Assembly (NCBI GenBank): GCA_964505635.1
Contig: CAZDIP010000002.1
Coordinates: 37,736 to 101,735, forward strand
Source of the DNA: an uncultured Candidatus Saccharibacteria bacterium
GTDB lineage: Bacteria; Patescibacteriota; Doudnabacteria; UBA920
Direction of reading: 5' to 3'
Length of the DNA stretch: 64,000 bases
The notes under the pieces: model-generated
Told to the model about the DNA's origin: nothing
Databases searched by the model: none
What the model saw: the letters and a program-made list of their open reading frames with translations, nothing else
Shown here: positions 1-64,000 of the stretch, in pieces
Layout: every line of letters starts with the position of its first letter
Numbering within the stretch: the stretch's first letter is position 1
Made by a program: the position numbers and the translations under genes

Positions 1-926
1 ATTTTAACCTCAATATCTCCGTCCAAAGTTTTAACAATAACCTTTGCGCCCAAAGCTGCCTGAGTAAAACCAACCGGCAAATCTTTAAGCAAATTAAAGC
101 CGTCTCTTAAAAAATCTTTAGAAGTTTTTACTCTTATATTTAAATACAAATCCCCGGGGCTACTACCCCGATAACCGGCTTCCCCCTCTCCGGGAATCCT
201 AACCCTCTGACCATTGTCTATTCCGGCAGGAATTTTAACTGAAATGGTTTTATTTTGCCTTTTTATGCCCCTGCCACTGCAGCTTTTACAAGGAATTTCC
301 GGCACTTGGCCAATTCCTTCACAACGATCACAGGCTGTAGAAGAAGCCACGGCACCAAAAATAGTTTGTCTGGTAACCCGAATCTGACCCTGGCCATGGC
401 ATTTTGGACAAGTAGCAATTTTAGTACCCTCCGAAGCGCCGCTACCATTGCAAACCTGACACTTGTCCTGTTTTTCCAAATTAATAGTTTTTTCCACGCC
501 AAAAACTGCCTCTTCAAATGCAATCTCCAAACCCATTTCCAAGTCTATACCCTTATTTCGCCTGGAAGCACGCTCCTGGCGGCCGCCAAAAAAGTCACTG
601 AACATATCGCCTAAATCAAACTCAACTCCGTTGTTGCCAAAACCTCCAAAATCAAACCCTTCAAAAGGACTCCCGCCTGCGCCATACTTAAAACCGCCTG
701 CGCCATGGTTGGACGCAGCCTCCCAATTGCTTCCATAAGTATCGTAAGCTTTGCGTTTTTGCTCATCGCTTAAAACCTGGTACGCCTCGTTAACTTCCTT
801 GAATTTAGCCTCATTGCCAGCGCCTTTATCCGGATGAAACTCGTGAGCCTTTTTCCGAAAAGCTTTTTTTATTTCATCAGCTGTCGCTGCTTTACTTACG
901 CCTAATATTTGATAATAATCTTTCAT
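1..926 (-). CDS. dnaJ: Molecular chaperone DnaJ (C-terminal end truncated by window edge; start codon at 926)
   Basis: Reverse-strand translation starts [34 protein letters not shown] (J domain), followed by a G/F-rich region and a four-repeat CxxCxGxG zinc finger (CQVCNGSG...CPKCHGQG...CDRCEGIG...CKSCSGRG); the ORF runs off the window, so it is absent from the ORF track. Confidence 0.9.
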
Positions 927-942
927 AGAAAAAACTAGAGGC

Positions 943-1239
943 TTATTCGGTTCTAAAACCAATTTTTTGGTCGGGCACTACCGCTAAACTAATAGTTCCA
1001 TATTGTTGTTCGTATTTTTGTATGCTTTCTAAAATTGCCTTGCTTAAACGCTTCATATGGCTGGGCGAAACCATGACTCTGGCATTAACAATTCCGGCCG
1101 GGGGCAAAACATTCATAAAATCCATTACAAACTCCTCAGCGGTATGACCTATTTGCACATGCGTGGCATAAGCTCCTTTTAAAGTTTCGTCCGTAATTTT
1201 TACCTGTATGGATTGATTTTCGTTCTGAGTTTTTTCCAT
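943..1239 (-). CDS. DUF3467-like small protein
   Basis: 98 aa; motif [18 protein letters not shown] resembles the DUF3467 family; sits between dnaK and dnaJ. Confidence 0.5.
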
Positions 1240-1240
1240 A

Positions 1241-1990
1241 TTAATTGGCCTGTAGCCTTAATTTTATATTTTTTAACTGTTGCTGCTCTTCCGTGCAAAA
1301 ATCCTGCGGGCTCGCCTGGCCGTAAAAATTAAAAATTTTTCCGGAAATACCCCTGCTCTGACTCATGATGCAATTTTCATTTTGGTTTAAAGGCAAGCCC
1401 AACTGCAAACCAAGTTCATGCAATAAAGCTGAACGCGCGTAATCGTTAAAGGCATTGTAATTACTTCCGGTAAGATCCCTAATTGCCTTAGTAGAAATAA
1501 CAATTCCAAACTCCTTAAAGGACCTGCTTATTTCAGTTTCCGCTCTAGGCTTGTAATCGTTGACAACCATAATAAATAAATTCGGTTGACCGGTTAAATA
1601 ATGCCTGCGTTTGTCTTCCACAATACTGCCAAGACCTTGTTCCGTAAATGTATCGTTGTTAATTTTGTCTATGTTAAACACACTAACCTGTTTACCCAAA
1701 TATTCCCTGACTTTGTCAGAAAAATTATTTACGACTTCATCGCTTACACCATATGAGTCAGACTGAACAAACTCAACAACCACCGGACTGCCCCCAAAAA
1801 AATATTCTGCTCTGGCATCTCCCGGTTTATGTAAACTAAACAAGCCTCTTAAAGTGGGGTATTTACCCAAAGTAAATCTAGTAGTTTGGTTAAAATTACT
1901 GTTCAAAGATCCCATTACGGAAACTTTGACATAAACCACAGAAGTAACCAAGGCAATAACAATAACAACTAGCAGTGTTTTAAAAGTCAT
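1241..1990 (-). CDS. Membrane-anchored protein with degenerate metzincin-like motif (HELGLQLGL)
   Basis: 249 aa, N-terminal transmembrane helix; SALLHELGLQLGLPL resembles HExxHxxGxxH of zinc metalloproteases but both downstream His are replaced. Confidence 0.45.
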   Translation of the reverse strand: MTFKTLLVVIVIALVTSVVYVKVSVMGSLNSNFNQTTRFTLGKYPTLRGLFSLHKPGDARAEYFFGGSPVVVEFVQSDSYGVSDEVVNNFSDKVREYLGKQVSVFNIDKINNDTFTEQGLGSIVEDKRRHYLTGQPNLFIMVVNDYKPRAETEISRSFKEFGIVISTKAIRDLTGSNYNAFNDYARSALLHELGLQLGLPLNQNENCIMSQSRGISGKIFNFYGQASPQDFCTEEQQQLKNIKLRLQAN

Positions 1991-2023
1991 GAATTTGTTG
2001 CTTTTTATTTATTTTTAATGCAA

Positions 2024-3931
2024 CTATTTATTTGAGTTAACTTCCTTGTACTCCGCGTCCACCGGGCCTTTGTCAGAATTTGGATTTTGCCCGCCTGGCG
2101 AAGCATTTTGCTCAGGCGCAGATGAACTTTCCGAAGCTTTAGCGGAGTCCGCCGTAGCTTCAGCGGAGGAGGAATACATAGCCGCCCCTACCTTCTGCAC
2201 GGCTTCGCTTAAAGCATCCATAGCTTTCTTTATTGCTTCCACGTCGTCTTTGTCTTTAACTTCCTTTAAAGCTTTAATTTTTTCTTCAACCTGGGTTTTA
2301 TCTTCGACTTTAGCTTTGTCGCCGGCGTCTTTCAAAGTTTTTTCAGATACGCTAATAAGCGTATCGGCTTGGTTTCGCATATCCACGGTTTCTTTGCGTT
2401 TCCTGTCTTCCGCGGCGTGGCTTTCTGCTTCCTTTTTCATTCTTTCCACATCTTCCTTGGAAAGATTGGAAGAACCCTGAATGGTAATTTTGTTTTCCTT
2501 GTTGGTCGCCTTGTCTTTGGCCTTTACAGTAAGTATACCATTAGCGTCTATATCAAAGGTAACTTCAACTTGAGGAATACCTCTTGGAGCCGGCGGAATG
2601 CCGTCTAATATAAAATGGCCTAAAGATTTGTTGTCTTTGGCAAATTCGCGTTCACCCTGAAGCACGTGGACTTCTACACTGGTCTGGTTGTCAGCCGCGG
2701 TGGAAAAGGTTTGTGACTTAGAAGTAGGGATAGTGGTGTTACGGTCTATAAGCGGAGTGCGTATACCGCCCAAAGTTTCAAGCCCTAAGGTTAAAGGCGT
2801 AACGTCTAAAAGCAAAATTTCCTTGCCTTGCACGTCGCCACCCAAAACTCCGGCCTGCACAGCCGCGCCTTTAGCCACGGCTTCCATTGGGTCAATACCG
2901 CCTTCTACGGCTTTACCAATATAGTCTTCTACAAACTTTTTAACCGAAGGCATTCTGGTCGGCCCGCCAATTAAAATAATTTTGTCTATATTTTGCGGGG
3001 TAAGTTTGGCGTCACTAATAGCCTGCTCTACCGGCTTTCTCATTTTTTCTATAAGCGGCTTAACCAGTTCTTCTAACTTAGCGCGGGTGATTTTAATCTG
3101 TAAGTGCTTGGGCCCGCTGGCATCTGCGGTTATAAACGGCAGGTTAATATCGGTTTCCAAAGTGGTGGAAAGTTCAATTTTGGCCTTTTCCGCGGCTTCT
3201 CTGACACGGTTCATAGCCATTTTGTCGCCTGTAATATCTACGCCATTTGCCGCTTTAAAGTCGGAAGTTATAAAGTTTATAATTGCCGCGTCCATATCTT
3301 TTCCGCCTAATTGCGTGTCGCCCGAAGTGGACATAACTTCAAAAGTTGCCTGGCCTTCGTGCTCGCCAAAGTCCATTATTGTCACGTCCAAAGTTCCACC
3401 ACCCAAATCGAATACAAGGATTTTTTGGTCTTTGGCGCCGGTTTTGTCCAGGCCATAAGCAAAAGCCGCGGCTGTTGGTTCGTTAATTACGCGCACTACT
3501 TCAAGTCCCGCAATTTCGCCGGCGTTTTTAGTGGCCTGCCTTTGGCTGTCATCAAAATAAGCCGGTACCGTAATAACCGCCTTTTGTACTGGCTGGCCCA
3601 AAAAAGTTTCCGCGTCTTTTTTAATTTTCTGCAATATAAAAGCACTAATCTGCTCCGGGGTGTATTCCTTGCCGTTTATGCTGTACTTAAACGTTGTGCC
3701 CATTTTTCTTTTGGCTTCAAAAATGGTGCCTTCGGGGTTAGTCACCGCTTGCCTTCTGGCCGGCTCACCAACTAATAATTGTCCTTCTTTGGTAAAAGCC
3801 ACATACGATGGGAATGCTTTTCCCCCGAGTGACGCCCCTTCCGCTGCCGGAATAATAACGGGCGTACCGCCTTCCATAACCGAAGCGGCAGAATTACTTG
3901 TACCCAAATCTATACCTATAATTTTTGCCAT
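2024..3931 (-). CDS. dnaK: Molecular chaperone DnaK (Hsp70)
   Basis: 635 aa; [44 protein letters not shown] signatures; C-terminal lid and acidic tail. Confidence 0.97.
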
Positions 3932-3983
3932 AATATTTTCTCCTTAATTAATACTCTGAAAGTAATTTTTAACAAATTACTGC

Positions 3984-4250
3984 TTAATTTGTTGCTAATA
4001 AAACTGCTATAAATATCAACGGGATAACAACAATAAATACTAGGATATTAGAAATTAACTTAAACCATATTTTATTTGTGCTATAGCTATTATTAAATAA
4101 CAAACTTACCGCAACAGATAATGCCAGCATCACAAAAGTGAAAAAAGAATCTAAATGACTCTTAAAGTAGCTATCATTTACCGAAAAAGTCCAAATAAAT
4201 CCGGTTAAATATACTATTCCTGAAACTATAGCAATGAATTTTTGAATCAT
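3984..4250 (-). CDS. Small integral membrane protein (hypothetical)
   Basis: 88 aa, two to three hydrophobic helices; lies between grpE and dnaK. Confidence 0.35.
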   Translation of the reverse strand: MIQKFIAIVSGIVYLTGFIWTFSVNDSYFKSHLDSFFTFVMLALSVAVSLLFNNSYSTNKIWFKLISNILVFIVVIPLIFIAVLLATN

Positions 4251-4260
4251 GTTTTTATTA

Positions 4261-4554
4261 CTACAAACTCTCTATCTCCATTTCCTTAAACTGATTCAAG
4301 GTGAAGCCTAAAATATTTTTACTTGCTAAGAGTTTTTTGGAAGTTGCGAATTCTTTAGAAAATTCCTCTTTTAACTTAACAAAAACATTGCCTTCGCTTC
4401 CGTCACTTTTACGCTTTAGGTGTAAAATTATTTTATTCTTGTTCAAAATCTTACTTACTATGGTGCAGTCATCCGCCGTTAAAACTTTTATGGCGCTGGC
4501 TTTATCTTCCCACTCCATTATTTTTCCTACTTCAAACCAGTCTTTAATTTTCAC
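4261..4554 (-). CDS. Hypothetical protein
   Basis: 97 aa ORF inside the heat-shock gene cluster; no recognisable motif. Confidence 0.35.
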   Translation of the reverse strand: MKIKDWFEVGKIMEWEDKASAIKVLTADDCTIVSKILNKNKIILHLKRKSDGSEGNVFVKLKEEFSKEFATSKKLLASKNILGFTLNQFKEMEIESL

Positions 4555-4691
4555 TTGGTATATTGCTTTCTCCGTATCCGCCTAAACACGTTAAACGAAA
4601 ACAGCTATTACTTTTCCTAAACTTAACCCATGTCTCCTTTAAAAAAATTTCTGCTGGGTTATAATTATTATTCAACCTCATAAATCAAAAA

Positions 4692-5201
4692 TTATTGTCG
4701 CTTATTTATTATTACCTGGCTCGGACGAATTACTTTTCCGTTCAATTCAAATCCGCTTTGAAGTTCTTCCACCACCATCCCATCATCTTCCCCTTCCACC
4801 TCTCTTACCGCTTCGTGGAAATTGGGGTCAAACTTTTTTCCAACCGCTTCTATTTTCTTTACGCCCAATTCGCCCAAAGTTTTGTCTAGCTGGGAAAGAA
4901 TGCCGTTCATCCCGGTAAACCAGTTATCATACTGTTTCCAAAACTCATCTTCGCCCTTAGCCCTTAGCCCTTCACCCTTTGGCAAATGCTTTAAAGCTTG
5001 CGCTAACGCGTCCAGCGTGGGCAAAAGCTTGGCTACGGTTACTTCGCGCGCGAATTCCACCAATTCCTTGTTTTCCGCTTCCTTCCTGCGCTTATAATTT
5101 TCAAAGTCAGCTAACGTACGTTTCCATTTTTCGGTAATATCGTCTAAATCGGTTTGCAGCTGGTCTAGGTTTTGGGAATCTTGTTGATTATCCTCATTCA
5201 T
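4692..5201 (-). CDS. grpE: Nucleotide exchange factor GrpE
   Basis: 169 aa; KRTLADFENYKRRKEAE and LLPTLDALAQAL match the GrpE core. Confidence 0.9.
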   Translation of the reverse strand: MNEDNQQDSQNLDQLQTDLDDITEKWKRTLADFENYKRRKEAENKELVEFAREVTVAKLLPTLDALAQALKHLPKGEGLRAKGEDEFWKQYDNWFTGMNGILSQLDKTLGELGVKKIEAVGKKFDPNFHEAVREVEGEDDGMVVEELQSGFELNGKVIRPSQVIINKRQ

Positions 5202-5319
5202 AAATTCGAAATTCTAATATCGAAATCCGAAACAATAATTAAATTATAAATTTTAAACATTTGAATTTGGAAATTCGATTTTGTTTCGAATTTCATGCTT
5301 CGTATTTCGGATTTAAACT

Positions 5320-6075
5320 TTATTTAATCATAAAAAATATAAAAATCGCAGCGCCTCCCCCAATTAACTTAGATATATATTCAAGCAGACTCATATTCTT
5401 CTCGTACTTCATACTCTTAGGCCCCACCACGCCAATTACGCCTTTTTTGCCGCTTGGCAATTGCAAACCTGAAACTACCATAGAGTAATCGCTATTTTTA
5501 GACAATGTAATTTCTTTTCCTATTTTGGCTTCCGGGCCCTTACCTGTATATTCCTGCATCATTTTTTCCGCGTGTTCGTCCAAATGGTCAAAAAACTGGG
5601 CAATCTCCTTTGCGTCTTCGGCCGGCAAATTCGGACTGTTTAAAATATTGGAAATTCCCACGGAAGAAACTTCGTCCGGGAAAAGCGCGAAACCTCCGGC
5701 TCCTGAATGTTCAGAAACCAACTTAGCCAAACGCCTGCCCATTTCCATATGAACTACCTGCAATTTAGCCAACTCCCTCTTAAGCCTATCCTGTTCCTGC
5801 AAAGTCAGTTTAACTTTATCCATTAACTGGTTTACAAAATACCGAAAACCTTTGTCGGTCGGGATACGGCCGGCAGAAGTATGCGGCTGCTGAATATACC
5901 CCATTTTTTCCAATTCCTGCATTTCGTTCCGAATGGTCGGCGCGGAAATGCCAAAATGGTACTTTTCAGCAAGCTCCTTACTGCCTACCGGTTCGCTGTT
6001 TTCGCAGTGCTCTTTAACAATAGCAGCCAGTATTTTTGCCTGCCTTTGGGATAATTTATTATCACTGTCTTGCAT
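5320..6075 (-). CDS. hrcA: Heat-inducible transcription repressor HrcA (short form)
   Basis: 251 aa; N-terminal winged-helix segment LSQRQAKILAAIVKEHCENSEPVGSKELAEKYHFGISAPTIRNEMQELEKMGYI is typical of HrcA; leads the grpE-dnaK-dnaJ cluster. Confidence 0.85.
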   Translation of the reverse strand: MQDSDNKLSQRQAKILAAIVKEHCENSEPVGSKELAEKYHFGISAPTIRNEMQELEKMGYIQQPHTSAGRIPTDKGFRYFVNQLMDKVKLTLQEQDRLKRELAKLQVVHMEMGRRLAKLVSEHSGAGGFALFPDEVSSVGISNILNSPNLPAEDAKEIAQFFDHLDEHAEKMMQEYTGKGPEAKIGKEITLSKNSDYSMVVSGLQLPSGKKGVIGVVGPKSMKYEKNMSLLEYISKLIGGGAAIFIFFMIK

Positions 6076-6076
6076 G

Positions 6077-6117
6077 AAGTGATAATACTATTATCACTCA
6101 AAGCTGTCAAGTGATAA
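6077..6117. promoter_or_regulatory. CIRCE-like operator: TTATCACTC-N9-AAGTGATAA (6091-6117) plus an extra AAGTGATAA half-site (6077-6085), immediately upstream of the hrcA start
   Basis: Compare canonical CIRCE TTAGCACTC-N9-GAGTGCTAA; each half-site differs at 1-2 positions and the 9-nt spacer is conserved. Confidence 0.5.
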
Positions 6118-6163
6118 CCCCATCTAACTAAAAAAATTAAATGTAAAGTATACTTGACATTAA

Positions 6164-6192
6164 AAAATATCTGTCATATTATTGTCCTATTA
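6164..6192 (+). promoter_or_regulatory. Sigma-70-like promoter (TTGACA-17nt-TATTAT) for the thioredoxin-like gene
   Basis: -35 at 6164-6169, -10 at 6187-6192, 17-nt spacer, about 45 nt upstream of the ATG at 6236. Confidence 0.45.
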
Positions 6193-6235
6193 AGACTTAT
6201 TAGTCCTAAGCAGGACAACAAAGGAAACAAACACT

Positions 6236-6847
6236 ATGAACAAAACTATTTGGATAATTCTTGCCGCGGTTATAATACTTGGCGGCGGGATAGCGCTTTA
6301 TGCCAATCAAAATTCAGGCAACAAGACTCAAACTAAAAATGACGTCATGATGCAAGATGACAGCGCTATGCAAAAAAAAGATGATGCTATGGTGAAAGAA
6401 GAAGGAATGATGGACAAAAAAGACGAAAGCATGATGGAAAACAAAGACTCAATGACAAAAGATGAAAGTGCGATGATGAAAGAAGATGATAAAATGTCCC
6501 CTAAAGCGGGATCCGCCTCCGGCGAAATGGAAGCAAAACCAGGACTTTACACAGACTACTCCTCCTCAAAACTTGCCGAAGCCAGCGCAAACGGCAAAGC
6601 TGTATTGTTCTTTTGGGCTAGCTGGTGCCCCTTTTGCAAAGCCGCCAACGAAGCGTTTTTGTCCCGCGCCTCAGAAATCCCTTCCGGCGTAACCGTGCTT
6701 AAAACCAACTATGATACGGAAAAAGATCTTAAAGCCAAATACGGCGTAACTTACCAGCATACTTTTGTGCAAGTGGATGCACAAGGCAATATGCTTAGCA
6801 AATGGAACGGCGGGGACATTGATTCGCTAAAAGCGAATTTAAAATAA
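6236..6847 (+). CDS. Membrane-anchored thioredoxin-like protein with Met/Asp/Lys-rich low-complexity linker
   Basis: 203 aa; N-terminal transmembrane helix; linker MMQDDSAMQKKDDAMVKEEGMMDKKDESMMENKD...; thioredoxin fold with WCPFC active site. Confidence 0.8.
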   Translation: MNKTIWIILAAVIILGGGIALYANQNSGNKTQTKNDVMMQDDSAMQKKDDAMVKEEGMMDKKDESMMENKDSMTKDESAMMKEDDKMSPKAGSASGEMEAKPGLYTDYSSSKLAEASANGKAVLFFWASWCPFCKAANEAFLSRASEIPSGVTVLKTNYDTEKDLKAKYGVTYQHTFVQVDAQGNMLSKWNGGDIDSLKANLK

Positions 6848-6918
6848 ATATTGTTCGAGCGAAGTCGAGAACCAATAAAAAATTTTCTTCTCCACTTTGG
6901 TCGAAAACTAAAATTTTT

Positions 6919-7632
6919 ATGCTACAACTTTTATTTGCTGTACTTGCCGGCATGCTCACTGTGGGCGCGCCATGCATACTCCCCCTCCTCCCAATTCTTT
7001 TGGGCGCCAGCGTAGGCCAAAACAGCAAGACCAGGCCATTATTTATAGCCTTTGGATTCATATTTACTTTTTCATTGGCAGGCTTGTTTTTATCAGCCCT
7101 AGTGCAAAGTTTTATGATAGCGCCCGACGCCTTAAGAAATGCCGCAGTTTTTATGCTCGGCCTATTCGGCTTACTGCTTTTATGGCAAACGCCTTTTAAA
7201 AAACTGGCTGTTTATTTATCCGGCGCCGTTACCAGCGCAAGCTCGGCCGCAGGGCAAGCAGGCAGCGGAAACTTGGGGGGATTTGTTTTAGGAGCGCTCT
7301 TAGGCATAATTTGGACGCCTTGCGCCGGGCCGGTTTTAGGAAGCATATTAACTTTAATAGCCACTCAAGCCGACCAGGTCCGCGCGACTATATTAATAGT
7401 CGCTTACGCGCTTGGAGCGGGAATTCCAATGGTTTTAATTGCCTACGGCGGCCAATATATTACCCAAAAAGTCAGATGGCTGGCCAATTACTCGGAAGCT
7501 TTGCAAAGAATTTTTGGAAGTCTTATTATTGCCCTGGCCATAGCCATGTACTTTCAGTACGACTTAATTTTGCAGGCGAAATTATTGGAATTTTTTCCTG
7601 CCTGGAATTTAGCTAACCTAATTAAACTTTAA
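6919..7632 (+). CDS. ccdA: Cytochrome c biogenesis / disulfide-electron transporter CcdA (DsbD family transmembrane domain)
   Basis: 237 aa polytopic protein; conserved Cys pair in transmembrane helices (GAPCILPLLP ... TPCAGPVLG). Confidence 0.85.
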   Translation: MLQLLFAVLAGMLTVGAPCILPLLPILLGASVGQNSKTRPLFIAFGFIFTFSLAGLFLSALVQSFMIAPDALRNAAVFMLGLFGLLLLWQTPFKKLAVYLSGAVTSASSAAGQAGSGNLGGFVLGALLGIIWTPCAGPVLGSILTLIATQADQVRATILIVAYALGAGIPMVLIAYGGQYITQKVRWLANYSEALQRIFGSLIIALAIAMYFQYDLILQAKLLEFFPAWNLANLIKL

Positions 7633-7751
7633 AAATAAATATACATGAGTCCCAAAACTTCCCATTTCGAGTGAAACGAGAAATCCCTTAAAGCTTAAGC
7701 CCGTATGTTTAAGCGATTCCTCACTACGTTCGGAATGGTTTACACGGATTT

Positions 7752-8801
7752 TTGGACCCATGTAAATATAGAATGAAATATTTACCATACATATTAATTG
7801 CTTTAGTGATTTTTTTAGCCGCCGGTTTTTATTTAGACCGAGCTAACCGCTATACAGAGCCAGTCCCGCTTACCATTGATTCCAGTTCAAACAATATAAA
7901 TAAACTTATGCCCACGGAGTTAAAAAATTATGGCCCGGCGCCTGAATTTAAAGGCATCACCAAATGGCTTAATAGTGACCCGTTAACCCTTGAAGACTTA
8001 AAAGGCAAAGTTGTTTTAGTAGATTTTTGGACATACTCATGCATAAACTGCATTCGCACCTTGCCTTACGTAACCAAATGGTACGACACTTATAAAGACC
8101 AGGGCCTGGTAATTGTAGGCGTGCACACTCCTGAATTCGCTTTTGAAAAAGTAACCGAGAACGTGCAAACGGCAATAAAAAGATTTAACATAAATTACCC
8201 GGTAGCGCAGGACAATGACTTTCAAACCTGGAATGCCTACTCAAACCGCTATTGGCCCGCGCATTATTTAATAGATAAAGAAGGCAACGTAGTTTATACG
8301 CATTTTGGCGAAGGCAATTACGGTATTACCGAAAACAATATCCGCTATTTGCTCGGCCTAAATTCCCCCGCAAATACCAAAAATCCGACCTTCGGAAAAG
8401 TGGGAAGCCCTGAAATGTATTTTGGCTTAAGCCGCTTGGAAAATTTGAGTTCAAAACAAACAGCCTCGTCTCACCCAAATATTTATAATTTTCCCGATCA
8501 TTTAAAATTAAATGAATTCGCTTTAAACGGAGAATGGAAATTTGAAAACGAAAAAACCGTACTAACAAAAGGATCGGGAATTATTCGCTTAAAATTTAAA
8601 GCCGGCAAACTGCATATGGTAGCCTCGTCAGACAAGCCGCAAGACTTAAAAATTACTGTTGATGGAAAAATTAAGGCAGCTGTGAAAGTTCAGATGTCCG
8701 AGCTTTATACCTTATTTGATTCCAACGATTATTCGGAGCATACTATAGATATAGAAATTCCCGAAGCCGGTTTTGAGGCGTTTACTTTTACATTCGGATA
8801 G
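7752..8801 (+). CDS. TlpA/ResA-like thiol-disulfide oxidoreductase with about 140-aa C-terminal extension (DipZ C-terminal-like); likely true start at the Met near 7773
   Basis: Transmembrane anchor; VVLVDFWTYSCINCIRTLPYV (CxxC redoxin); the CcdA + redoxin + C-terminal domain architecture mirrors mycobacterial DipZ split into two genes. Confidence 0.8.
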   Translation: MDPCKYRMKYLPYILIALVIFLAAGFYLDRANRYTEPVPLTIDSSSNNINKLMPTELKNYGPAPEFKGITKWLNSDPLTLEDLKGKVVLVDFWTYSCINCIRTLPYVTKWYDTYKDQGLVIVGVHTPEFAFEKVTENVQTAIKRFNINYPVAQDNDFQTWNAYSNRYWPAHYLIDKEGNVVYTHFGEGNYGITENNIRYLLGLNSPANTKNPTFGKVGSPEMYFGLSRLENLSSKQTASSHPNIYNFPDHLKLNEFALNGEWKFENEKTVLTKGSGIIRLKFKAGKLHMVASSDKPQDLKITVDGKIKAAVKVQMSELYTLFDSNDYSEHTIDIEIPEAGFEAFTFTFG

Positions 8802-8890
8802 TTCTTTGAAAAGGACAAACCTAGCGGTTTTTCCTTTTCAATACTTATCCTTTTCCCTATAATTGTCTCCTCGGCCAGCAAATAAATTAC

Positions 8891-9103
8891 TTGGCCTCGG
8901 ATCTAAAAATGATTTTAAACAACATTCGCAAATTCAGGGAAGAAAAAAGCCTTACCCAGGAAGAACTGGCCAAGGCGGTTTTTGTTTCCAGGCAAACCAT
9001 TAACGCTATGGAAAAAGGCAATTACGAACCAAGCTTGGGACTAGCCTTAAAAATTGCCGGTTTTTTTAAAATGCCGATTGAAGAAATTTTTAAAATAAGA
9101 TAG
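8891..9103 (+). CDS. XRE-family helix-turn-helix transcriptional regulator
   Basis: 70 aa; LTQEELAKAVFVSRQTINAMEKG helix-turn-helix. Confidence 0.8.
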   Translation: MASDLKMILNNIRKFREEKSLTQEELAKAVFVSRQTINAMEKGNYEPSLGLALKIAGFFKMPIEEIFKIR

Positions 9104-9158
9104 TCAATGCTTGTTAAAATGTTAGTATGTTATTATGATTAAATGTTAAAATGATTAT

Positions 9159-9521
9159 ATGAAATCTATCATCTACTACCTTTTGCTTTTAATACTTATT
9201 GCGCTTACGGCCGGGTTTATGCTGTCTGAACCTATGGATAAAATGACTATGCCGCAAATGCTTTCGGTCAGCGTAGTTTTAGTCATATATTCAATCGCTA
9301 TTTCCTTAGTCGGCGAAACTAACAACCAAGACGAACGCGATATTATGCATAGAAATTTGGCCAACCGCTATGCTTTAATTTCAGGTACTGTGGTATTTTC
9401 TTTGGGACTGATTTATCAAATGTTTATAACCCACGCTTTAGACTGGTGGCTTTTGGCAGGACTTATTACCATAAACCTTACAAAAATTATTAGCTTAATA
9501 TATTTTAACTACAGAAAATAG
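9159..9521 (+). CDS. Small membrane protein paired with the XRE regulator
   Basis: 120 aa, three to four transmembrane helices, 55 nt downstream of the XRE gene. Confidence 0.5.
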   Translation: MKSIIYYLLLLILIALTAGFMLSEPMDKMTMPQMLSVSVVLVIYSIAISLVGETNNQDERDIMHRNLANRYALISGTVVFSLGLIYQMFITHALDWWLLAGLITINLTKIISLIYFNYRK

Positions 9522-9529
9522 TTTTCTGA

Positions 9530-11500
9530 TTAATTTTTCACTCTTTTCAAAGACATGTAAATTACGCCGAACAATAAAATTAAAACCCCAGGATAAATAA
9601 TCATTCTAAAATCCCGGGATTTTTGTATTTGTCCTGCATTTAAATTTGAATAACTCTCCGACAAATCCGAATTTTGTTTATCTGTTTGGCTTAAAGCTAA
9701 AATTTGAGTCTGTAAATCCGCCAAAACAGATTGCATCTCCAAAATTTTTGCCTGTAAATCTTTTACCTGATTAATCAACTGACCAGCTTGACTGCGACTC
9801 AAAATTGACTGGCTCTTGTCAGTGTTTGTTATATTTTCTTCTAACAAAGCCTTTTCCTCTTCATCGGTAGTGGCAGACAAAACCAACGCATTTGGCTCTT
9901 GTGGGGTCAGCTGGGTTGTCCAAGCATATTTTTCACCGTCCAGACTAGCATACGACATGCCGGCTTTGGCCACCGGATAGCTCACCTCAAAAACCAATCG
10001 GCCAAAAGCATCAAATAACTTCAAAGTTTGTCCGGCATTGCTTAAACGAGCAGGCAAGTCATCTTCATAAACGACAAAGTAAGCTTTGCCCGGCAAAATT
10101 GTGCCTTGATGAAAAACTTTTTTCCTCCCGCCCAAAGTTAGGGTCATACCTTCCAAATCTATATTTTGATCAGTCAGATTATAAAATTCCACAAATTCTT
10201 CCTGTTCGCCTTCAGGTCTCGGCAAAATTTCACTAATTACTATTTTGCTTATTTCAGAAACTTGATCGTTCGGCAAATTGCGAGTCGGAATGCCCCAACT
10301 CCACTTATTATCTTTATTTTTTATCCAGGACAAATTTTCTTCGGCATCTTCATAAATTACAGAATCCAGCATTTTTTTCTGCGGAGAAAAAAGTTTCAGC
10401 CTTTCCTGTCCGCTGTTATTTAAAATTAGAGACTCTTTAGGGAAGTCTATTGCCAAAACTCCCATTGGCGGGATCAAAAAGCCTTCCGGCACCGCCCATG
10501 CGGATTCAGTAAAATCATCTTTAATGCCATCGGCAAAATAATACCCGCTTAAAGTTACCGTCGCGTAACCGGGATTATAAACTTCCGCCCATTCCCTGCC
10601 CTGGTCTTCGCCCAAAGGATTGGGAAAAATTTCGTTAATTTGCAAAAAATTACTGCTTTGTAAAGTTTCGGGTGCAGAACCGCTAAAGGAAGACCCGCCA
10701 CCCCCGCCGGAATTGGAAAAATTTCTTATCGGAGGCTGCCAAACTCCGTTAACCAGCTCAAAAATCCCGTCATCATAAGCTTCGGCCAAATACGCCGCCT
10801 GGTCTGCAAGGCTGCTGTCTGAAAAATATAAATTAACTTCATCACCGCCAGTATTGTTCAAAGCAAATGCCTCGGCGGGTAAAATAATTTTTTTAGTCTC
10901 TCCCGGCAAAATACTGCCTGACAAAATATAGGCGCTGCTGCCCGGCCCTGTGCCGGTATTTTTGTCGTCAATAATCCAGCCGTTTAGCAGCACCGGTTTT
11001 TCTTCGCTGCTTTTTATTTCCACCCATTCATTACCTTCATCTGATCCGGTTGGATTGGGTAAAAATCTAAAAATTTTAATATTCATACTTGTTGTTAAAA
11101 ATTCAGGCTGAGCCGGAACCGATGCATTAATGGTAAAAACTCCTTCATTTAAGTCGGAATAGCAAAAACTTTTTCTGGCTGTTCCCAAAGCCATGGTCAA
11201 TACCGGATTTTCCAACAAACTCCCGCAGGGAGCTGTAGCCGGAGAAGAATAAAACTGTCCGCTTACAGAAGACGAAAGCAAACTGACCCGGGTGGTGGTA
11301 ACTGCATTGAATTTCAGACCTTCGTCAGTCTGCAATTCTACGGTAAACACCTCCGACATAGTTTCAGGTTTTACTTTTTGAGGCTCAGATATAATTTTTA
11401 TCTTTACAGCCTCCGTTGTCTGGGTCGTAAAATAAATCGCCGCAAACGCAAAGAAAACCAAAAGCCCGCGCATTTTGGAAATATCCTTTTTAATATTCAT
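9530..11500 (-). CDS. Secreted, C-terminally membrane-anchored surface protein with three lamin-tail domains (LTD)
   Basis: 656 aa; signal peptide; LTD signatures FLPNPTGSDEGNEWVEI, INEIFPNPLGEDQGREWAEVYN, ISEILPRPEGEQEEFVEFYN; coiled-coil; C-terminal transmembrane helix. Confidence 0.75.
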   Translation of the reverse strand: MNIKKDISKMRGLLVFFAFAAIYFTTQTTEAVKIKIISEPQKVKPETMSEVFTVELQTDEGLKFNAVTTTRVSLLSSSVSGQFYSSPATAPCGSLLENPVLTMALGTARKSFCYSDLNEGVFTINASVPAQPEFLTTSMNIKIFRFLPNPTGSDEGNEWVEIKSSEEKPVLLNGWIIDDKNTGTGPGSSAYILSGSILPGETKKIILPAEAFALNNTGGDEVNLYFSDSSLADQAAYLAEAYDDGIFELVNGVWQPPIRNFSNSGGGGGSSFSGSAPETLQSSNFLQINEIFPNPLGEDQGREWAEVYNPGYATVTLSGYYFADGIKDDFTESAWAVPEGFLIPPMGVLAIDFPKESLILNNSGQERLKLFSPQKKMLDSVIYEDAEENLSWIKNKDNKWSWGIPTRNLPNDQVSEISKIVISEILPRPEGEQEEFVEFYNLTDQNIDLEGMTLTLGGRKKVFHQGTILPGKAYFVVYEDDLPARLSNAGQTLKLFDAFGRLVFEVSYPVAKAGMSYASLDGEKYAWTTQLTPQEPNALVLSATTDEEEKALLEENITNTDKSQSILSRSQAGQLINQVKDLQAKILEMQSVLADLQTQILALSQTDKQNSDLSESYSNLNAGQIQKSRDFRMIIYPGVLILLFGVIYMSLKRVKN

Positions 11501-11573
11501 ATGTTTTTTGTTTCTTGCTAAGTAAGCTAACTATAAATAGTATGGCTCTAAAATCATGGTCGGTCAAATCAAA

Positions 11574-12161
11574 TTATTCCAAAAGCTCTGCCCTTACAAT
11601 ATAACGTTTCAATGCAGTTCCCAAAGGCCAGGAAGTCTGCAAAGTTAAAATTTTCTTATCTTCCGTATCCTGACTAAGTAAGTAAGTATCTTGCGAGGAA
11701 GCAATAAATTTTTCCTTAACTTCATAAGTAAAAATTTGCCCCGATTCGCTGCTTACAATAATTTTTGCGCCCAATTCTACTCTGGGCAAAAGCGCAAAAA
11801 CCGTCTTGTATTCGCCGGGCGAAACTTTTAAATCCGAGGAGTGGCCGAAAATATAGGAATTTCCGGTTTCACCAAACTTGGCGGTGTTCGGATAGTGTAC
11901 CACGCCATACCTTAAGGCCGATTGAAACAAATTTTCATTTACCGCATCTACATATACCACGGGTGCCTCTATGCCCAAGGTTGGTATTAAAAGACTGTTG
12001 GATAAAATTTTATCTTTTTCTGAAAGTAAAATTTCCGGCTTGAGACTATGCGGTCGCAAACTATGTTTTAAATTCAAAAATACAAATTGCCAGTTGAGTA
12101 ACAGAACCAGCAAAATTAAAAAGCCAAAGATTATAACAAGTTTTTTTAAAACTACCTTCAT
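11574..12161 (-). CDS. Sortase-family protein with Ser at the catalytic Cys position (TLQTSWP instead of TLxTC)
   Basis: 195 aa; transmembrane anchor; sortase His motif NSYIFGHSS, 70 residues later LTLQTSWP (codon TCC), then KRYIVRAEL (conserved Arg); LIPTLGIEAPVV β-strand typical of sortases. Confidence 0.65.
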   Translation of the reverse strand: MKVVLKKLVIIFGFLILLVLLLNWQFVFLNLKHSLRPHSLKPEILLSEKDKILSNSLLIPTLGIEAPVVYVDAVNENLFQSALRYGVVHYPNTAKFGETGNSYIFGHSSDLKVSPGEYKTVFALLPRVELGAKIIVSSESGQIFTYEVKEKFIASSQDTYLLSQDTEDKKILTLQTSWPLGTALKRYIVRAELLE

Positions 12162-12193
12162 TAAATCCCTTTCAATTACAGCACAGGCAGTTT

Positions 12194-13741
12194 CTAAAGT
12201 TTGCTGTTAAATTTATATGGTAAATTTACCATTAAAATAACAACTAAAAAAACTACTAGCAGGGCACCTGCGCTCACGCCGGTTCTGGGCAATTGCGTAG
12301 CCTGGCCTAACACCATAGGCTTGTTTTCCGGCAAACCGAAATTTGCCGCGCCCGGTTGGTTGGTAAAATCTCCTGCCACCTGTCCGCTTAGCGGCACAAA
12401 AGTACTGCCGCCGCTCCCCCCAGACCCTCCGCCGCCGGATCCGCCGCCGCCCTCATCTAAGCTGCTCGTGCAAATCTGTCCTTGGGGACAAACAACCTGA
12501 ATTTGAACGCCAGATGTATTATTGGACAAATTCGGATCAGCCTCGGCTGACTGAACTGTAGCCGTATTTACAATACTGGTTCCAACTGAGACACTACTTT
12601 TAACTTCGGCCAAAATGGTTAAACTTGCGCTGCTCCCACTTGCCAAATTGCCGACTGTCCAGACATTGGGAACAAAACCACCTTGTGTGGAAGTGGAAGA
12701 AATAAACAAAAGTTCTGGGGGTAATACATCTGTCATTATTACGTTTTCTGCTGTATTAGGACCACTGTTAGACACGCTAAAAGTATAAATTAAAGTTGAG
12801 CTGGCTGTGCTAGTAGGAGCGCTGACCGTTTTCAACAAACTTAGATCAGCTACACCACCGCTCCCACCGCCGCCAGACGAACACTCCCCGTCCGTACACC
12901 CGCCTGACCCTTCCACAAAACGATTGCCAAAATTTATATCTTCGGCTGTAAAATTGTCAACAAAAACTTCATATTTATAGCCTGCTCCGGCTCCTGGTAA
13001 AGTCTGCTGCCAATTGTTCTGCAAAACTTCCCGTACTGTGTAATTTCCAGCCGGCAAAAATTCAAACTCGTAAAATCCAGTGGTGGTGGCAGTGGTGGTA
13101 ATTTTTTCTCCAAAATCATAAATAGCATTGCTGTTCTGGTCAATGTAGATTTGCCAGCCGCCAAGGCCTATTTCCGAGTTATTTTTTACGCCGTCGCCGT
13201 TTAAATCGTTAAACTTAATGCCCTGTATAAAACCCTCGCCAAAAACTTCCACCGTATTGGTCGTAACTGTAATTTTGCACTCATAATCCCCGCCCTTAAC
13301 CACTATGCCGCCGTCATGAGCCTGGGCCAGCTGCCCGGAAATTCCAGGCACATTTAACTTTACCCGCCAGTTATCCGCATTATCTAAAATAGAACTTAAA
13401 CTTGAAGTGGCCAGTGTGTCAGGCTCATTGGGCAAATCAATGTTTTTTATTTCCAAAAACGGACATAAATTCTCTTTACCTCCGACTGCCTCTAAGACGG
13501 TGTTATAAGTCGCTTGCTTAGAAGAAGTATCCAGCTGGACAGTATATGTTCTGCTTAAATTCTCACCCGGGTAAACGTTGCCAAAAGGAATCGCGGTGTC
13601 TGAAACCAAAAGCACCTGCAAAGCCGCGTTAACTTTCAAAATATTGCTCTGCAGCAGGCTTAAAACTGCTATCAAAACAACACTGGCAATTGCTGCCGAC
13701 AGCTTAACCAAATATTTAGTTTTCATATTTAACTGTCTCAT
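12194..13741 (-). CDS. Cell-surface protein with LPRTG sorting signal, DUF11 and SdrD-B-like repeat domains and Gly/Ser linkers
   Basis: 515 aa; N-terminal signal; FGNVYPGENL TasA/camelysin-like motif; DUF11-like (NSGPNTAENVIMTDVLP); SdrD B-like (FNDLNGDGVKN); C-terminus TQLPRTGVSAGALLVVFLVVIL + KFNSKL. Confidence 0.75.
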   Translation of the reverse strand: MRQLNMKTKYLVKLSAAIASVVLIAVLSLLQSNILKVNAALQVLLVSDTAIPFGNVYPGENLSRTYTVQLDTSSKQATYNTVLEAVGGKENLCPFLEIKNIDLPNEPDTLATSSLSSILDNADNWRVKLNVPGISGQLAQAHDGGIVVKGGDYECKITVTTNTVEVFGEGFIQGIKFNDLNGDGVKNNSEIGLGGWQIYIDQNSNAIYDFGEKITTTATTTGFYEFEFLPAGNYTVREVLQNNWQQTLPGAGAGYKYEVFVDNFTAEDINFGNRFVEGSGGCTDGECSSGGGGSGGVADLSLLKTVSAPTSTASSTLIYTFSVSNSGPNTAENVIMTDVLPPELLFISSTSTQGGFVPNVWTVGNLASGSSASLTILAEVKSSVSVGTSIVNTATVQSAEADPNLSNNTSGVQIQVVCPQGQICTSSLDEGGGGSGGGGSGGSGGSTFVPLSGQVAGDFTNQPGAANFGLPENKPMVLGQATQLPRTGVSAGALLVVFLVVILMVNLPYKFNSKL

Positions 13742-13744
13742 AAT

Positions 13745-16582
13745 CTAGTTGGAAATTGGCGCTTCCGAAACCAACTGGTTGTCGGGGTTTTGTTCCGGCT
13801 CTTTTGCCGCGGAAACCTCGTCCAGGGGTTTTTCTGGAGACTCTTCTATTTTAACCGGCTCATCCGGTTTGGGCGCTTTAGGTGTGTTTGGCTCCTCCTC
13901 GGTTAAGGCTGGTTTTTGAGCGTCTTGTGTTAAATCAGAAGCAACGGTTTCTTCATCTGCCGCCTTTGTGTCAATAATTTCTGGCTCAGCCGGCTCTGTA
14001 GCTGGCTCTTGGTTTAAAGCCGGCTCTAAACTTATGTCAGGCACAGCGCTTGCCATAACCTCTTCTTCCGAAGGCTCAGAGTCAAACACAATGCTGACGC
14101 TGGGCGCGGTATTTGAATCTATAAATTCGTCGTTGCTTTCCCCGGGGCTGGGATCGGGGTCTATCCAATTATTTGTTCCGTCAGGCATGCGGGTAAAAGA
14201 TTTGTTATCAGGCACGGATGCGCCGTAGTCGTAAGTTCTTTGGTCCACCAAAGAAGCTCCTTGCCAAAAATGTCCGTTGTAAAGCTTAACGGTATCGGTA
14301 CCGTCGTTGTCTAAATCAAAATCAGTGTCGCCCTCCCGATAAACAACCAAAAAACCGCCAGGTGCCACAGTTGTCGTGCCGGTATTGGTGTTTTCGGGTT
14401 TAATAAACAACTCATGGTAATTGTACAGGTTATAAGTAGCGCTTAAGCTGTCCAAACGCGCGTTATGCAAAGCGTCAGCACGAGTAAAAATAGCCTGCCA
14501 TTTTAAATACCTGCTATCCGGCAAGCCGGCAGCATTTAAATCCATGCCGCTTATATCGTCGCAAGCGCTAAAAGCGGAAAAATTCACCCCGTCGTTGGAG
14601 GTTGCGGCCTGAATGCAGACGTTACCGCTTAGGGAATTGCTTTCCGTCCAGGTTAAATTCTGCCAGTCAGCCCGATTGCCCTCGCCCGCGTCCAAAACCG
14701 TTTCTAAAGTACCGCTGCCAACCCCGCTTGAAAAAACCACGCTGCTTGAGCTGATTCCCAAATTAGAGGTTAAGCTGCTGCTCGCAAAATCCGAGTTGCT
14801 GGTCCAGGTTTTATTTTGTGCACTTCCCGGAGGTAGAAAATCATCGTACAAAACATAACCTTCCAAACTGAGCGGAGTGGAAGATCCATTATAAATTTCT
14901 ACAAATTCACCATCTAAACTGCCGCCAACACTACCTTGATCTGAGCCTGAAGGATTAGGTAAAAATTCATTTATCAACAACTGGTTTAAAGGGGAAAATA
15001 CCGGGCCGCAAGAAATAACTGAAGGTAATGGCCTGAAATTTACGGTCACGTTGCTGTCTAAGTCAATTGCGGGGCCGGTTAACGAAGTGCCTTCTTTTGC
15101 ATAAATTGCCAAAAGCGTACGGTTGGAATTAATATGCACATCCCCGCTTTGAGCGAAAAGTACCACGTCCCCAAGGTCAGAATTATTGCTTTCTGTTTCA
15201 ATGGCTGCGTCGTCGCCCGATTTGGGCAAAGAAGTGGAAATGAGCAAAAAAGTCCCTTTAGTGCCCGCGCCGTTAAATGCCACGTTGGCGCGGATGTCAA
15301 TTACCCCCTCCACAATAATTACGCCAAAGCTGTCGGCAAAAGCAGGATCCTGATTTATAACCACGTTGCTGTCTATTTTTAGATTACCATGCACATACAA
15401 AGTACCGTGCACATTTACTATATTATTGTTGCCAATTTCCAGGTTTCCCATAATTTCCGAAGGTCCCAAGTCTATAATTCCGCTGCTGCCTGGTATAACC
15501 AAACTTCCTAAAACCGTACCGCCGTCGTTGGCTTTGTCCTGCCAAAAAGCATTGTTAATTACCGGCAAGTCCTGGGCGGCTGACCCTGTGTTCGCACTCC
15601 CCGAAATAGTAAAGTTGCTGCTTTCTATGCTGCCGGAAACCGTCACGTCCCCGTTTATGTTTCGGTTTGCGCCTCCTCCGTTGGCTTCTAAATTATGATT
15701 GCCTTTTACTTGCCCGTTCACCGTAACATTAGCGGAAACATAAATATCGCCAAAGCTGTCGTTTGGTCCCGCAGCCATTAATGCTGTGTTTTCCGGGAAA
15801 TCAATATTTATTGGCTCGCACAAATCCGCCTGGGCAAACTGGTAAATTTTTATGTTAATCAGGCTAAAATGGCTGCCCACGCTGTCGCCGTCACAAGCCA
15901 CAGCCTTAACCACGCTGGTTTGGCTTACGGGCAAAGGCGGAATGGAATTTTTAAGGCCGCCGTTAGGGCCGCCGCAGTAAGGGTCGGAAAATACGTCCGG
16001 ATCAGTGCCTAAACCAACTGTATAAAAAATATGCGTGGCGTCTGAATCGCTGTCGCTAAATTCCACGTTAATGGAACTTGCGTAATTACCGCCGTCAGTA
16101 TTGTTCCAGCCAATATCCCCGGGCGGGGTTAAAACCGGCGGATCTATTTGCGCTAACGCGGCAGTGGTATTAATAATGTGCGCCTCAAAAGCCTGGAACA
16201 AAGGCAATAAAACCAAAACCGGAATTAATACCACGGCGGTATTATAAACGGTTTTAGATAAAAACTTTTTGAACAATGGTGGTTTTACCGTATTGGCCTG
16301 CGGCTTTAGTCCGTGGCGTTCGAAAATTTCCGCTTTTAAAACAGCCTCATTTACCACCCGCACCGGCACCCTCACTGCTTTTGGTTTTACTCTGCTAATT
16401 ACAAAGGGACTTACAATGCTTTTGTTATTTTTTGTCCTTACAATCTTTTTTACCACAGGCTTACCAACAAAAGTTTTTAAAGCCGCTGATTTTCGCTTTG
16501 CGGTCTTTGCCCGCGCCAAAACCAGACTTTTTTTCAAAGTCCTTGTTTTAACAACTTTTAATTGTTTGTCTTTTGCGGGCAT
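13745..16582 (-). CDS. Giant surface protein (945 aa): Lys-rich N-terminal tail, SipW-cognate-like signal/anchor, β-helix-like repeats, LTD domain, acidic Pro/Glu-rich C-terminus
   Basis: N-terminal roughly 100 aa Lys/Ala-rich; hydrophobic segment with FQAFEAHIINTTAALAQI (matching AFSAFEAHVINVTAR of the neighbouring genes); LTD motif INEFLPNPSGSDQG...EFVEIYN. Confidence 0.7.
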   Translation of the reverse strand: MPAKDKQLKVVKTRTLKKSLVLARAKTAKRKSAALKTFVGKPVVKKIVRTKNNKSIVSPFVISRVKPKAVRVPVRVVNEAVLKAEIFERHGLKPQANTVKPPLFKKFLSKTVYNTAVVLIPVLVLLPLFQAFEAHIINTTAALAQIDPPVLTPPGDIGWNNTDGGNYASSINVEFSDSDSDATHIFYTVGLGTDPDVFSDPYCGGPNGGLKNSIPPLPVSQTSVVKAVACDGDSVGSHFSLINIKIYQFAQADLCEPINIDFPENTALMAAGPNDSFGDIYVSANVTVNGQVKGNHNLEANGGGANRNINGDVTVSGSIESSNFTISGSANTGSAAQDLPVINNAFWQDKANDGGTVLGSLVIPGSSGIIDLGPSEIMGNLEIGNNNIVNVHGTLYVHGNLKIDSNVVINQDPAFADSFGVIIVEGVIDIRANVAFNGAGTKGTFLLISTSLPKSGDDAAIETESNNSDLGDVVLFAQSGDVHINSNRTLLAIYAKEGTSLTGPAIDLDSNVTVNFRPLPSVISCGPVFSPLNQLLINEFLPNPSGSDQGSVGGSLDGEFVEIYNGSSTPLSLEGYVLYDDFLPPGSAQNKTWTSNSDFASSSLTSNLGISSSSVVFSSGVGSGTLETVLDAGEGNRADWQNLTWTESNSLSGNVCIQAATSNDGVNFSAFSACDDISGMDLNAAGLPDSRYLKWQAIFTRADALHNARLDSLSATYNLYNYHELFIKPENTNTGTTTVAPGGFLVVYREGDTDFDLDNDGTDTVKLYNGHFWQGASLVDQRTYDYGASVPDNKSFTRMPDGTNNWIDPDPSPGESNDEFIDSNTAPSVSIVFDSEPSEEEVMASAVPDISLEPALNQEPATEPAEPEIIDTKAADEETVASDLTQDAQKPALTEEEPNTPKAPKPDEPVKIEESPEKPLDEVSAAKEPEQNPDNQLVSEAPISN

Positions 16583-16591
16583 GTAATAAAA

Positions 16592-17035
16592 TTATTTTTC
16601 TATATTTTGCAGTTTGGGCCCGAGGCTTCTGGCAATAACTCCGAAAAACGGAATTCTGAAAGGTTTGTCTTTTATGTAAACCATCCGTCCAACCACGTCT
16701 TTCGGGTTTACAGGCGCGTCTTCGGAATTGTTGGCGTCTCCTTTGGTAATCAGCATGCTGCCCTGTCTCCTTATAAGCCTGTGAATAGTAAAGCCCTGAG
16801 CGTTTTTATAAATAATTATTTGCCCCACTTTCGCTTCTTCTCCGCTTATGCCTTTCATTAAAATTAAGTCGTTGACTTTCAGCTGCGGCCACATGGAACC
16901 GGAAGTAATGGTGGCCAAAGGGTATGGAGTTTTTAAATAATGCGACAAAATTTTCGGGGTGTAATAAACAGCCAAACCGACAAATGCCAAATAAATAATA
17001 ATTTTTAAAACTCCTATCGCGATCTTTTGTAACAT
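16592..17035 (-). CDS. Type I signal peptidase, SipW/archaeal-ER type (S26B)
   Basis: 147 aa; transmembrane helix then ITSGSMWPQL (catalytic Ser in SGSMxP), conserved His in FTIHRLI, GDANNSED box; short single-domain form typical of SipW. Confidence 0.85.
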   Translation of the reverse strand: MLQKIAIGVLKIIIYLAFVGLAVYYTPKILSHYLKTPYPLATITSGSMWPQLKVNDLILMKGISGEEAKVGQIIIYKNAQGFTIHRLIRRQGSMLITKGDANNSEDAPVNPKDVVGRMVYIKDKPFRIPFFGVIARSLGPKLQNIEK

Positions 17036-17068
17036 TTGCTTATGAACGGGATTAAAAATTTTTAATTT

Positions 17069-17587
17069 CTACCATGGCTTGGGAATTTGGAAAACTATAA
17101 CTTTACCCCGATAGTAGCGGTATTCGGCAGAATTGGGAGTGCGGACAGTAAACTCCAGCTTTTCTCCCTGCCCGGATTTTAGCGTAAAATAATTTTTATC
17201 AACTTTCATTAAATCGCCAATCTCGCCGAATTTCCATACCATAATGTAACTGGAAACTTTGTACGGGCTTTGGTTGACCAAACTGACCGTCCTAACCGCG
17301 GTTTTGTCTTTGGGCAAGTCCCCAAAATCCAAACGCTCGCCGGTAGGGTTAACCCCTATTTTATCCGAATCAACCACCTGCACCAAAGCATCGTATTTTT
17401 CCGCGTTAACATACTGCACGGCCAGAAAAATAAACGCCAAAACCAGAATTATCCAAGCGGCCACGCGTTTTTTTGGCCTGGGTCTGGTTATCTCAGATTT
17501 TAATTCCGACAAAAATCCCCGCTGTTGCTCCCTTTCCATAACAGCCTTAGGCTTCATATGGCTGGGCATGTTTTCAAATGGATCCAT
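17069..17587 (-). CDS. Type II membrane-anchored accessory protein (hypothetical), immediately upstream of sipW-like
   Basis: 172 aa; cytoplasmic N-terminus, one transmembrane helix, about 110-aa extracytoplasmic β-rich domain; position analogous to TapA in tapA-sipW-tasA. Confidence 0.45.
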   Translation of the reverse strand: MDPFENMPSHMKPKAVMEREQQRGFLSELKSEITRPRPKKRVAAWIILVLAFIFLAVQYVNAEKYDALVQVVDSDKIGVNPTGERLDFGDLPKDKTAVRTVSLVNQSPYKVSSYIMVWKFGEIGDLMKVDKNYFTLKSGQGEKLEFTVRTPNSAEYRYYRGKVIVFQIPKPW

Positions 17588-17689
17588 AAATTTATATTGT
17601 TAAATAAAATTTGAAATTATTTGACAGGGTTAGCGTGCTTTCATCCCTCATCCCTGGCCCCAAAACAGGGCCAAAGGAAGCTATGAAAG

Positions 17690-19126
17690 CTAATTATTCT
17701 CGCAAACTGCCAAGCTGGCCAGTACGCTTTGCAGCAAAGTAAAGTCTGACGCGCTGTAGTAGTAAGAGGGCGCTGAGGCAACGGTGTTTTTTAAGAAGTC
17801 TTCAGTGCCCGCGGTTACGCCTACCCCGACCACATAAATCTTAATGCCGGCTGCTTTGGCCGCGGCGGCTGCCGCAGCTGCGTCGCCGCCCGCTGTGGGC
17901 TGGCCGTCGGTAATTAAGACTATAAAGTCAGGCGAGGTCGCGTCGTTACGGTCGCGCGCGCTCGCTAATTCAGCCGAGGCTGTATCCAAAGCCTGTTGCA
18001 AATTGGTCAAGCCGCCGGCTAAAAGAGCGTCTATGGCTGTATGAAGCGGCGTAGAAGAGCCGGTTAACTGCACGTCCAAAGTCGCGTCAGTGGAAAAACT
18101 GACCTGTGCGCCGTGAGGGCCAGTGTCGCTTAAACCCAAAGCCGTGACAAAGGCGTGAGCCGCTGTCTTCATGGTATTAAGTTCGGTGTCGCTTATGCTG
18201 CCGCTACGGTCTATAACCAAAGCTAAATCCAGCTGGTCGCTGCAAAGACCGCCGCCGGGCAAAGAAATGCCGGCCACTTCCACCCACAAATCACAGCCAA
18301 ACACTTTGTGTTCATTTTCTATAGGCTGGGTAAAAGCATTAGCCTGTTCCAAGGTGGTGTCTAAATTGCCGGTTTCCCTGCGGACAAAGTCCAGCCAGTC
18401 CTGGGCGCAATAGCCGCCAAAGCATGGTACGGCCAAATCTATCACCCACTTGTCCTGCGTATCCTGGTCTTGTTTGGACAAACGCCCCTTAGTGTCCAGC
18501 CAGGAAACCGTGCTGGTTCCCACCACAAAAGGCGTGTGGAAAGACTTGGTTACTTGGTCTACGGAAAGAGGTCCGTCTATATCCAGTTTTTCCCCGTCTT
18601 TGGAAATGTAGGGGCACAAGTTAGGCAGCAAACCCCAGCTTTCTGCTTCGTTTATATTAACTGTCTGAGTGTCGTCTACAGCTAAAACTCTGGGCGCTTC
18701 CCCGCAATCCCAGTAATAGCTTTCAACCACTTCGTTAGTGGAAGGGTCATCGCCGAATTTTACATGCGCGGTGCGCGTGTACATATGCGCGCCGTCCGGA
18801 CCTACTGAGTTGTCAAACGAACCGCCGTTGTTGGTGGTTATGGCGCACTTGGGTTTTTGGCGGATAAAGTATTCCACGTCGTCTACGCGGTTTTCCGCGA
18901 GGAAAGACGCGGACAAATTCACGTCAATGGTTTTTTCCAAATGCTCCTGCGGAAACACGGTGCCAAAATCCAAAAACTTGACCGGCACGTTAAGCGCGTT
19001 TTCTATCCTGGCCGTTACGTTTATAACGTGCGCTTCAAAAGCGCTGAAGGCCGCGGCGCCGGCGAGTATAACACCCAAAGTCCCGACGCCCAATATTAAT
19101 TTGTTGAGTATTTTTTTCATGTTCAA
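17690..19126 (-). CDS. Secreted vWA-domain protein with SipW-cognate-like signal peptide and Cys-containing N-domain
   Basis: 478 aa; LGVILAGAAAFSAFEAHVINVTARIENAL; FGTVFPQEHL motif; N-domain shared with the 19339-20181 paralogue; C-terminal vWA with MIDAS DRSGSIS and ITDGQPT. Confidence 0.8.
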   Translation of the reverse strand: MNMKKILNKLILGVGTLGVILAGAAAFSAFEAHVINVTARIENALNVPVKFLDFGTVFPQEHLEKTIDVNLSASFLAENRVDDVEYFIRQKPKCAITTNNGGSFDNSVGPDGAHMYTRTAHVKFGDDPSTNEVVESYYWDCGEAPRVLAVDDTQTVNINEAESWGLLPNLCPYISKDGEKLDIDGPLSVDQVTKSFHTPFVVGTSTVSWLDTKGRLSKQDQDTQDKWVIDLAVPCFGGYCAQDWLDFVRRETGNLDTTLEQANAFTQPIENEHKVFGCDLWVEVAGISLPGGGLCSDQLDLALVIDRSGSISDTELNTMKTAAHAFVTALGLSDTGPHGAQVSFSTDATLDVQLTGSSTPLHTAIDALLAGGLTNLQQALDTASAELASARDRNDATSPDFIVLITDGQPTAGGDAAAAAAAAKAAGIKIYVVGVGVTAGTEDFLKNTVASAPSYYYSASDFTLLQSVLASLAVCENN

Positions 19127-19167
19127 TCTTTTAAATAATTTACTTTTCTTAATTTTCCTTTCTTTCC

Positions 19168-19195
19168 CACTATATTACTAGATAGTAATATAGTG
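19168..19195. repeat. 28-bp perfect palindrome CACTATATTACTAGATAGTAATATAGTG (copy 1 of 3)
   Basis: 13-bp inverted arms with a 2-nt spacer; identical copies at 23796-23823 and 24318-24345; lies about 45 bp upstream of the vWA gene start. Confidence 0.9.
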
Positions 19196-19338
19196 TCGAC
19201 CTTTGCCCGGTTAAGCCGGATTTTTTACTTTACATTCAGCCTCCTAATATAAATGTCACCTTGCATAAAATTAATCCCTCTTTCCCTCGCCCCTCCTTTC
19301 CCTTAAAAAGGAAGAGCGAGGTATAAGAAAAATTAATC

Positions 19339-20181
19339 TTATTCTGCTGTGGGGGTGCTAGTTACACCATTTACTTCTACCCACAAATCACAGCCAAAAA
19401 TTTTGTGTTCGTTCTCTATTGGCTGAGTATATTCAGACGGATTAGCTTCCGGATTAACACCTTTTACAAAGTTTTCCCAATCCTGAGCGCAGTAGCCGCC
19501 AAAGCACGGCACAGCCAGGTCTATTACCCAGTTGTCAGTTGTGTCATTTGGTTTAGACACAGTTCCGCCGACATCTGTCCAATCAATTGTCTGATTTTGT
19601 GCATCCAATACCCAAGGTTTATGGAAAGACGCCAATGCTCCATCTTCGTAAGTTAAAGGTTCTCTGGAAACAATTTCAGAATGCTTGGACAAATACGGGC
19701 AAAGATTTGGTAAAACACCCCAAACCGCCTGAGAAAGTTCAGCATTTTCAGTTGGGGTTACAGGTCTTGTACCGCAATCAACATAGACATTATCTGCCTG
19801 TTCAACTGTTTCTGTGGCTGGATTATCACCAAACTTTATATGACCTGTCGCAGTGTATTCATGTCCATAAAAAGTCTGTCCATCCGGGCTGGTCAAAGCA
19901 CATTTTGGCTTTTGGCGGATAAAATAACTTACCGTGTCAACTCGATTTTGGTCATCAGCCAAAAACGAACCTGACAAAGTCACAGCTAAAGGCTTTTCCA
20001 GTTTTTCCTGCGGAAAAACCGTGCCGAATTCTATAAAATCAATCGGCACATTCAAAGCATTTTCTATCCTGGCCGTTACGTTTATAACGTGCGCTTCAAA
20101 AGCGCTGAAGGCCGCGGCGCCGGCGACTATTACGCCCAAGGTACCTAGCGAAAGTGTAATTCTATTTAGTATTTTTTTCAT
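19339..20181 (-). CDS. Secreted paralogue of the vWA protein N-domain (SipW-cognate-like signal, no vWA domain)
   Basis: 280 aa; N-terminal about 60 aa nearly identical to the 17690-19126 product; conserved YFIRQKPKCA, VPCFGGYCAQDW, TQPIENEHKIFGCDLWVEV. Confidence 0.7.
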   Translation of the reverse strand: MKKILNRITLSLGTLGVIVAGAAAFSAFEAHVINVTARIENALNVPIDFIEFGTVFPQEKLEKPLAVTLSGSFLADDQNRVDTVSYFIRQKPKCALTSPDGQTFYGHEYTATGHIKFGDNPATETVEQADNVYVDCGTRPVTPTENAELSQAVWGVLPNLCPYLSKHSEIVSREPLTYEDGALASFHKPWVLDAQNQTIDWTDVGGTVSKPNDTTDNWVIDLAVPCFGGYCAQDWENFVKGVNPEANPSEYTQPIENEHKIFGCDLWVEVNGVTSTPTAE

Positions 20182-20699
20182 AGTTATTCCCTCCGCATAA
20201 ACATTTTACAAATGCTAAATGTTTATGGGATTAATTATTTTTTCTTTTACTTTAATGTTCGGTGCCCAAAAATTGGAACTATTGCGCCCCCCTCTTGGAA
20301 GCACATCCCCTTGCTCCCAAGATGGGGGCCTGGGAACATTAAAATTATGCATTACTGCCGCTTGGCGGCCTCGACCTTTTTAATGCATGCCCTTTCCCAT
20401 AAAGATTTAAAATTTATGGTTTATGGAAAAAAGCGCAAATTAAAAAACCAAGCTAAAAGCTTGGGTCCTACATAGGGCTCAGGTTGTGTTTTAAACAATG
20501 TCCCTGAATTGGTTTCATAAGTTTTGTTTTGGTAAATAAAAAAGTCATTTTTTTCAAAATGGCCCGGAAATGACTATAAAATTTTGTTTTTATTATCCAC
20601 TACCAGTATAGTCAGCCATTTATTCAAACGCAAGTCAATTTTTTCCCTTAATTTTAAGGCGCTATGTGGATAATCTGTTGAGTATAAAGAGGTTTAATT

Positions 20700-20744
20700 G
20701 GGGAAAAACAGCCTGCTGCTTCCCTGCCTAAAAACAGCAGGCTG
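20700..20744 (-). terminator. Rho-independent terminator (10-bp stem CAGCCTGCTG/CAGCAGGCTG + T-run on the minus strand)
   Basis: Lies downstream of the minus-strand PEP-CTERM gene 20963-21529. Confidence 0.6.
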
Positions 20745-20962
20745 CCAAAACCCGAGAATTAGCTCTAAAAACCGTAAATACTAGTTATTTTCTTCATTAC
20801 TGTTACAATTAATCCTATTTAATAAATCGTTTAATGCTTGCATGCATTATATAACGCGTAATAAATAAAAATGTTGCTCTTAAATTTTTATGTACAAAGA
20901 AAAGCGGCCCACACCCCCGAAAGGATGTGAGCCGCCGCCGTGTTCGCCCGGTTAGGGGCGCT

Positions 20963-21529
20963 TTAGGCTTGGTTGTTGCGATTGCTGCGAAGTCGCCCGA
21001 TCGCGATCAGCGAGAGGCCGATGAAGGCGAGCGCGGCGGTGTAGGGTTCAGGAACATCTTGATCTGGTACCCTATCGCCATACAAACGAAACTGCATGTT
21101 CGCGTTGGCGTTGGTTGCAGTACCAGCAAAAACAGCCGAAACCGCAACATTGAAGTTGCTTTGGAAATTGGCCACATAGTCAACCACCGAGATGGCGATT
21201 TGACCTGTTGATCCGTTGAGCGGCCGGTTCACATCGTTGACCACGAGACCGCTCAAATCCCACGGCAGCAATGGCGAATCCAGAGCGAAGGTCGCTGACC
21301 CGGGCGGATTGAAGGGGTCATATGTCACATCCAACGCGTAGTTGAGCTCAATGGTCAAATTCGTAAACCCGACCGCTGAACCCAGCCCGGTGCAAGTCGT
21401 TGAACCATTCGGAGGCACGTTGGTAGCTGTGCAGGAAGACGACGAGATCATCGCTCCTTGCGCCGGAAGAGCAAGTGTCGCGACGGCCATGAGAAGGCCC
21501 GCGAGAAACGAACACACTTTCTTACGCAA
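20963..21529 (-). CDS. PEP-CTERM sorting-domain secreted protein (GC-rich)
   Basis: 188 aa; signal peptide; C-terminus VPEPYTAALAFIGLSLIAIGRLRSNRNNQA (PEP motif, transmembrane helix, basic tail); about 60% GC. Confidence 0.75.
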   Translation of the reverse strand: MRKKVCSFLAGLLMAVATLALPAQGAMISSSSCTATNVPPNGSTTCTGLGSAVGFTNLTIELNYALDVTYDPFNPPGSATFALDSPLLPWDLSGLVVNDVNRPLNGSTGQIAISVVDYVANFQSNFNVAVSAVFAGTATNANANMQFRLYGDRVPDQDVPEPYTAALAFIGLSLIAIGRLRSNRNNQA

Positions 21530-21630
21530 TCTTTTTTCCTCTTATATTTTTTTCACGAGCAAGCCATCAGCCTGCCCGACGAAACTTTGACCTAAGGGCA
21601 TGGATATCCATGTCTGCCCTCAAATCAAAA

Positions 21631-21660
21631 CAGTCGCCCGAAGGCGGCTGTTTTTGTTTG
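21631..21660. terminator. Bidirectional hairpin terminator (CAGTCGCC-CGAA-GGCGGCTG + T-run)
   Basis: Stem-loop flanked by A-runs and T-runs between the two minus-strand PEP-CTERM genes. Confidence 0.55.
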
Positions 21661-21859
21661 CGTATACATACTATAATATATTTTTTTAAAAAAAGCAAGT
21701 AGTTTGTATAAATTTTTATGGCTTATTTATGCCTTTTTAAAGGCTCACATGGACTGAGCCTTTAAAAAATCCAAAAAAAATAAAAGCAGCTCCCTAGAAT
21801 CCTTTGTCAGGACCTAAGGAGCCGCAGAGTGCGCTAGTCTGCCTTCTTGTTAGAAGACG

Positions 21860-22555
21860 CTAGCTATTACGGGTAGGGCGACGGAGCCGCCAGTGGGCTC
21901 CAAGAGCGAAAAGTGAAGCGCCGATAACGGCGAAAGTGCCGGGCTCCGGCACACCTTCGTCGTTTGGGGGTGGCACGGTGGCCACCACCGGCTGAGTTCC
22001 AAACCCCAGCGCCACGTACGTCAAAGTCGTGTCCACCGTTGCGCCTGGGATATTGTAAACCAACTGAACTGAGCCCTGAGCGAACGGGTTATGAGGCCCG
22101 TTCCCCAAAATGGATGCATTCCCGGTGTACACGCCGCCCGGGCCGGGTTGACCAATGAGCACATCGTCCGGTCCCGAAGACCCAAGCGCGGTCGTGAGAA
22201 ACCCAGGCCCGGACTGGTACCAGTCCGGATTTCCCAAGACAACGACGAAGGTGCCATCGCTGGCTACGTCTATCATGGTACCAGTGACAGACGAGAGCGT
22301 GCCCACCAGGCCGCCCAAGACCGTGAAGTTCAGTTGCGAAACGCCGCCCATGACGCTGGGCGGATCAGCCAAGTTGTTCGTCAACGACAACGTCAACGTG
22401 TTCGCGCTGAACGTGTAGTTGATTGTCACGTCCTGCGCCTGCCCACCGACCGTTTGGGTGAAGTTGATCGTTGCCGCCTGTGCCGGCAAAGACGCCAGCA
22501 ACAGGAAGACGATGATTACGGCCATCGCCAGCCGCTTGCCCTTATGCTTTCGCAT
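21860..22555 (-). CDS. PEP-CTERM sorting-domain secreted protein (GC-rich)
   Basis: 231 aa; signal peptide MRKHKGKRLAMAVIIVFLLLASLPAQA; C-terminus VPEPGTFAVIGASLFALGAHWRLRRPTRNS. Confidence 0.75.
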   Translation of the reverse strand: MRKHKGKRLAMAVIIVFLLLASLPAQAATINFTQTVGGQAQDVTINYTFSANTLTLSLTNNLADPPSVMGGVSQLNFTVLGGLVGTLSSVTGTMIDVASDGTFVVVLGNPDWYQSGPGFLTTALGSSGPDDVLIGQPGPGGVYTGNASILGNGPHNPFAQGSVQLVYNIPGATVDTTLTYVALGFGTQPVVATVPPPNDEGVPEPGTFAVIGASLFALGAHWRLRRPTRNS

Positions 22556-22852
22556 TAGGCCTCCTTCAAACTAACACGATTTGCCGCTTGCCTCCGGGCA
22601 GACTCGAGTTCTGCATACCCTGCCCAGAAGGCAAACAAAAGCTGCCTCTTGTTAGAAAACAGCCTTAAAGCATGTAAATTATACATAATTATAAACAAAA
22701 AATCAATCCTTGCCTTGACTAAGCGGCTCACATAAGTTACAATATAACGTTCAAAAAGGAGGAAACTAGCGAAATCTAGGAACTCGTTTTTGTCGTTCTG
22801 CCCCGCAGCGAGCAGGGCATACCAGAAACCAGAAAAAACAGGAGACACTCAA

Positions 22853-23686
22853 ATGAAGGCTTTTGCCTTTTTTATTTCTGTACTCGCGCTGGCGGTCACG
22901 CTCAGTGCTGCGCCTACAATCATGGTGGAAACCACCCTGGCACCCAATGCGTTTGGAAGCCCAAGCTATCCGGCCTGGGAAACCAACGCGGTCAACGCTA
23001 TGATTGGCGGCCTTACGAGCAATGGGACACCCGGCACCCCCACGTACTTCCAAACCCTGGGAGGACCCGTTCCGGCCTCCTGGTTGACTGTGACGTCCTT
23101 CCCATCCTGGCTCGGAACCGCCGACCCAGGAACTACCTTCGGACCGGCATTTGCAAGTGAACTCGGTAACAGAGGCGCGTTCCCACTCTACATCAACGGC
23201 AACGGAACACAATTCTCCATCAGCCAGCTCGCCTTCAACGCATTCAGCACCGACCCCGGCAATCTGCTCGGGTTCAGCTTTGCGGTTGGTTCGTACAACT
23301 ACGGAACTGGCTACGTCGGTATTCTGAAGGGTGGTGACAACACCCTCGGAACCGGTGACGACACCTTCATTACCGCCGGTCCCAATACGCAGATGGTCGA
23401 TGCACTTGCCGGAAGGGGAAGCGGCAACGCGCTCTGGCCGTGTGGACCGGGGGATCTCTCCCCCTGCGCCACAACCGCGGAACGCCAAGCTGCAATCGAT
23501 AGCATGGCAGCTAATATGGCAGGCTACTCCTTCACGGGCACCTACACGCTGATGGGTGCGACTGGCGGCGAGCTCGCAAGTGCGAGCGCAACCATCTACA
23601 CCGACGGAGAGGTTCCCGAGCCAGCCACTATGGGACTCATCGGTACCGCGCTCATCGGCCTCGCTCTGGTGCGCCGCCGCTCCTAA
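22853..23686 (+). CDS. PEP-CTERM sorting-domain secreted protein (GC-rich); start set at MKAFAFF, which is preceded by AGGAG
   Basis: Signal peptide MKAFAFFISVLALAVTLSAAP; C-terminus VPEPATMGLIGTALIGLALVRRRS; the ORF track's longer ORF begins at 22790. Confidence 0.75.
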   Translation: MKAFAFFISVLALAVTLSAAPTIMVETTLAPNAFGSPSYPAWETNAVNAMIGGLTSNGTPGTPTYFQTLGGPVPASWLTVTSFPSWLGTADPGTTFGPAFASELGNRGAFPLYINGNGTQFSISQLAFNAFSTDPGNLLGFSFAVGSYNYGTGYVGILKGGDNTLGTGDDTFITAGPNTQMVDALAGRGSGNALWPCGPGDLSPCATTAERQAAIDSMAANMAGYSFTGTYTLMGATGGELASASATIYTDGEVPEPATMGLIGTALIGLALVRRRS

Positions 23687-23795
23687 GCTGCATCAACGGA
23701 GATTTCGCTCAACCAACACAAAAGGCCGGACGCCCAACAAGCGCCCGGCCTTTTTACAACAAACAACACACAAAGAACAAAGCCACCCTTTCCCC

Positions 23796-23823
23796 CACTA
23801 TATTACTAGATAGTAATATAGTG
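23796..23823. repeat. 28-bp perfect palindrome (copy 2 of 3), abutting the stop codon of the YerC-like gene
   Basis: Identical to 19168-19195. Confidence 0.9.
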
Positions 23824-24315
23824 CTATTGATCCAACATCTTCTTTGCCGAATTTTCCGAATATTTTTTTAAAAGCTTTTTGTCCAAAGCTGCTATCCCCG
23901 CCTTTAACAAAACGCCGGCTACTGTCTTACGCTTCGTTTTGTTTAAAACTGGATTTTCAAAACTCTTTATAATTTCTCTTTGCTTTTTTAACTTAGCTCC
24001 GGCTAAACGTTCTAGGCTTTCATAAGCCTTACGTAGACCGTCGCCTTTTTCCATTAGAATATTATTAATTTTAGCGACTGTGCTGGGTGTAACTTTTACT
24101 TCTTGTTGAATTTGTTCGTAACTCTGGCCGCTTAAAAGCCTGTGGGAAATTTCCAAACGTTTAGCGAACATTTTATATTCCGTATGAGTAAATAAATCCT
24201 TAAACAACAACCTAATATCTTCTTTACTGTTTAATACAGTAAAAACCGCCCATAAATTGTTTATATACAGGCCAAATTCTTTGGGATCCAATTTTCTCCT
24301 GGAAATTTTTGTCAT
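23824..24315 (-). CDS. TrpR/YerC/YecD-like DNA-binding protein with C-terminal extension
   Basis: 163 aa; LFKDLFTHTEYKMFAKRLEISHRLLSGQSYEQIQQEVKVTPSTVAKINNIL matches the Trp-repressor-like YerC/YecD helix-turn-helix pattern; ORF bracketed within 1-2 nt by palindrome copies 2 and 3. Confidence 0.6.
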   Translation of the reverse strand: MTKISRRKLDPKEFGLYINNLWAVFTVLNSKEDIRLLFKDLFTHTEYKMFAKRLEISHRLLSGQSYEQIQQEVKVTPSTVAKINNILMEKGDGLRKAYESLERLAGAKLKKQREIIKSFENPVLNKTKRKTVAGVLLKAGIAALDKKLLKKYSENSAKKMLDQ

Positions 24316-24317
24316 AC

Positions 24318-24345
24318 CACTATATTACTAGATAGTAATATAGTG
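24318..24345. repeat. 28-bp perfect palindrome (copy 3 of 3), 2 nt upstream of the YerC-like start codon
   Basis: Identical to 19168-19195. Confidence 0.9.
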
Positions 24346-24437
24346 TCAAGCTTCAAGCCTATGTAATATGTGCAGCAAATCGGAAAACTAAAACACCGTC
24401 TTTCAGACAATGCTAAACGGTGTTTTGGCTTTAACGC

Positions 24438-27293
24438 TTATAAAATCTTTTTTAAATACTGCCCGGTGTAACTGGCTTTAACTTTGGCCACGTCTTCGGG
24501 CGTGCCTATTGCCACCAGCTCCCCGCCCTTGTCCCCGCCTTCGGGGCCTAAGTCTATTAGCCAGTCCGCGGTTTTAATCATATCCAAATTATGTTCAATT
24601 ACGACCACGCTGTTGCCTTTGTCCACCAATTTGTTTAAAACATGCACCAGGCGTTTAACGTCCGCAAAGTGCAGCCCGGTAGTCGGCTCGTCCAGCAAAT
24701 ACAAAGTCCGACCCGTGCTGGCGCGCGAAAGTTCGGTGGCCAATTTAATCCTCTGCGCTTCCCCGCCGGACAAAGTCGTGGCATTTTGCCCAAGGCGCAT
24801 ATAGCCCAGCCCCACCTGCGACAAAGTTTCCAATTTTCTATAAAGCAAAGGCAGGCTGGCAAAAAAAGCCTTGGCTTCGTCCACGGTCATTTCCAAAACA
24901 TCGGAAATGGTTTTGCCTTTATAATGGATTTCCAAAGCCTCGCGGTTATAACGCTTGCCGTTGCAGTCTTCGCAGGTTATGTAAACGTCGGGCAGAAAAT
25001 TCATCTCTACTTTTATTACCCCGTCGCCAGCGCACTTTTCACACCTGCCGCCTTTGACATTAAAGCTAAAGCGCCCCGCCTGATAGCCGCGCATTTTAGC
25101 TTCTTTGGTTTCCGCATACAGCTCGCGGATAGGTGTAAATAAACCCGTGTAGGTAGCCGGGTTGGAACGCGGCGTGCGGCCTATGGGACTTTGGTCTATG
25201 TTAATAACCTTGTCTAAATGGTCTATGCCCAAAAGTTTTTTGTGCCTGCCCGGTTCTTCCTTGCTGTTATAAAAATATTTATACAGCGCCCGAGCCAAAA
25301 TGTCGTTAAACAAAGTAGACTTGCCCGAGCCGGAAACGCCGGTTACGCACACCAGCTTGCCCAAAGGGATTTCCACATTTAAATTTTTTAGGTTAAATTC
25401 TTCGGCGCCGAAAATCTGCAATTTTTTACCGTTGCCGGGGCGGCGGCGCTTGGGAGTTTCTATAAATTCCTTGCCGGACAAATACTGACCGGTCAAACTT
25501 TTTTGGCTTTTTTCTATGTCTTTGGGGCTGCCCTCAGCCACCAGTTCACCGCCATGCTTGCCCGCACCCGGGCCTATGTCTACCACCCAGTCCGCTTCCC
25601 GAATAGTTTCCTCATCATGCTCCACCACAATTACGGTATTACCCAAATCCCTTAAATCTTTTAAAGTTTTTAGCAATTTGCCGTTATCGCGCTGGTGCAG
25701 CCCAATGGAGGGCTCGTCTAAAATATAGAGCACGCCGGTTAAACCGCTGCCAATTTGAGTCGCAAGGCGTATGCGCTGCGCTTCCCCGCCTGACAAAGTG
25801 TCCGCGGTTCTGTCCAAAGACAAATAGGACAAGCCTACGTTTAGCAAAAACGACAAACGCGCGTTGATTTCCTTTAAAACCTGTTTGGCAATGCTTAAAT
25901 CCTTTTGCGAAAGTTTTTTTACAAGCTCTTCAAAAAATTTAAACGCCGCTTCTATGCTCTGGCCGGAAACTTCCACAATACCCTTGTCTCCCACGGTCAC
26001 GGCCAAAACTTCCGGCTTTAGCCTTTTGCCCTGGCAGGTTTGGCACTGGCGGACGCGCATATAATTTTCTATTTCTCCGCGCATATATTCGGAATCGGTC
26101 TCGCGGTAACGCCGCTCTAAATTTGGGATTACGCCTTCAAACACGGTGTTCATTTCAAACTCTCCGTCTCCGCTGCGAAACTCGCCGGATACGCGGATCT
26201 TTTTTTCCCCGGTACCGCGCAAAACCACCTCCAAAAATTTTTTTGGCAAATCTTTCACCGGCGTATTAACCGAAAACCCATACTCTTTCGCCACGGCTTC
26301 CAAAATCCTGGCATACCACGACAAACGGGAAGTAGTTTTGCTCCAGGGCCTGACCGCGCCTTCCGCCAAAGTCAATTTTTGGTTAGGGATTACCAAATCC
26401 GGCTCCACTGTCAGCTTGGTGCCCAGACCCTTGCAGTCTGTGCAGGCGCCATGGGGACTGTTAAAGGAAAAATCCCTCGGATCAAGCTCGGATAACTGGA
26501 TGTGGCCGTCCGGACAGGCAAAATGCTGGGAAAGCACCACGTCCGAAAAATTATTTTTCTCTTCCATTCTAACGGCATACACCACCCCGTCGCCCAAATC
26601 CAAAGCTTTTTCCAGACTCTCGCTAATCCTGCCCCGGTCTTCCTTGCTCACCAAAAGCCTGTCCACCACCACCTCTATAGAATGCTTCTTTTGCTTGTCC
26701 AGACGCAAATTCTGAGCCTCGTTTAAATCCATAACCGTGCCATCCACCCTGACCCGGGCAAAGCCCGCCTTTTTTACCTGCTCAAAAATATGCCTGTGTT
26801 CGCCTTTCTGGTCTTTTATAAAAGGCGCCAAAAGCATGAGTTTGGTGTTTAGAGGCAAATTTAAAAGTTGATCCACCATGGCGGAAATGGTTTGGCCCTG
26901 GATTTTTTTGCCGCAAACCGGGCAATGAGGCACGCCAATGCGCGCCCACAAAAGCCTCATGTAGTCGTAAATTTCAGTGACCGTTCCCACCGTGCTGCGA
27001 GGATTGTGGCTGGCGGATTTCTGGTCAATGGAAATAGCCGGCGAAAGGCCTTCTATTTTGTCCACGTCCGGCTTGTCCATAAGGCCTATAAACTGCCTTG
27101 CGTAGGCAGACAGGCTTTCCACATAACGGCGCTGGCCTTCGGCGTAAATGGTGTCAAAAGCCAATGAAGATTTGCCGCTGCCCGACAAACCGGTTAAAAC
27201 CACCAGCTTGTTTCTTGGCAAATCTACGTCAATATTTTTTAAATTATGCATCCGCGCTCCGCGGATGGAAATAACATCTTTCATAATTAACAC
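24438..27293 (-). CDS. uvrA: Excinuclease ABC subunit A
   Basis: 951 aa; two ABC ATPase modules ([27 protein letters not shown]), LSGGEAQRI signature repeated, zinc-finger Cys clusters. Confidence 0.97.
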
Positions 27294-27484
27294 TTAAAAA
27301 ATCAAAATGGAAAATTTATGAAGTTTTTGCAAAATAACAACACCTAAATTTTTCATTTCTCTATTTCAATTTTGAATTTATAAACAAACTAGTGACCATT
27401 CTACCATAAAAGTCAAGAAGCTACAAGGCTATTGGCACAGGCAATAAAATAGACTCTCTTTACCGGCTCTTATATAATTATGTT

Positions 27485-29386
27485 ATGAATTTAAAAACTG
27501 AGGCTTTAAATCTTAAATCCAAAATCAACAGCTTTCCTTCCTCTCCCGGCGTTTACCGCTTTTTAAACAAGGACAACGACGTTTTGTACATTGGCAAAGC
27601 CAAAAATTTGCGCGCGCGGGTAAAACAGTATTTTCAAAACCATGACGAACGCCCGCAAATTCCTTTTTTAATTGCCGAAGCCAAAAACATTGACTATACA
27701 GTGGTAAAAAATGAATTGGAAAGCCTCTACCTAGAGCGCACCTTAATTCAAAAAGACAAGCCTAAATATAATATTCAATTAAGAGACGATAAATCTTACA
27801 CTTTTATTGCGTTTGATTATTCCACAGAAATTCCTCAAATACTCATAACCCGCAGGCTGGGTGATAATAAATTTGAACAAAGACAATTCCGTGATGAAAA
27901 ATCCTCATCTTCCGCTGCCCACCCCTCACTGTTCACTAACCACTATTTCGGCCCCTACGCTGCCGCCTACAAAGTACGTGAACTTTTAAAAACCGTGCGC
28001 TACATTTTTCCCTACTGCACCAACAACAAAATTTCCCAAAAACCATGTTTTTACTATCACCTGCACCGCTGTCCAGGCGTTTGCATTGCCCAAATTTCTT
28101 TGGAAGAATATAAACAGCACTTGGAAAAAATCAAATTATTTTTAAAAGGCGATGTCAAAACTGTAAAAAAACAGCTGCAAAATGAAATGCGGGCAGCCAG
28201 CCAAAAAAAACTTTTTGAAAAAGCCGCGAGATTCAGAAACCAGCTTAAGGCTTTGGAAATAGTGGAAAACAAACAAAGCGTGATTATTCCTAAAAAAGTG
28301 GCCTGGGACGTAATTGGCTCCAAACAAACGAATAATAATATTTGCGTTACGCTCTTAAAAGTCAGGGAAGGAAAATTAACAGATAAAGAAAACTTTATAT
28401 ACACCGATCCGAACCTGCGAATGAATCCGAATGACCCGAAAATTTTAGAAAAATTTTTAGAGGACTACTATTTACAAACCAGCGACCCTCCTCAAAAAAT
28501 CTACTTGCCAAACAAAGTAGATAATTCAAATTTAATTGGACAAGTATTAAAAGAACGCTTTGAAAAAAAAGTCCAAATTATTCAGGCCACCCAAAAGCAG
28601 CCGCTGAATTTGATAAAAATTGCGCGAGACAATGCTTACGAATATTTAAGGCAGGAAGAAATAAAAAACGCGGGCGATTTGGACAAAATAAACGCCGCGC
28701 TACAGCAGTTAAAAGACATACTGAATTTGCCGGCTACGCCAAAACGCATAGAATGCTACGACATTTCCAATATTCAAGGAACTAACGCGGTTGGCAGCAT
28801 GGTGGTTTTTGTTGATGGCAAGCCTTTAAAAGGCCAATACAGAAAATTCAAAATTCGGGGAAAAAACACGCCTGACGACTTTGCCATGATGCGCGAAATG
28901 CTTTCGCGCCGAATGGCACGTTCGTTAAATGATAAAGGCCAAATGTCAGCCGTCAATTATTGGCCCATGCCGGATTTGCTTGTTATTGACGGCGGCAAAG
29001 GCCAGCTCTCTGCAGCGATTGAAATACTTACAGCTTACAACTTACAACTCACAATTCCAGTCATCGGGCTTGCTAAGCGAATAGAAGAAATTTTTGTGCC
29101 AAACAACCCAGTGCCAATAGTTTTGAGCCACGACCAGCCTGCCCTGCAACTACTCCAGCGCCTGCGCGACGAAGCTCACCGTTTTGGCATAACATTTCAC
29201 AGGCAGCTTAGAAGCAAACAGGCCGTAAAATCCGCCTTAGATGAAATTCCCGGTTTGGGGCCAAAGACTAAAAAACTTCTAAAGCAAAAAGTTGGCACGG
29301 TGGCCGATATAAAAAAGACAAGTTTGGAACAGTTGGCAAAAATTACAGGCCAAAAAATGGCGGAAAAAATAAAACAGCTCCTTTAA
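27485..29386 (+). CDS. uvrC: Excinuclease ABC subunit C
   Basis: 633 aa; N-terminal GIY-YIG (SSPGVYRFLNKDNDVLYIGKAKNLRARV), UvrBC-interacting and RNase H-like endonuclease regions, C-terminal helix-hairpin-helix. Confidence 0.95.
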   Translation: MNLKTEALNLKSKINSFPSSPGVYRFLNKDNDVLYIGKAKNLRARVKQYFQNHDERPQIPFLIAEAKNIDYTVVKNELESLYLERTLIQKDKPKYNIQLRDDKSYTFIAFDYSTEIPQILITRRLGDNKFEQRQFRDEKSSSSAAHPSLFTNHYFGPYAAAYKVRELLKTVRYIFPYCTNNKISQKPCFYYHLHRCPGVCIAQISLEEYKQHLEKIKLFLKGDVKTVKKQLQNEMRAASQKKLFEKAARFRNQLKALEIVENKQSVIIPKKVAWDVIGSKQTNNNICVTLLKVREGKLTDKENFIYTDPNLRMNPNDPKILEKFLEDYYLQTSDPPQKIYLPNKVDNSNLIGQVLKERFEKKVQIIQATQKQPLNLIKIARDNAYEYLRQEEIKNAGDLDKINAALQQLKDILNLPATPKRIECYDISNIQGTNAVGSMVVFVDGKPLKGQYRKFKIRGKNTPDDFAMMREMLSRRMARSLNDKGQMSAVNYWPMPDLLVIDGGKGQLSAAIEILTAYNLQLTIPVIGLAKRIEEIFVPNNPVPIVLSHDQPALQLLQRLRDEAHRFGITFHRQLRSKQAVKSALDEIPGLGPKTKKLLKQKVGTVADIKKTSLEQLAKITGQKMAEKIKQLL

Positions 29387-29424
29387 ATAATTTCCCTGCC
29401 CCTCTTTGATCCCTTGACTAAATT

Positions 29425-29453
29425 AGGCAATCTTTGTACAATAATCGGGACTT
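29425..29453 (+). promoter_or_regulatory. Sigma-70-like promoter TTGACT-17nt-TACAAT upstream of secG
   Basis: -35 at 29425-29430, -10 at 29448-29453. Confidence 0.4.
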
Positions 29454-29480
29454 TAAAAAACCAACCAATCTAATCAAAAC

Positions 29481-29696
29481 ATGCGTCAAATCATACAATT
29501 TGCCAATATCCTGGTCATGGTGTTATTGATTACTGTTATTGCGCTCCAAAACAAATCTTCCGGACTTTCAAATATTTTTGGAGGGGCGGGCAATATTGTA
29601 TCCACCCGGCGTGGTTTTGAAAAATGGCTATTTTACGCAACCATTGCCTTAGGCGTTCTGTTTGTGGCAATTAACATCTCTTTCCTGTTTATTTAA
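29481..29696 (+). CDS. secG: Preprotein translocase subunit SecG
   Basis: 71 aa, two transmembrane helices with central Gly-rich segment NIFGGAGNIVSTRRG typical of SecG. Confidence 0.75.
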   Translation: MRQIIQFANILVMVLLITVIALQNKSSGLSNIFGGAGNIVSTRRGFEKWLFYATIALGVLFVAINISFLFI

Positions 29697-29722
29697 AAAA
29701 ACGCCTGGCCAGCCTGGCTGAC

Positions 29723-31456
29723 ATGAATGGTATTTTAGAAAATTCAACGACTTACGCGAGGCAAATTTTTGCCGGCGTAAAAGAAATAAAGCGCCTCAAC
29801 CTTTCCCGCATACGGAAAGTTTTTTCATTAATGGGCAAAAATGAAAAAAGAACGGTACTTGGCTTGGGATTACTGGCCGCTGCCAGCCTAACATGGTCTG
29901 CCTTAAACTTTTATTTAGAGCACACCGAACCGGGGGCAGGGATAGGCGGCAGTTACAAAGAAGCGCTAATAGGACAACCCGTGTACTTAAACCCTTTATT
30001 AGCCCACACCGAAACAGACCTAAGTTTAAGCAAGCTGATTTTTTCCGGCCTATATAAATATGACGGGCAGGGGCAATTAATTCCCGACTTAGCCGAGGGT
30101 ATGCCTCAAATTTCTGAAGACCAAAAAAACTACACAATTAACCTAAAACGTAACGCCAAATGGCACAATGACCAACCGGTAACGGCCGATGACATAATTT
30201 TTACCTTCCAAACCCTCAAAAATCCTGAATACAAAAGTCCGTTAAAAAATCTTTGGCAGTCTACGAACATTGAGAAGCTGAGCGATTACAGCATAAAATT
30301 CACAACTAAAGATATTTCCGGGCCCTTTATATACAATCTTACTCAAGGAATTTTGCCCAAAAATGTTTGGGAAAAAATAGAGCCTCAAAACTTCCTGTTG
30401 TTTCAGGGTAATTTAGAAGCTGTTGGCAGCGGGCAGTATGCCATTAGGGAGATAAAAAAATTAGCCAGCGGCAAAGTTCAAAGCATTAAACTAAAATCTT
30501 ACAGCAATTTCTACGGCGGAAAGCCAAAAATTGAGGAAATAACCTTTGACTTTTACGATACCGAGGAAGATGTTTTAAATGCCCTCCATAGCCGGGAAGT
30601 TACGGCATACGGCTTTATGCCTTTGGGAAGCGAGTTATATTTAGACAAAAACCAGGCTAACTTAAAAATTTATTCCTTACCGCTTCCTCAATACCAGGTT
30701 GCTTTCTTTAACCTTACCAAACCCGTTATCAGCGAAGAAGCGGTACGCAAAGCCTTGGAAAAAGCAGTTGACCGTCAAAAAATTATAGATAAAATTTTTA
30801 AAGGCGACGGGCTTTTACCAAGCTCGCCTTTAAACCCGGAAAATAAAGCCGGTGACTTTGAACCTGAACTGGCCGCGCAAATGCTTGATAAAGCCGGCTG
30901 GAAAATTGACCCCCAAACCAACATACGCAGCAAGCGCAATAGCCAATTGGAAATTACTATTGCCACTAACGACTCTCCGGCCAATGCCAAAGCCGCTGAA
31001 ATGCTGGCTGACGGATGGCGGCAACTGGGCATAAAAGTTAGCCTTAATATCCTTCCAACCAAAACGTTAACTGACGGCGTTATTAGACCAAGAAATTTTG
31101 ATGTCTTAATTTTTCCTCAAAAATTCGGACCTGACCCTGACCCTTTTGTCTTTTGGCATTCCAGTCAAGTCAAAGACCCGGGATTAAACCTGACCGGCTT
31201 TAATTCACCGGATGCGGACAAACTTATAACCCAAGCCCGTTCCACCACCCAAACCCAAATAAGACAAGCTAAATACCGTGAATTAGATAGCCTAATTTCA
31301 GGAACAGTTCCGGTAATCTACCTAAATCAAATGGTATTTTTATACGCTTTAGACGGCCAGATAAAAAATGTCAGCTTAAGCCATCTGTATGAACAGAACT
31401 ATAGGTTTTACGATGTTGGCAATTGGTATATAAATACCCGACGAGTTTGGAAATAG
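29723..31456 (+). CDS. ABC transporter substrate-binding protein, family 5 (oligopeptide/nickel type), membrane-anchored
   Basis: 577 aa; N-terminal transmembrane anchor; family-5 substrate-binding-protein core (ADDIIFTFQTLKNPEY, FDVLIFPQKFGPDPDPF). Confidence 0.85.
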   Translation: MNGILENSTTYARQIFAGVKEIKRLNLSRIRKVFSLMGKNEKRTVLGLGLLAAASLTWSALNFYLEHTEPGAGIGGSYKEALIGQPVYLNPLLAHTETDLSLSKLIFSGLYKYDGQGQLIPDLAEGMPQISEDQKNYTINLKRNAKWHNDQPVTADDIIFTFQTLKNPEYKSPLKNLWQSTNIEKLSDYSIKFTTKDISGPFIYNLTQGILPKNVWEKIEPQNFLLFQGNLEAVGSGQYAIREIKKLASGKVQSIKLKSYSNFYGGKPKIEEITFDFYDTEEDVLNALHSREVTAYGFMPLGSELYLDKNQANLKIYSLPLPQYQVAFFNLTKPVISEEAVRKALEKAVDRQKIIDKIFKGDGLLPSSPLNPENKAGDFEPELAAQMLDKAGWKIDPQTNIRSKRNSQLEITIATNDSPANAKAAEMLADGWRQLGIKVSLNILPTKTLTDGVIRPRNFDVLIFPQKFGPDPDPFVFWHSSQVKDPGLNLTGFNSPDADKLITQARSTTQTQIRQAKYRELDSLISGTVPVIYLNQMVFLYALDGQIKNVSLSHLYEQNYRFYDVGNWYINTRRVWK

Positions 31457-31533
31457 GTTTAGGGATAAAAGCAAGTAACGATGACATCAAAACACCTTTA
31501 TGGCTTATACAAAATACTTTATACTACCTTTAT

Positions 31534-31804
31534 GCCGCGGTGGCGAAATTGACAGATTCACCCCGCACCATTTTCAAAAATATCATTCCTTGTTTAGGGC
31601 GAGTGGCGGAATTGGCATACGCGTACGTTTCAGGTACGTATGAGCGAAAGCTCGTGAGGGTTCAAGTCCCTCCTCGCCCACCAAAGTTAATTTGCCAATA
31701 AAATGGTGCGGGGCGCGTACGCTTTCCGCCTTAGTTAAAACATCGGCGGACAGGCAGGTGCGTACGACCGCAAGGTCATGAGAGTTCAAATCTCTCCCGC
31801 GGCA
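31534..31804 (+). ncRNA. Split tRNA-like sequence: 5' tRNA-like half and 3' half (T-arm + complementary 7-bp acceptor strand) separated by about 256 nt that contain tRNA-Leu(CAG) and a 14-bp long-range helix
   Basis: 5' GCCGCGGTGGCGAAATTGACAGA (31534-) resembles a class II tRNA start; 3' GAGAGTTCAAATCTCTC-CCGCGGC-A (31780-31804); CCCCGCACCATTTT (31561-31574) pairs with AAAATGGTGCGGGG (31700-31713). Confidence 0.3.
31597..31683 (+). tRNA. tRNA-Leu (anticodon CAG), CCA encoded
   Basis: Acceptor GGGCGAG/CTCGCCC; D-arm GCGG-AATTGGCATA-CGCG; anticodon stem TACGT/ACGTA with loop TTCAGGT; long variable arm; T-arm GAGGG-TTCAAGT-CCCTC; discriminator A + CCA. Confidence 0.85.
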
Positions 31805-31858
31805 TCAGTTATACCTCTAGCTTAAACGCCCTAAAGCGATTTTCTTATAATTTTAATC

Positions 31859-31887
31859 TCTTGACAAAAAAGTAAAAAAGGCGTATA
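31859..31887 (+). promoter_or_regulatory. Consensus sigma-70 promoter TTGACA-17nt-TATAAT, about 200 nt upstream of the RNase J gene (long leader)
   Basis: -35 at 31859-31864, -10 at 31882-31887. Confidence 0.55.
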
Positions 31888-32092
31888 ATTATATTGTTAT
31901 TTTAAGTCTAGCGAAACTAAAATTATCAAATTTCAAATAACATCTCTTTAATGATTTTATCTGTGATTTGCTAATTGCGAGCAAGTTTTAAATCCGGTCG
32001 GCCGAGTAGGCACTGGGTTAAAACGATCTTTTAGATCTTTATTTAATTTGGCCTCTACGCAAAGGGCCAGGAAAATTTATACGTAAGCAAGT

Positions 32093-34039
32093 GTGTTTGA
32101 GTTTTATGCAAACGACTCAATGACTCACGAGCAACAACTCAGTATGATTAAAAAAAATATGCCGCGGCGCTACGGACAGCACAAACCAACTTCCCATCAG
32201 CCGCACAGAAACCCAGGCGCTGCGCAACCACAGCGCCCGGTGGAATCCAAACCCGATCGTTTGGATATGCTTATTAACAAAGCAACCAGTTTGATTTCCG
32301 GTAATTTAGGCAGGCAAAACCAGGAAAATAATTTTTCCGGAAAACCCACCAGCCGCTATACCGCCTCCAGGCAAAACTTAAGGATTATTCCTATGGGAGG
32401 AGTGGAAGAAGTTGGTGAAAATATGACAGCCCTGGAATATGGCGATGACATTATTGTCATAGACATGGGTTTAGCTTTCCCCGACGACACCATGCCGGGC
32501 ATTGACTATATAATCCCGGACACCAAATGGCTGGAAGACAACAAACGCCGCATCCGCGGGGTTATAATTACCCACGGCCACTTAGACCACATAGGCGCGG
32601 TTCCCTACATTTTGCCTAAATTAGGCGACCCTCCGGTTTATACCATGGCTTTAACCGCCGGCTTTATAAAAAAACGCCTTGAAGAATTCGGGTTATTAGG
32701 CCGAAGCAAGTTAAATGTTTTAACCAAAGACGACGTATTGGCATTGGGTAATTTTAAGGTCAGATTTTTCAGGCTTAACCACTCCATTCCCGACAGTATG
32801 GGTCTTAGCATTGTCACGCCGGTAGGACAAATCATCTACGCTACAGACTGGAAATTTGACCACACCCCGGCAGACGGCAAACCCACGGAATTTGATAAAA
32901 TCGCGCGCTTTGGAGCGGAAGGCGTATTGCTTTTAATGTCCGACTCCACCAACGCGGTCAAGCCGGGCTACTGCGCTTCGGAGAGAGAAATAGGCCTAAC
33001 CATAGACAGGACTTTTTCTGACATAAAAGGAAGGGTAATTTTCGCCAACTTCTCCACCAACATTGCTCGCATTCAGCAAGTTTTTGATGCCGCGGCAAAA
33101 TACAACCGCAAAGTCATAGTTACCGGACGCAGCTTGGTAAATAATATAGAAATTGCCTTGTCTTTGGGTTATTTAAAAATCCAACCCAAAATTATTGTTA
33201 AGTCCGAACAGGCCAAAAAATTCCCCGACAACCAGATTGTAATTTTAACTACCGGCGCCCAAGGCGAAGAAGCCGCCGGCTTAGCCCGCATTGCCCGCGG
33301 CGACCATAAAACCGTTAAAATTAAAAAAGGCGATACCACCATTGTCTCCGCCTCCCCCATCCCGGGCAACGAGCGGGCCATTTCGGCCATGCTTTCCAAC
33401 CTTACCCGCTTAGGCAGCCATGTAATATACAACAAAACATTGGATATTCATACCTCCGGCCATGCCCACCAGGAAGAATTAAAGTTAATGATAGCCTTAA
33501 CCAAGCCTAAATATTTTATGCCTATTCACGGCGAACACCACATGATAGTCGCTCACGCCGAACTGGCAAAAACCATGGGCATCCCCCAGGAAAATATTTT
33601 TACTTTGGACAACGGACAAATTTTGGAAGTTGGCAGCGACCGCGTAGCCAAGCCCACCACAGACGAAAAAATTTCCTCGGGCTATGTCTTTATAGACGGC
33701 CTGGGAGTGGGTGATGTAGGCGAAGTGGTAATTCGCGACCGCCAGGTAATGGCGCAAGACGGCATGTTTGTAATAATTCTGACATTAGACCGCCGCAGCG
33801 GCAAACTAATAAACCAACCGGATATTATTTCCCGGGGCTTTATTTACATGAAAGGCAACGACGACCTAATTAGAGAAGTTAAGCATGAGGTAAGAAAGCT
33901 TACAGAAAACAAGGGTAAAGAAAAACTTGAGCCCAACTACGCTTACTTAAGAAATATTATCCGCGACGAAATCGGCGAATACCTCTACCAAAAAACCGAA
34001 AGACGCCCAATGATTTTGCCGGTCATAATTGAAATATAA
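32093..34039 (+). CDS. rnj: Ribonuclease J (metallo-β-lactamase / β-CASP) with about 100-aa basic/Gln/Pro-rich N-terminal extension; start uncertain (GTG at 32093 or a downstream ATG)
   Basis: LRIIPMGGVEEVGENM, VIITHGHLDHIGAVPY (HxHxDH), β-CASP and C-terminal domain collinear with RNase J. Confidence 0.9.
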   Translation: MFEFYANDSMTHEQQLSMIKKNMPRRYGQHKPTSHQPHRNPGAAQPQRPVESKPDRLDMLINKATSLISGNLGRQNQENNFSGKPTSRYTASRQNLRIIPMGGVEEVGENMTALEYGDDIIVIDMGLAFPDDTMPGIDYIIPDTKWLEDNKRRIRGVIITHGHLDHIGAVPYILPKLGDPPVYTMALTAGFIKKRLEEFGLLGRSKLNVLTKDDVLALGNFKVRFFRLNHSIPDSMGLSIVTPVGQIIYATDWKFDHTPADGKPTEFDKIARFGAEGVLLLMSDSTNAVKPGYCASEREIGLTIDRTFSDIKGRVIFANFSTNIARIQQVFDAAAKYNRKVIVTGRSLVNNIEIALSLGYLKIQPKIIVKSEQAKKFPDNQIVILTTGAQGEEAAGLARIARGDHKTVKIKKGDTTIVSASPIPGNERAISAMLSNLTRLGSHVIYNKTLDIHTSGHAHQEELKLMIALTKPKYFMPIHGEHHMIVAHAELAKTMGIPQENIFTLDNGQILEVGSDRVAKPTTDEKISSGYVFIDGLGVGDVGEVVIRDRQVMAQDGMFVIILTLDRRSGKLINQPDIISRGFIYMKGNDDLIREVKHEVRKLTENKGKEKLEPNYAYLRNIIRDEIGEYLYQKTERRPMILPVIIEI

Positions 34040-34159
34040 TCAAAACTGACCCCGCCCTTAGTAAGGGCGGGGTCTTTAAATGTTAATTTCCATACCCAAA
34101 CTATAAAAACACGCGCCCGCGCGTTTTGTAAGTAAAAATGTTTTTGTTATAATAAATTT

Positions 34160-35137
34160 ATGAAAAAAGAAACTTATGTAGCAGGCTGCAGGGCAACAGG
34201 CAAGCTGCATGTCGGAAACTATTTAGGCTTAATAAAGGACCTATTAACAACCCAAGAAGCTCAAAACTTGGAGCGTTTTTATTTTATTGCCGATTTACAT
34301 GCTATAACCACCCCCTTTGAGCCAAAAGAATTAAAAAGCAACACCTTAGACCTGGCGGCCAGTTATTTGGCTGCCGGCATAGACCCAAGCAAAACTGTAT
34401 TTTTTGCCCAAAATCAGGTAATGGAGCACGCGTGGCTAACTTGGATATTTAATTGCCTAATTCCTCTGGGCGAACTGGAAAGAATGACGCAATATAAAGA
34501 CAAGGCCAAACAACATAACCAAAATATAAACGCAGGGCTTTTGATTTACCCAAGCTTAATGGCAGCTGACATTTTAATTTACAAACCCACCTCTATTCCC
34601 GTTGGCGAGGATCAAATCCAGCACGTAGAGCTATCCAGGATAATAGCCAGAAAATTCAACAACAAATTCGGCCAAACTTTTCCGGAACCGAAAACCTACC
34701 TTAGAAAACCGTTAAGGATAATGTCCTTAACCGACCCAACCAAAAAAATGAGCAAAACCGGAGACGAAGCTTTGTTGCTTGACGACGAACCAAAAGAAAT
34801 TGCCCGCAAATTAAAAAAAGCAGTTACGGCTTCTGAGCCAGGTAAAAAAAGCCCGGGCGAAGAAAATTTGATGCTTTTGCTTTCTCATTTCGGAAAAGAA
34901 GATTCTATAAGATATTTCACCGAAGCCCAAAATACCGGCAAATTAAAATACTCGGAACTAAAAGAAACACTGGCAGAAAGCATTTCCGGCTATTTTGCGG
35001 AATTTCGGGAAAAGAAAAAAGATCTGCTGGCCAAGCCGGACCACCTAGCCCAGGTTTTGGGAGACGGCGCACAAAAAGCGCGCGAAGTTGCCGGCCAAAC
35101 CTTAGTAGAAGTCAAACAAAAAATTGGTCTTTTATAA
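34160..35137 (+). CDS. trpS: Tryptophanyl-tRNA synthetase
   Basis: 325 aa class I aminoacyl-tRNA synthetase; HVGNYLG (HIGH-type) and KMSKTGDE (KMSKS); size typical of TrpRS. Confidence 0.9.
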   Translation: MKKETYVAGCRATGKLHVGNYLGLIKDLLTTQEAQNLERFYFIADLHAITTPFEPKELKSNTLDLAASYLAAGIDPSKTVFFAQNQVMEHAWLTWIFNCLIPLGELERMTQYKDKAKQHNQNINAGLLIYPSLMAADILIYKPTSIPVGEDQIQHVELSRIIARKFNNKFGQTFPEPKTYLRKPLRIMSLTDPTKKMSKTGDEALLLDDEPKEIARKLKKAVTASEPGKKSPGEENLMLLLSHFGKEDSIRYFTEAQNTGKLKYSELKETLAESISGYFAEFREKKKDLLAKPDHLAQVLGDGAQKAREVAGQTLVEVKQKIGLL

Positions 35138-35143
35138 ACACTA

Positions 35144-35171
35144 GCCCCCGCCTTTGCGGGGGTTTTTGTTT
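35144..35171 (+). terminator. Rho-independent terminator CCCCCGC-CTTT-GCGGGGG + TTTTTGTTT
   Basis: Immediately downstream of trpS. Confidence 0.75.
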
Positions 35172-35191
35172 ACAAAAGAAAGGAGGCTGCT

Positions 35192-35515
35192 ATGCCAAGT
35201 TGGGCAACGCAGTTTTTGGAAATTCATTTCCAGAAGCCCTGCGAAGCAGTACTTCTGGAACAACAAACACCAGATGTCTGGTGTGGATTAAATATCTGTC
35301 ACACTCGGCCTCACAGACACCATAACATTCTTATCTTGTTGGTTTATGGTGGTACATTTGACCCTTCCACAATACCTCCCTCAGTGACCATAATAAAAAA
35401 AGTAGAATTCAAGCAAAACGGTCACCTACCGAATTTTGAATGGCCTGACTGGAAACATAGTCAGCTACAAAAACCAGTCATTCTATTTGAAAGGAATTCA
35501 CATGCAAGAACTTGA
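35192..35515 (+). CDS. Hypothetical protein (His/Cys-containing, 107 aa)
   Basis: ORF preceded by AGGAGG-like GAAAGGAGG; no recognisable family. Confidence 0.3.
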   Translation: MPSWATQFLEIHFQKPCEAVLLEQQTPDVWCGLNICHTRPHRHHNILILLVYGGTFDPSTIPPSVTIIKKVEFKQNGHLPNFEWPDWKHSQLQKPVILFERNSHART

Positions 35516-35777
35516 GTTCGTGTATGAATTTCAAAAGCCAGAAGAAGCGCAGGCCGCGCTCGGCCACCTCTCGTGGCTGCAGTTTAACGGACACAACGTG
35601 TCCGGCTGCGCCGAAAACGGCTCTTCCGTCACCATCACGGTCTGGTTTCGCCGCCACGACCCAGATCAAGTAGAAGAGCTCCGCAACGAGCTCGGCGCCT
35701 TAAGCGCCACCCCCGCCCAACCGACGCAAAACGACGATCGCCCCCAAGCGACCGCCGTTTTCATTTTGTTTACTTAA
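35502..35777 (+). CDS. Hypothetical small protein, GC-rich (about 60%)
   Basis: 91 aa starting MQELEFVYEF; strong GC shift relative to neighbours; overlaps the 3' end of the upstream ORF. Confidence 0.3.
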   Translation: MQELEFVYEFQKPEEAQAALGHLSWLQFNGHNVSGCAENGSSVTITVWFRRHDPDQVEELRNELGALSATPAQPTQNDDRPQATAVFILFT

Positions 35778-37125
35778 ATTTTTCTATCTGTTCCGTGACT
35801 TCCTTGGTTTTATTTTCAAGCAAATCCTTACTGCTCGCCTCAACGTTCAGCCTAATTAACGGTTCAGTGTTGGAGGCGCGCAAATTAAATCTCCACTCCG
35901 GGTAATTAAAATCCACGCCGTCAATCTCATCTATTTTAGCATCGGCATAAAAACTTTTAATGCCCGCTAAAGTTTGTTTTAAATCTCTAACTTTAAAATT
36001 TATTTCCTCTGAAATAAAAAATTTCTCTCTAAGCGGAGCCAACACTTCCGAAAAAGCCCTGTCCGCCTGCGACAAAATATCCAAAACAGCCAAAAAAGGA
36101 ATCAGTCCGTTGTCCAAATAAAAATTTTCCTTAAAAAAATAATGCCCCGAAGTTTCGCAGCCAAATACCACATCTTCTTTTATCATCCGCTCTTTTATAA
36201 ACGAATGCCCGGCCTTGTTCATAACCGAAACACCTTTATTTTTTTCCACCAGATAATCTATAACCCTCACTACCCGTGTGTCGTGAAGTATTTTCCCGCC
36301 GGGGTATTTTTTTAAATAGTACTCGGCCAATAAAGCATTTATGTATGCCGGGGTAACAAACTCCCCTTTTTGGTCAAAACAAAAAAACCGGTCAGCATCC
36401 CCGTCCCAGGCCACGCCCAAGTCAGGCTTGTGTTCTTTTATAGCCTCTATAGTTTCTGCCCGGTTGGAAGGAAGCAAAGGATCGGAAGGACCTTTGGGAA
36501 AATTGCCGTCCAAATGGCCGTTTAAAACTTCCACAAATTCCACCGGCAAAATAGTTTTTAATTTTTCTATGGCCGGATTAATCATGCCGAAATTGGCGTT
36601 AGCCACAATCTTAAAAGGTTTAATGCGGCTAATATTAAAGCTTTTTAAGACATGATTGTAATACGCTTCGGTAATGTCCGCCTTTTCAACACTTCCCCTG
36701 TTTGGCAAATCTTCTAAAAGCTGGCCGGAAATGACCATATCCCGAATTTGGTAAATGCCGCTGTCTCCGGAAATTGGCCTGCCTTTTTCCCTGACCATTT
36801 TTAACCCGCCATATTCCTTGGGGTTGTGGCTGGCGGTAATTTGGATGCCCCCGTCAACCGGCAAAGTCGCAGCCGCAAAATACAGCTGGTCAGTGGACAC
36901 CAGGCCAATGTCTATAACATCAACACCGGTCTTAGTCAGACTGTCTATGGCTGCTGCCTTAAACTCAGCCCCGGAAAGCCTCATGTCACAACCCACCACA
37001 ACCTTTTTTGGCTTTAAAAAAGCCGCGTAAGCCCTGGCTATCTTATATACAATATCCGCATTGATTTGCGTAGGATATACCCCCCGAATGTCATAGGCCT
37101 TAAAAATACTTTGATCTATATTCAT
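35770..37125 (-). CDS. Phosphoglucomutase/phosphomannomutase (α-D-phosphohexomutase family)
   Basis: 451 aa; active-site TASHNPKEYGG, metal-binding DGDADR, four-domain layout. Confidence 0.9.
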   Translation of the reverse strand: MNIDQSIFKAYDIRGVYPTQINADIVYKIARAYAAFLKPKKVVVGCDMRLSGAEFKAAAIDSLTKTGVDVIDIGLVSTDQLYFAAATLPVDGGIQITASHNPKEYGGLKMVREKGRPISGDSGIYQIRDMVISGQLLEDLPNRGSVEKADITEAYYNHVLKSFNISRIKPFKIVANANFGMINPAIEKLKTILPVEFVEVLNGHLDGNFPKGPSDPLLPSNRAETIEAIKEHKPDLGVAWDGDADRFFCFDQKGEFVTPAYINALLAEYYLKKYPGGKILHDTRVVRVIDYLVEKNKGVSVMNKAGHSFIKERMIKEDVVFGCETSGHYFFKENFYLDNGLIPFLAVLDILSQADRAFSEVLAPLREKFFISEEINFKVRDLKQTLAGIKSFYADAKIDEIDGVDFNYPEWRFNLRASNTEPLIRLNVEASSKDLLENKTKEVTEQIEKFK

Positions 37126-37224
37126 AAACTTATTTTAACATAAAATACAACAGGCAGGCTTTGTCCTAAGGCACGCTCACGCGCCCCGAACAAAGCCTGC
37201 CCTGCAAAGATAATTCAATGAAGA

Positions 37225-37506
37225 TTACGCGTTATTGCGACTTGCGGCTTTTGACCACTCCGCGTAAGTCCCAAACACTGTCAGTTTCCCAACCTGCACC
37301 CGAATCTTCTTATGAGGCCCCACACCCTCACCCTGCGGACGAAAATGCCCATAAGATTCCACCGCGCGATGCAGCAGTCCGTTTTCACATTGAGAAATAT
37401 GAACGGGTTCTGGTTCGTGTCCCCTAGTCAACTTCTTTCGCAGTCTAGAGGGAAACACATCTCCATCCTCATCTCCAAGAGAATACATTCTCATACAATC
37501 CTCCAA
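37225..37506 (-). CDS. Hypothetical protein in GC-rich islet
   Basis: 93 aa ORF in about 50-58% GC DNA; no motif; weak call. Confidence 0.2.
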   Translation of the reverse strand: MEDCMRMYSLGDEDGDVFPSRLRKKLTRGHEPEPVHISQCENGLLHRAVESYGHFRPQGEGVGPHKKIRVQVGKLTVFGTYAEWSKAASRNNA

Positions 37507-37994
37507 CTGATTCTACACTAGATCAGCGCCCAAAGAGCGCTCAAACGTCTACTATTTTATTCCTATTCTCCCAAACCGTCAACAGTGGATAAATTGTCTT
37601 GCGCGGAAAAATAAACAGGAATATATTAAAAATGTTATGATCTACCGCACTGCTAAGATGCGCAACCTACTTTTTTGGCTACGGCGCCGCAGGGCGCCAG
37701 CAAGGAGGCTCACATGAGACACGCGAAAACCCCCTTTCGTGGGTAACTGAGGCAGTGAAAGTCTCGCCTAAATAATATATTCTACAAGGCGAGGCAAATA
37801 GCACTCTAACCCACGAAAGGGGGTGATCACAAGCAATACGGGGCAATCCCCGGGCGCACCGCTACCTTGTCGGTCGCGCCTTTTCTTTTTACCAAAATAA
37901 AAACCGCCTTTGGCGCGGATATCGGGCGGTTCCAAAGCGTTGGAACCGCCCCTCTTGCATCCTTACAGACGCTTATTTACTCCCGAGCTTCACC

Positions 37995-38768
37995 CTAGTT
38001 AGTCAGAGTAAAATTCACGTCTATTTGCGTAACCACCTCCACCGCTTCCCCGTTAAGGAGCGTGGGGCGGTAAACCCACTGCCTTACTGCGTCTATGGCA
38101 GCGGGCACAAGCAGCGCGTGGCCTGACACAAGCTTAAGCTCCGAAATGGTGCCGTCACGGCGAATTATAGCCGTAAGCCGCACTAATCCCGAAACCCTGC
38201 TTGCTTTGGCCAATGCCGGGTACAATGGTTTTGGCTGAAAAACAAGCTGCGCGGCCATTACCTCGCCTCCCCTTTTAACCCTTACGGGTTCTTCGAAAGG
38301 CTTAGGTTTTGGCTGTGCTACAACCTGCTCTTTTGGCGGGGACGGAATACCTGCAACATTCCCGCATACCGCCTCGGGACAAAAAGGAACGCTGCCGCTG
38401 CCAGGACTGGTTGCGTGCCCGTAAACCAATTCCGGTGCTCCAAGCTCCCGGTCATTAATTTCCGCCACTTGAGCGGGAATTCTTGACGGAGCCGTAAACA
38501 CCTTAGTCGGCCTAACTGCAACAACCTGCTCCTGGTTTGAGCTGTTTGGACTCCTCGCCCCGTCTTGCTTTACAGTCTCCGGTTTTTGCGCCGGCAACTG
38601 CGTCAGCTCAACAGGGAGAAAAATCCTTTCCTTCTGTCTTGCGGGCTTAACCGCGCCCTTAACGCTGCTGGCCAAAACCAACAACGCCAAAACAGCCATT
38701 ACCACTACCACAGCCATTGGAAAACTCCACCGGCTGCCTGTTTTGTACGACAAATTGTTTTCGAACAT
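37995..38768 (-). CDS. TonB C-terminal-domain protein (energy-transducer TonB-like), GC-rich
   Basis: 257 aa; N-terminal transmembrane anchor, Pro-rich linker; C-terminal KPLYPALAKASRVSGLVRLTAIIRRDGTISELKLVSGHALLVPAAIDAVRQWVYRP matches the TonB-C fold signature. Confidence 0.7.
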   Translation of the reverse strand: MFENNLSYKTGSRWSFPMAVVVVMAVLALLVLASSVKGAVKPARQKERIFLPVELTQLPAQKPETVKQDGARSPNSSNQEQVVAVRPTKVFTAPSRIPAQVAEINDRELGAPELVYGHATSPGSGSVPFCPEAVCGNVAGIPSPPKEQVVAQPKPKPFEEPVRVKRGGEVMAAQLVFQPKPLYPALAKASRVSGLVRLTAIIRRDGTISELKLVSGHALLVPAAIDAVRQWVYRPTLLNGEAVEVVTQIDVNFTLTN

Positions 38769-39042
38769 CTTCTTAACCCTCCTAACAGGTTTTAAAGATG
38801 CCCACTTCAGGCCAGCTGTTCCACCTCTATACTCCTCTAGGCGCTCAGTGCTTTAAGGATACCGTTTCTGCCGGTGAGAGGATGGCCTTAGCCCAAAGTT
38901 TGCGCAGGGGGTGTTTAGCCCCGTAGCTTTCTTTAATTTAAGAATACACCCGTTATATTTTTAGTCAAATAAATGCCAAAATAATACTTGGCTAAACTGA
39001 TTTTGTGTTTTATACTATTCACTGATCATTAAACACTAGAAC

Positions 39043-40125
39043 ATGTCCTTCAAAATCGGCATTGTCGGTCTGCCTAATGTAGGCAAAAGTACCCTCTTTA
39101 ACGCCATTACCAAAAGCAAAGTAGAAGCAGCCAATTACCCGTTTGCAACCATAGACCCAAACGTGGGCGTGGTTGCTGTGCCTGACGAAAGACTAGCTAA
39201 ATTAGCTGAGTTAGAAAAGTCGGAAAAAGTCGTGCCTACCACAATTGAATTCGTAGACATAGCAGGCTTGGTTAAAGGCGCCTCAACTGGCGAGGGTTTG
39301 GGTAATAAATTCCTTTCCCATATACGCGAAGTGGACGCTATAATGGAAGTAGTGCGGTTTTTTGAAAACAAGGACATTATTCATGTAAACGGCAACGTAG
39401 ACCCAAAAAGGGATATGGAAACCATTGGCATAGAACTTCAGCTTGCAGATTTGCAGAACGTTGATAACCGCCTTTCATCTATTTCCCGCCAAGCCAAAGC
39501 CGGCGAAAGGGACGCGGTTATAAAAAAACAGGTTTTAGAAAAATACAAAGCTGCTTTGGAAAAAGGCGAAATGGCTAATACGGTTATATTAACCGATGAA
39601 GAAAAAGAACACAGCAAAGACATTCAGCTTTTAACCACCAAACCGTTTTTATTTGTGGCCAACAGCGAATACGATATGGCAAATAAGTCATACAAGACCG
39701 ACGCGTCATATAAGTCCTATTTGCTCGACGCAATTTTAATAGATGCGCAAATAGAAAGCGAACTGGCTGAACTTAGTGATACTGATCGCGAGGAATATTT
39801 AAAAGAGCTCGGCCTGCCGGAGTCAGGCTTAGACAAAATTATAAAAACCGCATACAAAACTTTAGGCCTTATAACCTTTATAACCGCCGGGCCAAAAGAA
39901 AGCAAAGCCTGGACATGCACAAAGGGAAGCAAAGCTCCCCAGGCAGCAGGAAAAATACACACTGATTTTGAAAAAGGTTTTATACGCGCGGAAGTTATAC
40001 AATGGAATAAGCTTTTGGAAGCAAATGGCTACGGCGGAGCCAGGGCAAAAGGCTGGCTCAGGACTGAAGGCAAGGAGTATGCGGTACAAGATGGGGACGT
40101 GGTGCACTTTTTGTTTACCCCGTAG
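39043..40125 (+). CDS. ychF: Ribosome-binding ATPase YchF (Obg-family)
   Basis: 360 aa; GIVGLPNVGKSTLFNA P-loop, DIAGLVKGAS, C-terminal TGS domain. Confidence 0.95.
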   Translation: MSFKIGIVGLPNVGKSTLFNAITKSKVEAANYPFATIDPNVGVVAVPDERLAKLAELEKSEKVVPTTIEFVDIAGLVKGASTGEGLGNKFLSHIREVDAIMEVVRFFENKDIIHVNGNVDPKRDMETIGIELQLADLQNVDNRLSSISRQAKAGERDAVIKKQVLEKYKAALEKGEMANTVILTDEEKEHSKDIQLLTTKPFLFVANSEYDMANKSYKTDASYKSYLLDAILIDAQIESELAELSDTDREEYLKELGLPESGLDKIIKTAYKTLGLITFITAGPKESKAWTCTKGSKAPQAAGKIHTDFEKGFIRAEVIQWNKLLEANGYGGARAKGWLRTEGKEYAVQDGDVVHFLFTP

Positions 40126-40169
40126 ATTTATTGTACGGGGTTTAATGTATAACTGACCAAAAAACACGC

Positions 40170-40204
40170 GATCCCCCAAAGTTCATTCTGAACTTTGGGG
40201 GATC
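40170..40204. terminator. Perfect 14-bp hairpin GATCCCCCAAAGTT/AACTTTGGGGGATC shared between convergent genes
   Basis: Lies between the ychF stop (40125, +) and the 40221-40652 (-) stop; T-run on the minus strand. Confidence 0.6.
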
Positions 40205-40220
40205 TCTGCTATTGGCTAAC

Positions 40221-40652
40221 TCACTTCCTGGGAGACGTTGGCGGTGCGGCCTTCTTCGCCTCCACCTGAGTTTGCTGATGGTACTCACTGTACCAAATCA
40301 GCCCAGCGCAGGCCAATAAAAGCGTAGAAGACAGCGCGATGCTCAAAACCGAAACAGGAAGCAACCCACCGGCGTCGCCACCCACATACTTGCTTTGAGT
40401 CTGTAGACACTGAGAGACAACAAACGAGCAGCCCCCAGTAACGCAAAGCAGAATCAACGAGTGTTCCATGTCGGTGCCGTAAAGCACCAGGCTCCATACA
40501 AAGGGACCAAAACACAACACAACACCGACCGCGCCCCTTATTAAATCTTTGCCAGGATCGTTCTTCCGAAGACCGTTTTGAAAAAACAGCCAGCCCGCAA
40601 GAAGCCCGCAAAAAACAACAGCGAGCGAAAGCAAGCCAAGATTAGTTGGCAT
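40221..40652 (-). CDS. Hypothetical polytopic membrane protein, GC-rich (about 55%)
   Basis: 143 aa, four hydrophobic helices, Pro/Lys-rich C-terminal tail. Confidence 0.45.
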   Translation of the reverse strand: MPTNLGLLSLAVVFCGLLAGWLFFQNGLRKNDPGKDLIRGAVGVVLCFGPFVWSLVLYGTDMEHSLILLCVTGGCSFVVSQCLQTQSKYVGGDAGGLLPVSVLSIALSSTLLLACAGLIWYSEYHQQTQVEAKKAAPPTSPRK

Positions 40653-40895
40653 AATCTCTCCTTCTCGTTTTACTCCACCAAAAATCTAACCCCGTCACCA
40701 AACGGGGCCAAAACTACTAAGAAAGATTTTACTTTATTTCAATAAAACTGTCTATGGTTAGACAGATATTATAGCATATTTTTATAAAAAAGTCAATAGA
40801 CAATTAGCCTTCATTTTTGCTATAATTTAGTAACAAATTAATCAATATCATATTCCCTACTCCTTTTGTGAATAGGGATAGAAAGGAATCTTTCT

Positions 40896-41402
40896 ATGCC
40901 GCGATATGAGCTTATGTACCTGTTAGGCTCGCAAGTAGCCGACACAGACGTACCAGCCATTACTGCCCAAGTCTTAAAATTCGTAGAAGACTTTGGCGGT
41001 ACGGACGTAGTAGAAGAACAGTTAGGCAAAAAAAAGTTAGCCTACCCCATAAAAAAAACCCGCAACGGCCATTATGTTGTGGTGGCTTTTACCATGGATG
41101 GGCAAAAAGTTAACCAGTTAGACGCCCGCATCCGAGCCCAGGATCAGAGCATCATCCGTTATTTACTGGTCAATTTAGACGAACACTTGGCAAAAAAGGC
41201 CAAAGACGAAGCTTTGGCTGCCAAAAACCCCAGGCGCCAGCCAGAAGAAGACGCGCCCGCAAAAACCGCTGTTTTGGAAAAGGAAGAAAAGCCCGTAAAA
41301 ATAGAAAAGAAAGAAAAAGCCGCGCCTAAATTAGTGGAACTGGACGAAAAGGCTTTAGATGAAAAAATTGAAGCCGCTTTGTCCGAAGATTTAACAAAAT
41401 AG
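40896..41402 (+). CDS. rpsF: 30S ribosomal protein S6 with Lys/Glu/Ala-rich C-terminal extension
   Basis: MPRYELMYLL...YPIKKTRNGHYVVVAF core; starts the rpsF-ssb-rpsR operon. Confidence 0.9.
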   Translation: MPRYELMYLLGSQVADTDVPAITAQVLKFVEDFGGTDVVEEQLGKKKLAYPIKKTRNGHYVVVAFTMDGQKVNQLDARIRAQDQSIIRYLLVNLDEHLAKKAKDEALAAKNPRRQPEEDAPAKTAVLEKEEKPVKIEKKEKAAPKLVELDEKALDEKIEAALSEDLTK

Positions 41403-41486
41403 TGCCTAGTGAACAGTGTACAGTGACTAGGCACTGACCACTGACCACTAATCACTGTTTAAAATTTAACATTAAATTTTAAACTT

Positions 41487-41981
41487 ATGGACTTAAATAA
41501 AGTCATGATAATAGGCCGCCTAACCCGCGACCCGGAATTAAGAACCACCCCTTCGGGCGCCAATGTCTGCACTTTGGGCATAGCCACCAACTATGTTTAT
41601 ACCAACCAGCAAACCGGACAAAAAGTTGAACAGGTGGAATACCACAACGTAGTACTATGGAGAAAACTGGCCGATATTGCCCACCAGTACATGAAAAAAG
41701 GCCGCCGGGTTTATATAGAAGGTCGCTTGCAAACCCGCTCCTGGGACGGACAGGACGGCCAAAAAAAGAGCCGCACGGAAATTATTGCCGACAATATGAT
41801 CATGCTAGACAGCGGCCAGGCCGGAGGCCAAAACAGCGGCTATAACAGCCCTTACCAAAAGCCTTCAAACAACCAAGCGCCTAAAAACGAAACCGCGGTT
41901 GAATCCCCCGCCCGGCAAGCCGAAGAACTGCCTACTATTGTACAGGGCGAGGACATTAACGTGGAAGATATTCCATTTTAA
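41487..41981 (+). CDS. ssb: Single-stranded DNA-binding protein
   Basis: 164 aa; OB fold (VMIIGRLTRDPELR...NVVLWRKLADIA), Gly/Gln-rich tail ending DIPF. Confidence 0.93.
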   Translation: MDLNKVMIIGRLTRDPELRTTPSGANVCTLGIATNYVYTNQQTGQKVEQVEYHNVVLWRKLADIAHQYMKKGRRVYIEGRLQTRSWDGQDGQKKSRTEIIADNMIMLDSGQAGGQNSGYNSPYQKPSNNQAPKNETAVESPARQAEELPTIVQGEDINVEDIPF

Positions 41982-42029
41982 TTAACTGAGTTAAATAAAT
42001 TAATTTTACAAACACCTATCAACCACATT

Positions 42030-42266
42030 ATGAGACCTAATAACCGAGATACCCAACCGGCGCAAAAAAAACAATGCTATTTTTGCTCCAATAAACTAAC
42101 CACGGTAGATTACAAAGACACACAAATGCTGCGCCGCTTTATGTCACCGCATGCCAAAATTATGAACCGCGGGCGCACCGGCACCTGCCCCAAACACCAG
42201 CGCGTGGTAGCCACGGCATTAAAGCGCGCACGCCATATGGCGCTTTTGCCTTTCGTCGCGGCATAG
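42030..42266 (+). CDS. rpsR: 30S ribosomal protein S18
   Basis: 78 aa; CYFCSNKLTTVDYKDTQMLRRFMSPHAKIMNRGRTGTCPKHQR. Confidence 0.92.
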   Translation: MRPNNRDTQPAQKKQCYFCSNKLTTVDYKDTQMLRRFMSPHAKIMNRGRTGTCPKHQRVVATALKRARHMALLPFVAA

Positions 42267-42361
42267 CCTAAGACTGAAAGGCAAAATAAACCAATAACTG
42301 ATAATTTATAACTCATGACAGTTATCAGTTATTTATTATTAGTTATTAGTTAAATACTACT

Positions 42362-42922
42362 ATGGATTTAAACGATTTAAAAATTGGTACTATTATTCTC
42401 TGGGAAAACCAGCCTGTGCAGGTAATCTGGTCTAACCGCATGCGCACCGCGCAAAGAAAACCGGTGATGCAAACCAAATTGCGCAATGTAATAACCGGCA
42501 AAGTCTATGAATATTCTTTTAAGTTTGGCGAAAGCATTAAAGAAGCAGACGTTGTTCGAGAAAAAGCCGGATTTTTGTATGCCGACGAGAGCGGAACCCA
42601 TTTTATGAATCAGGAAAACTTTGAAACCGTAGATATTGCCAAAGAAGTTACCAAGGAGCAGGAAAAATTTTTGAAGGAAGGCATGGAAGTCAGTATTTTA
42701 AAATTCAACGGCCAGCCTGTATCCATAGAACTGCCAATAAAAGTTGAGCTTAAAGTAACCGAAGCTCCGCCGGATACCAAAGGCAATAGCGGAGGCAACG
42801 TAACCAAACCGGTTACTTTGGAAACCGGGCTTGTGGTAGACGCTCCCATGTTTATAAAAGAAGGCGATGTCTTACGGGTAGACACCCGCACCGGAGAATA
42901 CGTAGAACGCGCCGCTCAATAA
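42362..42922 (+). CDS. efp: Elongation factor P
   Basis: 186 aa; three-domain EF-P with KOW-like N-domain (IILWENQPVQVIWSN...KLRNVITGKVYE). Confidence 0.93.
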   Translation: MDLNDLKIGTIILWENQPVQVIWSNRMRTAQRKPVMQTKLRNVITGKVYEYSFKFGESIKEADVVREKAGFLYADESGTHFMNQENFETVDIAKEVTKEQEKFLKEGMEVSILKFNGQPVSIELPIKVELKVTEAPPDTKGNSGGNVTKPVTLETGLVVDAPMFIKEGDVLRVDTRTGEYVERAAQ

Positions 42923-42937
42923 TCTTTCTGGACAATT

Positions 42938-42974
42938 TAAAAGCCCTCCCGCCTTAAGGCGGGAGGGCTTTTAA
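42938..42974. terminator. Bidirectional rho-independent terminator AAGCCCTCCCGCC-TTAA-GGCGGGAGGGCTT
   Basis: 13-bp perfect stem between convergent efp (+) and the 782-aa repeat protein (-), with flanking A and T runs. Confidence 0.8.
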
Positions 42975-42985
42975 TATGCTTAAAC

Positions 42986-45334
42986 TTACCTTAAACGAGG
43001 ATCGTTGTATTCCATAACGGACAGAATAGGTCTTTGGAAATCATAAATATTAGCCGGAACAATATTCCCGCTCTCTCCGCCGTTGTTAACAAACACTTCC
43101 CAGGAAGAAATGGGTATTAAACCCAGTTCATGAGCAAAATAAATGGTGTTGCCGCTTTTTAACCAACTGCCCCAAGGATGAGCAATTTTAGTTGAATTAA
43201 CCACATAGCCACTGTCTACCAAACCGGTATCATAAACGCTTGCTACGTTGGAGGATTTATAGCCAAGCCCCCAAAACACGCTCATGTTCTTAAAGCCGGA
43301 TTTGGTATTTTTATAAACTATGTAAATAGTGGCGCCTTCCTTAATTAATTTGCCGTTTTTATAGGTTGTCTGGCCCAGCACGCCGCTTCCGTAAATGACA
43401 AAACTGGAAATAGCAGAGCGGCCGAAATTGTCATAAGCCCTGACGGAAAAAGTTGAAGTATTCGCGGACTGAGGAGTGCCGTAAAGCTGGCCTTGCGGAC
43501 TTAAATTAATGCCCAAAGGCAGCTGCCCTGACACAAGCTGAAAACTGTACGGAGGATTACCGCCGTAAACAGAAAGCTGGTGGTTGTAATATTGGCCTAT
43601 TGTCATAGCCGGCAAAGAAGCCGTGGAAAAAGTAAGGCTGCCGTTATAATTAGTGCCTGATCCGACGCTAACGTAAATAGTCCCACACAAATTTTGATAA
43701 TTCTGGCAAATAGTCAAATTTCCGCTGCCCGAAGACAATCCGTAAATATTAACGCTATTGCCGCTAATGCTGGCGGAAAAAGCATTTTGGTTGCTGCCCG
43801 AAGAAACATAATAATTGCCGCTGCCATATATATTAATGCTTACATTTTGACCCTGTTGAAGGCTTACATTATTCTGGCTAAAACTTAAATTGCCCCCATA
43901 AGAGTTGCCGTAAACTACGGCAGTTAAGTTTCCACAGACCGAGCTGTTGCCGGACTGGCAGACCGTTATGTTAGCCGTACCTGAACTCTTGGCAGTTAAG
44001 GTCATTTGATTGCCGGAGACCGAAGTACTCACCGCAAAGGTGTTGCTGTTGGAAGAAACATAATAATTGCCGTTGTAAGCGTTGGAAGAATAAATGCTTA
44101 AAGTCATGGTTTGACCTGAATATAAGGTAATGCTGCTTGGACTAAACCACACGCTGCCGCTACCAGAACCGCTGACTGTGACATAAACGCTGGCGCAGCC
44201 GCTGTTATTGTTCTGACAGACGGAAATAGTGCTGTTACCATAATTTTGGGCGGTTAGATACAAACTACTCCCGCTTATGCTGGCTGCCACGGCGTTGGAA
44301 TTAGAGTTGCTGGAAATATAATAACCACCCAAGGAAGCGTTGCTGCTGTAAATGCTTAAAGTGGAGTTTTGCCCGTAACCCAATGAAAGAGTGGTTTGAC
44401 TTAAAGACACATTGCCATAATTGCCGCTACCGCTGACTGTCACATACAAACTGCCGCAAAAACCTAAAGAAGAATGGCAAACGCTAATAGTAGCATTGCC
44501 GTTTTGGTTGGCATAAAGATTAAGTACGCTCCCGCTTATGCTGGCGGACACCGCGTTTGAGTTGCTGTTGCTGGAAATATAATAATAATTGCTGGTGTAA
44601 GAACTTACTGTGGCGCTGCTGTTTATAGATACAGCCAAACTTTGCCCGACATAAAGGCTTGGATTTTGCGGACTGAACCACACATTACCATAATTACTGC
44701 CTCCGCTAACCGTGACATACAAATTACCGCAGGTTCCGGAATTATTTTGACAAACGCTTAAAGTGCTGGAGCCTGAGCTTAAACCATAAAGATTAATGCT
44801 GCTGCCGCTTATGCTGGCGGAAACCACGCTGGAATTGGAGTTACTGGAAATATAATATGTGCCGTAATAAAAGTAAGGCTGATTTATGGTAACCGACAAA
44901 TTTTGGCCTACATTTAAACTGGGGTTTTGCGGACTAAACGTAATACCACCCACGCAACCATAGCCGGAATTACAACCGCCGCTGCCGTACAGGTAAGCGG
45001 TATTGGAAGAAACATTATTTACCTGAGCATAAAATTCGCTTAAGCCCGTACCCAAATATGTGCTTATATTCAAATAGCCGTTTTGGTCTGTCTGGCCGAT
45101 TGGGTCTACTACCGTTGACCAAATGCTGGAATTAGTCGACCTGGCATACAAAACAACCCTGGCATAAGAATCGGCATTGCTGACATTCACCCTAAAAGTG
45201 CCGTCATAACCTTCCTGGCTAACGGAAAGGCTGGGAGTCCTTCCGTAATAATACTGCGCGGCAGCAAAAGGAGCCGCTGTGGTTACCGCTGTCGCCAAAA
45301 CAGCCAAAAGTAAGCCAATTTTTATTAATTTCAT
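42986..45334 (-). CDS. Large secreted repeat protein (782 aa) with about 7 tandem roughly 75-aa Ser/Asn/Gly/Tyr-rich Ig-like repeats, each with a Cys pair, and a distinct C-terminal domain
   Basis: Signal peptide; repeats like SASISGSSINLYGLSSGSSTLSVCQNNSGTCGNLYVTVSG; putative Ig/cadherin-like PLGINLSPQGQLYGTP; no sorting signal. Confidence 0.7.
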   Translation of the reverse strand: MKLIKIGLLLAVLATAVTTAAPFAAAQYYYGRTPSLSVSQEGYDGTFRVNVSNADSYARVVLYARSTNSSIWSTVVDPIGQTDQNGYLNISTYLGTGLSEFYAQVNNVSSNTAYLYGSGGCNSGYGCVGGITFSPQNPSLNVGQNLSVTINQPYFYYGTYYISSNSNSSVVSASISGSSINLYGLSSGSSTLSVCQNNSGTCGNLYVTVSGGSNYGNVWFSPQNPSLYVGQSLAVSINSSATVSSYTSNYYYISSNSNSNAVSASISGSVLNLYANQNGNATISVCHSSLGFCGSLYVTVSGSGNYGNVSLSQTTLSLGYGQNSTLSIYSSNASLGGYYISSNSNSNAVAASISGSSLYLTAQNYGNSTISVCQNNNSGCASVYVTVSGSGSGSVWFSPSSITLYSGQTMTLSIYSSNAYNGNYYVSSNSNTFAVSTSVSGNQMTLTAKSSGTANITVCQSGNSSVCGNLTAVVYGNSYGGNLSFSQNNVSLQQGQNVSINIYGSGNYYVSSGSNQNAFSASISGNSVNIYGLSSGSGNLTICQNYQNLCGTIYVSVGSGTNYNGSLTFSTASLPAMTIGQYYNHQLSVYGGNPPYSFQLVSGQLPLGINLSPQGQLYGTPQSANTSTFSVRAYDNFGRSAISSFVIYGSGVLGQTTYKNGKLIKEGATIYIVYKNTKSGFKNMSVFWGLGYKSSNVASVYDTGLVDSGYVVNSTKIAHPWGSWLKSGNTIYFAHELGLIPISSWEVFVNNGGESGNIVPANIYDFQRPILSVMEYNDPRLR
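43400..45000 (-). repeat. Tandem in-frame roughly 225-240-bp coding repeats (about 7 copies) inside the 782-aa gene; boundaries approximate
   Basis: Repeated DNA blocks encoding ...YISSNSNSNAVSASISGS..LYA..NGN.TISVC...CGSLYVTVSGSGNYGNV..S. Confidence 0.6.
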
Positions 45335-45394
45335 AAGTTTAAATATTTAATTGTTTAGCATTATATTATGGTCTAACTAAAAGCTTTTGTCAAC

Positions 45395-46153
45395 ATGGCT
45401 TATTTCCTTTCTTTACAGAAAATTTCAAAGATACTAAAATTAATAAATTGCAATAACTTGCATGCCTCTGCTACGGCAGAGTATCCCTCCCTTCGCGGGA
45501 GTACACCAAGGAGTGACAAGATGGAGTTTACGATCCGTTGTCTGGAAACTCGCGAGAGCGTCAAGATAGATGAGGCCGTGCTCAAACTCGTAACAGTGCT
45601 GGTAGACGAAAAAAAGGTTGATTGCGAGAACCCTCTCCGCCTGACAGCGCATTACGCAAACGGTGGGAACAAGCCTTTCATCGGGTTTGCTTGGGACTAC
45701 CCACAAACCTTCCGTTATAGACAGAAAGGCGCTTGGCCAACACGGTTTCACGCAGCGGTGCCTGTTGCAAAAGGCACAAACGCTATAGATCTGATGCTGC
45801 TTGTTTATTACAGGCTCTCTGCAATGCTCGTCATGCACGGAATCCATTTCAGCTACAGGTACGACACCTGCTGGTGGTTCCGGGTCGACACGTCTGGTTT
45901 TTCTCGCAATGTTCTACTTGCGCCGATTGAAGAACTCGAGCTCCGAGAAGAGACTCTGGCCGCCGTCAAAGAAAAATTCCTTGTTACAACTGCAAGGGAT
46001 CTAGCTATGGTAACCCAAATCGAGCTTGAAGTGGCCGGTCTCACCGAGACTGCCCTGAAAAACCTGCAATATGCGCTTGGTCAGGTGGGGCTTTGGTTGG
46101 GTATGACCCAATGGCAGCTTGATCACTTCATTCCACCCGAGCGCTTTAGCTAG
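45395..46153 (+). CDS. Hypothetical protein (moderately GC-rich); possible true start at MEFTIRC (about 45521)
   Basis: 252-aa ORF; no recognisable motif; followed by a strong terminator. Confidence 0.4.
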   Translation: MAYFLSLQKISKILKLINCNNLHASATAEYPSLRGSTPRSDKMEFTIRCLETRESVKIDEAVLKLVTVLVDEKKVDCENPLRLTAHYANGGNKPFIGFAWDYPQTFRYRQKGAWPTRFHAAVPVAKGTNAIDLMLLVYYRLSAMLVMHGIHFSYRYDTCWWFRVDTSGFSRNVLLAPIEELELREETLAAVKEKFLVTTARDLAMVTQIELEVAGLTETALKNLQYALGQVGLWLGMTQWQLDHFIPPERFS

Positions 46154-46183
46154 TAAGTAAAACAAATCCTAAACTTTTTAGGT

Positions 46184-46221
46184 CAGTCTGGAGACGAAAG
46201 TGCTCCAGACTGTTTTTTTAT
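46184..46221 (+). terminator. Rho-independent terminator CAGTCTGGAG-loop-CTCCAGACTG + TTTTTTT
   Basis: 10-bp perfect stem with a 7-T run. Confidence 0.75.
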
Positions 46222-46257
46222 ATTTGATTTTATTTTAATGCACTAAATTAGTTAGAC

Positions 46258-46761
46258 TTATTCTTTATACCTGCCAATACATTCCACTGCCTTAAATCCT
46301 TCACCAATTAAAACTTCAGTGCTAAAACTCTGCTCCCATGTTGACTGTCCAACAGCCCAAATTCCCGGCACCGAAGTTTTCTGTTCAAAATCTACTTTAA
46401 TTTTTCCGTTAGATTTTTTCTGAATCAGTTTGTCAAAATCTAAATCTTCACCGTTAGTCGCGATTAAAATGGTTTTCCCATAATAAAACTTTCCGCTCTT
46501 TGTTTCCGCGCTAAAACTGACAATATTTTTTTCTAAATTAATCACCTCGGCTTTTTCAAACTCCACGAGACGCTGTTTTATTATTTGCTGAAATTGTTCT
46601 GCTAATTTGTGCAGGTCAACAAATCCAAAGGTAGATTTTTGGATCGATGGCGTTTGGGGTAGTTCTTTAGCGATTACTAAAGTATTTAATTTTTTCTGCG
46701 CCGCGGCCACCGCTGCCCCCATCCCCGCTGCTGTGGCGCCGATTATAATTACATCGTACAT
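46258..46761 (-). CDS. Short FAD-binding oxidoreductase-like protein (TrxB-like N- and C-terminal FAD segments without the NADPH domain)
   Basis: 167 aa; YDVIIIGATAAGMGAAV (GxGxxG FAD motif) and C-terminal TSVPGIWAVGQ (compare GIFAAGD) but no second dinucleotide-binding domain or CxxC. Confidence 0.5.
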   Translation of the reverse strand: MYDVIIIGATAAGMGAAVAAAQKKLNTLVIAKELPQTPSIQKSTFGFVDLHKLAEQFQQIIKQRLVEFEKAEVINLEKNIVSFSAETKSGKFYYGKTILIATNGEDLDFDKLIQKKSNGKIKVDFEQKTSVPGIWAVGQSTWEQSFSTEVLIGEGFKAVECIGRYKE

Positions 46762-46870
46762 AAAAAATGGTATTACGAATTAAGTATATAAGACATTAAA
46801 AAATAAAAAAAGCCTCTTGACCAAAAGGTTTTTGAGTCGTATTATACCTCAATCTTAAAAGGAGGCTGAT

Positions 46871-47545
46871 ATGAAAGTCAGCAAGCGGTATTTTTGGCTG
46901 CTGGCGCTTGTGTCAGCAGTCCCCCCCGGCGCCGGCCAGACCCCGGCGCAGCTGGATGTCCGCTTTCGGGACACCCCAAAAGCGGAAAACCAGAAACAAG
47001 AGTTCGTCCGTTTTACCATGCTGCCTGGCGCATGGTTTGTGGATGCAATCCACGTGCGGAACGGAAATGAGTTTTCTGCCCGCTACGCAGCAGGCCCCAG
47101 AGTTGTGAAAACTACAACCTGGGATTTATACCTGGCAGGCAGCGTTTCGCCGGGCGCCAACAAGTCTTTATTTCTCGGGCAAGGCCTACAGGCCTACTGG
47201 GTAAAAAAATCCGGCCGGTTGCCAGTCATGAAGCTGGCAGCCCCGGTTCTGGAATTCTACCAGGACAGGGGCAAAAACCAGCAGGCAAAACTTGGTCTAA
47301 AAGAAAACGAACAGCTGTTCGTTTTTATAACACCAAGGTTTGCCGTCAGCCAGGAGACGTTCATTAACAAGCCCTTTGGGGCTAAAGTGAACGGCTACTA
47401 CGCCCTGGCGGCTAATGCCTGGCCTGACAACAAGTTAATGCTGGAAGCAGGTGCTTTTCGTTCGCTGAAAGGCGAATGGATGCTGCGCGTGCGTCTGGTG
47501 TTCAACTTTTCCCTCGGCCGCAACGCGGCCTCGCTGACCAACTAA
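46871..47545 (+). CDS. Secreted hypothetical protein, GC-rich (about 55%), possibly β-rich
   Basis: 224 aa; signal peptide MKVSKRYFWLLALVSAVPPGAG; AGGAGG-like GGAGG 8 nt upstream; alternating hydrophobic pattern toward the C-terminus. Confidence 0.45.
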   Translation: MKVSKRYFWLLALVSAVPPGAGQTPAQLDVRFRDTPKAENQKQEFVRFTMLPGAWFVDAIHVRNGNEFSARYAAGPRVVKTTTWDLYLAGSVSPGANKSLFLGQGLQAYWVKKSGRLPVMKLAAPVLEFYQDRGKNQQAKLGLKENEQLFVFITPRFAVSQETFINKPFGAKVNGYYALAANAWPDNKLMLEAGAFRSLKGEWMLRVRLVFNFSLGRNAASLTN

Positions 47546-47594
47546 AAACCGCTCTCCGCGAAAAGCTGAGGACGGTTTTTGATTTTAAACAAAA

Positions 47595-48818
47595 CTATTT
47601 CATTTTTTTTATAATCCTCTCTGCTGCCAATATGTAAGCCGCGTTTCTAAAAGTAGTGTTGTATTTTTCCTTTTTACCCAACACATCCGCGAAGGCTTGT
47701 TTAATTTGTTTTTCCAGTTTTTCCAAAACTTCTTTTTTCCCCCATTTCTCGTTATTCATATTTTGATACCATTCGTAATAAGAAACGCATACGCCGCCGC
47801 TGTTCGCCAAAATATCCGGAACAACTGTTGTGTTATTTTTTACAAAAATTTCATCTGCCTCAGGCGTGGTTGGACCGTTGGCCATTTCTAAAATCAGTCT
47901 AGCTCTAATATTTTCCGCATTCTTTTCAGTTAATACACTTTCCAAAGCCGCCGGAACCAATATATCCACCGGCAATTCAAGCAAAGATTCATTGCTAACA
48001 TCTTTGCTGCCCAAAAAACCTTTTAAAACACCGGTTGCTTTTTTATGCGCCAAAACTTTTTCAACGTCCAGGCCGCTTTCGTCATATATGCCGCCTTTAG
48101 AGTCGGACAAAGCCGCAATCTTATAGCCTTTTTCAGCAGCCATTTTTGCAAAAAAAGTCGCGACATTGCCAAACCCTTGTATTGCGATACTGCTGCCTGG
48201 TTTAATATCCAGCCTATTAGCCACTTCTTCTAAAACATAAAACCCGCCAAATCCCGTGGCCTCTTCCCTGCCCTCACTGCCGCCTTTATCCACCGGCTTG
48301 CCGGTAAAGACAGCTTCTGACTTTTCATTGCCAGTAATGTTTTTATATTCATCTACCATCCAGTTCATAATTTGACCGTTGGTATTAACATCCGGCGCCG
48401 GCACATCAAAATTAGGCCCTAAAACCGGGTACATTTTTTTTACCCAGCCGCGGGAAAGCTTTTCCAATTCGGCTTCAGACAGTTGTTTAGGATCAACAAT
48501 AATTCCGCCTTTGCCTCCGCCAAAAGGAACATTCACCACCGCGTTTTTAAACGACATCCAAAAGCTTAAAGCGCGCACTTCGTCTAAGCTGACGTCATGG
48601 TGATAGCGTATGCCGCCTTTGTAAGGCCCGCGGGCATTACTGTGCTGGCTGCGGAAGCCGATAAAAACTTTTTGTTCTCCATTGTCCATAACAACCGGAA
48701 TACTAACTTCTATGTATCTATCCGGCTGCATTAGCTGTTGGATTTTTTTCACATCAAGCTCCGCAATTTTTGCCGCAGTTTGTAATTGTCGCTGGGCGTT
48801 TTTAAAAGGATTATTCAT
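47595..48818 (-). CDS. gdhA: NAD(P)-dependent glutamate dehydrogenase
   Basis: 407 aa; Glu/Leu/Phe/Val dehydrogenase signatures KGGIRYHHDVSLDEVRALSFWMSFKNAVVNVPFGGGKGG and Rossmann GFGNVATFFA. Confidence 0.88.
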   Translation of the reverse strand: MNNPFKNAQRQLQTAAKIAELDVKKIQQLMQPDRYIEVSIPVVMDNGEQKVFIGFRSQHSNARGPYKGGIRYHHDVSLDEVRALSFWMSFKNAVVNVPFGGGKGGIIVDPKQLSEAELEKLSRGWVKKMYPVLGPNFDVPAPDVNTNGQIMNWMVDEYKNITGNEKSEAVFTGKPVDKGGSEGREEATGFGGFYVLEEVANRLDIKPGSSIAIQGFGNVATFFAKMAAEKGYKIAALSDSKGGIYDESGLDVEKVLAHKKATGVLKGFLGSKDVSNESLLELPVDILVPAALESVLTEKNAENIRARLILEMANGPTTPEADEIFVKNNTTVVPDILANSGGVCVSYYEWYQNMNNEKWGKKEVLEKLEKQIKQAFADVLGKKEKYNTTFRNAAYILAAERIIKKMK

Positions 48819-48830
48819 GCTAAAGATAGT

Positions 48831-49769
48831 TTATTTTTCCTGGTTAACCTTATTTTCCCGGGTGCTTAAAACCGACAGGCTGGTAACCGAAGCAAGCAGC
48901 AACAACGCGCCAAAAATTTGCCATGCGGTCAAGGTAATCCCTAAAAATTTCCAGTTAATCAAAGTCAAAGCCAGCGGATAGCCTAACTCCATTAAAGTGG
49001 CTATAGAAGCCTTAGTCTGCCTTAGCCCATAATAATAAATCAACAGGGCAAAAAATCCGGTCATTAAGGCAATAATTAAAGTGTTTTGCCAATAAAAAGG
49101 CGTCATTGCAAAAAACTGCATTTTTTCATAAAGCAGGACGTAAAAAAACAAAAACACCAAACCAAAAACAAAGCGCATGCCGGTCACAAATTTAAAATCC
49201 AAGTCAGAAAGCAAAGCGCGGCCGACCACCGTACCCCCGGCCCACAGCAAAGCAGCCAAAATAGCCAGTAAAGGACCCAGTAAGCTTATATTGGTGGCTG
49301 AAGCGAAAAGCGCGGAAGGCACGGTAATACCAAAAGACACCAAATAAGCACCGAAAAGCGCCGCGATGGCAAGTAACCAAAACTTTGCATAAATTTTTTC
49401 TTTTAAAAAAAACGCGGCTAAAAAAATCGCAAAAAGCGGCTGAAACTTTTGAAGTAGCGCGGCAACGGTAAAATTGTAATTCATTACCGTAGCGCCCTTA
49501 ACAAACAAAATTGCGGCTAAAGCAGAGGCAAACGCGCCGACGTAAATTAAGCCCAGCCATTTCTGTAAACTTAATTTTTTAAAATCCGCCCGCGCTTTTA
49601 TAAGCCCGGGCAAAGCCGCCAGGCTGTTTAACAAATGTTCCAAAAACGCAATAAAGCCCGTGCCTAAACCGGCTATTAGCAGAGGTTTTCTAAAAGGCGC
49701 GTCTGCCGCCCAAAGCAGAGAAGCTAAAAAAATTACCAAAGATCCAAATTTTTTTTTCATATTACTCAA
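48831..49769 (-). CDS. DMT-superfamily (EamA-like) transporter
   Basis: 312 aa, about 10 transmembrane helices, duplicated EamA-type halves. Confidence 0.75.
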   Translation of the reverse strand: MSNMKKKFGSLVIFLASLLWAADAPFRKPLLIAGLGTGFIAFLEHLLNSLAALPGLIKARADFKKLSLQKWLGLIYVGAFASALAAILFVKGATVMNYNFTVAALLQKFQPLFAIFLAAFFLKEKIYAKFWLLAIAALFGAYLVSFGITVPSALFASATNISLLGPLLAILAALLWAGGTVVGRALLSDLDFKFVTGMRFVFGLVFLFFYVLLYEKMQFFAMTPFYWQNTLIIALMTGFFALLIYYYGLRQTKASIATLMELGYPLALTLINWKFLGITLTAWQIFGALLLLASVTSLSVLSTRENKVNQEK

Positions 49770-49980
49770 GCTCAGAAATTAAGTCTTCAGTTCTTTGCAT
49801 GGCTGTCCTTAAATGTTTGCGCATATCTGCCCGCTGGTAACTTTCCTCTTCTTCGTTGTCCGGGTAGCGCCCATAATTATATTCAATAATATCTCTGGTT
49901 ATGCCGTCCCGAAGGCGCTGGACGTCCCTTATTAAGTTGTCTAGCTGCGTTTTTGCAGCCTGTTGGTCAAAATTGGGCAT
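49762..49980 (-). CDS. Hypothetical small acidic protein
   Basis: 72-aa ORF overlapping neighbours by 8-14 nt (operon-like); no motif. Confidence 0.3.
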   Translation of the reverse strand: MPNFDQQAAKTQLDNLIRDVQRLRDGITRDIIEYNYGRYPDNEEEESYQRADMRKHLRTAMQRTEDLISELE

Positions 49981-50368
49981 TTTTTACCTTTTTAATGTCT
50001 AAGTTAATTTGTTTTTTTAATAATGCCTCGCTTTTATATTTTTTAAACGGCCTTAGGTAAGTAATTAAGTACGTAATTAAATACTTGCCATACAAATTAC
50101 CCCTAAATCCAAGCAAGTGCGCTTCTATTTTGGGCAAGCCGGTTTTGTCTATTGGCCCTATTACAATTGCCGCTTTATATTTTTTTGGGGGTTGGGTCTT
50201 GGATTTTGGATATTGTTTCGGATTTATAAATACATTACCCGCCCAAATACCCATTTTTGGTTTTTTCCTGAGCCTGGTCCAATGCCGCCTATCCAAATTA
50301 GCCGTAGGAAAACCCAAAATCCTGCCCAAGCCCTGACCTTTAATAACCGTGCCGCTGATTTTTTTCAT
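49967..50368 (-). CDS. Riboflavin kinase (monofunctional RibF C-domain-like)
   Basis: 133 aa; GTVIKGQGLGRILGFPTANL matches the flavokinase GxGxGxxxGFPTAN motif; internal YLITYLITYL from a short DNA duplication. Confidence 0.7.
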   Translation of the reverse strand: MKKISGTVIKGQGLGRILGFPTANLDRRHWTRLRKKPKMGIWAGNVFINPKQYPKSKTQPPKKYKAAIVIGPIDKTGLPKIEAHLLGFRGNLYGKYLITYLITYLRPFKKYKSEALLKKQINLDIKKVKNAQF

Positions 50369-50369
50369 A

Positions 50370-50783
50370 TTAACGCTTTACGATCCTGTATGGCAAACCA
50401 AAAAAATCTTTGCCTAAAAACGATTCAATATCTTTCCGTGCTTTGTTGCTGAAATACTCCACCACCACCTCAGCCTTGTTGGTGTATTTTGCGTCTGTCC
50501 AGCCCGGGCAAATGACTTTTTCTAAATTTACAGAAAAACCGCCCAAACCCTCTATTTTTTCAGTTGCGCCTTTATGTTCAAAAAAAATTTTTTCTGCCTG
50601 CACATAAAAAGGCAGGTCGTAGCAGGACAAAAAATGTTCCCGGCTGCCAAAGAACGCGCTGGCATACCAAATTTTAAAAGCCCTTTGGCCAGCCAAAGTG
50701 TATCCGGCAAAAAAAGCCAGCCCGGCAACCATAACGGCGGCAATTACCTTTAATATTCGTAGCCAGGAAAATCCGTTATTCAT
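50370..50783 (-). CDS. Membrane-anchored hypothetical protein
   Basis: 137 aa with N-terminal transmembrane helix; start overlaps the trxB stop. Confidence 0.4.
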   Translation of the reverse strand: MNNGFSWLRILKVIAAVMVAGLAFFAGYTLAGQRAFKIWYASAFFGSREHFLSCYDLPFYVQAEKIFFEHKGATEKIEGLGGFSVNLEKVICPGWTDAKYTNKAEVVVEYFSNKARKDIESFLGKDFFGLPYRIVKR

Positions 50784-51720
50784 GCTCGGTCAAATATTTT
50801 TCCACATCAAGCGCAGCCATGCAGCCCATGCCGGCCGCGGTAATAGCCTGCCTATAGCGCGGGTCATTAACATCGCCTGCAACAAACACCCCTTCAATGT
50901 TCGTCTGAGTATTATTTTTTACTTTAATGTAACCTTTCTGATCCAATTCAATACCCGCTTCCCTAAAAATTTTTGTATTGGGAGTGTGCCCAATGGCCAC
51001 AAAAAACCCGCCAGCCGAAATTACTTCTTCCTGACCCGACTGGTTATGTTTGATTTTGACGCCTTCTACTTTTGTTTCACCCACGATTTCCGCAATTGTC
51101 GCGTCGGTCACAAACTTGATTTTTGGATTTTCCTGAGCTCTTTTAAGCATGATTTTAGAAGCTTTGAATTCATTGCGCCTATGAACGATAGTTACTTTGC
51201 TTGCGAATTTAGTCAAAAAATTCGCCTCCTCCATGGCGCTATCCCCGCCGCCGGCCACCACAATTTCCTGGTTTTTAAAGAAAAAACCATCACAGGTTGC
51301 GCAGGCGGAAACCCCCTTGCCCCGAAGTCTTTGTTCGCTCTCCAAATTCAGCCAATTGGCTGTCGCTCCGGTTGCAATAATAACGGTCTTGGCTAAATAT
51401 TCCTTTTTAGCGGTCTTTATTCTAAACGGCTTTTGGGAAAAATCCACTGCTGTTGAATTTTCTAAAACCACTTCGGTTCCAAAACGTTCTACCTGCTTTT
51501 GCATGTTGTCCATTAACTCGGGCCCCATTATACCGTGAGGAAAACCGGGAAAATTTTCCACTTCAGTGGTTTGCATCAGCTGGCCACCCGGCTCAAGACC
51601 GGCAATAAGCAAGGGTTTTAATTCCGCCCGGGACGCATATAAAGCCGCGGTTAACCCGGCCGGTCCGCTGCCAATAATAACAAGATTATAAATATTTTTT
51701 TCCATTTCCATAGTATTCAA
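50776..51720 (-). CDS. trxB: Thioredoxin-disulfide reductase
   Basis: 314 aa; NLVIIGSGPAG (FAD), CATCDG redox-active disulfide, VVAGGGDSAMEEA (NADPH), GVFVAGDV. Confidence 0.93.
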   Translation of the reverse strand: MNTMEMEKNIYNLVIIGSGPAGLTAALYASRAELKPLLIAGLEPGGQLMQTTEVENFPGFPHGIMGPELMDNMQKQVERFGTEVVLENSTAVDFSQKPFRIKTAKKEYLAKTVIIATGATANWLNLESEQRLRGKGVSACATCDGFFFKNQEIVVAGGGDSAMEEANFLTKFASKVTIVHRRNEFKASKIMLKRAQENPKIKFVTDATIAEIVGETKVEGVKIKHNQSGQEEVISAGGFFVAIGHTPNTKIFREAGIELDQKGYIKVKNNTQTNIEGVFVAGDVNDPRYRQAITAAGMGCMAALDVEKYLTEHE

Positions 51721-51762
51721 AAATTAAAAACCATATTAACTATTCTACTTTATAAGCCCTAT

Positions 51763-51791
51763 CTTGACAAATTTGCCAAAAAAACCTATAC
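51763..51791 (+). promoter_or_regulatory. Sigma-70-like promoter TTGACA-17nt-TATACT for the small GC-rich membrane protein gene
   Basis: -35 at 51763-51768, -10 at 51786-51791; followed by AAGGAGGGGG Shine-Dalgarno at about 51842-51851. Confidence 0.5.
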
Positions 51792-51863
51792 TGGGCGGTC
51801 CTCCCGCAGCTTTATTGCCTCGGTTTGAGGAAAGCATTAAAAAGGAGGGGGAAAGGAACCTTA

Positions 51864-52132
51864 TGGGTATTCCTTTGTTCCTGATGCTAGGGGTTGCGGC
51901 CGTAGCGCTGGCAAGCGCGCAAAAGAGCACCAACCGGCTAAGAAGTAAGCTGGTAAAAAAAGCTCCGGCCAAACGCCTGCATCTGACCCTGACCGCTCTT
52001 ATTTTAACCGCGCAAGTTTCCGAACTGGTTAAAATGATTGAGCACCTGTCAGTGGTCACCGTGGTTTCAGCGCTGTTTGTGTTAGCCTTAGCGCTGGCAA
52101 CCACGTCGGGAACAGAGGGAGAACTGCATTGA
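51864..52132 (+). CDS. Small two-transmembrane-helix membrane protein, GC-rich (about 55%)
   Basis: 89 aa from ATG 51864 (MGIPLFLMLGVAAVALASA...), 7 nt after a strong Shine-Dalgarno; preferred over the antisense ORF 51745-52104 because of promoter and Shine-Dalgarno. Confidence 0.45.
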
Positions 52133-52198
52133 CCCTTTTGGTTCCCAAAAGTTTAAGCGCCCGCAAAGTTTTTCAACTTTACGGGCTCTTTTCAAACT

Positions 52199-53272
52199 TT
52201 ACTCATACTTAGTCAAGATAACCGGAACGCTTAACTCCTGGTTGTCCCTAAAAATCGTCAAAAACACCTGATCCCCCGGTCGATATCTGGTAATAACTGA
52301 GTCAAATTCATTTTTTTCAGTTAATTTTTCTAAGTTTACTTTCAAAACAATATCACCGGCGAGTAATCCGGCAGACTGTGCGGGCGAACCCTTAACCACA
52401 AAAGTTACCAACGCCCCATAATTTACTTTAAGTTGCCTGACAGCCTGCACCGCTTTATTTATAGTCAAAAAACCCAACCCCACATACGGCCTGCTTAAGA
52501 CTCCTCCAATTTTAAGTTCCGCGACTGACTGCTTGATTGTATTAACCGGCACGGCAAACCCTACCCCCCGCGCCCCGGTATCTATTAAAGTGTTCATGCC
52601 AACCACTTCCCCCGCCATATTGATAAGCGGGCCGCCGCTATTGCCCGGGTTAATAGCCGCATCAGTTTGAACTAAATTTTGCAAGCGGGGCTGCGGATTG
52701 TCTTCGTCCCCCAAGCCGACCGCGCGAGAGAGACCCGAAACCACGCCTTTAGTAACCGTATTTTGGTATATACCCAAAGAATTTCCTATGGCAAAAACCG
52801 TTTGTCCGGTTTCCAACTGGCTGCTGTCGCCAAGTTTAACAACCGGCAAATTTCTAGCTTCAATTTTAAGCAAAGCCACGTCGTTTAATTTATCCTGCCC
52901 AACCACTTTTGCTTCGTACTGGCTGCCGTCTAAAAGCTCTACATAAAATTTAATATTCGGATCTTCCAAAACATGGCTGTTGGTCACAATTAAACCGTCA
53001 GCTTCCAAAATAAACCCCGTCCCATTCACGGTATTTAAACCCGTGGCAGAAGTGGTTAAAGACTTTACCACCCGGCTGCCCGAAATACTAACCACGCTAG
53101 GCTTAACGTTACGCACAGCTAAAATACCCTGTTGCTCGTCAGTTAAAGCCTTGTTGCTTATTGGTTTAATTGGATTTAACTTAACATTCTGCCCGACAAC
53201 CTGAAAAGAAAAAGTCATGGCAATACCAATAAATACCAGGGCTAAACTTTTTAAAATTTTGAGTCTACGCAT
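52199..53272 (-). CDS. htrA: HtrA/DegP-family periplasmic serine protease with PDZ domain
   Basis: 357 aa; signal/anchor; trypsin-like TNSHV, D, GNSGGPLIN catalytic triad context; C-terminal PDZ. Confidence 0.9.
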   Translation of the reverse strand: MRRLKILKSLALVFIGIAMTFSFQVVGQNVKLNPIKPISNKALTDEQQGILAVRNVKPSVVSISGSRVVKSLTTSATGLNTVNGTGFILEADGLIVTNSHVLEDPNIKFYVELLDGSQYEAKVVGQDKLNDVALLKIEARNLPVVKLGDSSQLETGQTVFAIGNSLGIYQNTVTKGVVSGLSRAVGLGDEDNPQPRLQNLVQTDAAINPGNSGGPLINMAGEVVGMNTLIDTGARGVGFAVPVNTIKQSVAELKIGGVLSRPYVGLGFLTINKAVQAVRQLKVNYGALVTFVVKGSPAQSAGLLAGDIVLKVNLEKLTEKNEFDSVITRYRPGDQVFLTIFRDNQELSVPVILTKYE

Positions 53273-53312
53273 AAATATAAATTAATATTTTACTATTATT
53301 GTAATATATACT

Positions 53313-54107
53313 CTACTGAATGTTGCTGTCTTTCAGTTCCGTTAAAACCTGGCTGGTGGCCAAAAGCCAGTTTTGATTACAAGGCTGGACATAAACCCCG
53401 CACATTTCCTTAAGCGTCCAGTCCTTATATCTCCGTTCTAAAAGCTTATTAAAATCAACGATCCACTCGTCATAGCTAGGATATTTCCGCCATAATTTAT
53501 GCCCTGGCTCCACGCCAATATTACTGCAATTATTATCCACGCAATTTTTACCCCAACTGCTTTCCGCGAAGGCTATGGCTAAAATAATCCGCCAATGGCT
53601 TTGTCGGGCAATGGTTAAAGCCGAGCCTGACCACGGCGATTTTTTTTCCTGTAAATAATTTTTAATTTTTTCAGCGCGGCTTTGAAAAAGAGCTTCGGTC
53701 ATTTCAGCCCGCTTTTTCTCAAACAACGCCTCCAGACTTTCAAGCGGCATGGAAAAAAGGTCGTCTTCAGTTTGTTTTAAAATTAAATGCCCGAGCCCAT
53801 AAGCCTCAACTACTTTTAAAGGCTGGCTTTGCTCCTGCAATTTTTCCGTAATTTTCTGTTCCTGAATCTCTGCCTGGGTTTTCGGCGTGTTAAGCACCAA
53901 CCAGGCGCCCGCAAAAAAACTAGCCAACATAATTAAAACCGCGGCAATCACCGTCAACTGGCGCCTAAAATCAAGGCTGGCAATTTTTTTTCTTTTGGGT
54001 AAAACCAAGTAAGAATGCACAACCGGGCCATAGAAAAGCTTTTTTTGGAACTTTAAAACGGCTGGCGCATGTTTTTTCCCTTGTTTTGTATTTAAAATAC
54101 TATCCAT
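53313..54107 (-). CDS. Membrane-anchored peptidoglycan hydrolase-like protein (GH73 glucosaminidase-like C-domain)
   Basis: 264 aa; transmembrane anchor; C-terminal ILAIAFAESSWGKN resembles the GH73 catalytic motif A(L/I)xESxWG. Confidence 0.55.
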   Translation of the reverse strand: MDSILNTKQGKKHAPAVLKFQKKLFYGPVVHSYLVLPKRKKIASLDFRRQLTVIAAVLIMLASFFAGAWLVLNTPKTQAEIQEQKITEKLQEQSQPLKVVEAYGLGHLILKQTEDDLFSMPLESLEALFEKKRAEMTEALFQSRAEKIKNYLQEKKSPWSGSALTIARQSHWRIILAIAFAESSWGKNCVDNNCSNIGVEPGHKLWRKYPSYDEWIVDFNKLLERRYKDWTLKEMCGVYVQPCNQNWLLATSQVLTELKDSNIQ

Positions 54108-54205
54108 AAACCTATTTTAGCAAAAAAGCCCGGTAGTCAAAAGCCTCCAAACCAATTAAAATATAATTGAAATAAACTGAAAGGATTTTTGTATATATTT
54201 TAGTT

Positions 54206-54766
54206 ATGACCGAACTTACGGACGAAGAAATCGCCAAACAGGTTCAAAACGGCAACGCTCAGGCGTTTGGGCTTTTAGTGGAACGGTATGAGGAAAAATT
54301 AAAAAGATACGCGAGAAGATTCCTGTTGTTTGATGACGCCGGGGACGTTTTGCAGGAAATTTTTTTAAAGGCCTACGCTAATTTAAAAGGATTTGACCCC
54401 AGCCGAAATTTTTCACCCTGGATTTATAGAATTGCCCACAACGAATTTATAAATTTTATAAAAAAGCGGGGAAAAGAACCGGTCCCCTTTTTTGACCCGG
54501 ATACCATATTTCCGCACCCTGTAGCCAAGGACAACCCTGTCCGGGAACTGCAAAACTCCGAAGCCAAGGTTATGATGGAAAAAGCGCTGTCAGAATTAAA
54601 CCCGAAATACCGCGAACCTCTTATTTTATACTTTTTTGAGGATATGCCTTACGAGAAAATTTCTGAGATTTTACAAATCCCAATTTCTACGGTGGGTGTA
54701 AGACTAAACCGCGGCAAACTCGCATTAAAAAATATTTACTACAAAATGTATGGAACCAACCAATAA
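54206..54766 (+). CDS. ECF-type RNA polymerase sigma factor (sigma-70 regions 2 and 4)
   Basis: 186 aa; region 2 DVLQEIFLKAYANLKGFDPSRNFSPWIYRIAHNEFINF; region 4 helix-turn-helix YEKISEILQIPISTVGVRLNRGK. Confidence 0.85.
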   Translation: MTELTDEEIAKQVQNGNAQAFGLLVERYEEKLKRYARRFLLFDDAGDVLQEIFLKAYANLKGFDPSRNFSPWIYRIAHNEFINFIKKRGKEPVPFFDPDTIFPHPVAKDNPVRELQNSEAKVMMEKALSELNPKYREPLILYFFEDMPYEKISEILQIPISTVGVRLNRGKLALKNIYYKMYGTNQ

Positions 54767-55478
54767 AAGCCTAAAAGACCAGGTGTTAACGGCCATTGAA
54801 ACCGGCCAAGTAAAAATGAAGCCTAAAAGCTATTTTGTGCTAAAAGGCTTGTTAATGGCTATAGGCACGGCCATTGTCTTTTTGGCGCTACTTTATTCTT
54901 TAAGTTTGGTAATTTTTATACTTAAACAAACCGGGGCAGGCTATGCTCCGGGCTTTGGAGCTCCTGGGTTTAAGCAACTTTTTTTCTCCTTACCCTGGTT
55001 GTTAATCCTGCTGTCTTTTGGCTTTATTGTTATTTTGGAAATTTTTGTAAATAGATATGAATTTACTCATAAAAAACCGCTTATTTATACCGCGACCGTG
55101 GTAATTATTTTTGTAATTTTAGGAAGTTATGCGGCACATTCAATGGCTTTGCATTCTATGTTAATGGAAAAAGCCTATAAAAACCAGGTACCCTTTGCCG
55201 GCGCTTTTTACAAAAACTGCTGCCAAAAACCGCATGGCCCGGCCTTTGTCGGACAAATTGTTGAATTTACCGAGTACGGCTATCTAACTCAAGATACGCG
55301 AGGCGACTTAATTAAAGTTTCAGTCACGCCAAAAACTATTTTTCCCTTTGGCAAAGATTTGATGCTCAATGACATAATAGTTGTTTTAGGCGAGCCTCAA
55401 GAAAACTTTATACAGGCTTTGGGAATTAAAGAATTACCGGCATTGCCCCGCGGGAAAATTTTAAGAAAAACGAGATGA
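54750..55478 (+). CDS. Putative membrane anti-sigma factor (hypothetical polytopic membrane protein overlapping the sigma-factor stop)
   Basis: 242 aa; four transmembrane helices; 17-nt overlap with the upstream ECF sigma gene. Confidence 0.4.
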   Translation: MEPTNKSLKDQVLTAIETGQVKMKPKSYFVLKGLLMAIGTAIVFLALLYSLSLVIFILKQTGAGYAPGFGAPGFKQLFFSLPWLLILLSFGFIVILEIFVNRYEFTHKKPLIYTATVVIIFVILGSYAAHSMALHSMLMEKAYKNQVPFAGAFYKNCCQKPHGPAFVGQIVEFTEYGYLTQDTRGDLIKVSVTPKTIFPFGKDLMLNDIIVVLGEPQENFIQALGIKELPALPRGKILRKTR

Positions 55479-55589
55479 AATATTTTTCCGCCTGGCCGGT
55501 AGTAACAATCAGCAAGCCCTAAGGCGACGGCTTTGGGGCCAAAGGTCGCAAATTCAGTCGACTGCCAATAAACATTAACTTAATAAAAT

Positions 55590-56030
55590 ATGAATAAAAA
55601 ATATATTGCTTACGCGATTTTACCGGTCATGGCTTTTGGACTTTTGGGAATAAGCCAGGCTTCTGCCCATGGATGGTTTAAAATGGGAGGCAACTTAACC
55701 CCCCAAGAAATAGCCGACAAACACCAGGCCATGTTCCAGGAGCAGGCTAGCCTGCTCGGACTTAGCATCGATGCCGTAAAAAATGCCTGGTCTGAAGGCA
55801 AAAGTTTAAAGCAACTGGCAAATGAGAATAATATTACCGATGAACAATTAAAAACCAAGTTGCAGGCCGCGGCTAAAGTAAAAATGGGCGAACACTTAAA
55901 AGCATTGGTTGATAAAGGCATAATTACCCAGGCTCAAGCTGACAAACGGCTGCAGCTCATGGAACAGAAAGTGCAGAATAAACAGGGCTTAGGGTTTAAA
56001 ATGGGTCGCCACATGAGTCTTGGTTTTTAA
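55590..56030 (+). CDS. Secreted hypothetical protein
   Basis: 146 aa; signal peptide MNKKYIAYAILPVMAFGLLGISQASA; helical, Lys/Gln-rich. Confidence 0.45.
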   Translation: MNKKYIAYAILPVMAFGLLGISQASAHGWFKMGGNLTPQEIADKHQAMFQEQASLLGLSIDAVKNAWSEGKSLKQLANENNITDEQLKTKLQAAAKVKMGEHLKALVDKGIITQAQADKRLQLMEQKVQNKQGLGFKMGRHMSLGF

Positions 56031-56095
56031 CCAATAATAATATTAAAAGCGCGTTATACCATAAATGCATAACGCGCTTTTAATTTGTCTATTCG

Positions 56096-56596
56096 CTATT
56101 TTTGAACCGTCAACTCTGCTCCCGGAAAATTGTCACAGTAAACTGGAAAGTCCCCTATTTGTTTGGCGGTTACCACTACAAAACCATAAGGCTTAAGACT
56201 AAAAGACTGCGCTCCCACCGCGTACTTATGTGACTTTTCATCGCTATTTTGCAATAACCATTGCGTATTTAATTTAACTACCAAACTGCCGGAAGATTGC
56301 CTGCCGGTGGAACCCCGGCAATTGTTAAAAATCAGACGGTTGGGATATTTTTTTATAGCTTGTTCCAGGGTTAAGGCAGAAGCAGAACCGCTCTTAGTTG
56401 TACTTTGAGTGCTCGTGCTTTCTTGCGGCGCCTTAGTAGGTTCTGGGGTTGTATTGGCCTGTTGTTCCTGGTTTTTTGAAATATTCTCCAAAGTCCGAGA
56501 ATCCTGTTTTTTGTTTTGCCAGACAGCTAGCCCCAGAACTAAAATCACAATCAACCCCACAGCTCCATAAGTATATTTTTTGTCTTTAATTTCCAT
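56096..56596 (-). CDS. Membrane-anchored hypothetical protein
   Basis: 166 aa; N-terminal transmembrane helix, Thr/Ser/Gln-rich linker, C-terminal globular part with Cys pair. Confidence 0.4.
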   Translation of the reverse strand: MEIKDKKYTYGAVGLIVILVLGLAVWQNKKQDSRTLENISKNQEQQANTTPEPTKAPQESTSTQSTTKSGSASALTLEQAIKKYPNRLIFNNCRGSTGRQSSGSLVVKLNTQWLLQNSDEKSHKYAVGAQSFSLKPYGFVVVTAKQIGDFPVYCDNFPGAELTVQK

Positions 56597-56710
56597 ATTT
56601 TTGCTTTAATTATAATCTTGTCTATATTTTAACATATAAAACGAAGCTGTTGATTTTTTCCCCGATTTATGTTAAAGTCATTCAGTATTTGGTATAAAAT
56701 TCGTAAATTA

Positions 56711-56736
56711 TAAATCTATAAATATGGCGCTATCGT
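56711..56736 (+). repeat. 26-bp direct repeat AAATCTATAAATATGGCGCTATCGTC (copy 1) upstream of the GIY-YIG ORF
   Basis: Identical copy at 57030-57055; the second copy spans the 5' end of tRNA-Glu. Confidence 0.85.
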
Positions 56737-56769
56737 CCCACCCTACGAGTGGTCACCCGAAGGGTGATA

Positions 56770-57063
56770 ATGTCTACTAATAAACATATGCATTACGTTT
56801 ACGTATTATGCAGTAGGAATAATAAGTGGATCTATATTGGCTGTACAGATGATTTAAAAAATAGATTTAAACAACACGAGAAAGGAGAAGTATTTTCAAC
56901 TAAAAGCCATAGACCCTTAAAACTAGTTTACTATGAAAGTTATGCCAATAAGGCCGATGCAAGAAGCAGAGAATATAAATTAAAACATCACGGTCAAACA
57001 AAAGAGCTTTTAGTTAAGCAAATAGAAAAATCTATAAATATGGCGCTATCGTCTAATGGTTAG
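56770..57063 (+). CDS. GIY-YIG nuclease-family small protein (start taken at MSTNKHM; the ORF track starts at 56749)
   Basis: HYVYVLCSRNNKWIYIGCTDDLKNRFKQHEKGE...KLVYYESY...REYKLKHHG (GIY...YIG, R, E); the last 11 codons are encoded by the second direct repeat and overlap tRNA-Glu. Confidence 0.7.
   Translation: MSTNKHMHYVYVLCSRNNKWIYIGCTDDLKNRFKQHEKGEVFSTKSHRPLKLVYYESYANKADARSREYKLKHHGQTKELLVKQIEKSINMALSSNG
57030..57055 (+). repeat. 26-bp direct repeat (copy 2) overlapping the GIY-YIG 3' end and the tRNA-Glu 5' end
   Basis: Identical to 56711-56736. Confidence 0.85.
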
Positions 57064-57116
57064 GACAAGTGGTTTTCATCCACTAAATCGGGGTTCGATT
57101 CCCCGTAGCGCTACCA
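57042..57116 (+). tRNA. tRNA-Glu (anticodon TTC), CCA encoded
   Basis: Acceptor GGCGCTA/TAGCGCT; D-arm TCGTCTAATGGTTAGGAC; anticodon stem AGTGG/CCACT with loop TTTTCAT; T-arm CGGGG-TTCGATT-CCCCG; A + CCA. Confidence 0.85.
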
Positions 57117-57236
57117 ATTAAATCCAAGATTACAAACCGCCCGTGGATCGGGCGGTTTTAAAGTTTTCAAAACCGAGGCCAAAGGCAACGGAAAACTTTT
57201 TTGTTAAATAAAAGCAGGTTGCGCTATAATAACGCC

Positions 57237-58127
57237 ATGAATAACAAAAACTACTGGCCTGACCTCTCTTTACTTTTGCTCCAGGTGCTTTGGGGGGCGA
57301 CTTTTTTTATTATCAAATATGCCCAGGATTATATTAGTCCTGTGACTTTATTAGCTTATCGTTTTTTACTTGGTGCAGTTTTAATGGCAGTGTTTCTATA
57401 TTTTATACAGCAGAAACCGTTATTTAAAAATTTCAAAGAAGGTTTTACTCTTGGGTTCATTCTTTGTCTTGCCTATGTTGCTCAAAGCACAGGCCTAGTT
57501 TATATTTCTGCTTCCAATTCAGGTTTCATTACAGGATTATTTGTCGTATTTGTTCCGTTGTTTTCCCTTTTATTTCTAAAAAAAATACCAAATGTAAAAA
57601 ATCTAATAGCCCTAGCTCTATCTGTAGCGGGTTTATGGATTCTGACTGGCGGTGTAGGCCAAATGAACAGAGGAGATCTGTTAACTTTAGTAACGGCGAT
57701 TACAATTGCCATTCATATTCTTTATACCAATAAGCTTATCAAAAATCAGACAGATCCTTATATCCTAAACTTTCAACAGTTATTTACAGTTGGAATTTTA
57801 TGTTTTATTGTTGTTTATATTTTTAAACTGCCATTAAGCATAGGAAGCACTAAGGCCATTTGGGCAATGCTATATTTATCAATTATTGCCGGAGTACTTG
57901 GATACATGATACAAAATTTGGCACAAAAATATGTACCACCTCTAAGAGTATCTTTAATTTTTACTATGGAATCCGTATTTGCAGCTATTTTTGCTTGGAC
58001 GTTGGGTCGTGAGAATTTTGTACCGATTCAAGCATTGGGCGGTTTATTGATTTTTATTGCTATGGTTTTGTCAGAGCTTCCTATAGAAGATTGGATTTTT
58101 AAAAAAAGGAGCGACAACCTTAACTAA
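57237..58127 (+). CDS. DMT-superfamily (EamA-like) transporter
   Basis: About 296 aa from MNNKNYW (ORF track starts at 57201); about 10 transmembrane helices in two EamA-like halves. Confidence 0.75.
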   Translation: MNNKNYWPDLSLLLLQVLWGATFFIIKYAQDYISPVTLLAYRFLLGAVLMAVFLYFIQQKPLFKNFKEGFTLGFILCLAYVAQSTGLVYISASNSGFITGLFVVFVPLFSLLFLKKIPNVKNLIALALSVAGLWILTGGVGQMNRGDLLTLVTAITIAIHILYTNKLIKNQTDPYILNFQQLFTVGILCFIVVYIFKLPLSIGSTKAIWAMLYLSIIAGVLGYMIQNLAQKYVPPLRVSLIFTMESVFAAIFAWTLGRENFVPIQALGGLLIFIAMVLSELPIEDWIFKKRSDNLN

Positions 58128-58279
58128 CTAATACCTGATTAGAAATTAAACTTAACTAAATCTCTTTACCAAAACCCTTTATCCCTCGCGCAAAGCTTGG
58201 TAAGGACATGGTCGGAAAGTCTACCATAAAAAATACTCCTAAAAAGGAGTATTTTTTATGGTAGAATGGAAATTGCCCA

Positions 58280-58585
58280 TTATTTTTGAATGCTAACAGC
58301 AATTAAAATTATTACACCTAAAGCCAGCCAGCCTAAGGTAAACAAAAAAAGTTTAACCGCCTCACTTTTTTGGTTATTTAAATACATTAAAACTGGCTTG
58401 CCTAAAACCAACCCGCCGGTGACGGCCGCGGAAAGCACAAACAGCATTAAAAATGCAATTGGGCCTGTTGCCTTGTCCATTTCGCCAAATATTTTTTCTG
58501 CGTTTTGCATAATAGTCGCGACGCCAGCTACATAAGCCGTGGTTCCTAAAGCGTTAAAAAAACTTCGCAAAATTAAATTATTCAT
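58280..58585 (-). CDS. Small membrane protein (hypothetical)
   Basis: 101 aa, three transmembrane helices. Confidence 0.4.
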   Translation of the reverse strand: MNNLILRSFFNALGTTAYVAGVATIMQNAEKIFGEMDKATGPIAFLMLFVLSAAVTGGLVLGKPVLMYLNNQKSEAVKLFLFTLGWLALGVIILIAVSIQK

Positions 58586-58641
58586 AGTTTGTCAATATAT
58601 TTTTATTAATAAATAACTAAATTGTTTTTATTGTGATACTT

Positions 58642-59448
58642 TTAATTTTGTTTATCTTTACCTTTTAGGCTTTCTTCTTGGCCGCGTTCTTTGAGTTTAA
58701 GATCCAGCCTTATTTTACTCTGTCCCCTAACCTCGCCTTCTTTACCCGACTCCTGTTTTTGAACCGATATATTTAAATCTTGATTAAAAGCGTCTTGGGT
58801 TAATTCCTGTATTTTTTTATTAGCATCTTCTGCTTGTTTCAACTTGCCTTTTTTTTCAAACAGCTCCCTCTCCCTGGTCAACGCCTCCAAAGCCCTGTTA
58901 ATTTGCGCTTCTACTTTTACTTTTAAATTTTGAGTCTGTACTTTTCTTTGCTCTGTTTTTATCTGAGTCTCAGTAAACACGGAACCAGTGGCAATTAAGG
59001 TGCTGGACGGGCCCAAAACTTGAGACGGGGTTATAGTAGGAACAGGTAGCGGTAAAAGGGAGTTATTTTGATTATTAAGCTTGGTAAACTCCGCCATTCT
59101 TGCTTTGGCGTGCCTTAATTCCAAATCGGCTTTTAACGACTGGGTCGGGGCAAGCCTTATTTCCACCTGCTCTTTAAAAATTTTAATGGGATACAACCTG
59201 TCACCCGGAAAAGTGCGCAAAGAGGCCAATACGGTTCCATTGACCATGAAAAATAGAGCCAATGCGCCGGAGGCGAAATAAAAAATTTTAGTATGCCAAA
59301 AACTCACCGAAGCTGCTTTTGGTATGGAAGAAATGCCACTTAGTACCAAAGATTTAATTCTGGCTTTCCGTTCCGCGCTTAAAACCCGTTCATTTTTTAA
59401 AACGGCCAGTTGTTTTATCTCAATCTCATACTTCTTTGTTGAAAACAT
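58642..59448 (-). CDS. Membrane-anchored protein downstream of an ECF sigma factor (putative anti-sigma or sigma-module partner)
   Basis: 268 aa; cytoplasmic N-segment, one transmembrane helix, coiled-coil and charged C-terminal region; 4-nt gap to the sigma-factor gene. Confidence 0.45.
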   Translation of the reverse strand: MFSTKKYEIEIKQLAVLKNERVLSAERKARIKSLVLSGISSIPKAASVSFWHTKIFYFASGALALFFMVNGTVLASLRTFPGDRLYPIKIFKEQVEIRLAPTQSLKADLELRHAKARMAEFTKLNNQNNSLLPLPVPTITPSQVLGPSSTLIATGSVFTETQIKTEQRKVQTQNLKVKVEAQINRALEALTRERELFEKKGKLKQAEDANKKIQELTQDAFNQDLNISVQKQESGKEGEVRGQSKIRLDLKLKERGQEESLKGKDKQN

Positions 59449-59452
59449 AACT

Positions 59453-59992
59453 TTAAACCAACCCCTTTAATTTTTTAAGCGCTCTATGCTGAAGCAGCCT
59501 GACTGACAAACTGCTTTTTTGCAAAATCTCAGCTGTTTCTTTTAAAGTAAAATCCTGTACAAACCTTAGCTCTAAAACTTCCCTGTATTGGGACGGCAAC
59601 AATTTGAGTTTTTTTCTTAATTCACCTATTGCCTGAATCTGATCCATTTGGCTTCCCGTATCCTCTGCAATAGTAATATTTAAATCCTCGTTTAATTCCA
59701 AATTTTGCGGCTGTCTCGCCGACTTGCGAAAGTAATCATAAACAGCATTGGTAGCAATTTTATAGAGCCAGGCCGAAAAATTCGCTTTTCTTAGGTCGAA
59801 GCCGCCAAGGCCGTTCCATGCTTTAATAAAAACAGTTTGCAAAAGATCTTCGGCTTCTTGCTCATGCCTGACCTTAATTAGAATGAAGCGAAAAATTCTA
59901 TCGGCAAACTGGTCATAAAGCCCAGCGAACGCATGCCGGTCGCCGGCTTTTGCCTGTTTGACTAAATCTTCAATTGTTGTTGATTCTGACAT
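59453..59992 (-). CDS. ECF-type RNA polymerase sigma factor
   Basis: 179 aa; region 2 DLLQTVFIKAWNGLGGFDLRKANFSAWLYKIATNAVYDYFRK; region 4 helix-turn-helix LKETAEILQKSSLSVRLLQHRALKKL. Confidence 0.85.
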   Translation of the reverse strand: MSESTTIEDLVKQAKAGDRHAFAGLYDQFADRIFRFILIKVRHEQEAEDLLQTVFIKAWNGLGGFDLRKANFSAWLYKIATNAVYDYFRKSARQPQNLELNEDLNITIAEDTGSQMDQIQAIGELRKKLKLLPSQYREVLELRFVQDFTLKETAEILQKSSLSVRLLQHRALKKLKGLV

Positions 59993-60139
59993 TATAACGA
60001 AATTTTCGGCCTATTGTTTCGGTTACTTTAAGTATATATGCTTACATAAAAAGCAGGAAGCTTGAAACTTAAGCCTGAAAAATGCTACTGTTACAATTAG
60101 CTAATAAAATTAGGTAAATTTGCGGTTTTTAAACATATA

Positions 60140-61192
60140 ATGAGACAAGGGTTGTTAAAAACAATTTTGGCAATAGAAACTTCCTGCGACGAGACAGCCG
60201 CCAGCGTTCTTGAATTTGATAAAGAAAAAGAAAACTTAAAAATTAAAACTCTGTCTTCAGTCGTCAAGTCTCAAATTTCCATTCATAAATCTTTTGGCGG
60301 GGTAGTGCCGGAAGCCGCTGCCAGGGCCCATGTTAAATATATTCGCCCGGTGGTAGAAAAAGCATTAACTTCTGCCCACTGCTCACTGAAGACTATCGAC
60401 TACATCGCGGTTACCCAAGGCCCGGGACTTTTACCGTCTTTAATGGTTGGGGTGGAATTCGCCAAAGCACTTTCCTTCGCGACCGGCAAACCAATGATTC
60501 CTGTTAACCATATGGCTGGACACCTTTATTCCCCTGTAGGGGGAATAAATTCGAAATTCGAAATTCGAAATTCGATTTTTCCACTGGTTTCACTAGTGGT
60601 GAGTGGTGGGCACACCATGATTGTATTAATGGAAAATACAAAAAAATATAGGGTCTTAGGGCAAACCTTGGACGATGCCGCTGGCGAAGCTTTTGACAAA
60701 GTGGCTAAAATGCTTAAGTTGCCTTATCCTGGCGGACCCGAGGTTTCAAAACTTGCTGCCTTAGGAGACCCGAACGCAATAAATTTCCCTCGGCCAATGC
60801 TAAACACTAAAGACTATAACTTTTCTTTCTCCGGCCTTAAAACCGCTGTACTTTACCACTTACGCGACAATCCGAACGTAAACAAGGCAGATTTATGTGC
60901 TAGTTTTCAAGCCGCAGCCGTAGATGTCCTAGTAACCAAAACCATGCGCGCGGTAAAAGAATTTGGCGCCAAATCTATTTCCCTTTCCGGCGGCGTAGCT
61001 GCAAATAAAGCCTTGCGTGAATCTTTAAATCTAAAATCTAAAATCTTAAATCTTAAATTCTCTGTTCCCCCTTTTAATCTCTGCACCGACAACGCGGAAA
61101 TGATAGGCCTAGCCGCAGCCTTTAAGCTCCATAATGGTTTTAAGCCGGTGAAATATAATAAGGTTGAAGCAGACCCAAACTTGAGCCTATAA
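60140..61192 (+). CDS. tsaD: tRNA N6-adenosine threonylcarbamoyltransferase TsaD (Kae1/YgjD family)
   Basis: 350 aa; ILAIETSCDETAASV, HMAGHL metal site, LVVSGGHT, DDAAGEAFDKVAKML, GGVAANKALRE, CTDNAEMIG; contains two heptanucleotide microsatellites in-frame. Confidence 0.92.
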   Translation: MRQGLLKTILAIETSCDETAASVLEFDKEKENLKIKTLSSVVKSQISIHKSFGGVVPEAAARAHVKYIRPVVEKALTSAHCSLKTIDYIAVTQGPGLLPSLMVGVEFAKALSFATGKPMIPVNHMAGHLYSPVGGINSKFEIRNSIFPLVSLVVSGGHTMIVLMENTKKYRVLGQTLDDAAGEAFDKVAKMLKLPYPGGPEVSKLAALGDPNAINFPRPMLNTKDYNFSFSGLKTAVLYHLRDNPNVNKADLCASFQAAAVDVLVTKTMRAVKEFGAKSISLSGGVAANKALRESLNLKSKILNLKFSVPPFNLCTDNAEMIGLAAAFKLHNGFKPVKYNKVEADPNLSL

Positions 61193-61330
61193 ATATCCAC
61201 TTTACAAATATACAAAGTAAGATAAAATAACTTTATGATCAAAAGCCGCTTACAATTCTTAACTAGCTTTTCTTCCTCTTCCTGCTCTACTCGCCCAGCG
61301 AGACGGCTTTTGTAGTGCTTAAAATTACAA

Positions 61331-61356
61331 AGCCCGCCTCGCCGGCGGGTTTTTTT
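61331..61356 (+). terminator. Rho-independent terminator CCCGCC-TCGCC-GGCGGG + TTTTTTTG after tsaD
   Basis: GC stem followed by an 8-T run. Confidence 0.7.
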
Positions 61357-61387
61357 GTTGGCCATGGATAAAATTTAGGAGTTATCC

Positions 61388-61612
61388 TTGGCTCGCAAAA
61401 TCGATATTGGAGGAAAGATGACTTTTTCATACAATAGCTATGAGGAATTTAGTGTGGCGTACCAAGCATTTCTCGCCGCGCGAACAAAACACGAAGCCTG
61501 GAATGGGGTTGATGTTTCAGCTTTTGACAGTTGGGCATCTAAGCCGACTAAAAAACCTGGCGAAACTTCATACATCATCCTGGGCATTAACTACCACGAG
61601 GAAACGTCGTAA
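61388..61612 (+). CDS. Hypothetical small protein
   Basis: 74-aa ORF followed by the GAAACGTC-GTAA-GACGTTTC hairpin; no motif. Confidence 0.3.
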   Translation: MARKIDIGGKMTFSYNSYEEFSVAYQAFLAARTKHEAWNGVDVSAFDSWASKPTKKPGETSYIILGINYHEETS

Positions 61613-61811
61613 GACGTTTCCTCGGCTTGATACTTTTTACTTGCTACTATATACTATATACAAGCTAATGCCCTGGCTGTCACCAGGGCAGCGTCAAAAG
61701 AACGTCGGTAATCGATAAGTAGAATTGGCCGGAGACCGCCCGTTAAAGCGGTAAAATTAAGTAAATTTCACGATGGTACCTCCGCCTTAGGCGGATTGTG
61801 AACACTCTATT

Positions 61812-62366
61812 TTGAGTGTTTTTATTTTTATGATTATATTTATTTCAGGCAATATTGGTTCGGGAAAAACTACATTGGCCAAAATGGCGGCAAAAAAATT
61901 TAATTTTTTTTATTTTGATGCCGACACGCTCAAACCAAAAGTTTACTCAAAAATAAAAAATTTTCAAGAAAGATTAAACCAAGGACAACCTGTTCCACCC
62001 TCGATTCGCGCCAATCTGTATAGAGAGATGCTGAAAAAGTTAAAGGTTATTTCAAAAAAACATATTAATGTAATAGTAGATGAAACTCTTTACACCCAAC
62101 AAGGCAGATTCGCTTTAATAAAGGAGTCTACAAAAATATTTAAAAAAAGTGCCGTCATTCTTGTAACAGCAAAATATAAAAATACAATAAAGCGGCTAAC
62201 CAAACATCGCAAAGGACACATGCTAAATAATCCAATAGCCTTACACAACGCTATGGAAAAAGTTAAAAAGCCTTTTAAAAAATATGACTTGATTTTAAAA
62301 AATAATTACAAAATAAATAAGTCTTTTAAAAAACTTTCTGACTATATTAAAACGTTAATACAATAG
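61812..62366 (+). CDS. P-loop nucleoside/nucleotide kinase-like protein (AAA-type Walker A)
   Basis: 184 aa; IFISGNIGSGKTTLAK Walker A near the N-terminus, size and layout like deoxynucleoside or (d)NMP kinases; substrate not assignable. Confidence 0.55.
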   Translation: MSVFIFMIIFISGNIGSGKTTLAKMAAKKFNFFYFDADTLKPKVYSKIKNFQERLNQGQPVPPSIRANLYREMLKKLKVISKKHINVIVDETLYTQQGRFALIKESTKIFKKSAVILVTAKYKNTIKRLTKHRKGHMLNNPIALHNAMEKVKKPFKKYDLILKNNYKINKSFKKLSDYIKTLIQ

Positions 62367-62376
62367 ATTTAATTTT

Positions 62377-64000
62377 ATGGAATTAGAAAAAGCCTACGAC
62401 CACTCTAAAGTGGAAGATAAAATTTACAAAATGTGGGAAGATTCAGGATTTTTTAATCCTGATAATCTTAAAGGGGAACCTTACACTATAATATTACCCC
62501 CTCCAAATGTAACCGGTACTTTGCATGTCGGGCATGCTTTAACAGCCACCATTGAAGACATTTTAATTCGCCACAAAAGAATGATGGGGTACAAAACCTT
62601 GTGGCTCCCAGGTACCGATCATGCGGCCATTGCCACCCAGTCAAAAGTAGAAAAATTGCTAGAAAAAGAAGAGGGTAAGAAAAAACGGGATTTAGGCAGG
62701 GAGGAATTCTTAAAACGGGTAGTAAAATTCGCCCAAAACAGCCACGACACAATCATTGCTCAGCTCAAAAGCATGGGAGCTTCTTTAGACTGGTCTAGAG
62801 AAGCTTTTACCTTGGACGAAAAACGAAACCTTAGCGTACGCACCGCTTTTAAAACCATGCATGACCTAGGGCTAATTTATAGAGGCTATAGAGTTATTAA
62901 TTGGGACGTTAAAGGCCAAACCACTATTTCCGACGACGAAATTGTCTACCAGGAAAGAACTGCCAAACTTTATACCTTTAAGTACTCAAAAGACTTTCCT
63001 ATTTCTATATCTACCACCAGACCGGAAACCAAGTTGGGCGATACCGCTGTAGCTGTCCACCCAGAGGACGAACGTTACGCTCAATTTGTGGACAAAGAGT
63101 ATGACTTAGAATTCGCGGGCGAAAAACTCCATATAAAAATTATCGTGGACGAAAGCGTGGACAAAGAATTTGGCACCGGCGCCTTGGGTGTTACCCCAGC
63201 TCATAGTATGATGGACTATGAAATTGCTCAAAGGCATAACTTGCCCTTAAAGCAAGTTATTAATGAATTTGGAAAAATGACCGCTGGGCTAGAAACAATT
63301 GCCGGCAAAAAAACCGAGGAAGCTCGTATGGCAGTGGCGGAATGGCTGGAAAAAAATAATTTATTGGAAAAAACAGAGGAAATAAAACAAAACGTAGGGA
63401 CTGCCGAAAGGACCGGCGGCATTATTGAGCCTTTACCCAAACTTCAATGGTTTATTGACGTTAATAAAAAATTTGACGCGCCTAATAAAAAAAATGTTTC
63501 TTTAAAAGAACTTATGCGTTCCGCCGTGGAGTCAGGCCAAATTAAAATAACGCCGGAACATTTTACTAAAACCTATTTTCACTGGATAGATAACCTAAGG
63601 GACTGGTGCATTAGTAGGCAAATTTGGTACGGCCACAGAATACCGGTTTGGTATAAAGGCGAAGAAATTCGCGTGGAAATACAAGACCCCAACGAACAAG
63701 GTTGGGCCCAAGATGAAGATACTTTAGACACCTGGTTTTCAACCGGACTTTGGACTTTCTCTACTTTAGGCTGGCCGGAAAAAACCAAAGACCTAGAGAC
63801 TTTTCATCCGACAGATGTGCTTGAAACCGGTTACGATATTTTGTTCTTTTGGGTAGCAAGAATGATTCTAATGACCACCGCCCTAACCGGACAAATTCCT
63901 TTTAAAAATGTTTACTTACATGGCATAATTCGCGACGCCAATAAACAAAAAATGTCTAAGAGCAAAGGTAACGTAATTGACCCGCTGGAAATGACTTCCA
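62377..64000 (+). CDS. valS: Valyl-tRNA synthetase (N-terminal about 540 aa; continues beyond window)
   Basis: PPPNVTGTLHVGHALTATIEDILIRHKRMMGYKTLWLPGTDHAAIATQ (HIGH region), editing-domain segments, KMSKSKGNVIDP at the window end; absent from the ORF track because it is open-ended. Confidence 0.92.
   Translation, partial: MELEKAYDHSKVEDKIYKMWEDSGFFNPDNLKGEPYTIILPPPNVTGTLHVGHALTATIEDILIRHKRMMGYKTLWLPGTDHAAIATQSKVEKLLEKEEGKKKRDLGREEFLKRVVKFAQNSHDTIIAQLKSMGASLDWSREAFTLDEKRNLSVRTAFKTMHDLGLIYRGYRVINWDVKGQTTISDDEIVYQERTAKLYTFKYSKDFPISISTTRPETKLGDTAVAVHPEDERYAQFVDKEYDLEFAGEKLHIKIIVDESVDKEFGTGALGVTPAHSMMDYEIAQRHNLPLKQVINEFGKMTAGLETIAGKKTEEARMAVAEWLEKNNLLEKTEEIKQNVGTAERTGGIIEPLPKLQWFIDVNKKFDAPNKKNVSLKELMRSAVESGQIKITPEHFTKTYFHWIDNLRDWCISRQIWYGHRIPVWYKGEEIRVEIQDPNEQGWAQDEDTLDTWFSTGLWTFSTLGWPEKTKDLETFHPTDVLETGYDILFFWVARMILMTTALTGQIPFKNVYLHGIIRDANKQKMSKSKGNVIDPLEMTS

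Follow-up and report, generated by a model that had tools for sequence, protein, structure and literature searches.

The locus studied here raises the question of how three adjacent genes for signal-peptide proteins, each ending in a VPEP motif, a hydrophobic helix and an Arg cluster, came to reside in a bacterium of the CPR, and what their products might do there. In its original description, the PEP-CTERM tail was found only in outer-membrane bacteria and was tied to exosortase, with a median of 8 PEP-CTERM proteins per genome (PMC1569441). The stretch of DNA that we analyzed (referred to as the window; 64 kb of a 235-kb contig) encodes three such proteins, all adjacent, and a DnaK protein that is 83-94% identical to Patescibacteria proteins, the named matches stemming from Candidatus Doudnabacteria. 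Judged by this DnaK sequence, the host belongs to the Patescibacteria (CPR), near Candidatus Doudnabacteria. The features of the locus, and two envelope genes of the same window, are the following.

11574-12161: sortase
12194-13741: LPRTG protein
20379-20707, minus strand: conserved non-coding flank with a promoter-like TTGACT-17-TATACT and two terminator-like hairpins
20903-20936, minus strand: intrinsic-terminator-like hairpin 3' of pep1 (15-bp stem, 9 GC pairs, then a T tract)
20963-21529, minus strand: pep1, ORF for a 188-aa signal-peptide protein; tail VPEPYTAALAFIGLSLIAIGRLRS; GC 0.55, GC3 0.63
21530-21859, no strand: spacer 1, AT-rich, 39% GC
21602-21729: block within spacer 1 with a sigma70-like promoter, and a hairpin and U tract immediately after
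21860-22555, minus strand: pep2, ORF for a 231-aa signal-peptide protein; tail VPEPGTFAVIGASLFALGAHWRLRR; GC 0.60, GC3 0.73
22556-22852, no strand: spacer 2, AT-rich, 43% GC; promoter-like sites of pep2 and pep3 lie back to back in it
22706..22678, minus strand: promoter-like TTGATT-17-TATAAT in spacer 2
22715..22743, plus strand: promoter-like TTGACT-17-TACAAT in spacer 2
22853-23686, plus strand: pep3, ORF for a 277-aa signal-peptide protein; tail VPEPATMGLIGTALIGLALVRRRS; GC 0.60, GC3 0.67
23720-23754, plus strand: hairpin terminator 3' of pep3 (16-bp stem, 9 GC pairs, then TTTTT)

The three ORFs carry their tails exactly as the initial annotation had quoted them, and the window contains no further ORF of this kind: a regular expression (PEP, 14-24 uncharged residues, basic cluster) applied to all six frames matched only pep1, pep2, and pep3, while shuffled sequence gave a mean of 0.01 matches. 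In all three proteins, the C-terminal PEP is followed by about 14-20 hydrophobic residues and a basic cluster at the very end. Against PF07589 (cut-off 20.7 bits), pep3 scored 28.7 bits, with pep2 (20.1) and pep1 (18.9) falling narrowly under the threshold; pep3 alone passed TIGR02595, at 24.9 bits. Read from the sequence, the N-termini have the layout of signal peptides (basic N-terminus, hydrophobic core, and AQG/A, AQA/A, and LSA/A sites), and the structure models place N-terminal helices at residues 2-12 and 5-20. AlphaFold predicted a beta-sandwich for pep2 (pLDDT 83.5) and an Ig-like beta-sandwich for pep3 (pLDDT 88.6).

The base composition of the region changes abruptly at about 20900 and 23760, practically where the initial annotation had placed the steps (about 20890 and 23760), and these are the positions of the two GC-rich terminator hairpins; the terminator scan had assigned the second of these to the minus strand, yet the same hairpin precedes TTTTT on the plus strand. 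Its description as an island of about 2.9 kb and 60% GC holds in part. The region is the GC maximum among all 2871-nt windows (+3.5 sd in the sliding-window analysis), but its mean is 54.9% GC, compared with 42.7% in the remaining window, and the GC-rich stretch is discontinuous, with coding sequences of 56-60% GC separated by spacers of 39% and 43%. Each coding sequence lies within host-like AT-rich DNA and possesses its own sigma70-type promoter, ribosome-binding site (GGAGG and AGGAG ahead of the pep2 and pep3 start codons), and terminator. The GC excess resides in synonymous sites: GC3 amounts to 0.63-0.73 in the pep genes, whereas the codon usage of the host would give these proteins 0.49-0.51; GC3 of 37 host genes was 0.43 ± 0.06. 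For Phe, Ile, Lys, Leu, and Tyr, codon usage is reversed relative to the host. We dismissed translational selection as the cause of the high GC3 (correlation with the codon preferences of the host rps/ssb/efp/dnaK/grpE set, r = 0.18, not significant), as well as amino-acid composition, which accounts for only about +0.07 GC3. The pep codon preferences track those of other odd GC-rich genes (r = 0.61).

We found no integrase, att-like repeat, meaningful direct or inverted repeats, tRNA, or tmRNA around the pep genes. An integron-type cassette array was rejected as well: no integrase-like ORF was recognized among the ORFs adjoining the locus, the genes share no common imperfect inverted repeats at their 3' ends, both strands are used, and the genes have their own promoters. 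A search of the conserved non-coding flanks for structured RNA yielded sub-threshold Rfam noise only (fold z = -0.72).

A chimeric metagenomic assembly or contamination, which the initial annotation had raised, would account for the abrupt composition steps, but we reject it as extremely improbable. Three Logan contigs from two sequencing runs (L006, L005, L001) cover positions 20618-23808 by tiling at 100% identity, and every one of them spans a single GC-rich coding sequence together with the AT-rich DNA on both sides of it (pep1 was recovered at 100% in L006, pep3 at 100% in L001). The transitions from GC-rich to AT-rich DNA therefore occur within single contigs, albeit that these contigs end inside the AT-rich spacers and none extends to a flanking CPR gene. 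That physical connection is provided by L063, a CPR contig from another sample, in which a syntenic pep2 ortholog is joined to hrcA-grpE-dnaK, and the same pattern recurs in many unrelated assemblies. The two pep2 proteins are 75% identical (codon alignment), and GC3 of the L063 ortholog is 0.61 in a neighborhood of 0.27-0.38. The conservation extends into non-coding DNA: the block at 21602-21729 is 77% identical to L063 positions 952-1089, though the gene downstream differs, and the flank at 20379-20707 is 67% identical to L063 positions 1993-2306, which lie between the PEP-CTERM genes and hrcA. Between conserved spacer and flank, the window possesses pep1 (188 aa), whereas the PEP-CTERM protein encoded there in L063 is 251 aa long and unrelated to it. 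Four-fold sites of the two pep2 orthologs are 33% identical, with 27% expected, and synonymous sites are therefore saturated, as in host genes. By this sequence comparison, pep2 at least is older than the split of the two divergent relatives. Polarized synonymous changes in pep2 drift AT-ward in the L063 lineage and not in the window lineage, the counts being too small to conclude.

We likewise regard as very unlikely that the 2.9-kb region arrived recently and whole, as one genomic island, from a high-GC diderm donor. Its GC maximum, foreign codon usage, and diderm relatives speak for such an event. Yet the spacers have host-like composition and host-type promoters, the genes lie on both strands, mobility genes and repeats are missing, no database match exceeds 63% identity for pep3, 74% for pep2, or 52% for pep1, and pep2 together with its flanks is common to the divergent relative L063; on these grounds, we rejected the classification as a recently acquired island. 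The horizontal acquisition proposed initially thus stands in so far as an ultimately diderm-type origin fits the family distribution, an exosortase-linked pep2 relative, and the non-host codon usage; it is the single fresh island that is contradicted.

The protein families extend to high-GC Acidobacteria and Proteobacteria. The 289 homologs of pep3 include relatives in Bryobacterales, Acidobacteria, Proteobacteria, and Planctomycetia, where they are present at host-like GC. The pep1 family is small (12 representative clusters), and 9 of 9 retrieved members end in PEP-CTERM-like tails. In the pep2 family of 17, a GNGPHNPF motif is conserved; within the PEP motif, the first P and the E never vary, and the second P hardly does. 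A distant pep2 relative (L065, 37% identical) lies 4 kb from a gene for Exosortase_EpsH plus EpsI; it is the only exosortase-linked relative, and its presence points to a horizontal origin. Another pep2 relative (L064) is found in a GC-rich host, but one with a short YidC. At least ten other low-GC contigs (L008, L010, L016, L017, L026, L027, L032, L054, L067, L069) contain GC-rich copies, a taxon being assigned among low-GC contigs to the window, L063, and L007 alone. Since similar genes occur in other low-GC genomes, the locus appears to reflect an old, recurring borrowing and neither a fresh island nor a fault of assembly. Of about 16 low-GC copies, 14 preserve the PEP motif, among them orthologs whose synonymous sites are saturated; in two it is degenerate (VPDKGS in L017, TPEIP in P0258). 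PEP-CTERM genes are clustered two to three per locus in the window, L008, L063, and L068, and two unrelated genes of L008 share a 100% identical 81-nt tail. Searches of IMG/VR for phage carriage gave no relatives of the pep3 or pep2 families.

As the initial annotation had stated, the envelope genes of the window are of the sortase/SipW type, which goes with a single membrane. In addition to the sortase and LPRTG protein listed above, the window encodes TasA-like proteins and a SipW-type peptidase, but no exosortase. All ORFs of the window with at least five predicted TM segments belong to DsbD_TM or EamA, and a tblastn search with the genuine EpsH-EpsI exosortase from L065 found no match in the window or in the other fetched loci. 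In the examined low-GC flanks, the many-TM ORFs put through Pfam fall in other families. Among the exosortase candidates discarded were a 7-TM protein 3' of the L026 copy, which is TMEM164-like, others near low-GC copies (BacA, YibE/F, ZIP, DUF2339), and a many-TM ORF of L064, which is a Wzy_C protein by precomputed match. CPR cells are known to lack an outer membrane; a TonB_C protein encoded at 37995-38768 is a caveat to the single-membrane assignment.

Overall, we consider it fairly probable that the region truly belongs to the chromosome of a Doudnabacteria-like CPR bacterium and encodes three separately transcribed, exported PEP-CTERM beta-sandwich proteins of horizontal, but not recent, derivation. 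The gene families would stem from bacteria that have an outer membrane, an exosortase, and a GC content of about 58-65%, and would have entered CPR lineages by horizontal transfer, neither recently nor as a single block. The proteins would be exported via Sec and freed of their signal peptides; the C-terminal helix and Arg cluster would then serve as a stop-transfer anchor that holds the ectodomain outside the single membrane; an exosortase-type enzyme, of which the window shows no trace, might or might not cleave the protein later. The ectodomain is probably an adhesin or a matrix or glycan binder that might plausibly contact neighboring or host cells. Several observations count against this explanation: the fold matches of the modeled proteins are generic only, the retention of VPEP in almost all low-GC copies and the identical L008 tails hint at a motif that is still being read, which is more than a simple membrane anchor needs, and copies with a GC3 of 0.57-0.73 persist in hosts of 0.30-0.53, which is hard to square with long residence.

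These observations bear on two further explanations. It is conceivable, if doubtful, that a complete PEP-CTERM/exosortase (or archaeosortase-like) system operates, in which another part of the genome encodes an Xrt/Art-family enzyme that recognizes VPEP, cleaves the tail, and, in the manner of archaeal ArtA, links the proteins to a lipid or polymer in the single-membrane envelope. The conserved motif, the clustering of the genes, and the identical L008 tails, which correspond to the within-genome tail similarity described for true PEP-CTERM systems (PMC1569441), are in its favor. The outcome of the exosortase searches in the window, the fetched loci, and the flanks, the two degenerate motifs, and a literature search in which we found no paper connecting PEP-CTERM or exosortase with CPR argue against it. 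We judge it unlikely that cassettes from GC-rich neighbors are repeatedly and recently exchanged between conserved AT-rich flanks at a recombination hot spot, a process through which the copies would therefore always remain donor-like. The different genes between the conserved spacer and flank in the window and L063, the duplication of a module of tail plus 3' flank in L008, the dispersal of low-GC pep3 copies among high-GC ones in a neighbor-joining tree, and a GC3 held in a narrow band of 0.57-0.67 regardless of host are consistent with it. However, neither an integrase, att-like repeat, or tRNA nor phage carriage was found, the pep2 orthologs have diverged as much as host genes, and low-GC copies are also the nearest pep3 relatives of the window. 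Moreover, among the closer pep2 relatives (39-75% aa identity), the four that lie among AT-richer neighbors, L064 and L068 not being counted here, retain a GC3 of 0.60-0.73, and the sole exosortase-linked relative is 37% identical.

Returning to the explanation by old, borrowed surface proteins, the locus provides clean, syntenic, purifying-selected examples of PEP-CTERM proteins in a CPR bacterium that also has monoderm LPXTG/sortase machinery. With similar copies in many low-GC contigs, they therefore point either to an exosortase-independent use of the tail or to a hidden CPR sorting enzyme. We tentatively suggest that PEP-CTERM proteins may form a surface-display module that recurs in CPR/Patescibacteria, is maintained by selection, and works in a single-membrane envelope, either exosortase-free as a plain anchor or served by an unrecognized exosortase- or archaeosortase-like enzyme. 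Its genes would come from the GC-rich diderm bacteria on which these episymbionts live, perhaps with repeated exchange between the two. If so, the persistent non-host codon usage would be accounted for, and the pep proteins would be candidates for host-attachment factors. They are in any case candidate surface adhesins in organisms about whose attachment to hosts little is known, and the donor-like GC3 kept despite saturated synonymous divergence poses a small puzzle as to how amelioration, gene exchange, or biased gene conversion acts on reduced genomes.

Among the known systems, the LPXTG/sortase system of monoderms has an analogous tail architecture, and its sortase and an LPRTG protein are encoded in the same window; the pep proteins, however, carry VPEP instead of LPXTG, and nothing therefore suggests their handling by sortase. 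The floc-forming PepA protein of Zoogloea (NF033554) is a small, abundant PEP-CTERM matrix protein, whose function requires exosortase and EPS. Residues 107-277 of pep3 match it weakly, but since the score of 25.6 bits is far under the cut-off of 80, pep3 is not a member of the PepA family. In the archaeosortase A/PGF-CTERM system, an exosortase-family enzyme and a similar tail work in a one-membrane cell and yield lipid-anchored surface proteins; its archaeal motif is PGF rather than the PEP found here, the analysis showed no homolog of archaeosortase, and we take the analogy as a lead only. From the PEP-CTERM/exosortase (EpsH/XrtA) system of EPS-producing diderms, the locus differs in its CPR host with a sortase/LPXTG and SipW envelope, in a window devoid of an EPS locus, and in the lack of an exosortase within 64 kb. 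It resembles this system in the tripartite tails at the extreme C-terminus, the N-terminal signal peptides, the clustering of the genes, the ectodomains without known domains, the match of pep3 to both TIGR02595 and PF07589, and the distant pep2 relative that is encoded beside EpsH-EpsI.

Our inspection of the window DNA confirmed the three open reading frames with PEP-CTERM tails (VPEP, hydrophobic helix, Arg cluster) that had been singled out in the initial annotation:

20963-21529, minus strand: pep1, ORF with the reported tail
21860-22555, minus strand: pep2, ORF with the reported tail
22853-23686, plus strand: pep3, ORF with the reported tail; AGGAG precedes its ATG

When all six frames of the window were searched with a regular expression for PEP, an uncharged helix and a basic cluster, only these three proteins matched (shuffled sequence: mean of 0.01 matches). 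The pep3 protein passed TIGR02595 and PF07589 (28.7 bits; cut-off 20.7), with pep2 (20.1) and pep1 (18.9) scoring just under the latter cut-off. All three belong to the PEP-CTERM domain class. The segment 20890-23760 ranks first in GC content among the 2871-nt windows of the 64 kb (+3.5 sd); however, it is not the uniform island of about 60% GC initially described, since its mean is 54.9% (42.7% in the remaining window) and the pep coding sequences (56-60%) are separated by spacers of 39% and 43%. The reported shifts near 20890 and 23760 were found, and both coincide with GC-rich terminator hairpins. The GC excess of the pep genes is located at synonymous sites: their GC content at third codon positions (GC3) is 0.63 (pep1), 0.73 (pep2) and 0.67 (pep3), compared to 0.49-0.51 expected for these proteins with host codon usage and 0.43 ± 0.06 in 37 host genes.

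The DnaK protein is 83-94% identical to its best 120 database matches, the named ones of which are all Patescibacteria, several of them Candidatus Doudnabacteria, and all tested window proteins are encoded on a single NCBI contig of 235,345 bp. A chimeric assembly, considered initially, is refuted by independent contigs. Logan contigs from two runs reproduce 20618-21774 (L006), 21680-22758 (L005) and 22737-23808 (L001) with 100% identity, each comprising a single GC-rich coding sequence flanked by AT-rich DNA on either side. Decisive is L063, a 5.1-kb contig of a related CPR bacterium from a different sample, which joins, in this order, a pep2 ortholog (75% amino acid identity, GC 0.55, GC3 0.61), a spacer (33% GC) in which one block shares 77% identity with window 21602-21729, a gene for a 251-aa PEP-CTERM protein unlike those of the window (GC3 0.62), non-coding DNA that shares 67% identity with window 20379-20707, and hrcA-grpE-x-dnaK (GC3 0.27-0.38). 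Nucleotide identities to the window are 71% for hrcA, about 70% for grpE and 83% for dnaK. The locus is thus no assembly artefact and, given this synteny, existed in a common ancestor.

The window also encodes TasA-like and lamin-tail-domain proteins, together with the following envelope functions:

11574-12161: sortase
12194-13741: DUF11 protein ending in LPRTG
16592-17035: signal peptidase of the SipW/archaeal type

Its only ORFs with at least five predicted transmembrane segments specify one DsbD_TM protein and two EamA transporters, and a tblastn search with the EpsH-EpsI exosortase of contig L065 gave zero matches in the window or any other fetched locus. The initial description of a sortase/SipW-type envelope without an exosortase is therefore correct for the 64-kb window. 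The sortase, LPRTG/DUF11 protein and SipW-type peptidase are part of a monoderm-style surface-protein cluster (9530-20181) with two lamin-tail-domain and two TasA-like proteins, one of the latter with a VWA domain; this 14.3-kb segment separates hrcA from the PEP-CTERM locus and is absent at that position in L063. This CPR genome further encodes a protein with a TonB C-terminal domain (37995-38768, minus strand; Pfam 56.9 bits; GC 0.54), 96% conserved and syntenic in the related contig L007 from another sample; its gene has the same non-host codon signature as the pep genes.

The pep3 family (about 275 aa, 289 matches) has named relatives in Acidobacteria, Caulobacterales, Planctomycetia, Bryobacterales and Gammaproteobacteria. 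Only 17 relatives of pep2 were found, with a PEP-CTERM-type tail and a GNGPHNPF motif conserved in 16/16 sequences of the alignment. The pep1 family comprises 12 representative clusters, and 9/9 retrieved members end in a PEP-CTERM-like tail. Best identities are 63% (pep3), 74% (pep2) and 52% (pep1), and the nearest pep2 and pep3 relatives with readable contexts reside in low-GC contigs. A distant pep2 relative (37% identity) on the 65% GC contig L065 lies 4 kb from an Exosortase_EpsH+EpsI gene, next to a HisKA/response-regulator two-component system and another, small PEP-CTERM gene, the canonical context for this family:

L065 728-2197 (minus strand) and 6077-6817 (plus strand): pep2-family locus in exosortase context

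Host genes prefer TTT, ATT, AAA, TTA/TTG and TAT, the pep genes TTC, ATC, AAG, CTC/CTG and TAC. Their codon preference does not resemble that of the host rps/ssb/efp/dnaK/grpE set (r = 0.18) and correlates with that of four other GC-rich window genes (r = 0.61, p = 4e-7). These four, pooled for this value, are the TonB_C gene and three ORFs with GC3 of 0.56-0.65 and no family match: 46871-47545 (plus strand; signal peptide), 40221-40652 (minus strand; small membrane protein) and 35436-35777 (plus strand), which may be further foreign envelope genes. Family distribution, the exosortase link on L065 and the non-host codon usage together point to a horizontal origin of the pep genes from bacteria of the diderm type.

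The initially proposed acquisition from a high-GC diderm holds as to this type of source; a recent, single island does not. The spacers match the host in composition and contain Shine-Dalgarno sites, intrinsic terminators and sigma70-like promoters, which stand back to back in the spacer that separates pep2 from pep3. No integrase, att-like repeat or tRNA was found around the locus, nor any phage relative of the pep families. Between the window and L063, four-fold sites of pep2 are 33% identical (27% expected by composition) and thus saturated, as in grpE (19%), hrcA (42%) and dnaK (43%). With host-like spacers possessing their own promoters, no signs of mobility, database identities of at most 74% and saturated pep2 sites, a fresh one-block island is rejected; acquisition was neither recent nor in a single block.

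GC-rich pep3-family copies occur in the low-GC contigs L008/L011/L016, L010, L017, L026, L027, L032 and L054 (GC3 0.57-0.67 versus 0.30-0.53 in neighbouring genes), and pep2-family copies in L063, L067 (GC3 0.60 versus 0.15-0.26 around it, adjoining pilin genes) and L069; secure assignment to CPR is limited to the window, L063 and L007. In high-GC hosts, GC3 of the pep3-family gene tracks the host (0.61-0.94), and the pep2-family copy of L064, whose genome has 61-66% GC and encodes a short YidC of monoderm type, is host-like (0.85). In a rough neighbour-joining tree, the window pep3 copy clusters with those of L008, L011 and L010, and the scatter of the remaining low-GC copies among high-GC ones suggests several transfers. 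None of the low-GC copies has ameliorated to host composition. Synonymous saturation combined with retained GC3 argues either that GC is held up, for instance by selection or biased gene conversion, or that cassettes are swapped repeatedly between conserved flanks. Such exchange would fit the differing middle genes of window and L063 inside conserved flanks, and two otherwise unrelated adjacent PEP-CTERM genes of L008, whose 81-nt tails (VPEP to stop) are 100% identical and whose 3' flanks of about 110 nt are nearly so (L008 3066-3260 and 4053-4250); a tail-plus-terminator module was duplicated or converted within this one low-GC genome. Polarised substitutions, small in number, hinted that the L063 lineage alone drifts towards AT.

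The pep proteins would be exported by Sec, their signal peptide would then be cleaved, and the C-terminal tail would retain them on the outside of the single membrane; they could plausibly serve in surface binding. VPEP is kept in nearly all low-GC copies. Degenerate motifs replace it, in lower-GC contexts, in L017 (9995-10855; SVPDKGS) and in the pep2-family copy P0258 (L069 481-1146; TPEIP); selection on these motifs may be relaxed, or the tails may be of another class. The survival of VPEP and the identical L008 tails leave real room for a sorting enzyme, encoded outside the sequence examined, that acts on these tails.

Several non-coding elements lie in and around the locus. A 28-nt near-palindrome, CACTATATTACTAGATAGTAATATAGTG, occurs in three exact copies (19168-19195, 23796-23823, 24318-24345; chance expectation: none). 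One precedes the TasA-VWA gene by 42 nt, one, 41 nt beyond the pep3 terminator, follows the stop codon of a TrpR/YerC-like gene (23824-24315), and one overlaps the promoter-like site of that gene; the TasA-like gene and the PEP-CTERM locus lie between the first two copies. The near-palindrome could be a repeat element or serve as operator for the TrpR-like regulator. Block 21602-21729 (minus strand; L063 952-1089), conserved despite different downstream genes, carries a sigma70-like promoter (TTGCTT-17-TATAGT) and, no more than about 10 nt behind it, a strong hairpin with a U tract, and may be a leader/attenuator or bidirectional terminator. The stretch 20379-20707 (about 330 nt; L063 1993-2306) is as conserved as the neighbouring genes and contains a promoter-like TTGACT-17-TATACT and two terminator-like hairpins; it has no Rfam match, and its folding is not above that of shuffles (z = -0.72).

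Our literature search found no paper tying the PEP-CTERM tail to CPR bacteria, and the pep proteins are only possible members of a working exosortase system. Haft 2006 (PMC1569441) described the tail solely from bacteria that possess both membranes together with EPS genes and EpsH; the pep locus, in contrast, resides in a host without the outer membrane. We regard the finding as genuine and of moderate interest: a known sorting signal, with a puzzling compositional persistence, in a new taxonomic and cell-envelope context.

Follow-up and report, generated by a model that had tools for sequence, protein, structure and literature searches.

The window, as we call the whole 64-kb stretch of DNA analysed here, contains an intact tRNA-Leu(CAG) gene that lies between the two halves of another tRNA-Leu(CAG) gene. 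Probably the outer gene is a former resident that was disrupted by a small cassette carrying its own replacement; the transcript from the old promoter would then fold such that the arms of the cassette enclose the inner pre-tRNA, RNase P and 3' processing would release the inner tRNA, and the outer halves would be left as waste. Judging from the loci compared below, nested tRNA-in-tRNA arrangements are recurrent in Doudnabacteria and other CPR bacteria, and a full-text literature search turned up no account of tRNA genes nested in one another in bacteria.

Anatomy of the nest

The gene order is uvrA, uvrC, secG, a family-5 solute-binding protein, the nest, RNase J and a class-I W/Y tRNA synthetase. 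In exact-sequence look-ups, no recorded protein was identical to the solute-binding protein, SecG or RNase J. The parts of the nest are as follows.

31520–31525, + strand: TATACT, a −10-like box 8 nt 5' of the outer tRNA start, presumed promoter of the old resident gene
31534–31804, + strand: outer resident tRNA-Leu(CAG), allele GCCGCGG, split by two clean insertions
31534–31556, + strand: 5' piece of the outer tRNA, GCCGCGGTGGCGAAATTGACAGA, with acceptor strand GCCGCGG, U8 and G9, D-stem 5' strand GCG and D-loop AAATTGACAGA (G19 changed to A)
31557–31713, + strand: inserted cassette of 157 bp between D-loop and D-stem 3' strand (alignment to the intact allele)
31557–31560, + strand: cassette tag TTCA
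31561–31574, + strand: cassette 5' arm, CCCCGCACCATTTT
31575–31596, + strand: cassette leader
31597–31683, + strand: inner intact tRNA-Leu(CAG), acceptor GGGCGAG, A73, CCA encoded (ARAGORN; Rfam RF00005)
31684–31699, + strand: cassette trailer
31700–31713, + strand: cassette 3' arm, AAAATGGTGCGGGG
31714–31804, + strand: 3' piece of the outer tRNA (ARAGORN after in silico removal of the inserts, and alignment to the intact allele), starting with D-stem 3' strand CGC (31714–31716), G26 and anticodon stem TACGC/GCGTA with interrupted loop
31725–31754, + strand: tagged hairpin of 30 bp, TCCGCC-TTAGTTAAAACATC-GGCGGA plus tail CAGG, between U33 and C34 in the outer anticodon loop
within 31714–31804, + strand: class-II variable arm of the 3' piece, CGACCGCAAGGTCAT
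31780–31804, + strand: outer T-arm GAGAG-TTCAAAT-CTCTC, acceptor strand CCGCGGC and A73
31805–31807, + strand: TCA in place of the CCA of the intact allele and of the two intact tRNAs of the window

The inner tRNA-Leu(CAG), which had been proposed from inspection of the letters, is recovered by ARAGORN and by Rfam (RF00005, 52 bits, E = 2.7e-8) as the sole tRNA found in the region, and it is the working gene. Its allele, GGGCGAG, differs from the outer allele GCCGCGG, and the anticodon CAG is common to both. The original prediction also described an upstream piece resembling a class II tRNA and a downstream canonical T-arm followed by acceptor strand and discriminator. Both were read correctly: the former equals nt 1–23 of the intact tRNA-Leu(CAG) at the related locus L028 except for G19A, and the acceptor strand of the latter pairs in 7/7 positions. 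Moreover, the outer body is complete and of class II, with all parts of a tRNA present besides the two inserts and not merely both ends. The stretch of this body between the helix and the T-arm, including the 30-nt hairpin at 31725–31754, had been overlooked at first reading.

An uninterrupted version of the outer gene, for which the original prediction had suggested searching in relatives, exists in L028, and after subtraction of both inserts the outer gene is identical to it in 84/87 positions. The three differences are G19A, A26G and C75T, the last turning CCA into TCA; two of the three substitutions fall on invariant positions, and CCA is encoded by both intact tRNAs of the window, the tRNA-Glu at 57042–57116 and the inner tRNA-Leu. 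Alignment to the intact allele places the cassette after tRNA nt 23, with 0 bases duplicated or deleted, and the 30-nt hairpin after nt 34 of the 87-mer. Hence, of the earlier suggestion that a tRNA gene was disrupted by insertion with target duplication, the insertion stands and the duplication does not. The fallback reading of the flanks as decayed remnants of a tandem duplicate fails as well, as the flanks are the halves of one gene and the nest is a true one.

ARAGORN calls a canonical tRNA-Leu(CAG) for the outer gene once both insertions are deleted in silico; in intron mode the native sequence yields the inner tRNA and spurious low-quality calls, nothing else, so that the proposed intron-mode check supports the outer tRNA only after removal of the inserts. 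If the cassette alone is deleted, intron mode reports a 'tRNA-Gly(UCC)' with a 30-nt intron at 37/38, an identity that we reject as an artefact, since the program imposes the canonical intron position on a class-II Leu body. All five outer stems are perfect in the copy of the window, because the disruption is recent, as the 84/87 identity to the intact allele indicates, and not because of selection. The outer copy has the marks of a tRNA pseudogene, namely an intact homologue, disabling lesions and an inner gene of the same anticodon. By sequence, it is a recently disrupted resident gene and not an intron-containing or split tRNA, the other arrangement originally considered, against which stand the absence of an intron model match and of a bulge-helix-bulge (BHB), the cut anticodon loop, the loss of G19 and CCA and the decay of the outer copies of relatives.

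The cassette of 157 bp contains no ORF and no direct repeats. Its inverted arms, 31561–31574 and 31700–31713, form the perfect 14-bp helix that had been predicted, base for base. The 64 kb contain just two inverted repeats that reach 14 bp or more and enclose a spacer of 20–300 nt, compared to a mean of 0.23 in shuffled sequence. Minimum-free-energy folding of 31534–31807 gives the nested architecture (−112 kcal/mol, z = −5.7), and 0/200 shuffles of this segment folded as stably. The helix is therefore not due to chance.

Recurrence and decay of nests

At 58 related loci a tRNA-Leu(CAG) gene is linked to rnj, and nesting is found in about 20 of them, 13 with both outer halves and some 10 more as one-sided relics, the deepest nest being one with three layers (L053). 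In 39/58 of the loci the same tRNA is present, and neither an outer 5' half nor arms can be detected. Every nest contains an intact innermost tRNA, and at the 22 related loci where ARAGORN calls no tRNA-Leu upstream of rnj, that region is also free of interrupted tRNA-Leu fragments.

The sister genomes encode an RNase J 86–89% identical to that of the window, and the metagenome-assembled genomes (MAGs) at 88–89% are labelled Candidatus Doudnabacteria or Patescibacteria, so that the window belongs to a Doudnabacteria-like CPR chromosome. The sister genomes share the resident allele and the upstream sequence with the window and have other cassettes inserted. In the close relative L002 a different cassette, with GCTCGAG as inner gene, interrupts this resident allele, and the sequence upstream is almost identical. 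In L003 and L004 the inner gene is GCCCAGG, and of the resident GCCGCGG allele the downstream 3' relic alone remains (..CAAATCTCTCCCGCGGCACCA in L003, CCGCGGCACCA in L004). In L001 the roles are swapped, with GCCGCGG being the inner gene within a GCCCAGG relic. Together with the window these arrangements indicate that the same resident gene was replaced several times independently in a narrow clade.

The outer copies lie 1–5 nt from alleles that are intact elsewhere and, as far as can be read from their sequences, represent every stage of decay across the relatives. Uncompensated acceptor mismatches are found in L001, L033, L034 and L068, an entire outer half is missing in L004 and L016, and the outer halves of L084 and L172 do not match each other. 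The anticodon arm is replaced by a GC hairpin in L051, L028, L056 and L059, and it is interrupted or otherwise not intact in 20/30 outer copies. A minority look fully intact apart from insertions in the D-loop (the middle layer of L053, L111 and L191), and these retain ACCA. At the rnj locus hairpins never occur in the sole or innermost tRNA copy, and this confinement of insertions to copies whose function an intact inner gene can cover fits inactivating insertions and not spliced ones.

Two types of element can be distinguished. The first consists of TTTA or TTCA followed by a hairpin and sits at the end of the D-loop or in the T-loop at 55/56. The second consists of a hairpin followed by CAGG or CAAG and sits in the D-loop after A15 or in the anticodon loop at 33/34, the position that it occupies in many outer copies besides that of the window; in the T-loop it is found in reversed orientation. 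Excision of either type restores a perfect tRNA, and no target duplication is seen. Furthermore, hairpins headed by TTTACCCCG are also found at gene 3' ends, at 40110–40140 in the window and after rnj in L004, L011 and L022. L118 and L128 differ by a single T-loop hairpin, an insertion polymorphism which indicates that the elements moved recently.

A scan of metagenomes with a pattern of the 5' junction returned at least 120 matches. Among those listed, about 72 unique matches are chance hits in unrelated coding DNA and 32 are unique true nests, with inner anticodons CAA, TAG, GAG, CAG and TAA. Tag, arms and insertion site are common to the Leu nests of all five anticodons, and among the matches listed 30 unique nests have the same tag, arms and site as the cassette of the window, each with TTCA or TTTA followed by CCCCGCAC.., the tag-plus-palindrome organization by which REP/REPIN elements are recognized. 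The cassettes measure about 113–166 bp. Inner and outer anticodon are nearly always identical, an exception being L150 with GAG inside CAG. The automated gapped alignment of the metagenome outer copies to reference tRNAs was over-fitted and was excluded from the substitution counts, and the automated search for acceptor partners was noisy. Other tRNAs on the same contigs are nested as well, a tRNA-Val(TAC) in the T-loop, a tRNA-Ile(GAT) in the anticodon loop and a tRNA-Phe(GAA). The nests lie at ordinary chromosomal loci; clustering of the proteins adjacent to the 32 nests and reading of the sequences revealed ParA-, ParB-, RelA/SpoT- and L19-like proteins as recurrent neighbours.

The arms of the cassettes (TTTACCCCGCAC..) have a median perfect length of 11 bp, and in many cassettes the helix is flush with the inner acceptor stem. 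The seven cassettes compared do not differ in the 5' arm (19 nt) or the 3' arm (16 nt), while the enclosed tRNAs average 72% identity and the flanking proteins of the hosts are 45–84% identical, a comparison that is partly biased because the search pattern contained 12 nt of the 5' arm. The distal parts of the arms occur in at least 10 different sequences, each matched by the partner arm, which points to selection on the helix. On the sequences compared, the arms are far better conserved than expected for neutral relic DNA. This may reflect selection at the level of the element, if the ends of the cassette are needed for mobility, or at the level of the host, if the clamp is needed for maturation of the inner tRNA, and it may point to a putative protein partner.

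Probable replacement of the resident gene and alternative readings

How could such a nest have arisen and how could it work? In the reading that we consider probable, the 157-bp cassette would have entered between the last D-loop base and the D-stem 3' strand of the old GCCGCGG gene, and the 30-bp REP-like tagged hairpin would have landed afterwards between its U33 and C34. The whole 271 nt would be transcribed from the promoter of the old gene. A TATACT box is found at the same distance before the intact tRNA-Leu(CAG) of L010, L014, L015 and L024 and also 8 nt ahead of the orthologous outer gene of L002; a strict sigma-70 scan did not call the box at 31520–31525. We presume that it is the promoter and that it now drives the entire nest. 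In the cassettes of L033, L068 and L069 the leader has only 6–7 nt, too few to accommodate a promoter of the cassette itself. In the transcript the arms would zip into the 14-bp clamp, setting the inner pre-tRNA apart as a separate domain from which RNase P and 3' trimming could release the inner tRNA, and the outer halves, which would not serve decoding any more, would be a by-product. More generally, tRNA-carrying cassettes probably enter a loop of a resident gene, almost always one with the same anticodon, and then assume its function; the disabled outer copy would gather hairpins, mismatches and deletions until the new gene alone remains, and repeated replacement would lead to nests of up to three layers.

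The cassette would most likely have entered by single-strand transposition of the REPIN/REP type or by recombinational homing via the homologous outer halves. The match of inner and outer anticodon could be a survival filter. Alternatively, it could result from homology-guided insertion or recombinational homing through the outer halves, and this would account as well for the constant insertion site within each tRNA family and for outer copies that are chimeric. Pfam scans of the 58 ORFs of the window revealed no transposase, integrase, homing endonuclease or HNH domain. No RAYT (IS200/IS605-type Y1 transposase) was found among these ORFs or the recurrent neighbours of the 32 nests, these neighbours being housekeeping families without mobility genes, and splicing endonuclease or ligase domains are likewise missing among the 58 ORFs of the 64-kb window.

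A different fate of the dead outer copy is conceivable, albeit unlikely. The relic could have been co-opted as promoter or start site, and relic and arms together could serve as scaffold or protein binding site for folding and maturation of the inner tRNA, in which case selection at the level of the host would keep the arms and part of the outer fold. The conserved −10-like box before the outer 5' end and the short-leader cassettes without room for a promoter are in line with such a role, as is the conservation of the arms beyond that of the tRNAs themselves with covariation of their distal parts, though this conservation is partly an ascertainment effect of the search pattern. Pairing of the arms extends in many cassettes as far as the inner acceptor stem. 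Shuffling one arm in silico gave a mixed outcome, the predicted inner acceptor stem being abolished in 2/5 trials, which is weak evidence in favour. However, the 39/58 related loci that manage with the same tRNA in the absence of a detectable outer 5' half or arms argue against a need for either, and in L002, L016, L026 and L039 the arms are decayed or absent.

Could the outer gene still be functional? Its inserts might be removed as RNA, which would make them a new class of bacterial intervening sequence. Or, once RNase P and RNase Z have excised the inner tRNA, the 14-bp clamp might keep the outer halves joined as a tRNA-Leu of two pieces, resembling two-piece tmRNA or archaeal split tRNAs. 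Exact removal of each element regenerates a perfect tRNA, insertions are found in loops only with all five outer stems intact in the window, the arm sequences are strongly conserved and covary, and some outer copies (L053 middle layer, L111, L191) are intact in other respects, with their ACCA kept. We nevertheless regard a functional outer tRNA as quite improbable, as there is neither a bulge-helix-bulge nor a match to an intron or ribozyme model, as the copy of the window has an interrupted anticodon loop and has lost G19 and CCA, and as many other outer copies have acceptor mismatches or missing or unmatched halves, with 20/30 lacking an intact anticodon arm. Furthermore, the sole or innermost copies at the rnj locus are free of hairpins, and harmless spliced introns should not avoid them. 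That the tagged palindromic inserts constitute a tRNA intervening sequence acting at the level of RNA, with tag and helix recognized by an endonuclease and ligase or with the helix acting as clamp, and that the outer tRNA-Leu is thereby usable, appears very improbable to us. Removal at the level of RNA, if true, would mean split or spliced bacterial tRNAs in the CPR and an inner tRNA hosted by an intron.

Chance resemblance, a strain-variant assembly chimera or decay of a simple tandem duplication is hardly credible: mutually similar tRNA-Leu alleles could mislead metagenome assemblers, but identical junctions turn up in dozens of MAGs and metagenome contigs that are independent of each other and stem from different studies, the fold has a z-score of −5.7 and the inverted repeat is expected only about 0.2 times per 64 kb, and a tandem duplicate cannot place an intact gene between an upstream 5' half and the 3' half that matches it.

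If replacement by cassettes is the true explanation, the turnover of essential single-copy tRNA genes in CPR bacteria follows a route for which we found no published description, in which cassettes devoid of genes other than a complete tRNA replace the resident and leave relics like Russian dolls. Such a cassette would be a compact form of selfish persistence, as loss of the insert means loss of the tRNA, the relics would be a built-in record of successive replacements, and the nest would be a natural case of a tRNA matured within a larger structured RNA. In practice, tRNA finders report the innermost gene only, and intron mode can mis-call relics, as for the outer gene here ('tRNA-Gly(UCC)'). 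Moreover, nests are strain-level markers, and in organisms that resist manipulation the insertion sites may offer landing pads at which genetic tools are tolerated.

Relation to known systems

A phage origin was discarded, as blastn of 29500–33800 against phage genomes matches the inner tRNA only. Tn3-like GGGG ends, Xer/dif-like sites, integron attC sites, tetranucleotide targeting of the IS91 type and processing of a CRISPR-repeat or Cas6-like kind were dropped as unsupported. A MITE or classical transposon would agree with the inverted ends, but comparison to the intact allele reveals no duplicated or deleted target bases.

The intron check proposed originally gave a negative result: between 31300 and 32150 Rfam matches no group I or group II intron or ribozyme family at E ≤ 10. 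Besides the tRNA only noise was returned at this threshold, including a weak match to permuted tmRNA caused by the inner T-arm. One insert has 30 nt and the other 157 nt, including the 87 nt of the tRNA. The one paper found on interrupted tRNA genes in Patescibacteria concerns group I introns, self-splicing ribozymes no shorter than 200 nt that sit in the anticodon loop of genes that function (PMC13011429). The host phylum is the same and in both cases standard finders miss the interrupted tRNA genes, but the inserts described here are shorter and match no group I model.

Introns of the bulge-helix-bulge type are marked at their exon-intron junctions by a pair of 3-nt bulges with 4 bp between them. 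In the predicted fold the 5' junction of the cassette lies in a one-sided loop formed by D-loop bases and TTCA, the 3' junction is flush with the helix, and the insert in the anticodon loop forms a continuous extended helix, so that neither insert qualifies as a BHB intron. A split tRNA of the Nanoarchaeum type can be set aside since the halves are co-linear on one strand, 157 bp apart, although a joining helix is present, and a circularly permuted gene since the order is 5' half, insert, 3' half. Archaea nevertheless offer a parallel in their disrupted tRNA genes, which comprise multiple and non-canonical BHB introns, intron transposition and the split tRNAs of Nanoarchaeum (PMC4090602, PMC4390854). 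Common features are interruptions of D-, anticodon and T-loops, related inserts at different positions and halves brought together by a GC-rich helix of 12–14 bp. The nest differs by its bacterial host, the absence of a BHB, its co-linear halves, the tRNA within the insert and the decay of the interrupted copies, which therefore appear not to be spliced.

Dada elements are autonomous DNA transposons of eukaryotes with a DDE transposase that target tRNA and snRNA genes and generate target duplications of 6–7 bp (PMC3706591). They resemble the cassettes in inserting site-specifically into genes of small RNAs, including tRNA-Leu, where they are tolerated since the function is kept elsewhere, but they depend on multicopy targets and bring no replacement gene (PMC3706591).

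Integrative elements such as phages, ICEs and genomic islands likewise use tRNA genes as landing site, preserve tRNA function through the insert and leave part of the old gene behind as a relic. The nest works like a tRNA-targeting integrative element, since the insert itself makes good the function that its arrival destroys. However, integrative elements span kilobases, encode an integrase and duplicate only the 3' part of the tRNA as direct repeats, leaving the relic at one end, whereas the cassettes are about 113–166 bp long and gene-less, bring a whole tRNA and have halves of the old gene on both sides. Integrase-mediated insertion was rejected, as the 157 bp of the window have no ORF or direct repeats and carry a complete tRNA of a different allele.

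REP and REPIN elements are extragenic palindromes tagged by a tetranucleotide and mobilized by RAYT Y1 transposases (PMC3733652, PMC8049555). As in these elements, a short GC-rich palindrome has a 4-nt tag at one end, here TTTA/TTCA+CCCCG.. and ..CGGGG+CAGG/CAAG; elements nest in one another's loops and occur at gene 3' ends, and two inverted arms flank a spacer in the cassette as in a REPIN; in appearance, the nest is a REPIN loaded with cargo. The tags are not GTAG or CGTC, however, and in 725 kb of related DNA inverted repeats of the CCCCGCAC type are found only at tRNA genes (tRNA-Leu). In addition, the loops that are entered belong to tRNA genes of the same isoacceptor, no RAYT was found in the window, and the spacer contains a complete functional tRNA. 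By analogy, the organization of tag and palindrome and the nesting into loops are nonetheless closest to REP/REPIN elements (PMC3733652).

Same-anticodon nests of further tRNAs

Nests, in which an intact inner tRNA gene lies within an interrupted outer tRNA gene (the relic) of the same anticodon, are also found for three further tRNAs at related loci:

L157, 1398-1582: tRNA-Val nest
L112, 8430-8640: tRNA-Ile nest
L118, 11170-11430: tRNA-Phe nest

The tRNA-Val(TAC) is located in the T-loop region of the Val relic and is flanked by the arms, the inverted ends of the inserted cassette, with the sequences CCCCGCACCAAAT and ATTTGGTGCGGGG. The anticodon loop of the Ile relic holds tRNA-Ile(GAT), and the Phe relic holds tRNA-Phe(GAA).

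Hairpins and arms in and outside of tRNA genes

L118 and a second related locus, L128, contain orthologous Leu-TAG nests. The outer T-loop of L118 holds a TTTA-tagged hairpin that L128 lacks, and the relic anticodons of the two nests differ by one substitution. These differences are evidence that hairpins have moved recently and that the relic is not under constraint.

Such hairpins also occur outside of tRNA genes. In the window, a hairpin formed by TTTACCCCGTAG and GTACGGGG (40110-40140) overlaps the stop codon of a YchF-like GTPase gene and shares the head TTTA+CCCCG with hairpins inserted into tRNA relics at other loci. Moreover, similar hairpins follow the stop codon of the RNase J gene (rnj) in L004, L011 and L022.

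Arms of the CCCCGCAC type surround non-tRNA cargo of about 85-120 nt at three related loci, in relic anticodon loops at L182 and L154 and in a non-tRNA context at L144. In addition, 22-nt units (GGTAGATTCACCCCGCAAAAGC) are repeated in tandem on the contig L090, around its match to the search pattern, and every unit contains the junction motif of D-loop end and arm.

Other elements of the window

A perfect promoter, TTGACA-17-TATAAT (31861-31889), is followed by a leader of about 200 nt and then by rnj. The leader contains the motif TTGCTAATTGCG...GGTCGGC(Y)GA..GCCAC, which many related loci carry in the corresponding position; the region 31861-32092 has no match in Rfam. The leader may be an autoregulatory element of rnj.

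The non-coding stretch 37640-37880 contains a long-range helix of 16-18 bp (about 37727-37745 paired with 37808-37826). Apart from this helix and the nest arms, no inverted repeat in the window with a spacer of 20-300 nt reaches 14 bp. The stretch yielded no Rfam hit at E<=1 and may be an unannotated structured RNA.

Furthermore, genes for large predicted surface proteins with Lamin-tail domains, DUF11 and VWA cluster at 9530-19126, adjoining a sortase gene. This cluster has no relation to the tRNA nest and fits what we would expect of a CPR epibiont-like cell surface.

Follow-up and report, generated by a model that had tools for sequence, protein, structure and literature searches.

The window analysed here, a 64-kb stretch of a 43% GC contig of Candidatus Doudnabacteria (CPR), contains short GC-rich segments, each with a single gene, between low-GC housekeeping genes. 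Five of them (ISL1–ISL5) raise the question of whether such islets are foreign envelope genes repeatedly acquired from a host or partner organism, as the original prediction suggested, or belong to the lineage itself. They are real genes, and we consider it probable that they come from the flexible gene set of Doudnabacteria, occupying variable slots of a syntenic chromosome.

Identification and Composition of the Islets

All five open reading frames have been found at the predicted coordinates, and the described pattern of GC-rich single genes between low-GC housekeeping genes is confirmed, the coding sequences having GC content of 51–57% (Table 1). Two gene starts have been revised: ISL3, initially started at 45395 (252 aa), most likely begins at 45521, with AAGGAG just upstream, and the public record also gives the 210-aa product from this ATG; for the predicted islet 51763–52140 (ISL5) the gene stands, with the start shifted to 51863. 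The exact protein sequences of four islets out of five coincide with called genes in public data, and the layouts of ISL1–ISL5 recur in independent Logan assemblies, hence they are not an assembly artefact.

Table 1. Islet genes, neighboring genes and candidate expression signals (positions in the window).
Feature	Position	Strand	Description
TrpRS terminator	35143-35164		directly followed by strong Shine–Dalgarno sequence of orf107
orf107	35192..35515	+	107 aa; GC 0.41; upstream operon partner of ISL1
ISL1	35502..35777	+	91 aa; GC 0.572, GC3 0.674; second gene of operon with orf107
TonB_C-domain protein	37995..38768	-	257 aa; N-terminal transmembrane anchor; GC 0.537
ISL2 terminator	40170..40204	-	16-bp stem, then T-run; -30.5 kcal/mol, z -7.6
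ISL2	40221..40652	-	143 aa; four transmembrane helices; GC 0.523
ISL2 promoter-like site and 5′ leader	40685..40796	-	site 40796-40768, TTGACT-17-TATAAT with TG
ISL3 promoter-like site	45412-45440	+	
ISL3	45521..46153	+	210-aa ORFan; GC 0.512
ISL3 terminator	about 46183-46212	+	-22.3 kcal/mol, z -4.4
ISL4 promoter-like site	46817-46845	+	AAGGAGG Shine–Dalgarno sequence before the gene
ISL4	46871..47545	+	224 aa; signal peptide; predicted all-beta; GC 0.548, GC3 0.64
ISL4 terminator	47546-47580	+	weaker; -13.6 kcal/mol, z -2.6
ISL5 promoter-like site	51764-51792	+	
ISL5	51863..52132	+	89 aa; two transmembrane helices; GC 0.526
ISL5 terminator	about 52155-52190	+	-21.5 kcal/mol, z -4.9

Windows of equal length from the rest of the 64 kb have a mean GC of 0.42, and the fraction of them reaching the observed value is 0.0007 for ISL1, 0.0022 for ISL2, 0.0031 for ISL3, 0.0000 for ISL4, and 0.0165 for ISL5, that is, the islets fall in the top 0–1.7%. 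Relative to the 52 other genes (mean 0.416, sd 0.049), islet z-scores are 2.0–3.4, and every gene with z > 2.2 is non-housekeeping. No native gene of the window is as GC-rich as ISL1 or ISL4, while ISL2, ISL3, and ISL5 merely equal the most GC-rich native ones, S18 (0.519), SSB (0.501), and UvrA (0.492), whose GC3 is 0.56–0.58. As the 100-bp flanks of each islet are AT-rich (GC 0.28–0.46), the shift in GC follows the boundaries of the coding sequence.

The GC excess stems in part from amino-acid composition and in part from the choice among synonymous codons. The codon shift (observed minus expected GC) equals +0.09 in ISL1 and +0.08 in ISL4 (z 3.7–4.2), larger than in any native gene. The codon shift of the islets correlates strongly with that of the neighboring PEP-CTERM genes (r = 0.72), and their codon-usage deviation is uncorrelated with that of DnaK, GrpE, S6, SSB, S18, and EF-P (r = 0.08): the islets prefer C- and G-ending codons, whereas highly expressed genes prefer C- and A-ending ones.

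Expression Signals and Protein Features

A promoter-like site, a Shine–Dalgarno sequence, and a terminator hairpin accompany each of ISL2–ISL5, the hairpins being strong downstream of ISL2, ISL3, and ISL5. The ISL2 leader contains two hairpins, the second one (40712–40685) followed by a U-run. A promoter or terminator of its own, predicted for every islet, is thus seen, as a promoter-like site and a hairpin, for these four but not for ISL1, which shares its operon with orf107 and whose 3′ end overlaps that of the convergent PGM gene. The islet flanks, promoters, and Shine–Dalgarno sequences are all AT-rich and native in style.

That almost all islets encode envelope proteins was an overstatement: this holds for ISL2, ISL4, and ISL5, and neither a signal peptide nor a transmembrane segment is predicted in ISL1 and ISL3. 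The all-beta fold of ISL4 is a low-confidence prediction, and in ISL3 the last ~65 aa have a weak similarity to the C-terminal domain of RNA polymerase alpha (E 0.28–0.57). Pfam, NCBIfam, and PHROG yield no matches for the five islets.

Conserved Backbone and Variable Slots

We compared the EF-P neighborhoods of about 35 Doudnabacteria species with GC content from 38 to 62%, with ~20 kb per relative. The gene order TrpRS–PGM–YchF–S6–SSB–S18–EFP–Big2 protein–half TrxR-like–GDH–EamA–riboflavin kinase–TrxR–HtrA is common to these species. This backbone is conserved, and gene content varies in the slots between the backbone genes; the comparison supports gene turnover there. The prediction of islets as compositional outliers is supported, and they mark sites of changing gene content among relatives. 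Rare ORFs in these loci scatter in GC twice as widely as core genes, both upward and downward (sd 0.067–0.076 vs. 0.035), and GC of rare or accessory ORFs tracks that of the host with slope about 1 (0.87–1.02). Some core genes also have heritable GC offsets across species (SSB, +0.045; riboflavin kinase, –0.066), and in translation genes the codon excess across species is positive but small.

The islets differ in their distribution over the relatives. ISL5 has homologs in 16 other Doudnabacteria species, located between thioredoxin reductase and the HtrA-like protease (the TrxR–HtrA slot) wherever both flanking genes have been identified; its conserved reading frame is the plus-strand one, and its GC regressed on the host GC gives slope 0.99 with offset +0.06 (r = 0.86). 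Homologs of ISL2 are found in L024 (53% identity) and L010, both in the YchF–S6 slot as here, with GC of 0.50 and 0.485, respectively, vs. backgrounds of 0.42 and 0.39. Homologs of ISL1 are found only in L001 (84%) and L009/L088 (66%), all in the TrpRS–PGM slot and with GC 0.54–0.55 vs. backgrounds of 0.39–0.45.

On the contrary, the slots of ISL3 and ISL4 (D and E) span just 101–195 bp in four (L009, L010, L013, and L024) and six related species, respectively (115–177 bp for ISL4), with no ORF of at least 50 aa. These two genes are gains specific to the species or have been lost elsewhere. ISL3 has no homolog among 5.8 billion proteins, and ISL4 has only three among 1.8 billion. The closest of these is a GC-rich single-gene cassette at a different site of another Doudnabacteria genome (L085), with GC 0.574 (GC3 0.66) vs. 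the background of 0.40 and AT-rich flanks carrying a native-type promoter, Shine–Dalgarno sequence, and terminator. One distant homolog resides on a 62% GC contig with no taxonomic assignment, hence a reservoir of higher GC exists beyond the low-GC species.

Judging by dN/dS, the islets seem to be real genes under selection: the ratio is 0.37 for ISL1 (compared to L001) and 0.29 for the TonB_C protein, vs. 0.04–0.10 in neighboring genes. ISL1 has dS of 0.28, similar to its neighbors, and hence has co-diverged with them. The adjacent orf107 is a directly seen case of allele replacement by recombination: its central part has been replaced between strains with 94–96% nucleotide identity, yielding amino-acid identity of 45% and dS of 2.2 vs. 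0.07–0.28 in the neighboring genes.

Origin of the Islets

Could the segments reflect normal compositional variance with no further meaning? The GC-rich S18, SSB, and UvrA, 200-bp peaks of 0.52–0.54 inside housekeeping genes, and the heritable offsets of core gene families are in line with this, but the ranks among same-length windows, the absence of housekeeping genes from the strongest outliers, the position of ISL1 and ISL4 above all native genes, and the coincidence of GC boundaries with coding sequences largely refute it, making it the least credible reading. Translational selection keeping native, highly expressed genes GC-rich in codons is only slightly less improbable: near-consensus promoter-like sites, AGGAGG Shine–Dalgarno sequences, and the codon excess of translation genes agree with it, and both the absent correlation with highly expressed genes and the difference in preferred codon endings contradict it.

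Recurrent horizontal uptake, in which a host or partner would have supplied foreign GC-rich envelope genes as single-gene cassettes, is unlikely too, if less so. It would account for the sharp outliers in GC, shifted at synonymous sites too, for the relatives lacking ISL3 and ISL4, and for the distant ISL4 homolog at 62% GC. The codon shift matching the PEP-CTERM genes also favors it; PEP-CTERM and TonB_C are features typical of diderms, whereas a sortase is encoded in this genome. Still, acquisition from such a source is unsupported, as no homolog has been traced to a foreign lineage or phage: among the 5.8 billion and 1.8 billion proteins searched, none lay outside Doudnabacteria, bar the distant ISL4 match without taxonomy, and neither viral relatives in 2.9 million viral contigs nor close metagenome relatives were found. 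Homologs restricted to the lineage and having the same GC, named in advance as evidence against foreign origin, exist for ISL1, ISL2, and ISL5, syntenic in each case, and for ISL4 as its closest homolog; ISL3 offers nothing to compare. The native-style flanks, the lack of repeats, tRNA, or integrase around the islets, and the non-envelope ISL1 and ISL3 also speak against uptake. A somewhat better, though still doubtful, candidate is exchange within the lineage, where recent, never fully ameliorated copies would come from GC-richer Doudnabacteria by recombination via flanking genes. The GC range of the relatives, ISL4 homologs at different sites in two species plus the 62% GC contig, and a codon shift resembling general GC pressure rather than translational selection fit it, and the orf107 replacement shows that such recombination occurs. 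However, a shared pool predicts a flatter slope than that observed for rare and accessory ORFs, GC of ISL5 closely follows that of the host, and ISL1 has co-diverged with its neighbors between two strains.

The reading we prefer, a flexible gene set native to Doudnabacteria, would comprise small, fast-evolving, taxonomically restricted proteins of differing age. ISL5 and the TonB_C protein would be old residents, ISL1 and ISL2 would be common to a few related species in the identical slot, and ISL3 and ISL4 would be species-specific occupants of slots vacant in relatives, with ISL2–ISL5 as self-contained cassettes and ISL1 as the second gene of its operon. Turnover would most likely proceed by recombination via the conserved housekeeping genes on either side. 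The GC excess appears to be heritable per coding sequence, coming in part from amino-acid composition and in part from a broad preference for codons ending in C or G. As orthologs in other low-GC Doudnabacteria keep this excess, it cannot be taken for composition carried over, un-ameliorated, from a foreign donor in recent times; it may be maintained by recurring exchange with those members of the lineage that are richer in GC or by GC-biased gene conversion at recombination-prone slots. The codon shift of ISL1 and ISL4 and its correlation with PEP-CTERM genes are counter-evidence, being the pattern expected from a GC-richer genome; the separate genomic locations of ISL4 and its closest homolog, and the homolog on the 62% GC contig, also count against this reading. 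The alternative initially offered, a gene family with different codon usage, is nearer to the truth for the conserved genes with their retained GC excess, but the five islets are not one family and their shift is unlike that of highly expressed genes.

Comparison With Known Systems

The islets resemble orphan accessory genes in slots of syntenic backbones, being small, fast-evolving (dN/dS 0.3–0.4), unassigned to families, restricted to a lineage or species, and variably present between conserved genes. They differ in being GC-richer than the host, with the excess kept in orthologs; in bacteria, a higher AT content than that of the host is usual for ORFans and newly acquired genes, as Daubin and Ochman are said to have reported in 2004. 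ISL2–ISL5 and the ISL4 homolog from L085, lying between unrelated genes, are also similar to phage "morons" (promoter–gene–terminator cassettes of deviant GC), but reside between chromosomal housekeeping genes outside any prophage, and lack PHROG matches and viral relatives. Atypical composition, sharp boundaries, and the patchy distribution of ISL3 and ISL4 are shared with genomic islands and islets, which differ from the loci studied here in having integrases, tRNAs, direct repeats, and donor-lineage homologs; here, the regulatory flanks look native and the composition is kept in syntenic orthologs.

The TonB_C-Domain Protein

The "TonB islet" mentioned separately in the original prediction is the TonB_C-domain protein, located within the range given there for the GC-rich islets. 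It matches PF03544 (56.9 bits) and TonB C-terminal domains from PDB. None of the five islets belongs to the TonB_C family, and no ExbB/ExbD or TonB-dependent receptor is encoded within the window. Its homologs are syntenic in six other Doudnabacteria species, where amino-acid composition accounts for most of the GC excess. Similar to TonB, this protein is anchored N-terminally and carries a Pro/Ala-rich linker together with the TonB_C domain; the difference is in the host, here a CPR bacterium with a sortase-type surface system.

Composition and gene structure of the GC-rich islets

All five GC-rich islets (ISL1–ISL5, see the table) contain an ORF, and 5 of 5 products are recorded as called genes. 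Their standing as compositional outliers is borne out: they lie at z 2.0–3.4 relative to 52 other genes of the window (mean GC 0.416, sd 0.049) and in the top 0–1.7% of same-length windows from the rest of the 64 kb (mean GC 0.42), and their 100-bp flanks have GC of 0.28–0.46. As the native genes encoding S18, SSB and UvrA reach 0.49–0.52, ISL2, ISL3, and ISL5 are at the upper edge of the native range, with ISL1 and ISL4 past it. The GC excess, partitioned with the window's own codon usage (overall GC of the window 43.3%), comes both from amino-acid composition (z 1.1–2.1) and from synonymous choice (z 2.0–4.2). Composition outliers in this genome run both ways, as GC-poor genes are also present (z –1.5 to –3.0), among them one for a zeta-toxin/AAA-like kinase. 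The window is part of a 235,345-bp NCBI contig, and a chimeric assembly was ruled out by identical junctions in independent Logan assemblies.

Features of the window and related loci
Feature	Position (strand)	GC	Fraction of same-length windows reaching islet GC	Remark
orf107	35192–35515 (+)	0.41		107 aa
ISL1	35502–35777 (+)	0.572	0.0007	
ISL2	40221–40652 (–)	0.523	0.0022	
ISL3	45521–46153 (+)	0.512	0.0031	210 aa
ISL4	46871–47545 (+)	0.548	0	
ISL5	51863–52132 (+)	0.526	0.0165	89 aa
ISL2 leader	40685–40796 (–)			promoter and two hairpins
ISL2 leader, second hairpin	40712–40685 (–)			with U-run
Antisense ORF at ISL5	51745–52104			rejected
TonB_C protein	37995–38768			
PGM to TonB_C gene	37126–37994	47–55%		~870 bp
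GC-poor outliers	3984–4250; 56749–58127; 61812–62366	27–34%		
Sortase, LTD and DUF11 surface proteins	9530–16582			
Sortase and PEP-CTERM proteins	11574–12161; 20963–23686	55–60% (PEP-CTERM)		three PEP-CTERM proteins
Tandem paralogue with VWA domain	17690–19126	52.5%		
Neighboring paralogue	19339–20181	43.3%		
orf107 of L001	4625–4942 of L001			
~120-aa secreted family, YchF–S6 slot	L004 7375–7740			
~120-aa secreted family, YchF–S6 slot	L035 2748–3107			
~120-aa secreted family, YchF–S6 slot	L015 7759–8133			
~120-aa secreted family, YchF–S6 slot	L025 4744–5115			
~120-aa secreted family, YchF–S6 slot	L014 7028–7435			

The original prediction described single-gene insertions, each with its own promoter or terminator. 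This holds for ISL2–ISL5, which are autonomous cassettes comprising a promoter-like site, a gene, and a terminator, the U-run hairpins 3' of ISL2, ISL3, and ISL5 having z –4.4 to –7.6 and that of ISL4 being weaker (z –2.6). ISL1 does not fit the description, being the second gene of an operon whose first gene is orf107; its 3' end overlaps the 3' end of the convergent phosphoglucomutase (PGM) gene. Shine–Dalgarno sequences of the AGGAG type are visible. The start of ISL3 is most likely at 45521, and not where it was originally placed, because the NCBI product, the GC shift, and the Shine–Dalgarno sequence all concur; ISL5 starts at 51863. An antisense ORF was rejected as the true ISL5 gene, since across species only the plus-strand frame is conserved.

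No RNA genes were found by tRNA and Rfam scans of the region. In the leader of ISL2, which has no match in Rfam, an extended –10 promoter close to consensus precedes two hairpins. The second hairpin is a terminator-like element between the promoter and the Shine–Dalgarno sequence, and may serve as an attenuator or represent a small RNA.

Conservation of slots in Doudnabacteria

Genes adjacent to the islets are ordinary housekeeping genes, encoding TrpRS, PGM, YchF, S6, SSB, S18, EF-P, glutamate dehydrogenase (GDH), an EamA transporter, riboflavin kinase, thioredoxin reductase (TrxR), and an HtrA-like protease. Scanning with EF-P yielded about 40 loci with EF-P 73–91% identical to that of the window, nearly all labeled as Candidatus Doudnabacteria or Patescibacteria MAGs. 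In tblastn comparison of all window proteins with about 35 Doudnabacteria loci, the gene order is strongly kept, and the content varies in certain slots only.

The slots differ in the persistence of their genes. Homologs of ISL5, sharing the motifs TAQxSELxKxxEH and SGTExELH, were identified by iterative search in 16 other species, and reside between TrxR and HtrA wherever both flanking genes are identified. Regression of ISL5 GC on locus GC has slope 0.99 and offset +0.06 (r 0.86), that is, ISL5 behaves as a resident gene with an intrinsic GC offset. Syntenic homologs of the TonB_C protein are present in six species, their GC excess being due mainly to amino-acid composition. The orf107–ISL1 operon is found also in L001, a closely related strain, and in two other loci (L009 and L088), and ISL2, located between YchF and S6, in two (L024 and L010). 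The ISL3 slot measures 101–195 bp in four relatives and the ISL4 slot 115–177 bp in six, with no ORF of at least 50 aa. Hence relatives without individual islets do exist for ISL3 and ISL4, for which gene turnover at the slots is confirmed; ISL5 does not show such patchiness, and ISL1 and ISL2 are intermediate.

Throughout the lineage, the YchF–S6 slot accommodates small envelope proteins: in other Doudnabacteria it is occupied by a different family of secreted proteins of about 120 aa (see the table), all above host GC, of which the L014 member matches the TonB_C protein of the window with 32% identity. The TrpRS–PGM slot of six loci (L006, L021, L027, L020, L040, L015) contains several small proteins with C-terminal –AA or –AAA (e.g., ...MVAAA, ...QAMAA, ...QAVAA, ...FSAAA, ...KVKAAA), reminiscent of ssrA-like C-terminal degrons; at least four of these proteins are mutually unrelated, and those from L006, L021, and L040 belong to a single family. 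No convincing gene is seen in the region that separates PGM from the TonB_C gene; parts of it are unalignable with L001, and both strains have a same-strand ORF of about 90 aa there, the two being barely similar.

Divergence between closely related strains

The window and L001 have 94–96% nucleotide identity. The dN/dS ratios are 0.37 for ISL1 and 0.29 for the TonB gene, compared to 0.04–0.10 for neighboring genes, so both are under purifying selection, weaker than that on the neighbors. The dS of ISL1 (0.28) equals that of its neighbors, and ISL1 therefore predates the split of the two strains.

Its operon partner differs: the orf107 proteins are only 45% identical, with dS of 2.2, while dS of the neighbors is 0.07–0.28. 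The gene ends are identical between the strains and the central 90 or so codons are wholly replaced; conserved islands are WCGL and FEWPDWK, and family members are found in L036, L004, and L015. From these alignments, orf107 looks like an allelic replacement or a diversifying locus, and replacement of alleles would mean that the slots recombine with divergent relatives. A diversity-generating retroelement was ruled out by inspection as the source of this variation, as it includes indels and the changes are not confined to particular bases.

Origin of the islets and maintenance of high GC

Given their composition, the islets had been proposed to be foreign envelope genes acquired from a host or partner organism. 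Deviating composition, shared by ISL1–ISL5 (z 2.0–3.4), is indeed what is expected of an acquired islet, but neither closest homologs in a donor lineage nor mobility signatures were found for any of the five. When 5.8 billion proteins are searched with a word index, ISL3 and ISL4 match only themselves, and ISL1 has only two homologs, both from the lineage. HMMER, run in full against 1.84 billion representatives, produced three relatives of ISL4. The closest one (49% identity, assembly GCA_964512925.1) belongs to another Doudnabacteria, since this assembly and locus L023 are one MAG; it resides at a site unrelated to that in the window and has GC of 0.574 and GC3 of 0.66 among neighbors of 0.33–0.45 GC, with AT-rich flanks, its own promoter-like site, AAGGAGG, and a terminator. 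Another one, 31% identical, comes from a 62% GC contig without taxonomic assignment (L087), where the gene GC matches the contig background. Except for the latter match, no homologs of ISL1, ISL2, ISL4, or ISL5 outside Doudnabacteria were traced, and none at all were found for ISL3. No integrase or tRNA adjoins any islet, and repeats flanking ISL3 and ISL4 are only AT-rich chance matches. Moreover, the deviation of an acquired gene should be transient, whereas islet orthologs keep their GC excess in hosts with 38–45% GC. Acquisition from a host or partner is not supported: homologs restricted to the lineage and having the same GC, one of the findings named beforehand as refuting it, are seen in full for ISL1, ISL2, and ISL5, and in the closest homolog of ISL4. 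The cassette form of ISL2–ISL5, not shared by ISL1, resembles phage morons, but instead of a prophage the setting is that of TrpRS, PGM, YchF, S6, GDH, TrxR, and HtrA; the five proteins have no match in PHROG, Pfam, or NCBIfam, no match to the ISL5 family was found by family searches, and scans of viral contigs with ISL1–ISL4, as well as of metagenomes with the ISL4 family and one PEP-CTERM protein, revealed no relatives. The islets are best described as lineage-specific, fast-evolving accessory genes with heritable GC-rich composition.

Two candidate explanations of the maintained high GC are repeated exchange with GC-richer Doudnabacteria, whose GC content reaches 62%, and GC-biased gene conversion at recombination-prone slots. 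Orthologs of ISL1, ISL2, and ISL4 have GC3 of 0.50–0.66 in hosts with 39–45% GC, and synonymous sites should be saturated between species, as dS is already 0.1–0.3 at 94–96% nucleotide identity. The codon shift pooled over the five islets consists in a general increase of codons ending in C or G; it correlates strongly with that of PEP-CTERM genes (r 0.72) and not with that of highly expressed genes (r 0.08), which argues against translational selection, rejected on this ground, and for a cause of the GC-pressure type. The GC of rare and accessory ORFs follows host GC with slope of about 1, and a common accessory pool with fixed composition near 50% GC was rejected for this reason. GC scatters twice as widely among rare ORFs of the lineage as among core genes, both upward and downward, and in moderately conserved accessory ORFs a hydrophobic segment goes with slightly higher GC (+0.018 vs. 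–0.011, p 0.004). Heritable offsets are seen in core families as well (SSB, +0.045; riboflavin kinase, –0.066).

Orphan and acquired genes usually are AT-richer than the host, and flexible genes that are GC-richer form a mildly unusual feature. Apart from this direction and the new families, the finding is ordinary accessory-gene turnover. As the deviation is retained by orthologs from several genomes of low GC, GC deviation of a single gene is insufficient to call it foreign or host-derived in CPR bacteria, and the lineage may serve as a test case for distinguishing GC-biased gene conversion from repeated within-lineage exchange in very small genomes.

Islet proteins and envelope-related genes

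The islet products had been thought to be almost all envelope proteins, which applies to three of the five. ISL2 and ISL5 are small membrane proteins with four and two transmembrane helices, respectively, and ISL4, with an N-terminal signal-like sequence seen directly, is predicted to be an exported all-beta protein. Neither ISL1 nor ISL3 contains a hydrophobic segment; the former, small and soluble, has the hypervariable orf107 as its partner. ISL5, ISL2, ISL1 with orf107, and the all-beta family of ISL4 constitute new Doudnabacteria-specific small protein families, which may have a role on the surface of cells in this uncultured episymbiont lineage.

The AF2 model of ISL4, built from four sequences, has about 13 strands at low confidence (pLDDT 45.7), and the best Foldseek matches, mostly transmembrane barrels, are non-significant (E at least 0.005, TM about 0.3). 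Members of the family end in ...SLTN, ...AFGR, ...AIGR, and ...AFGH, lacking the aromatic C-terminal residue (beta-signal) of classical outer-membrane beta-barrel proteins. For the C-terminus of ISL3, a helix–hairpin–helix like that of the RNA polymerase alpha C-terminal domain was considered; the resemblance is weak, with such domains making up seven of the eight top PDB matches, all in the same register (E 0.28–0.57), and with no match in Pfam. The ISL3 model also is of low confidence (pLDDT 40); neither model is good enough to assign a fold, and the barrel-like matches serve as a lead only.

The TonB_C protein has a confident domain match (56.9 bits vs. the Pfam cutoff of 24.6), structural matches to TonB2 and TonB (E 2.5e-5), and one transmembrane segment, the N-terminal membrane anchor; a Pfam scan of proteins of the window revealed neither ExbB/ExbD nor TonB-dependent outer-membrane receptors. 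It seems very improbable that ISL4 (a rare exported all-beta family, possibly barrel-like), the TonB_C proteins, and the PEP-CTERM proteins form a diderm-style envelope toolkit in a sortase-bearing CPR bacterium, taken from or aimed at Gram-negative hosts and kept GC-rich via repeated re-import from GC-richer genomes; if true, this would imply, e.g., proteins working at, or inserting into, the host outer membrane.

LTD and DUF11 surface proteins are encoded in the window together with a sortase, as are three PEP-CTERM proteins, so that sorting signals of the monoderm type and of the diderm type occur in an unusual mix; among the window proteins scanned, no exosortase was found. The tandem paralogs share about 270 N-terminal amino acids, and the GC-richer one has an additional C-terminal VWA domain.
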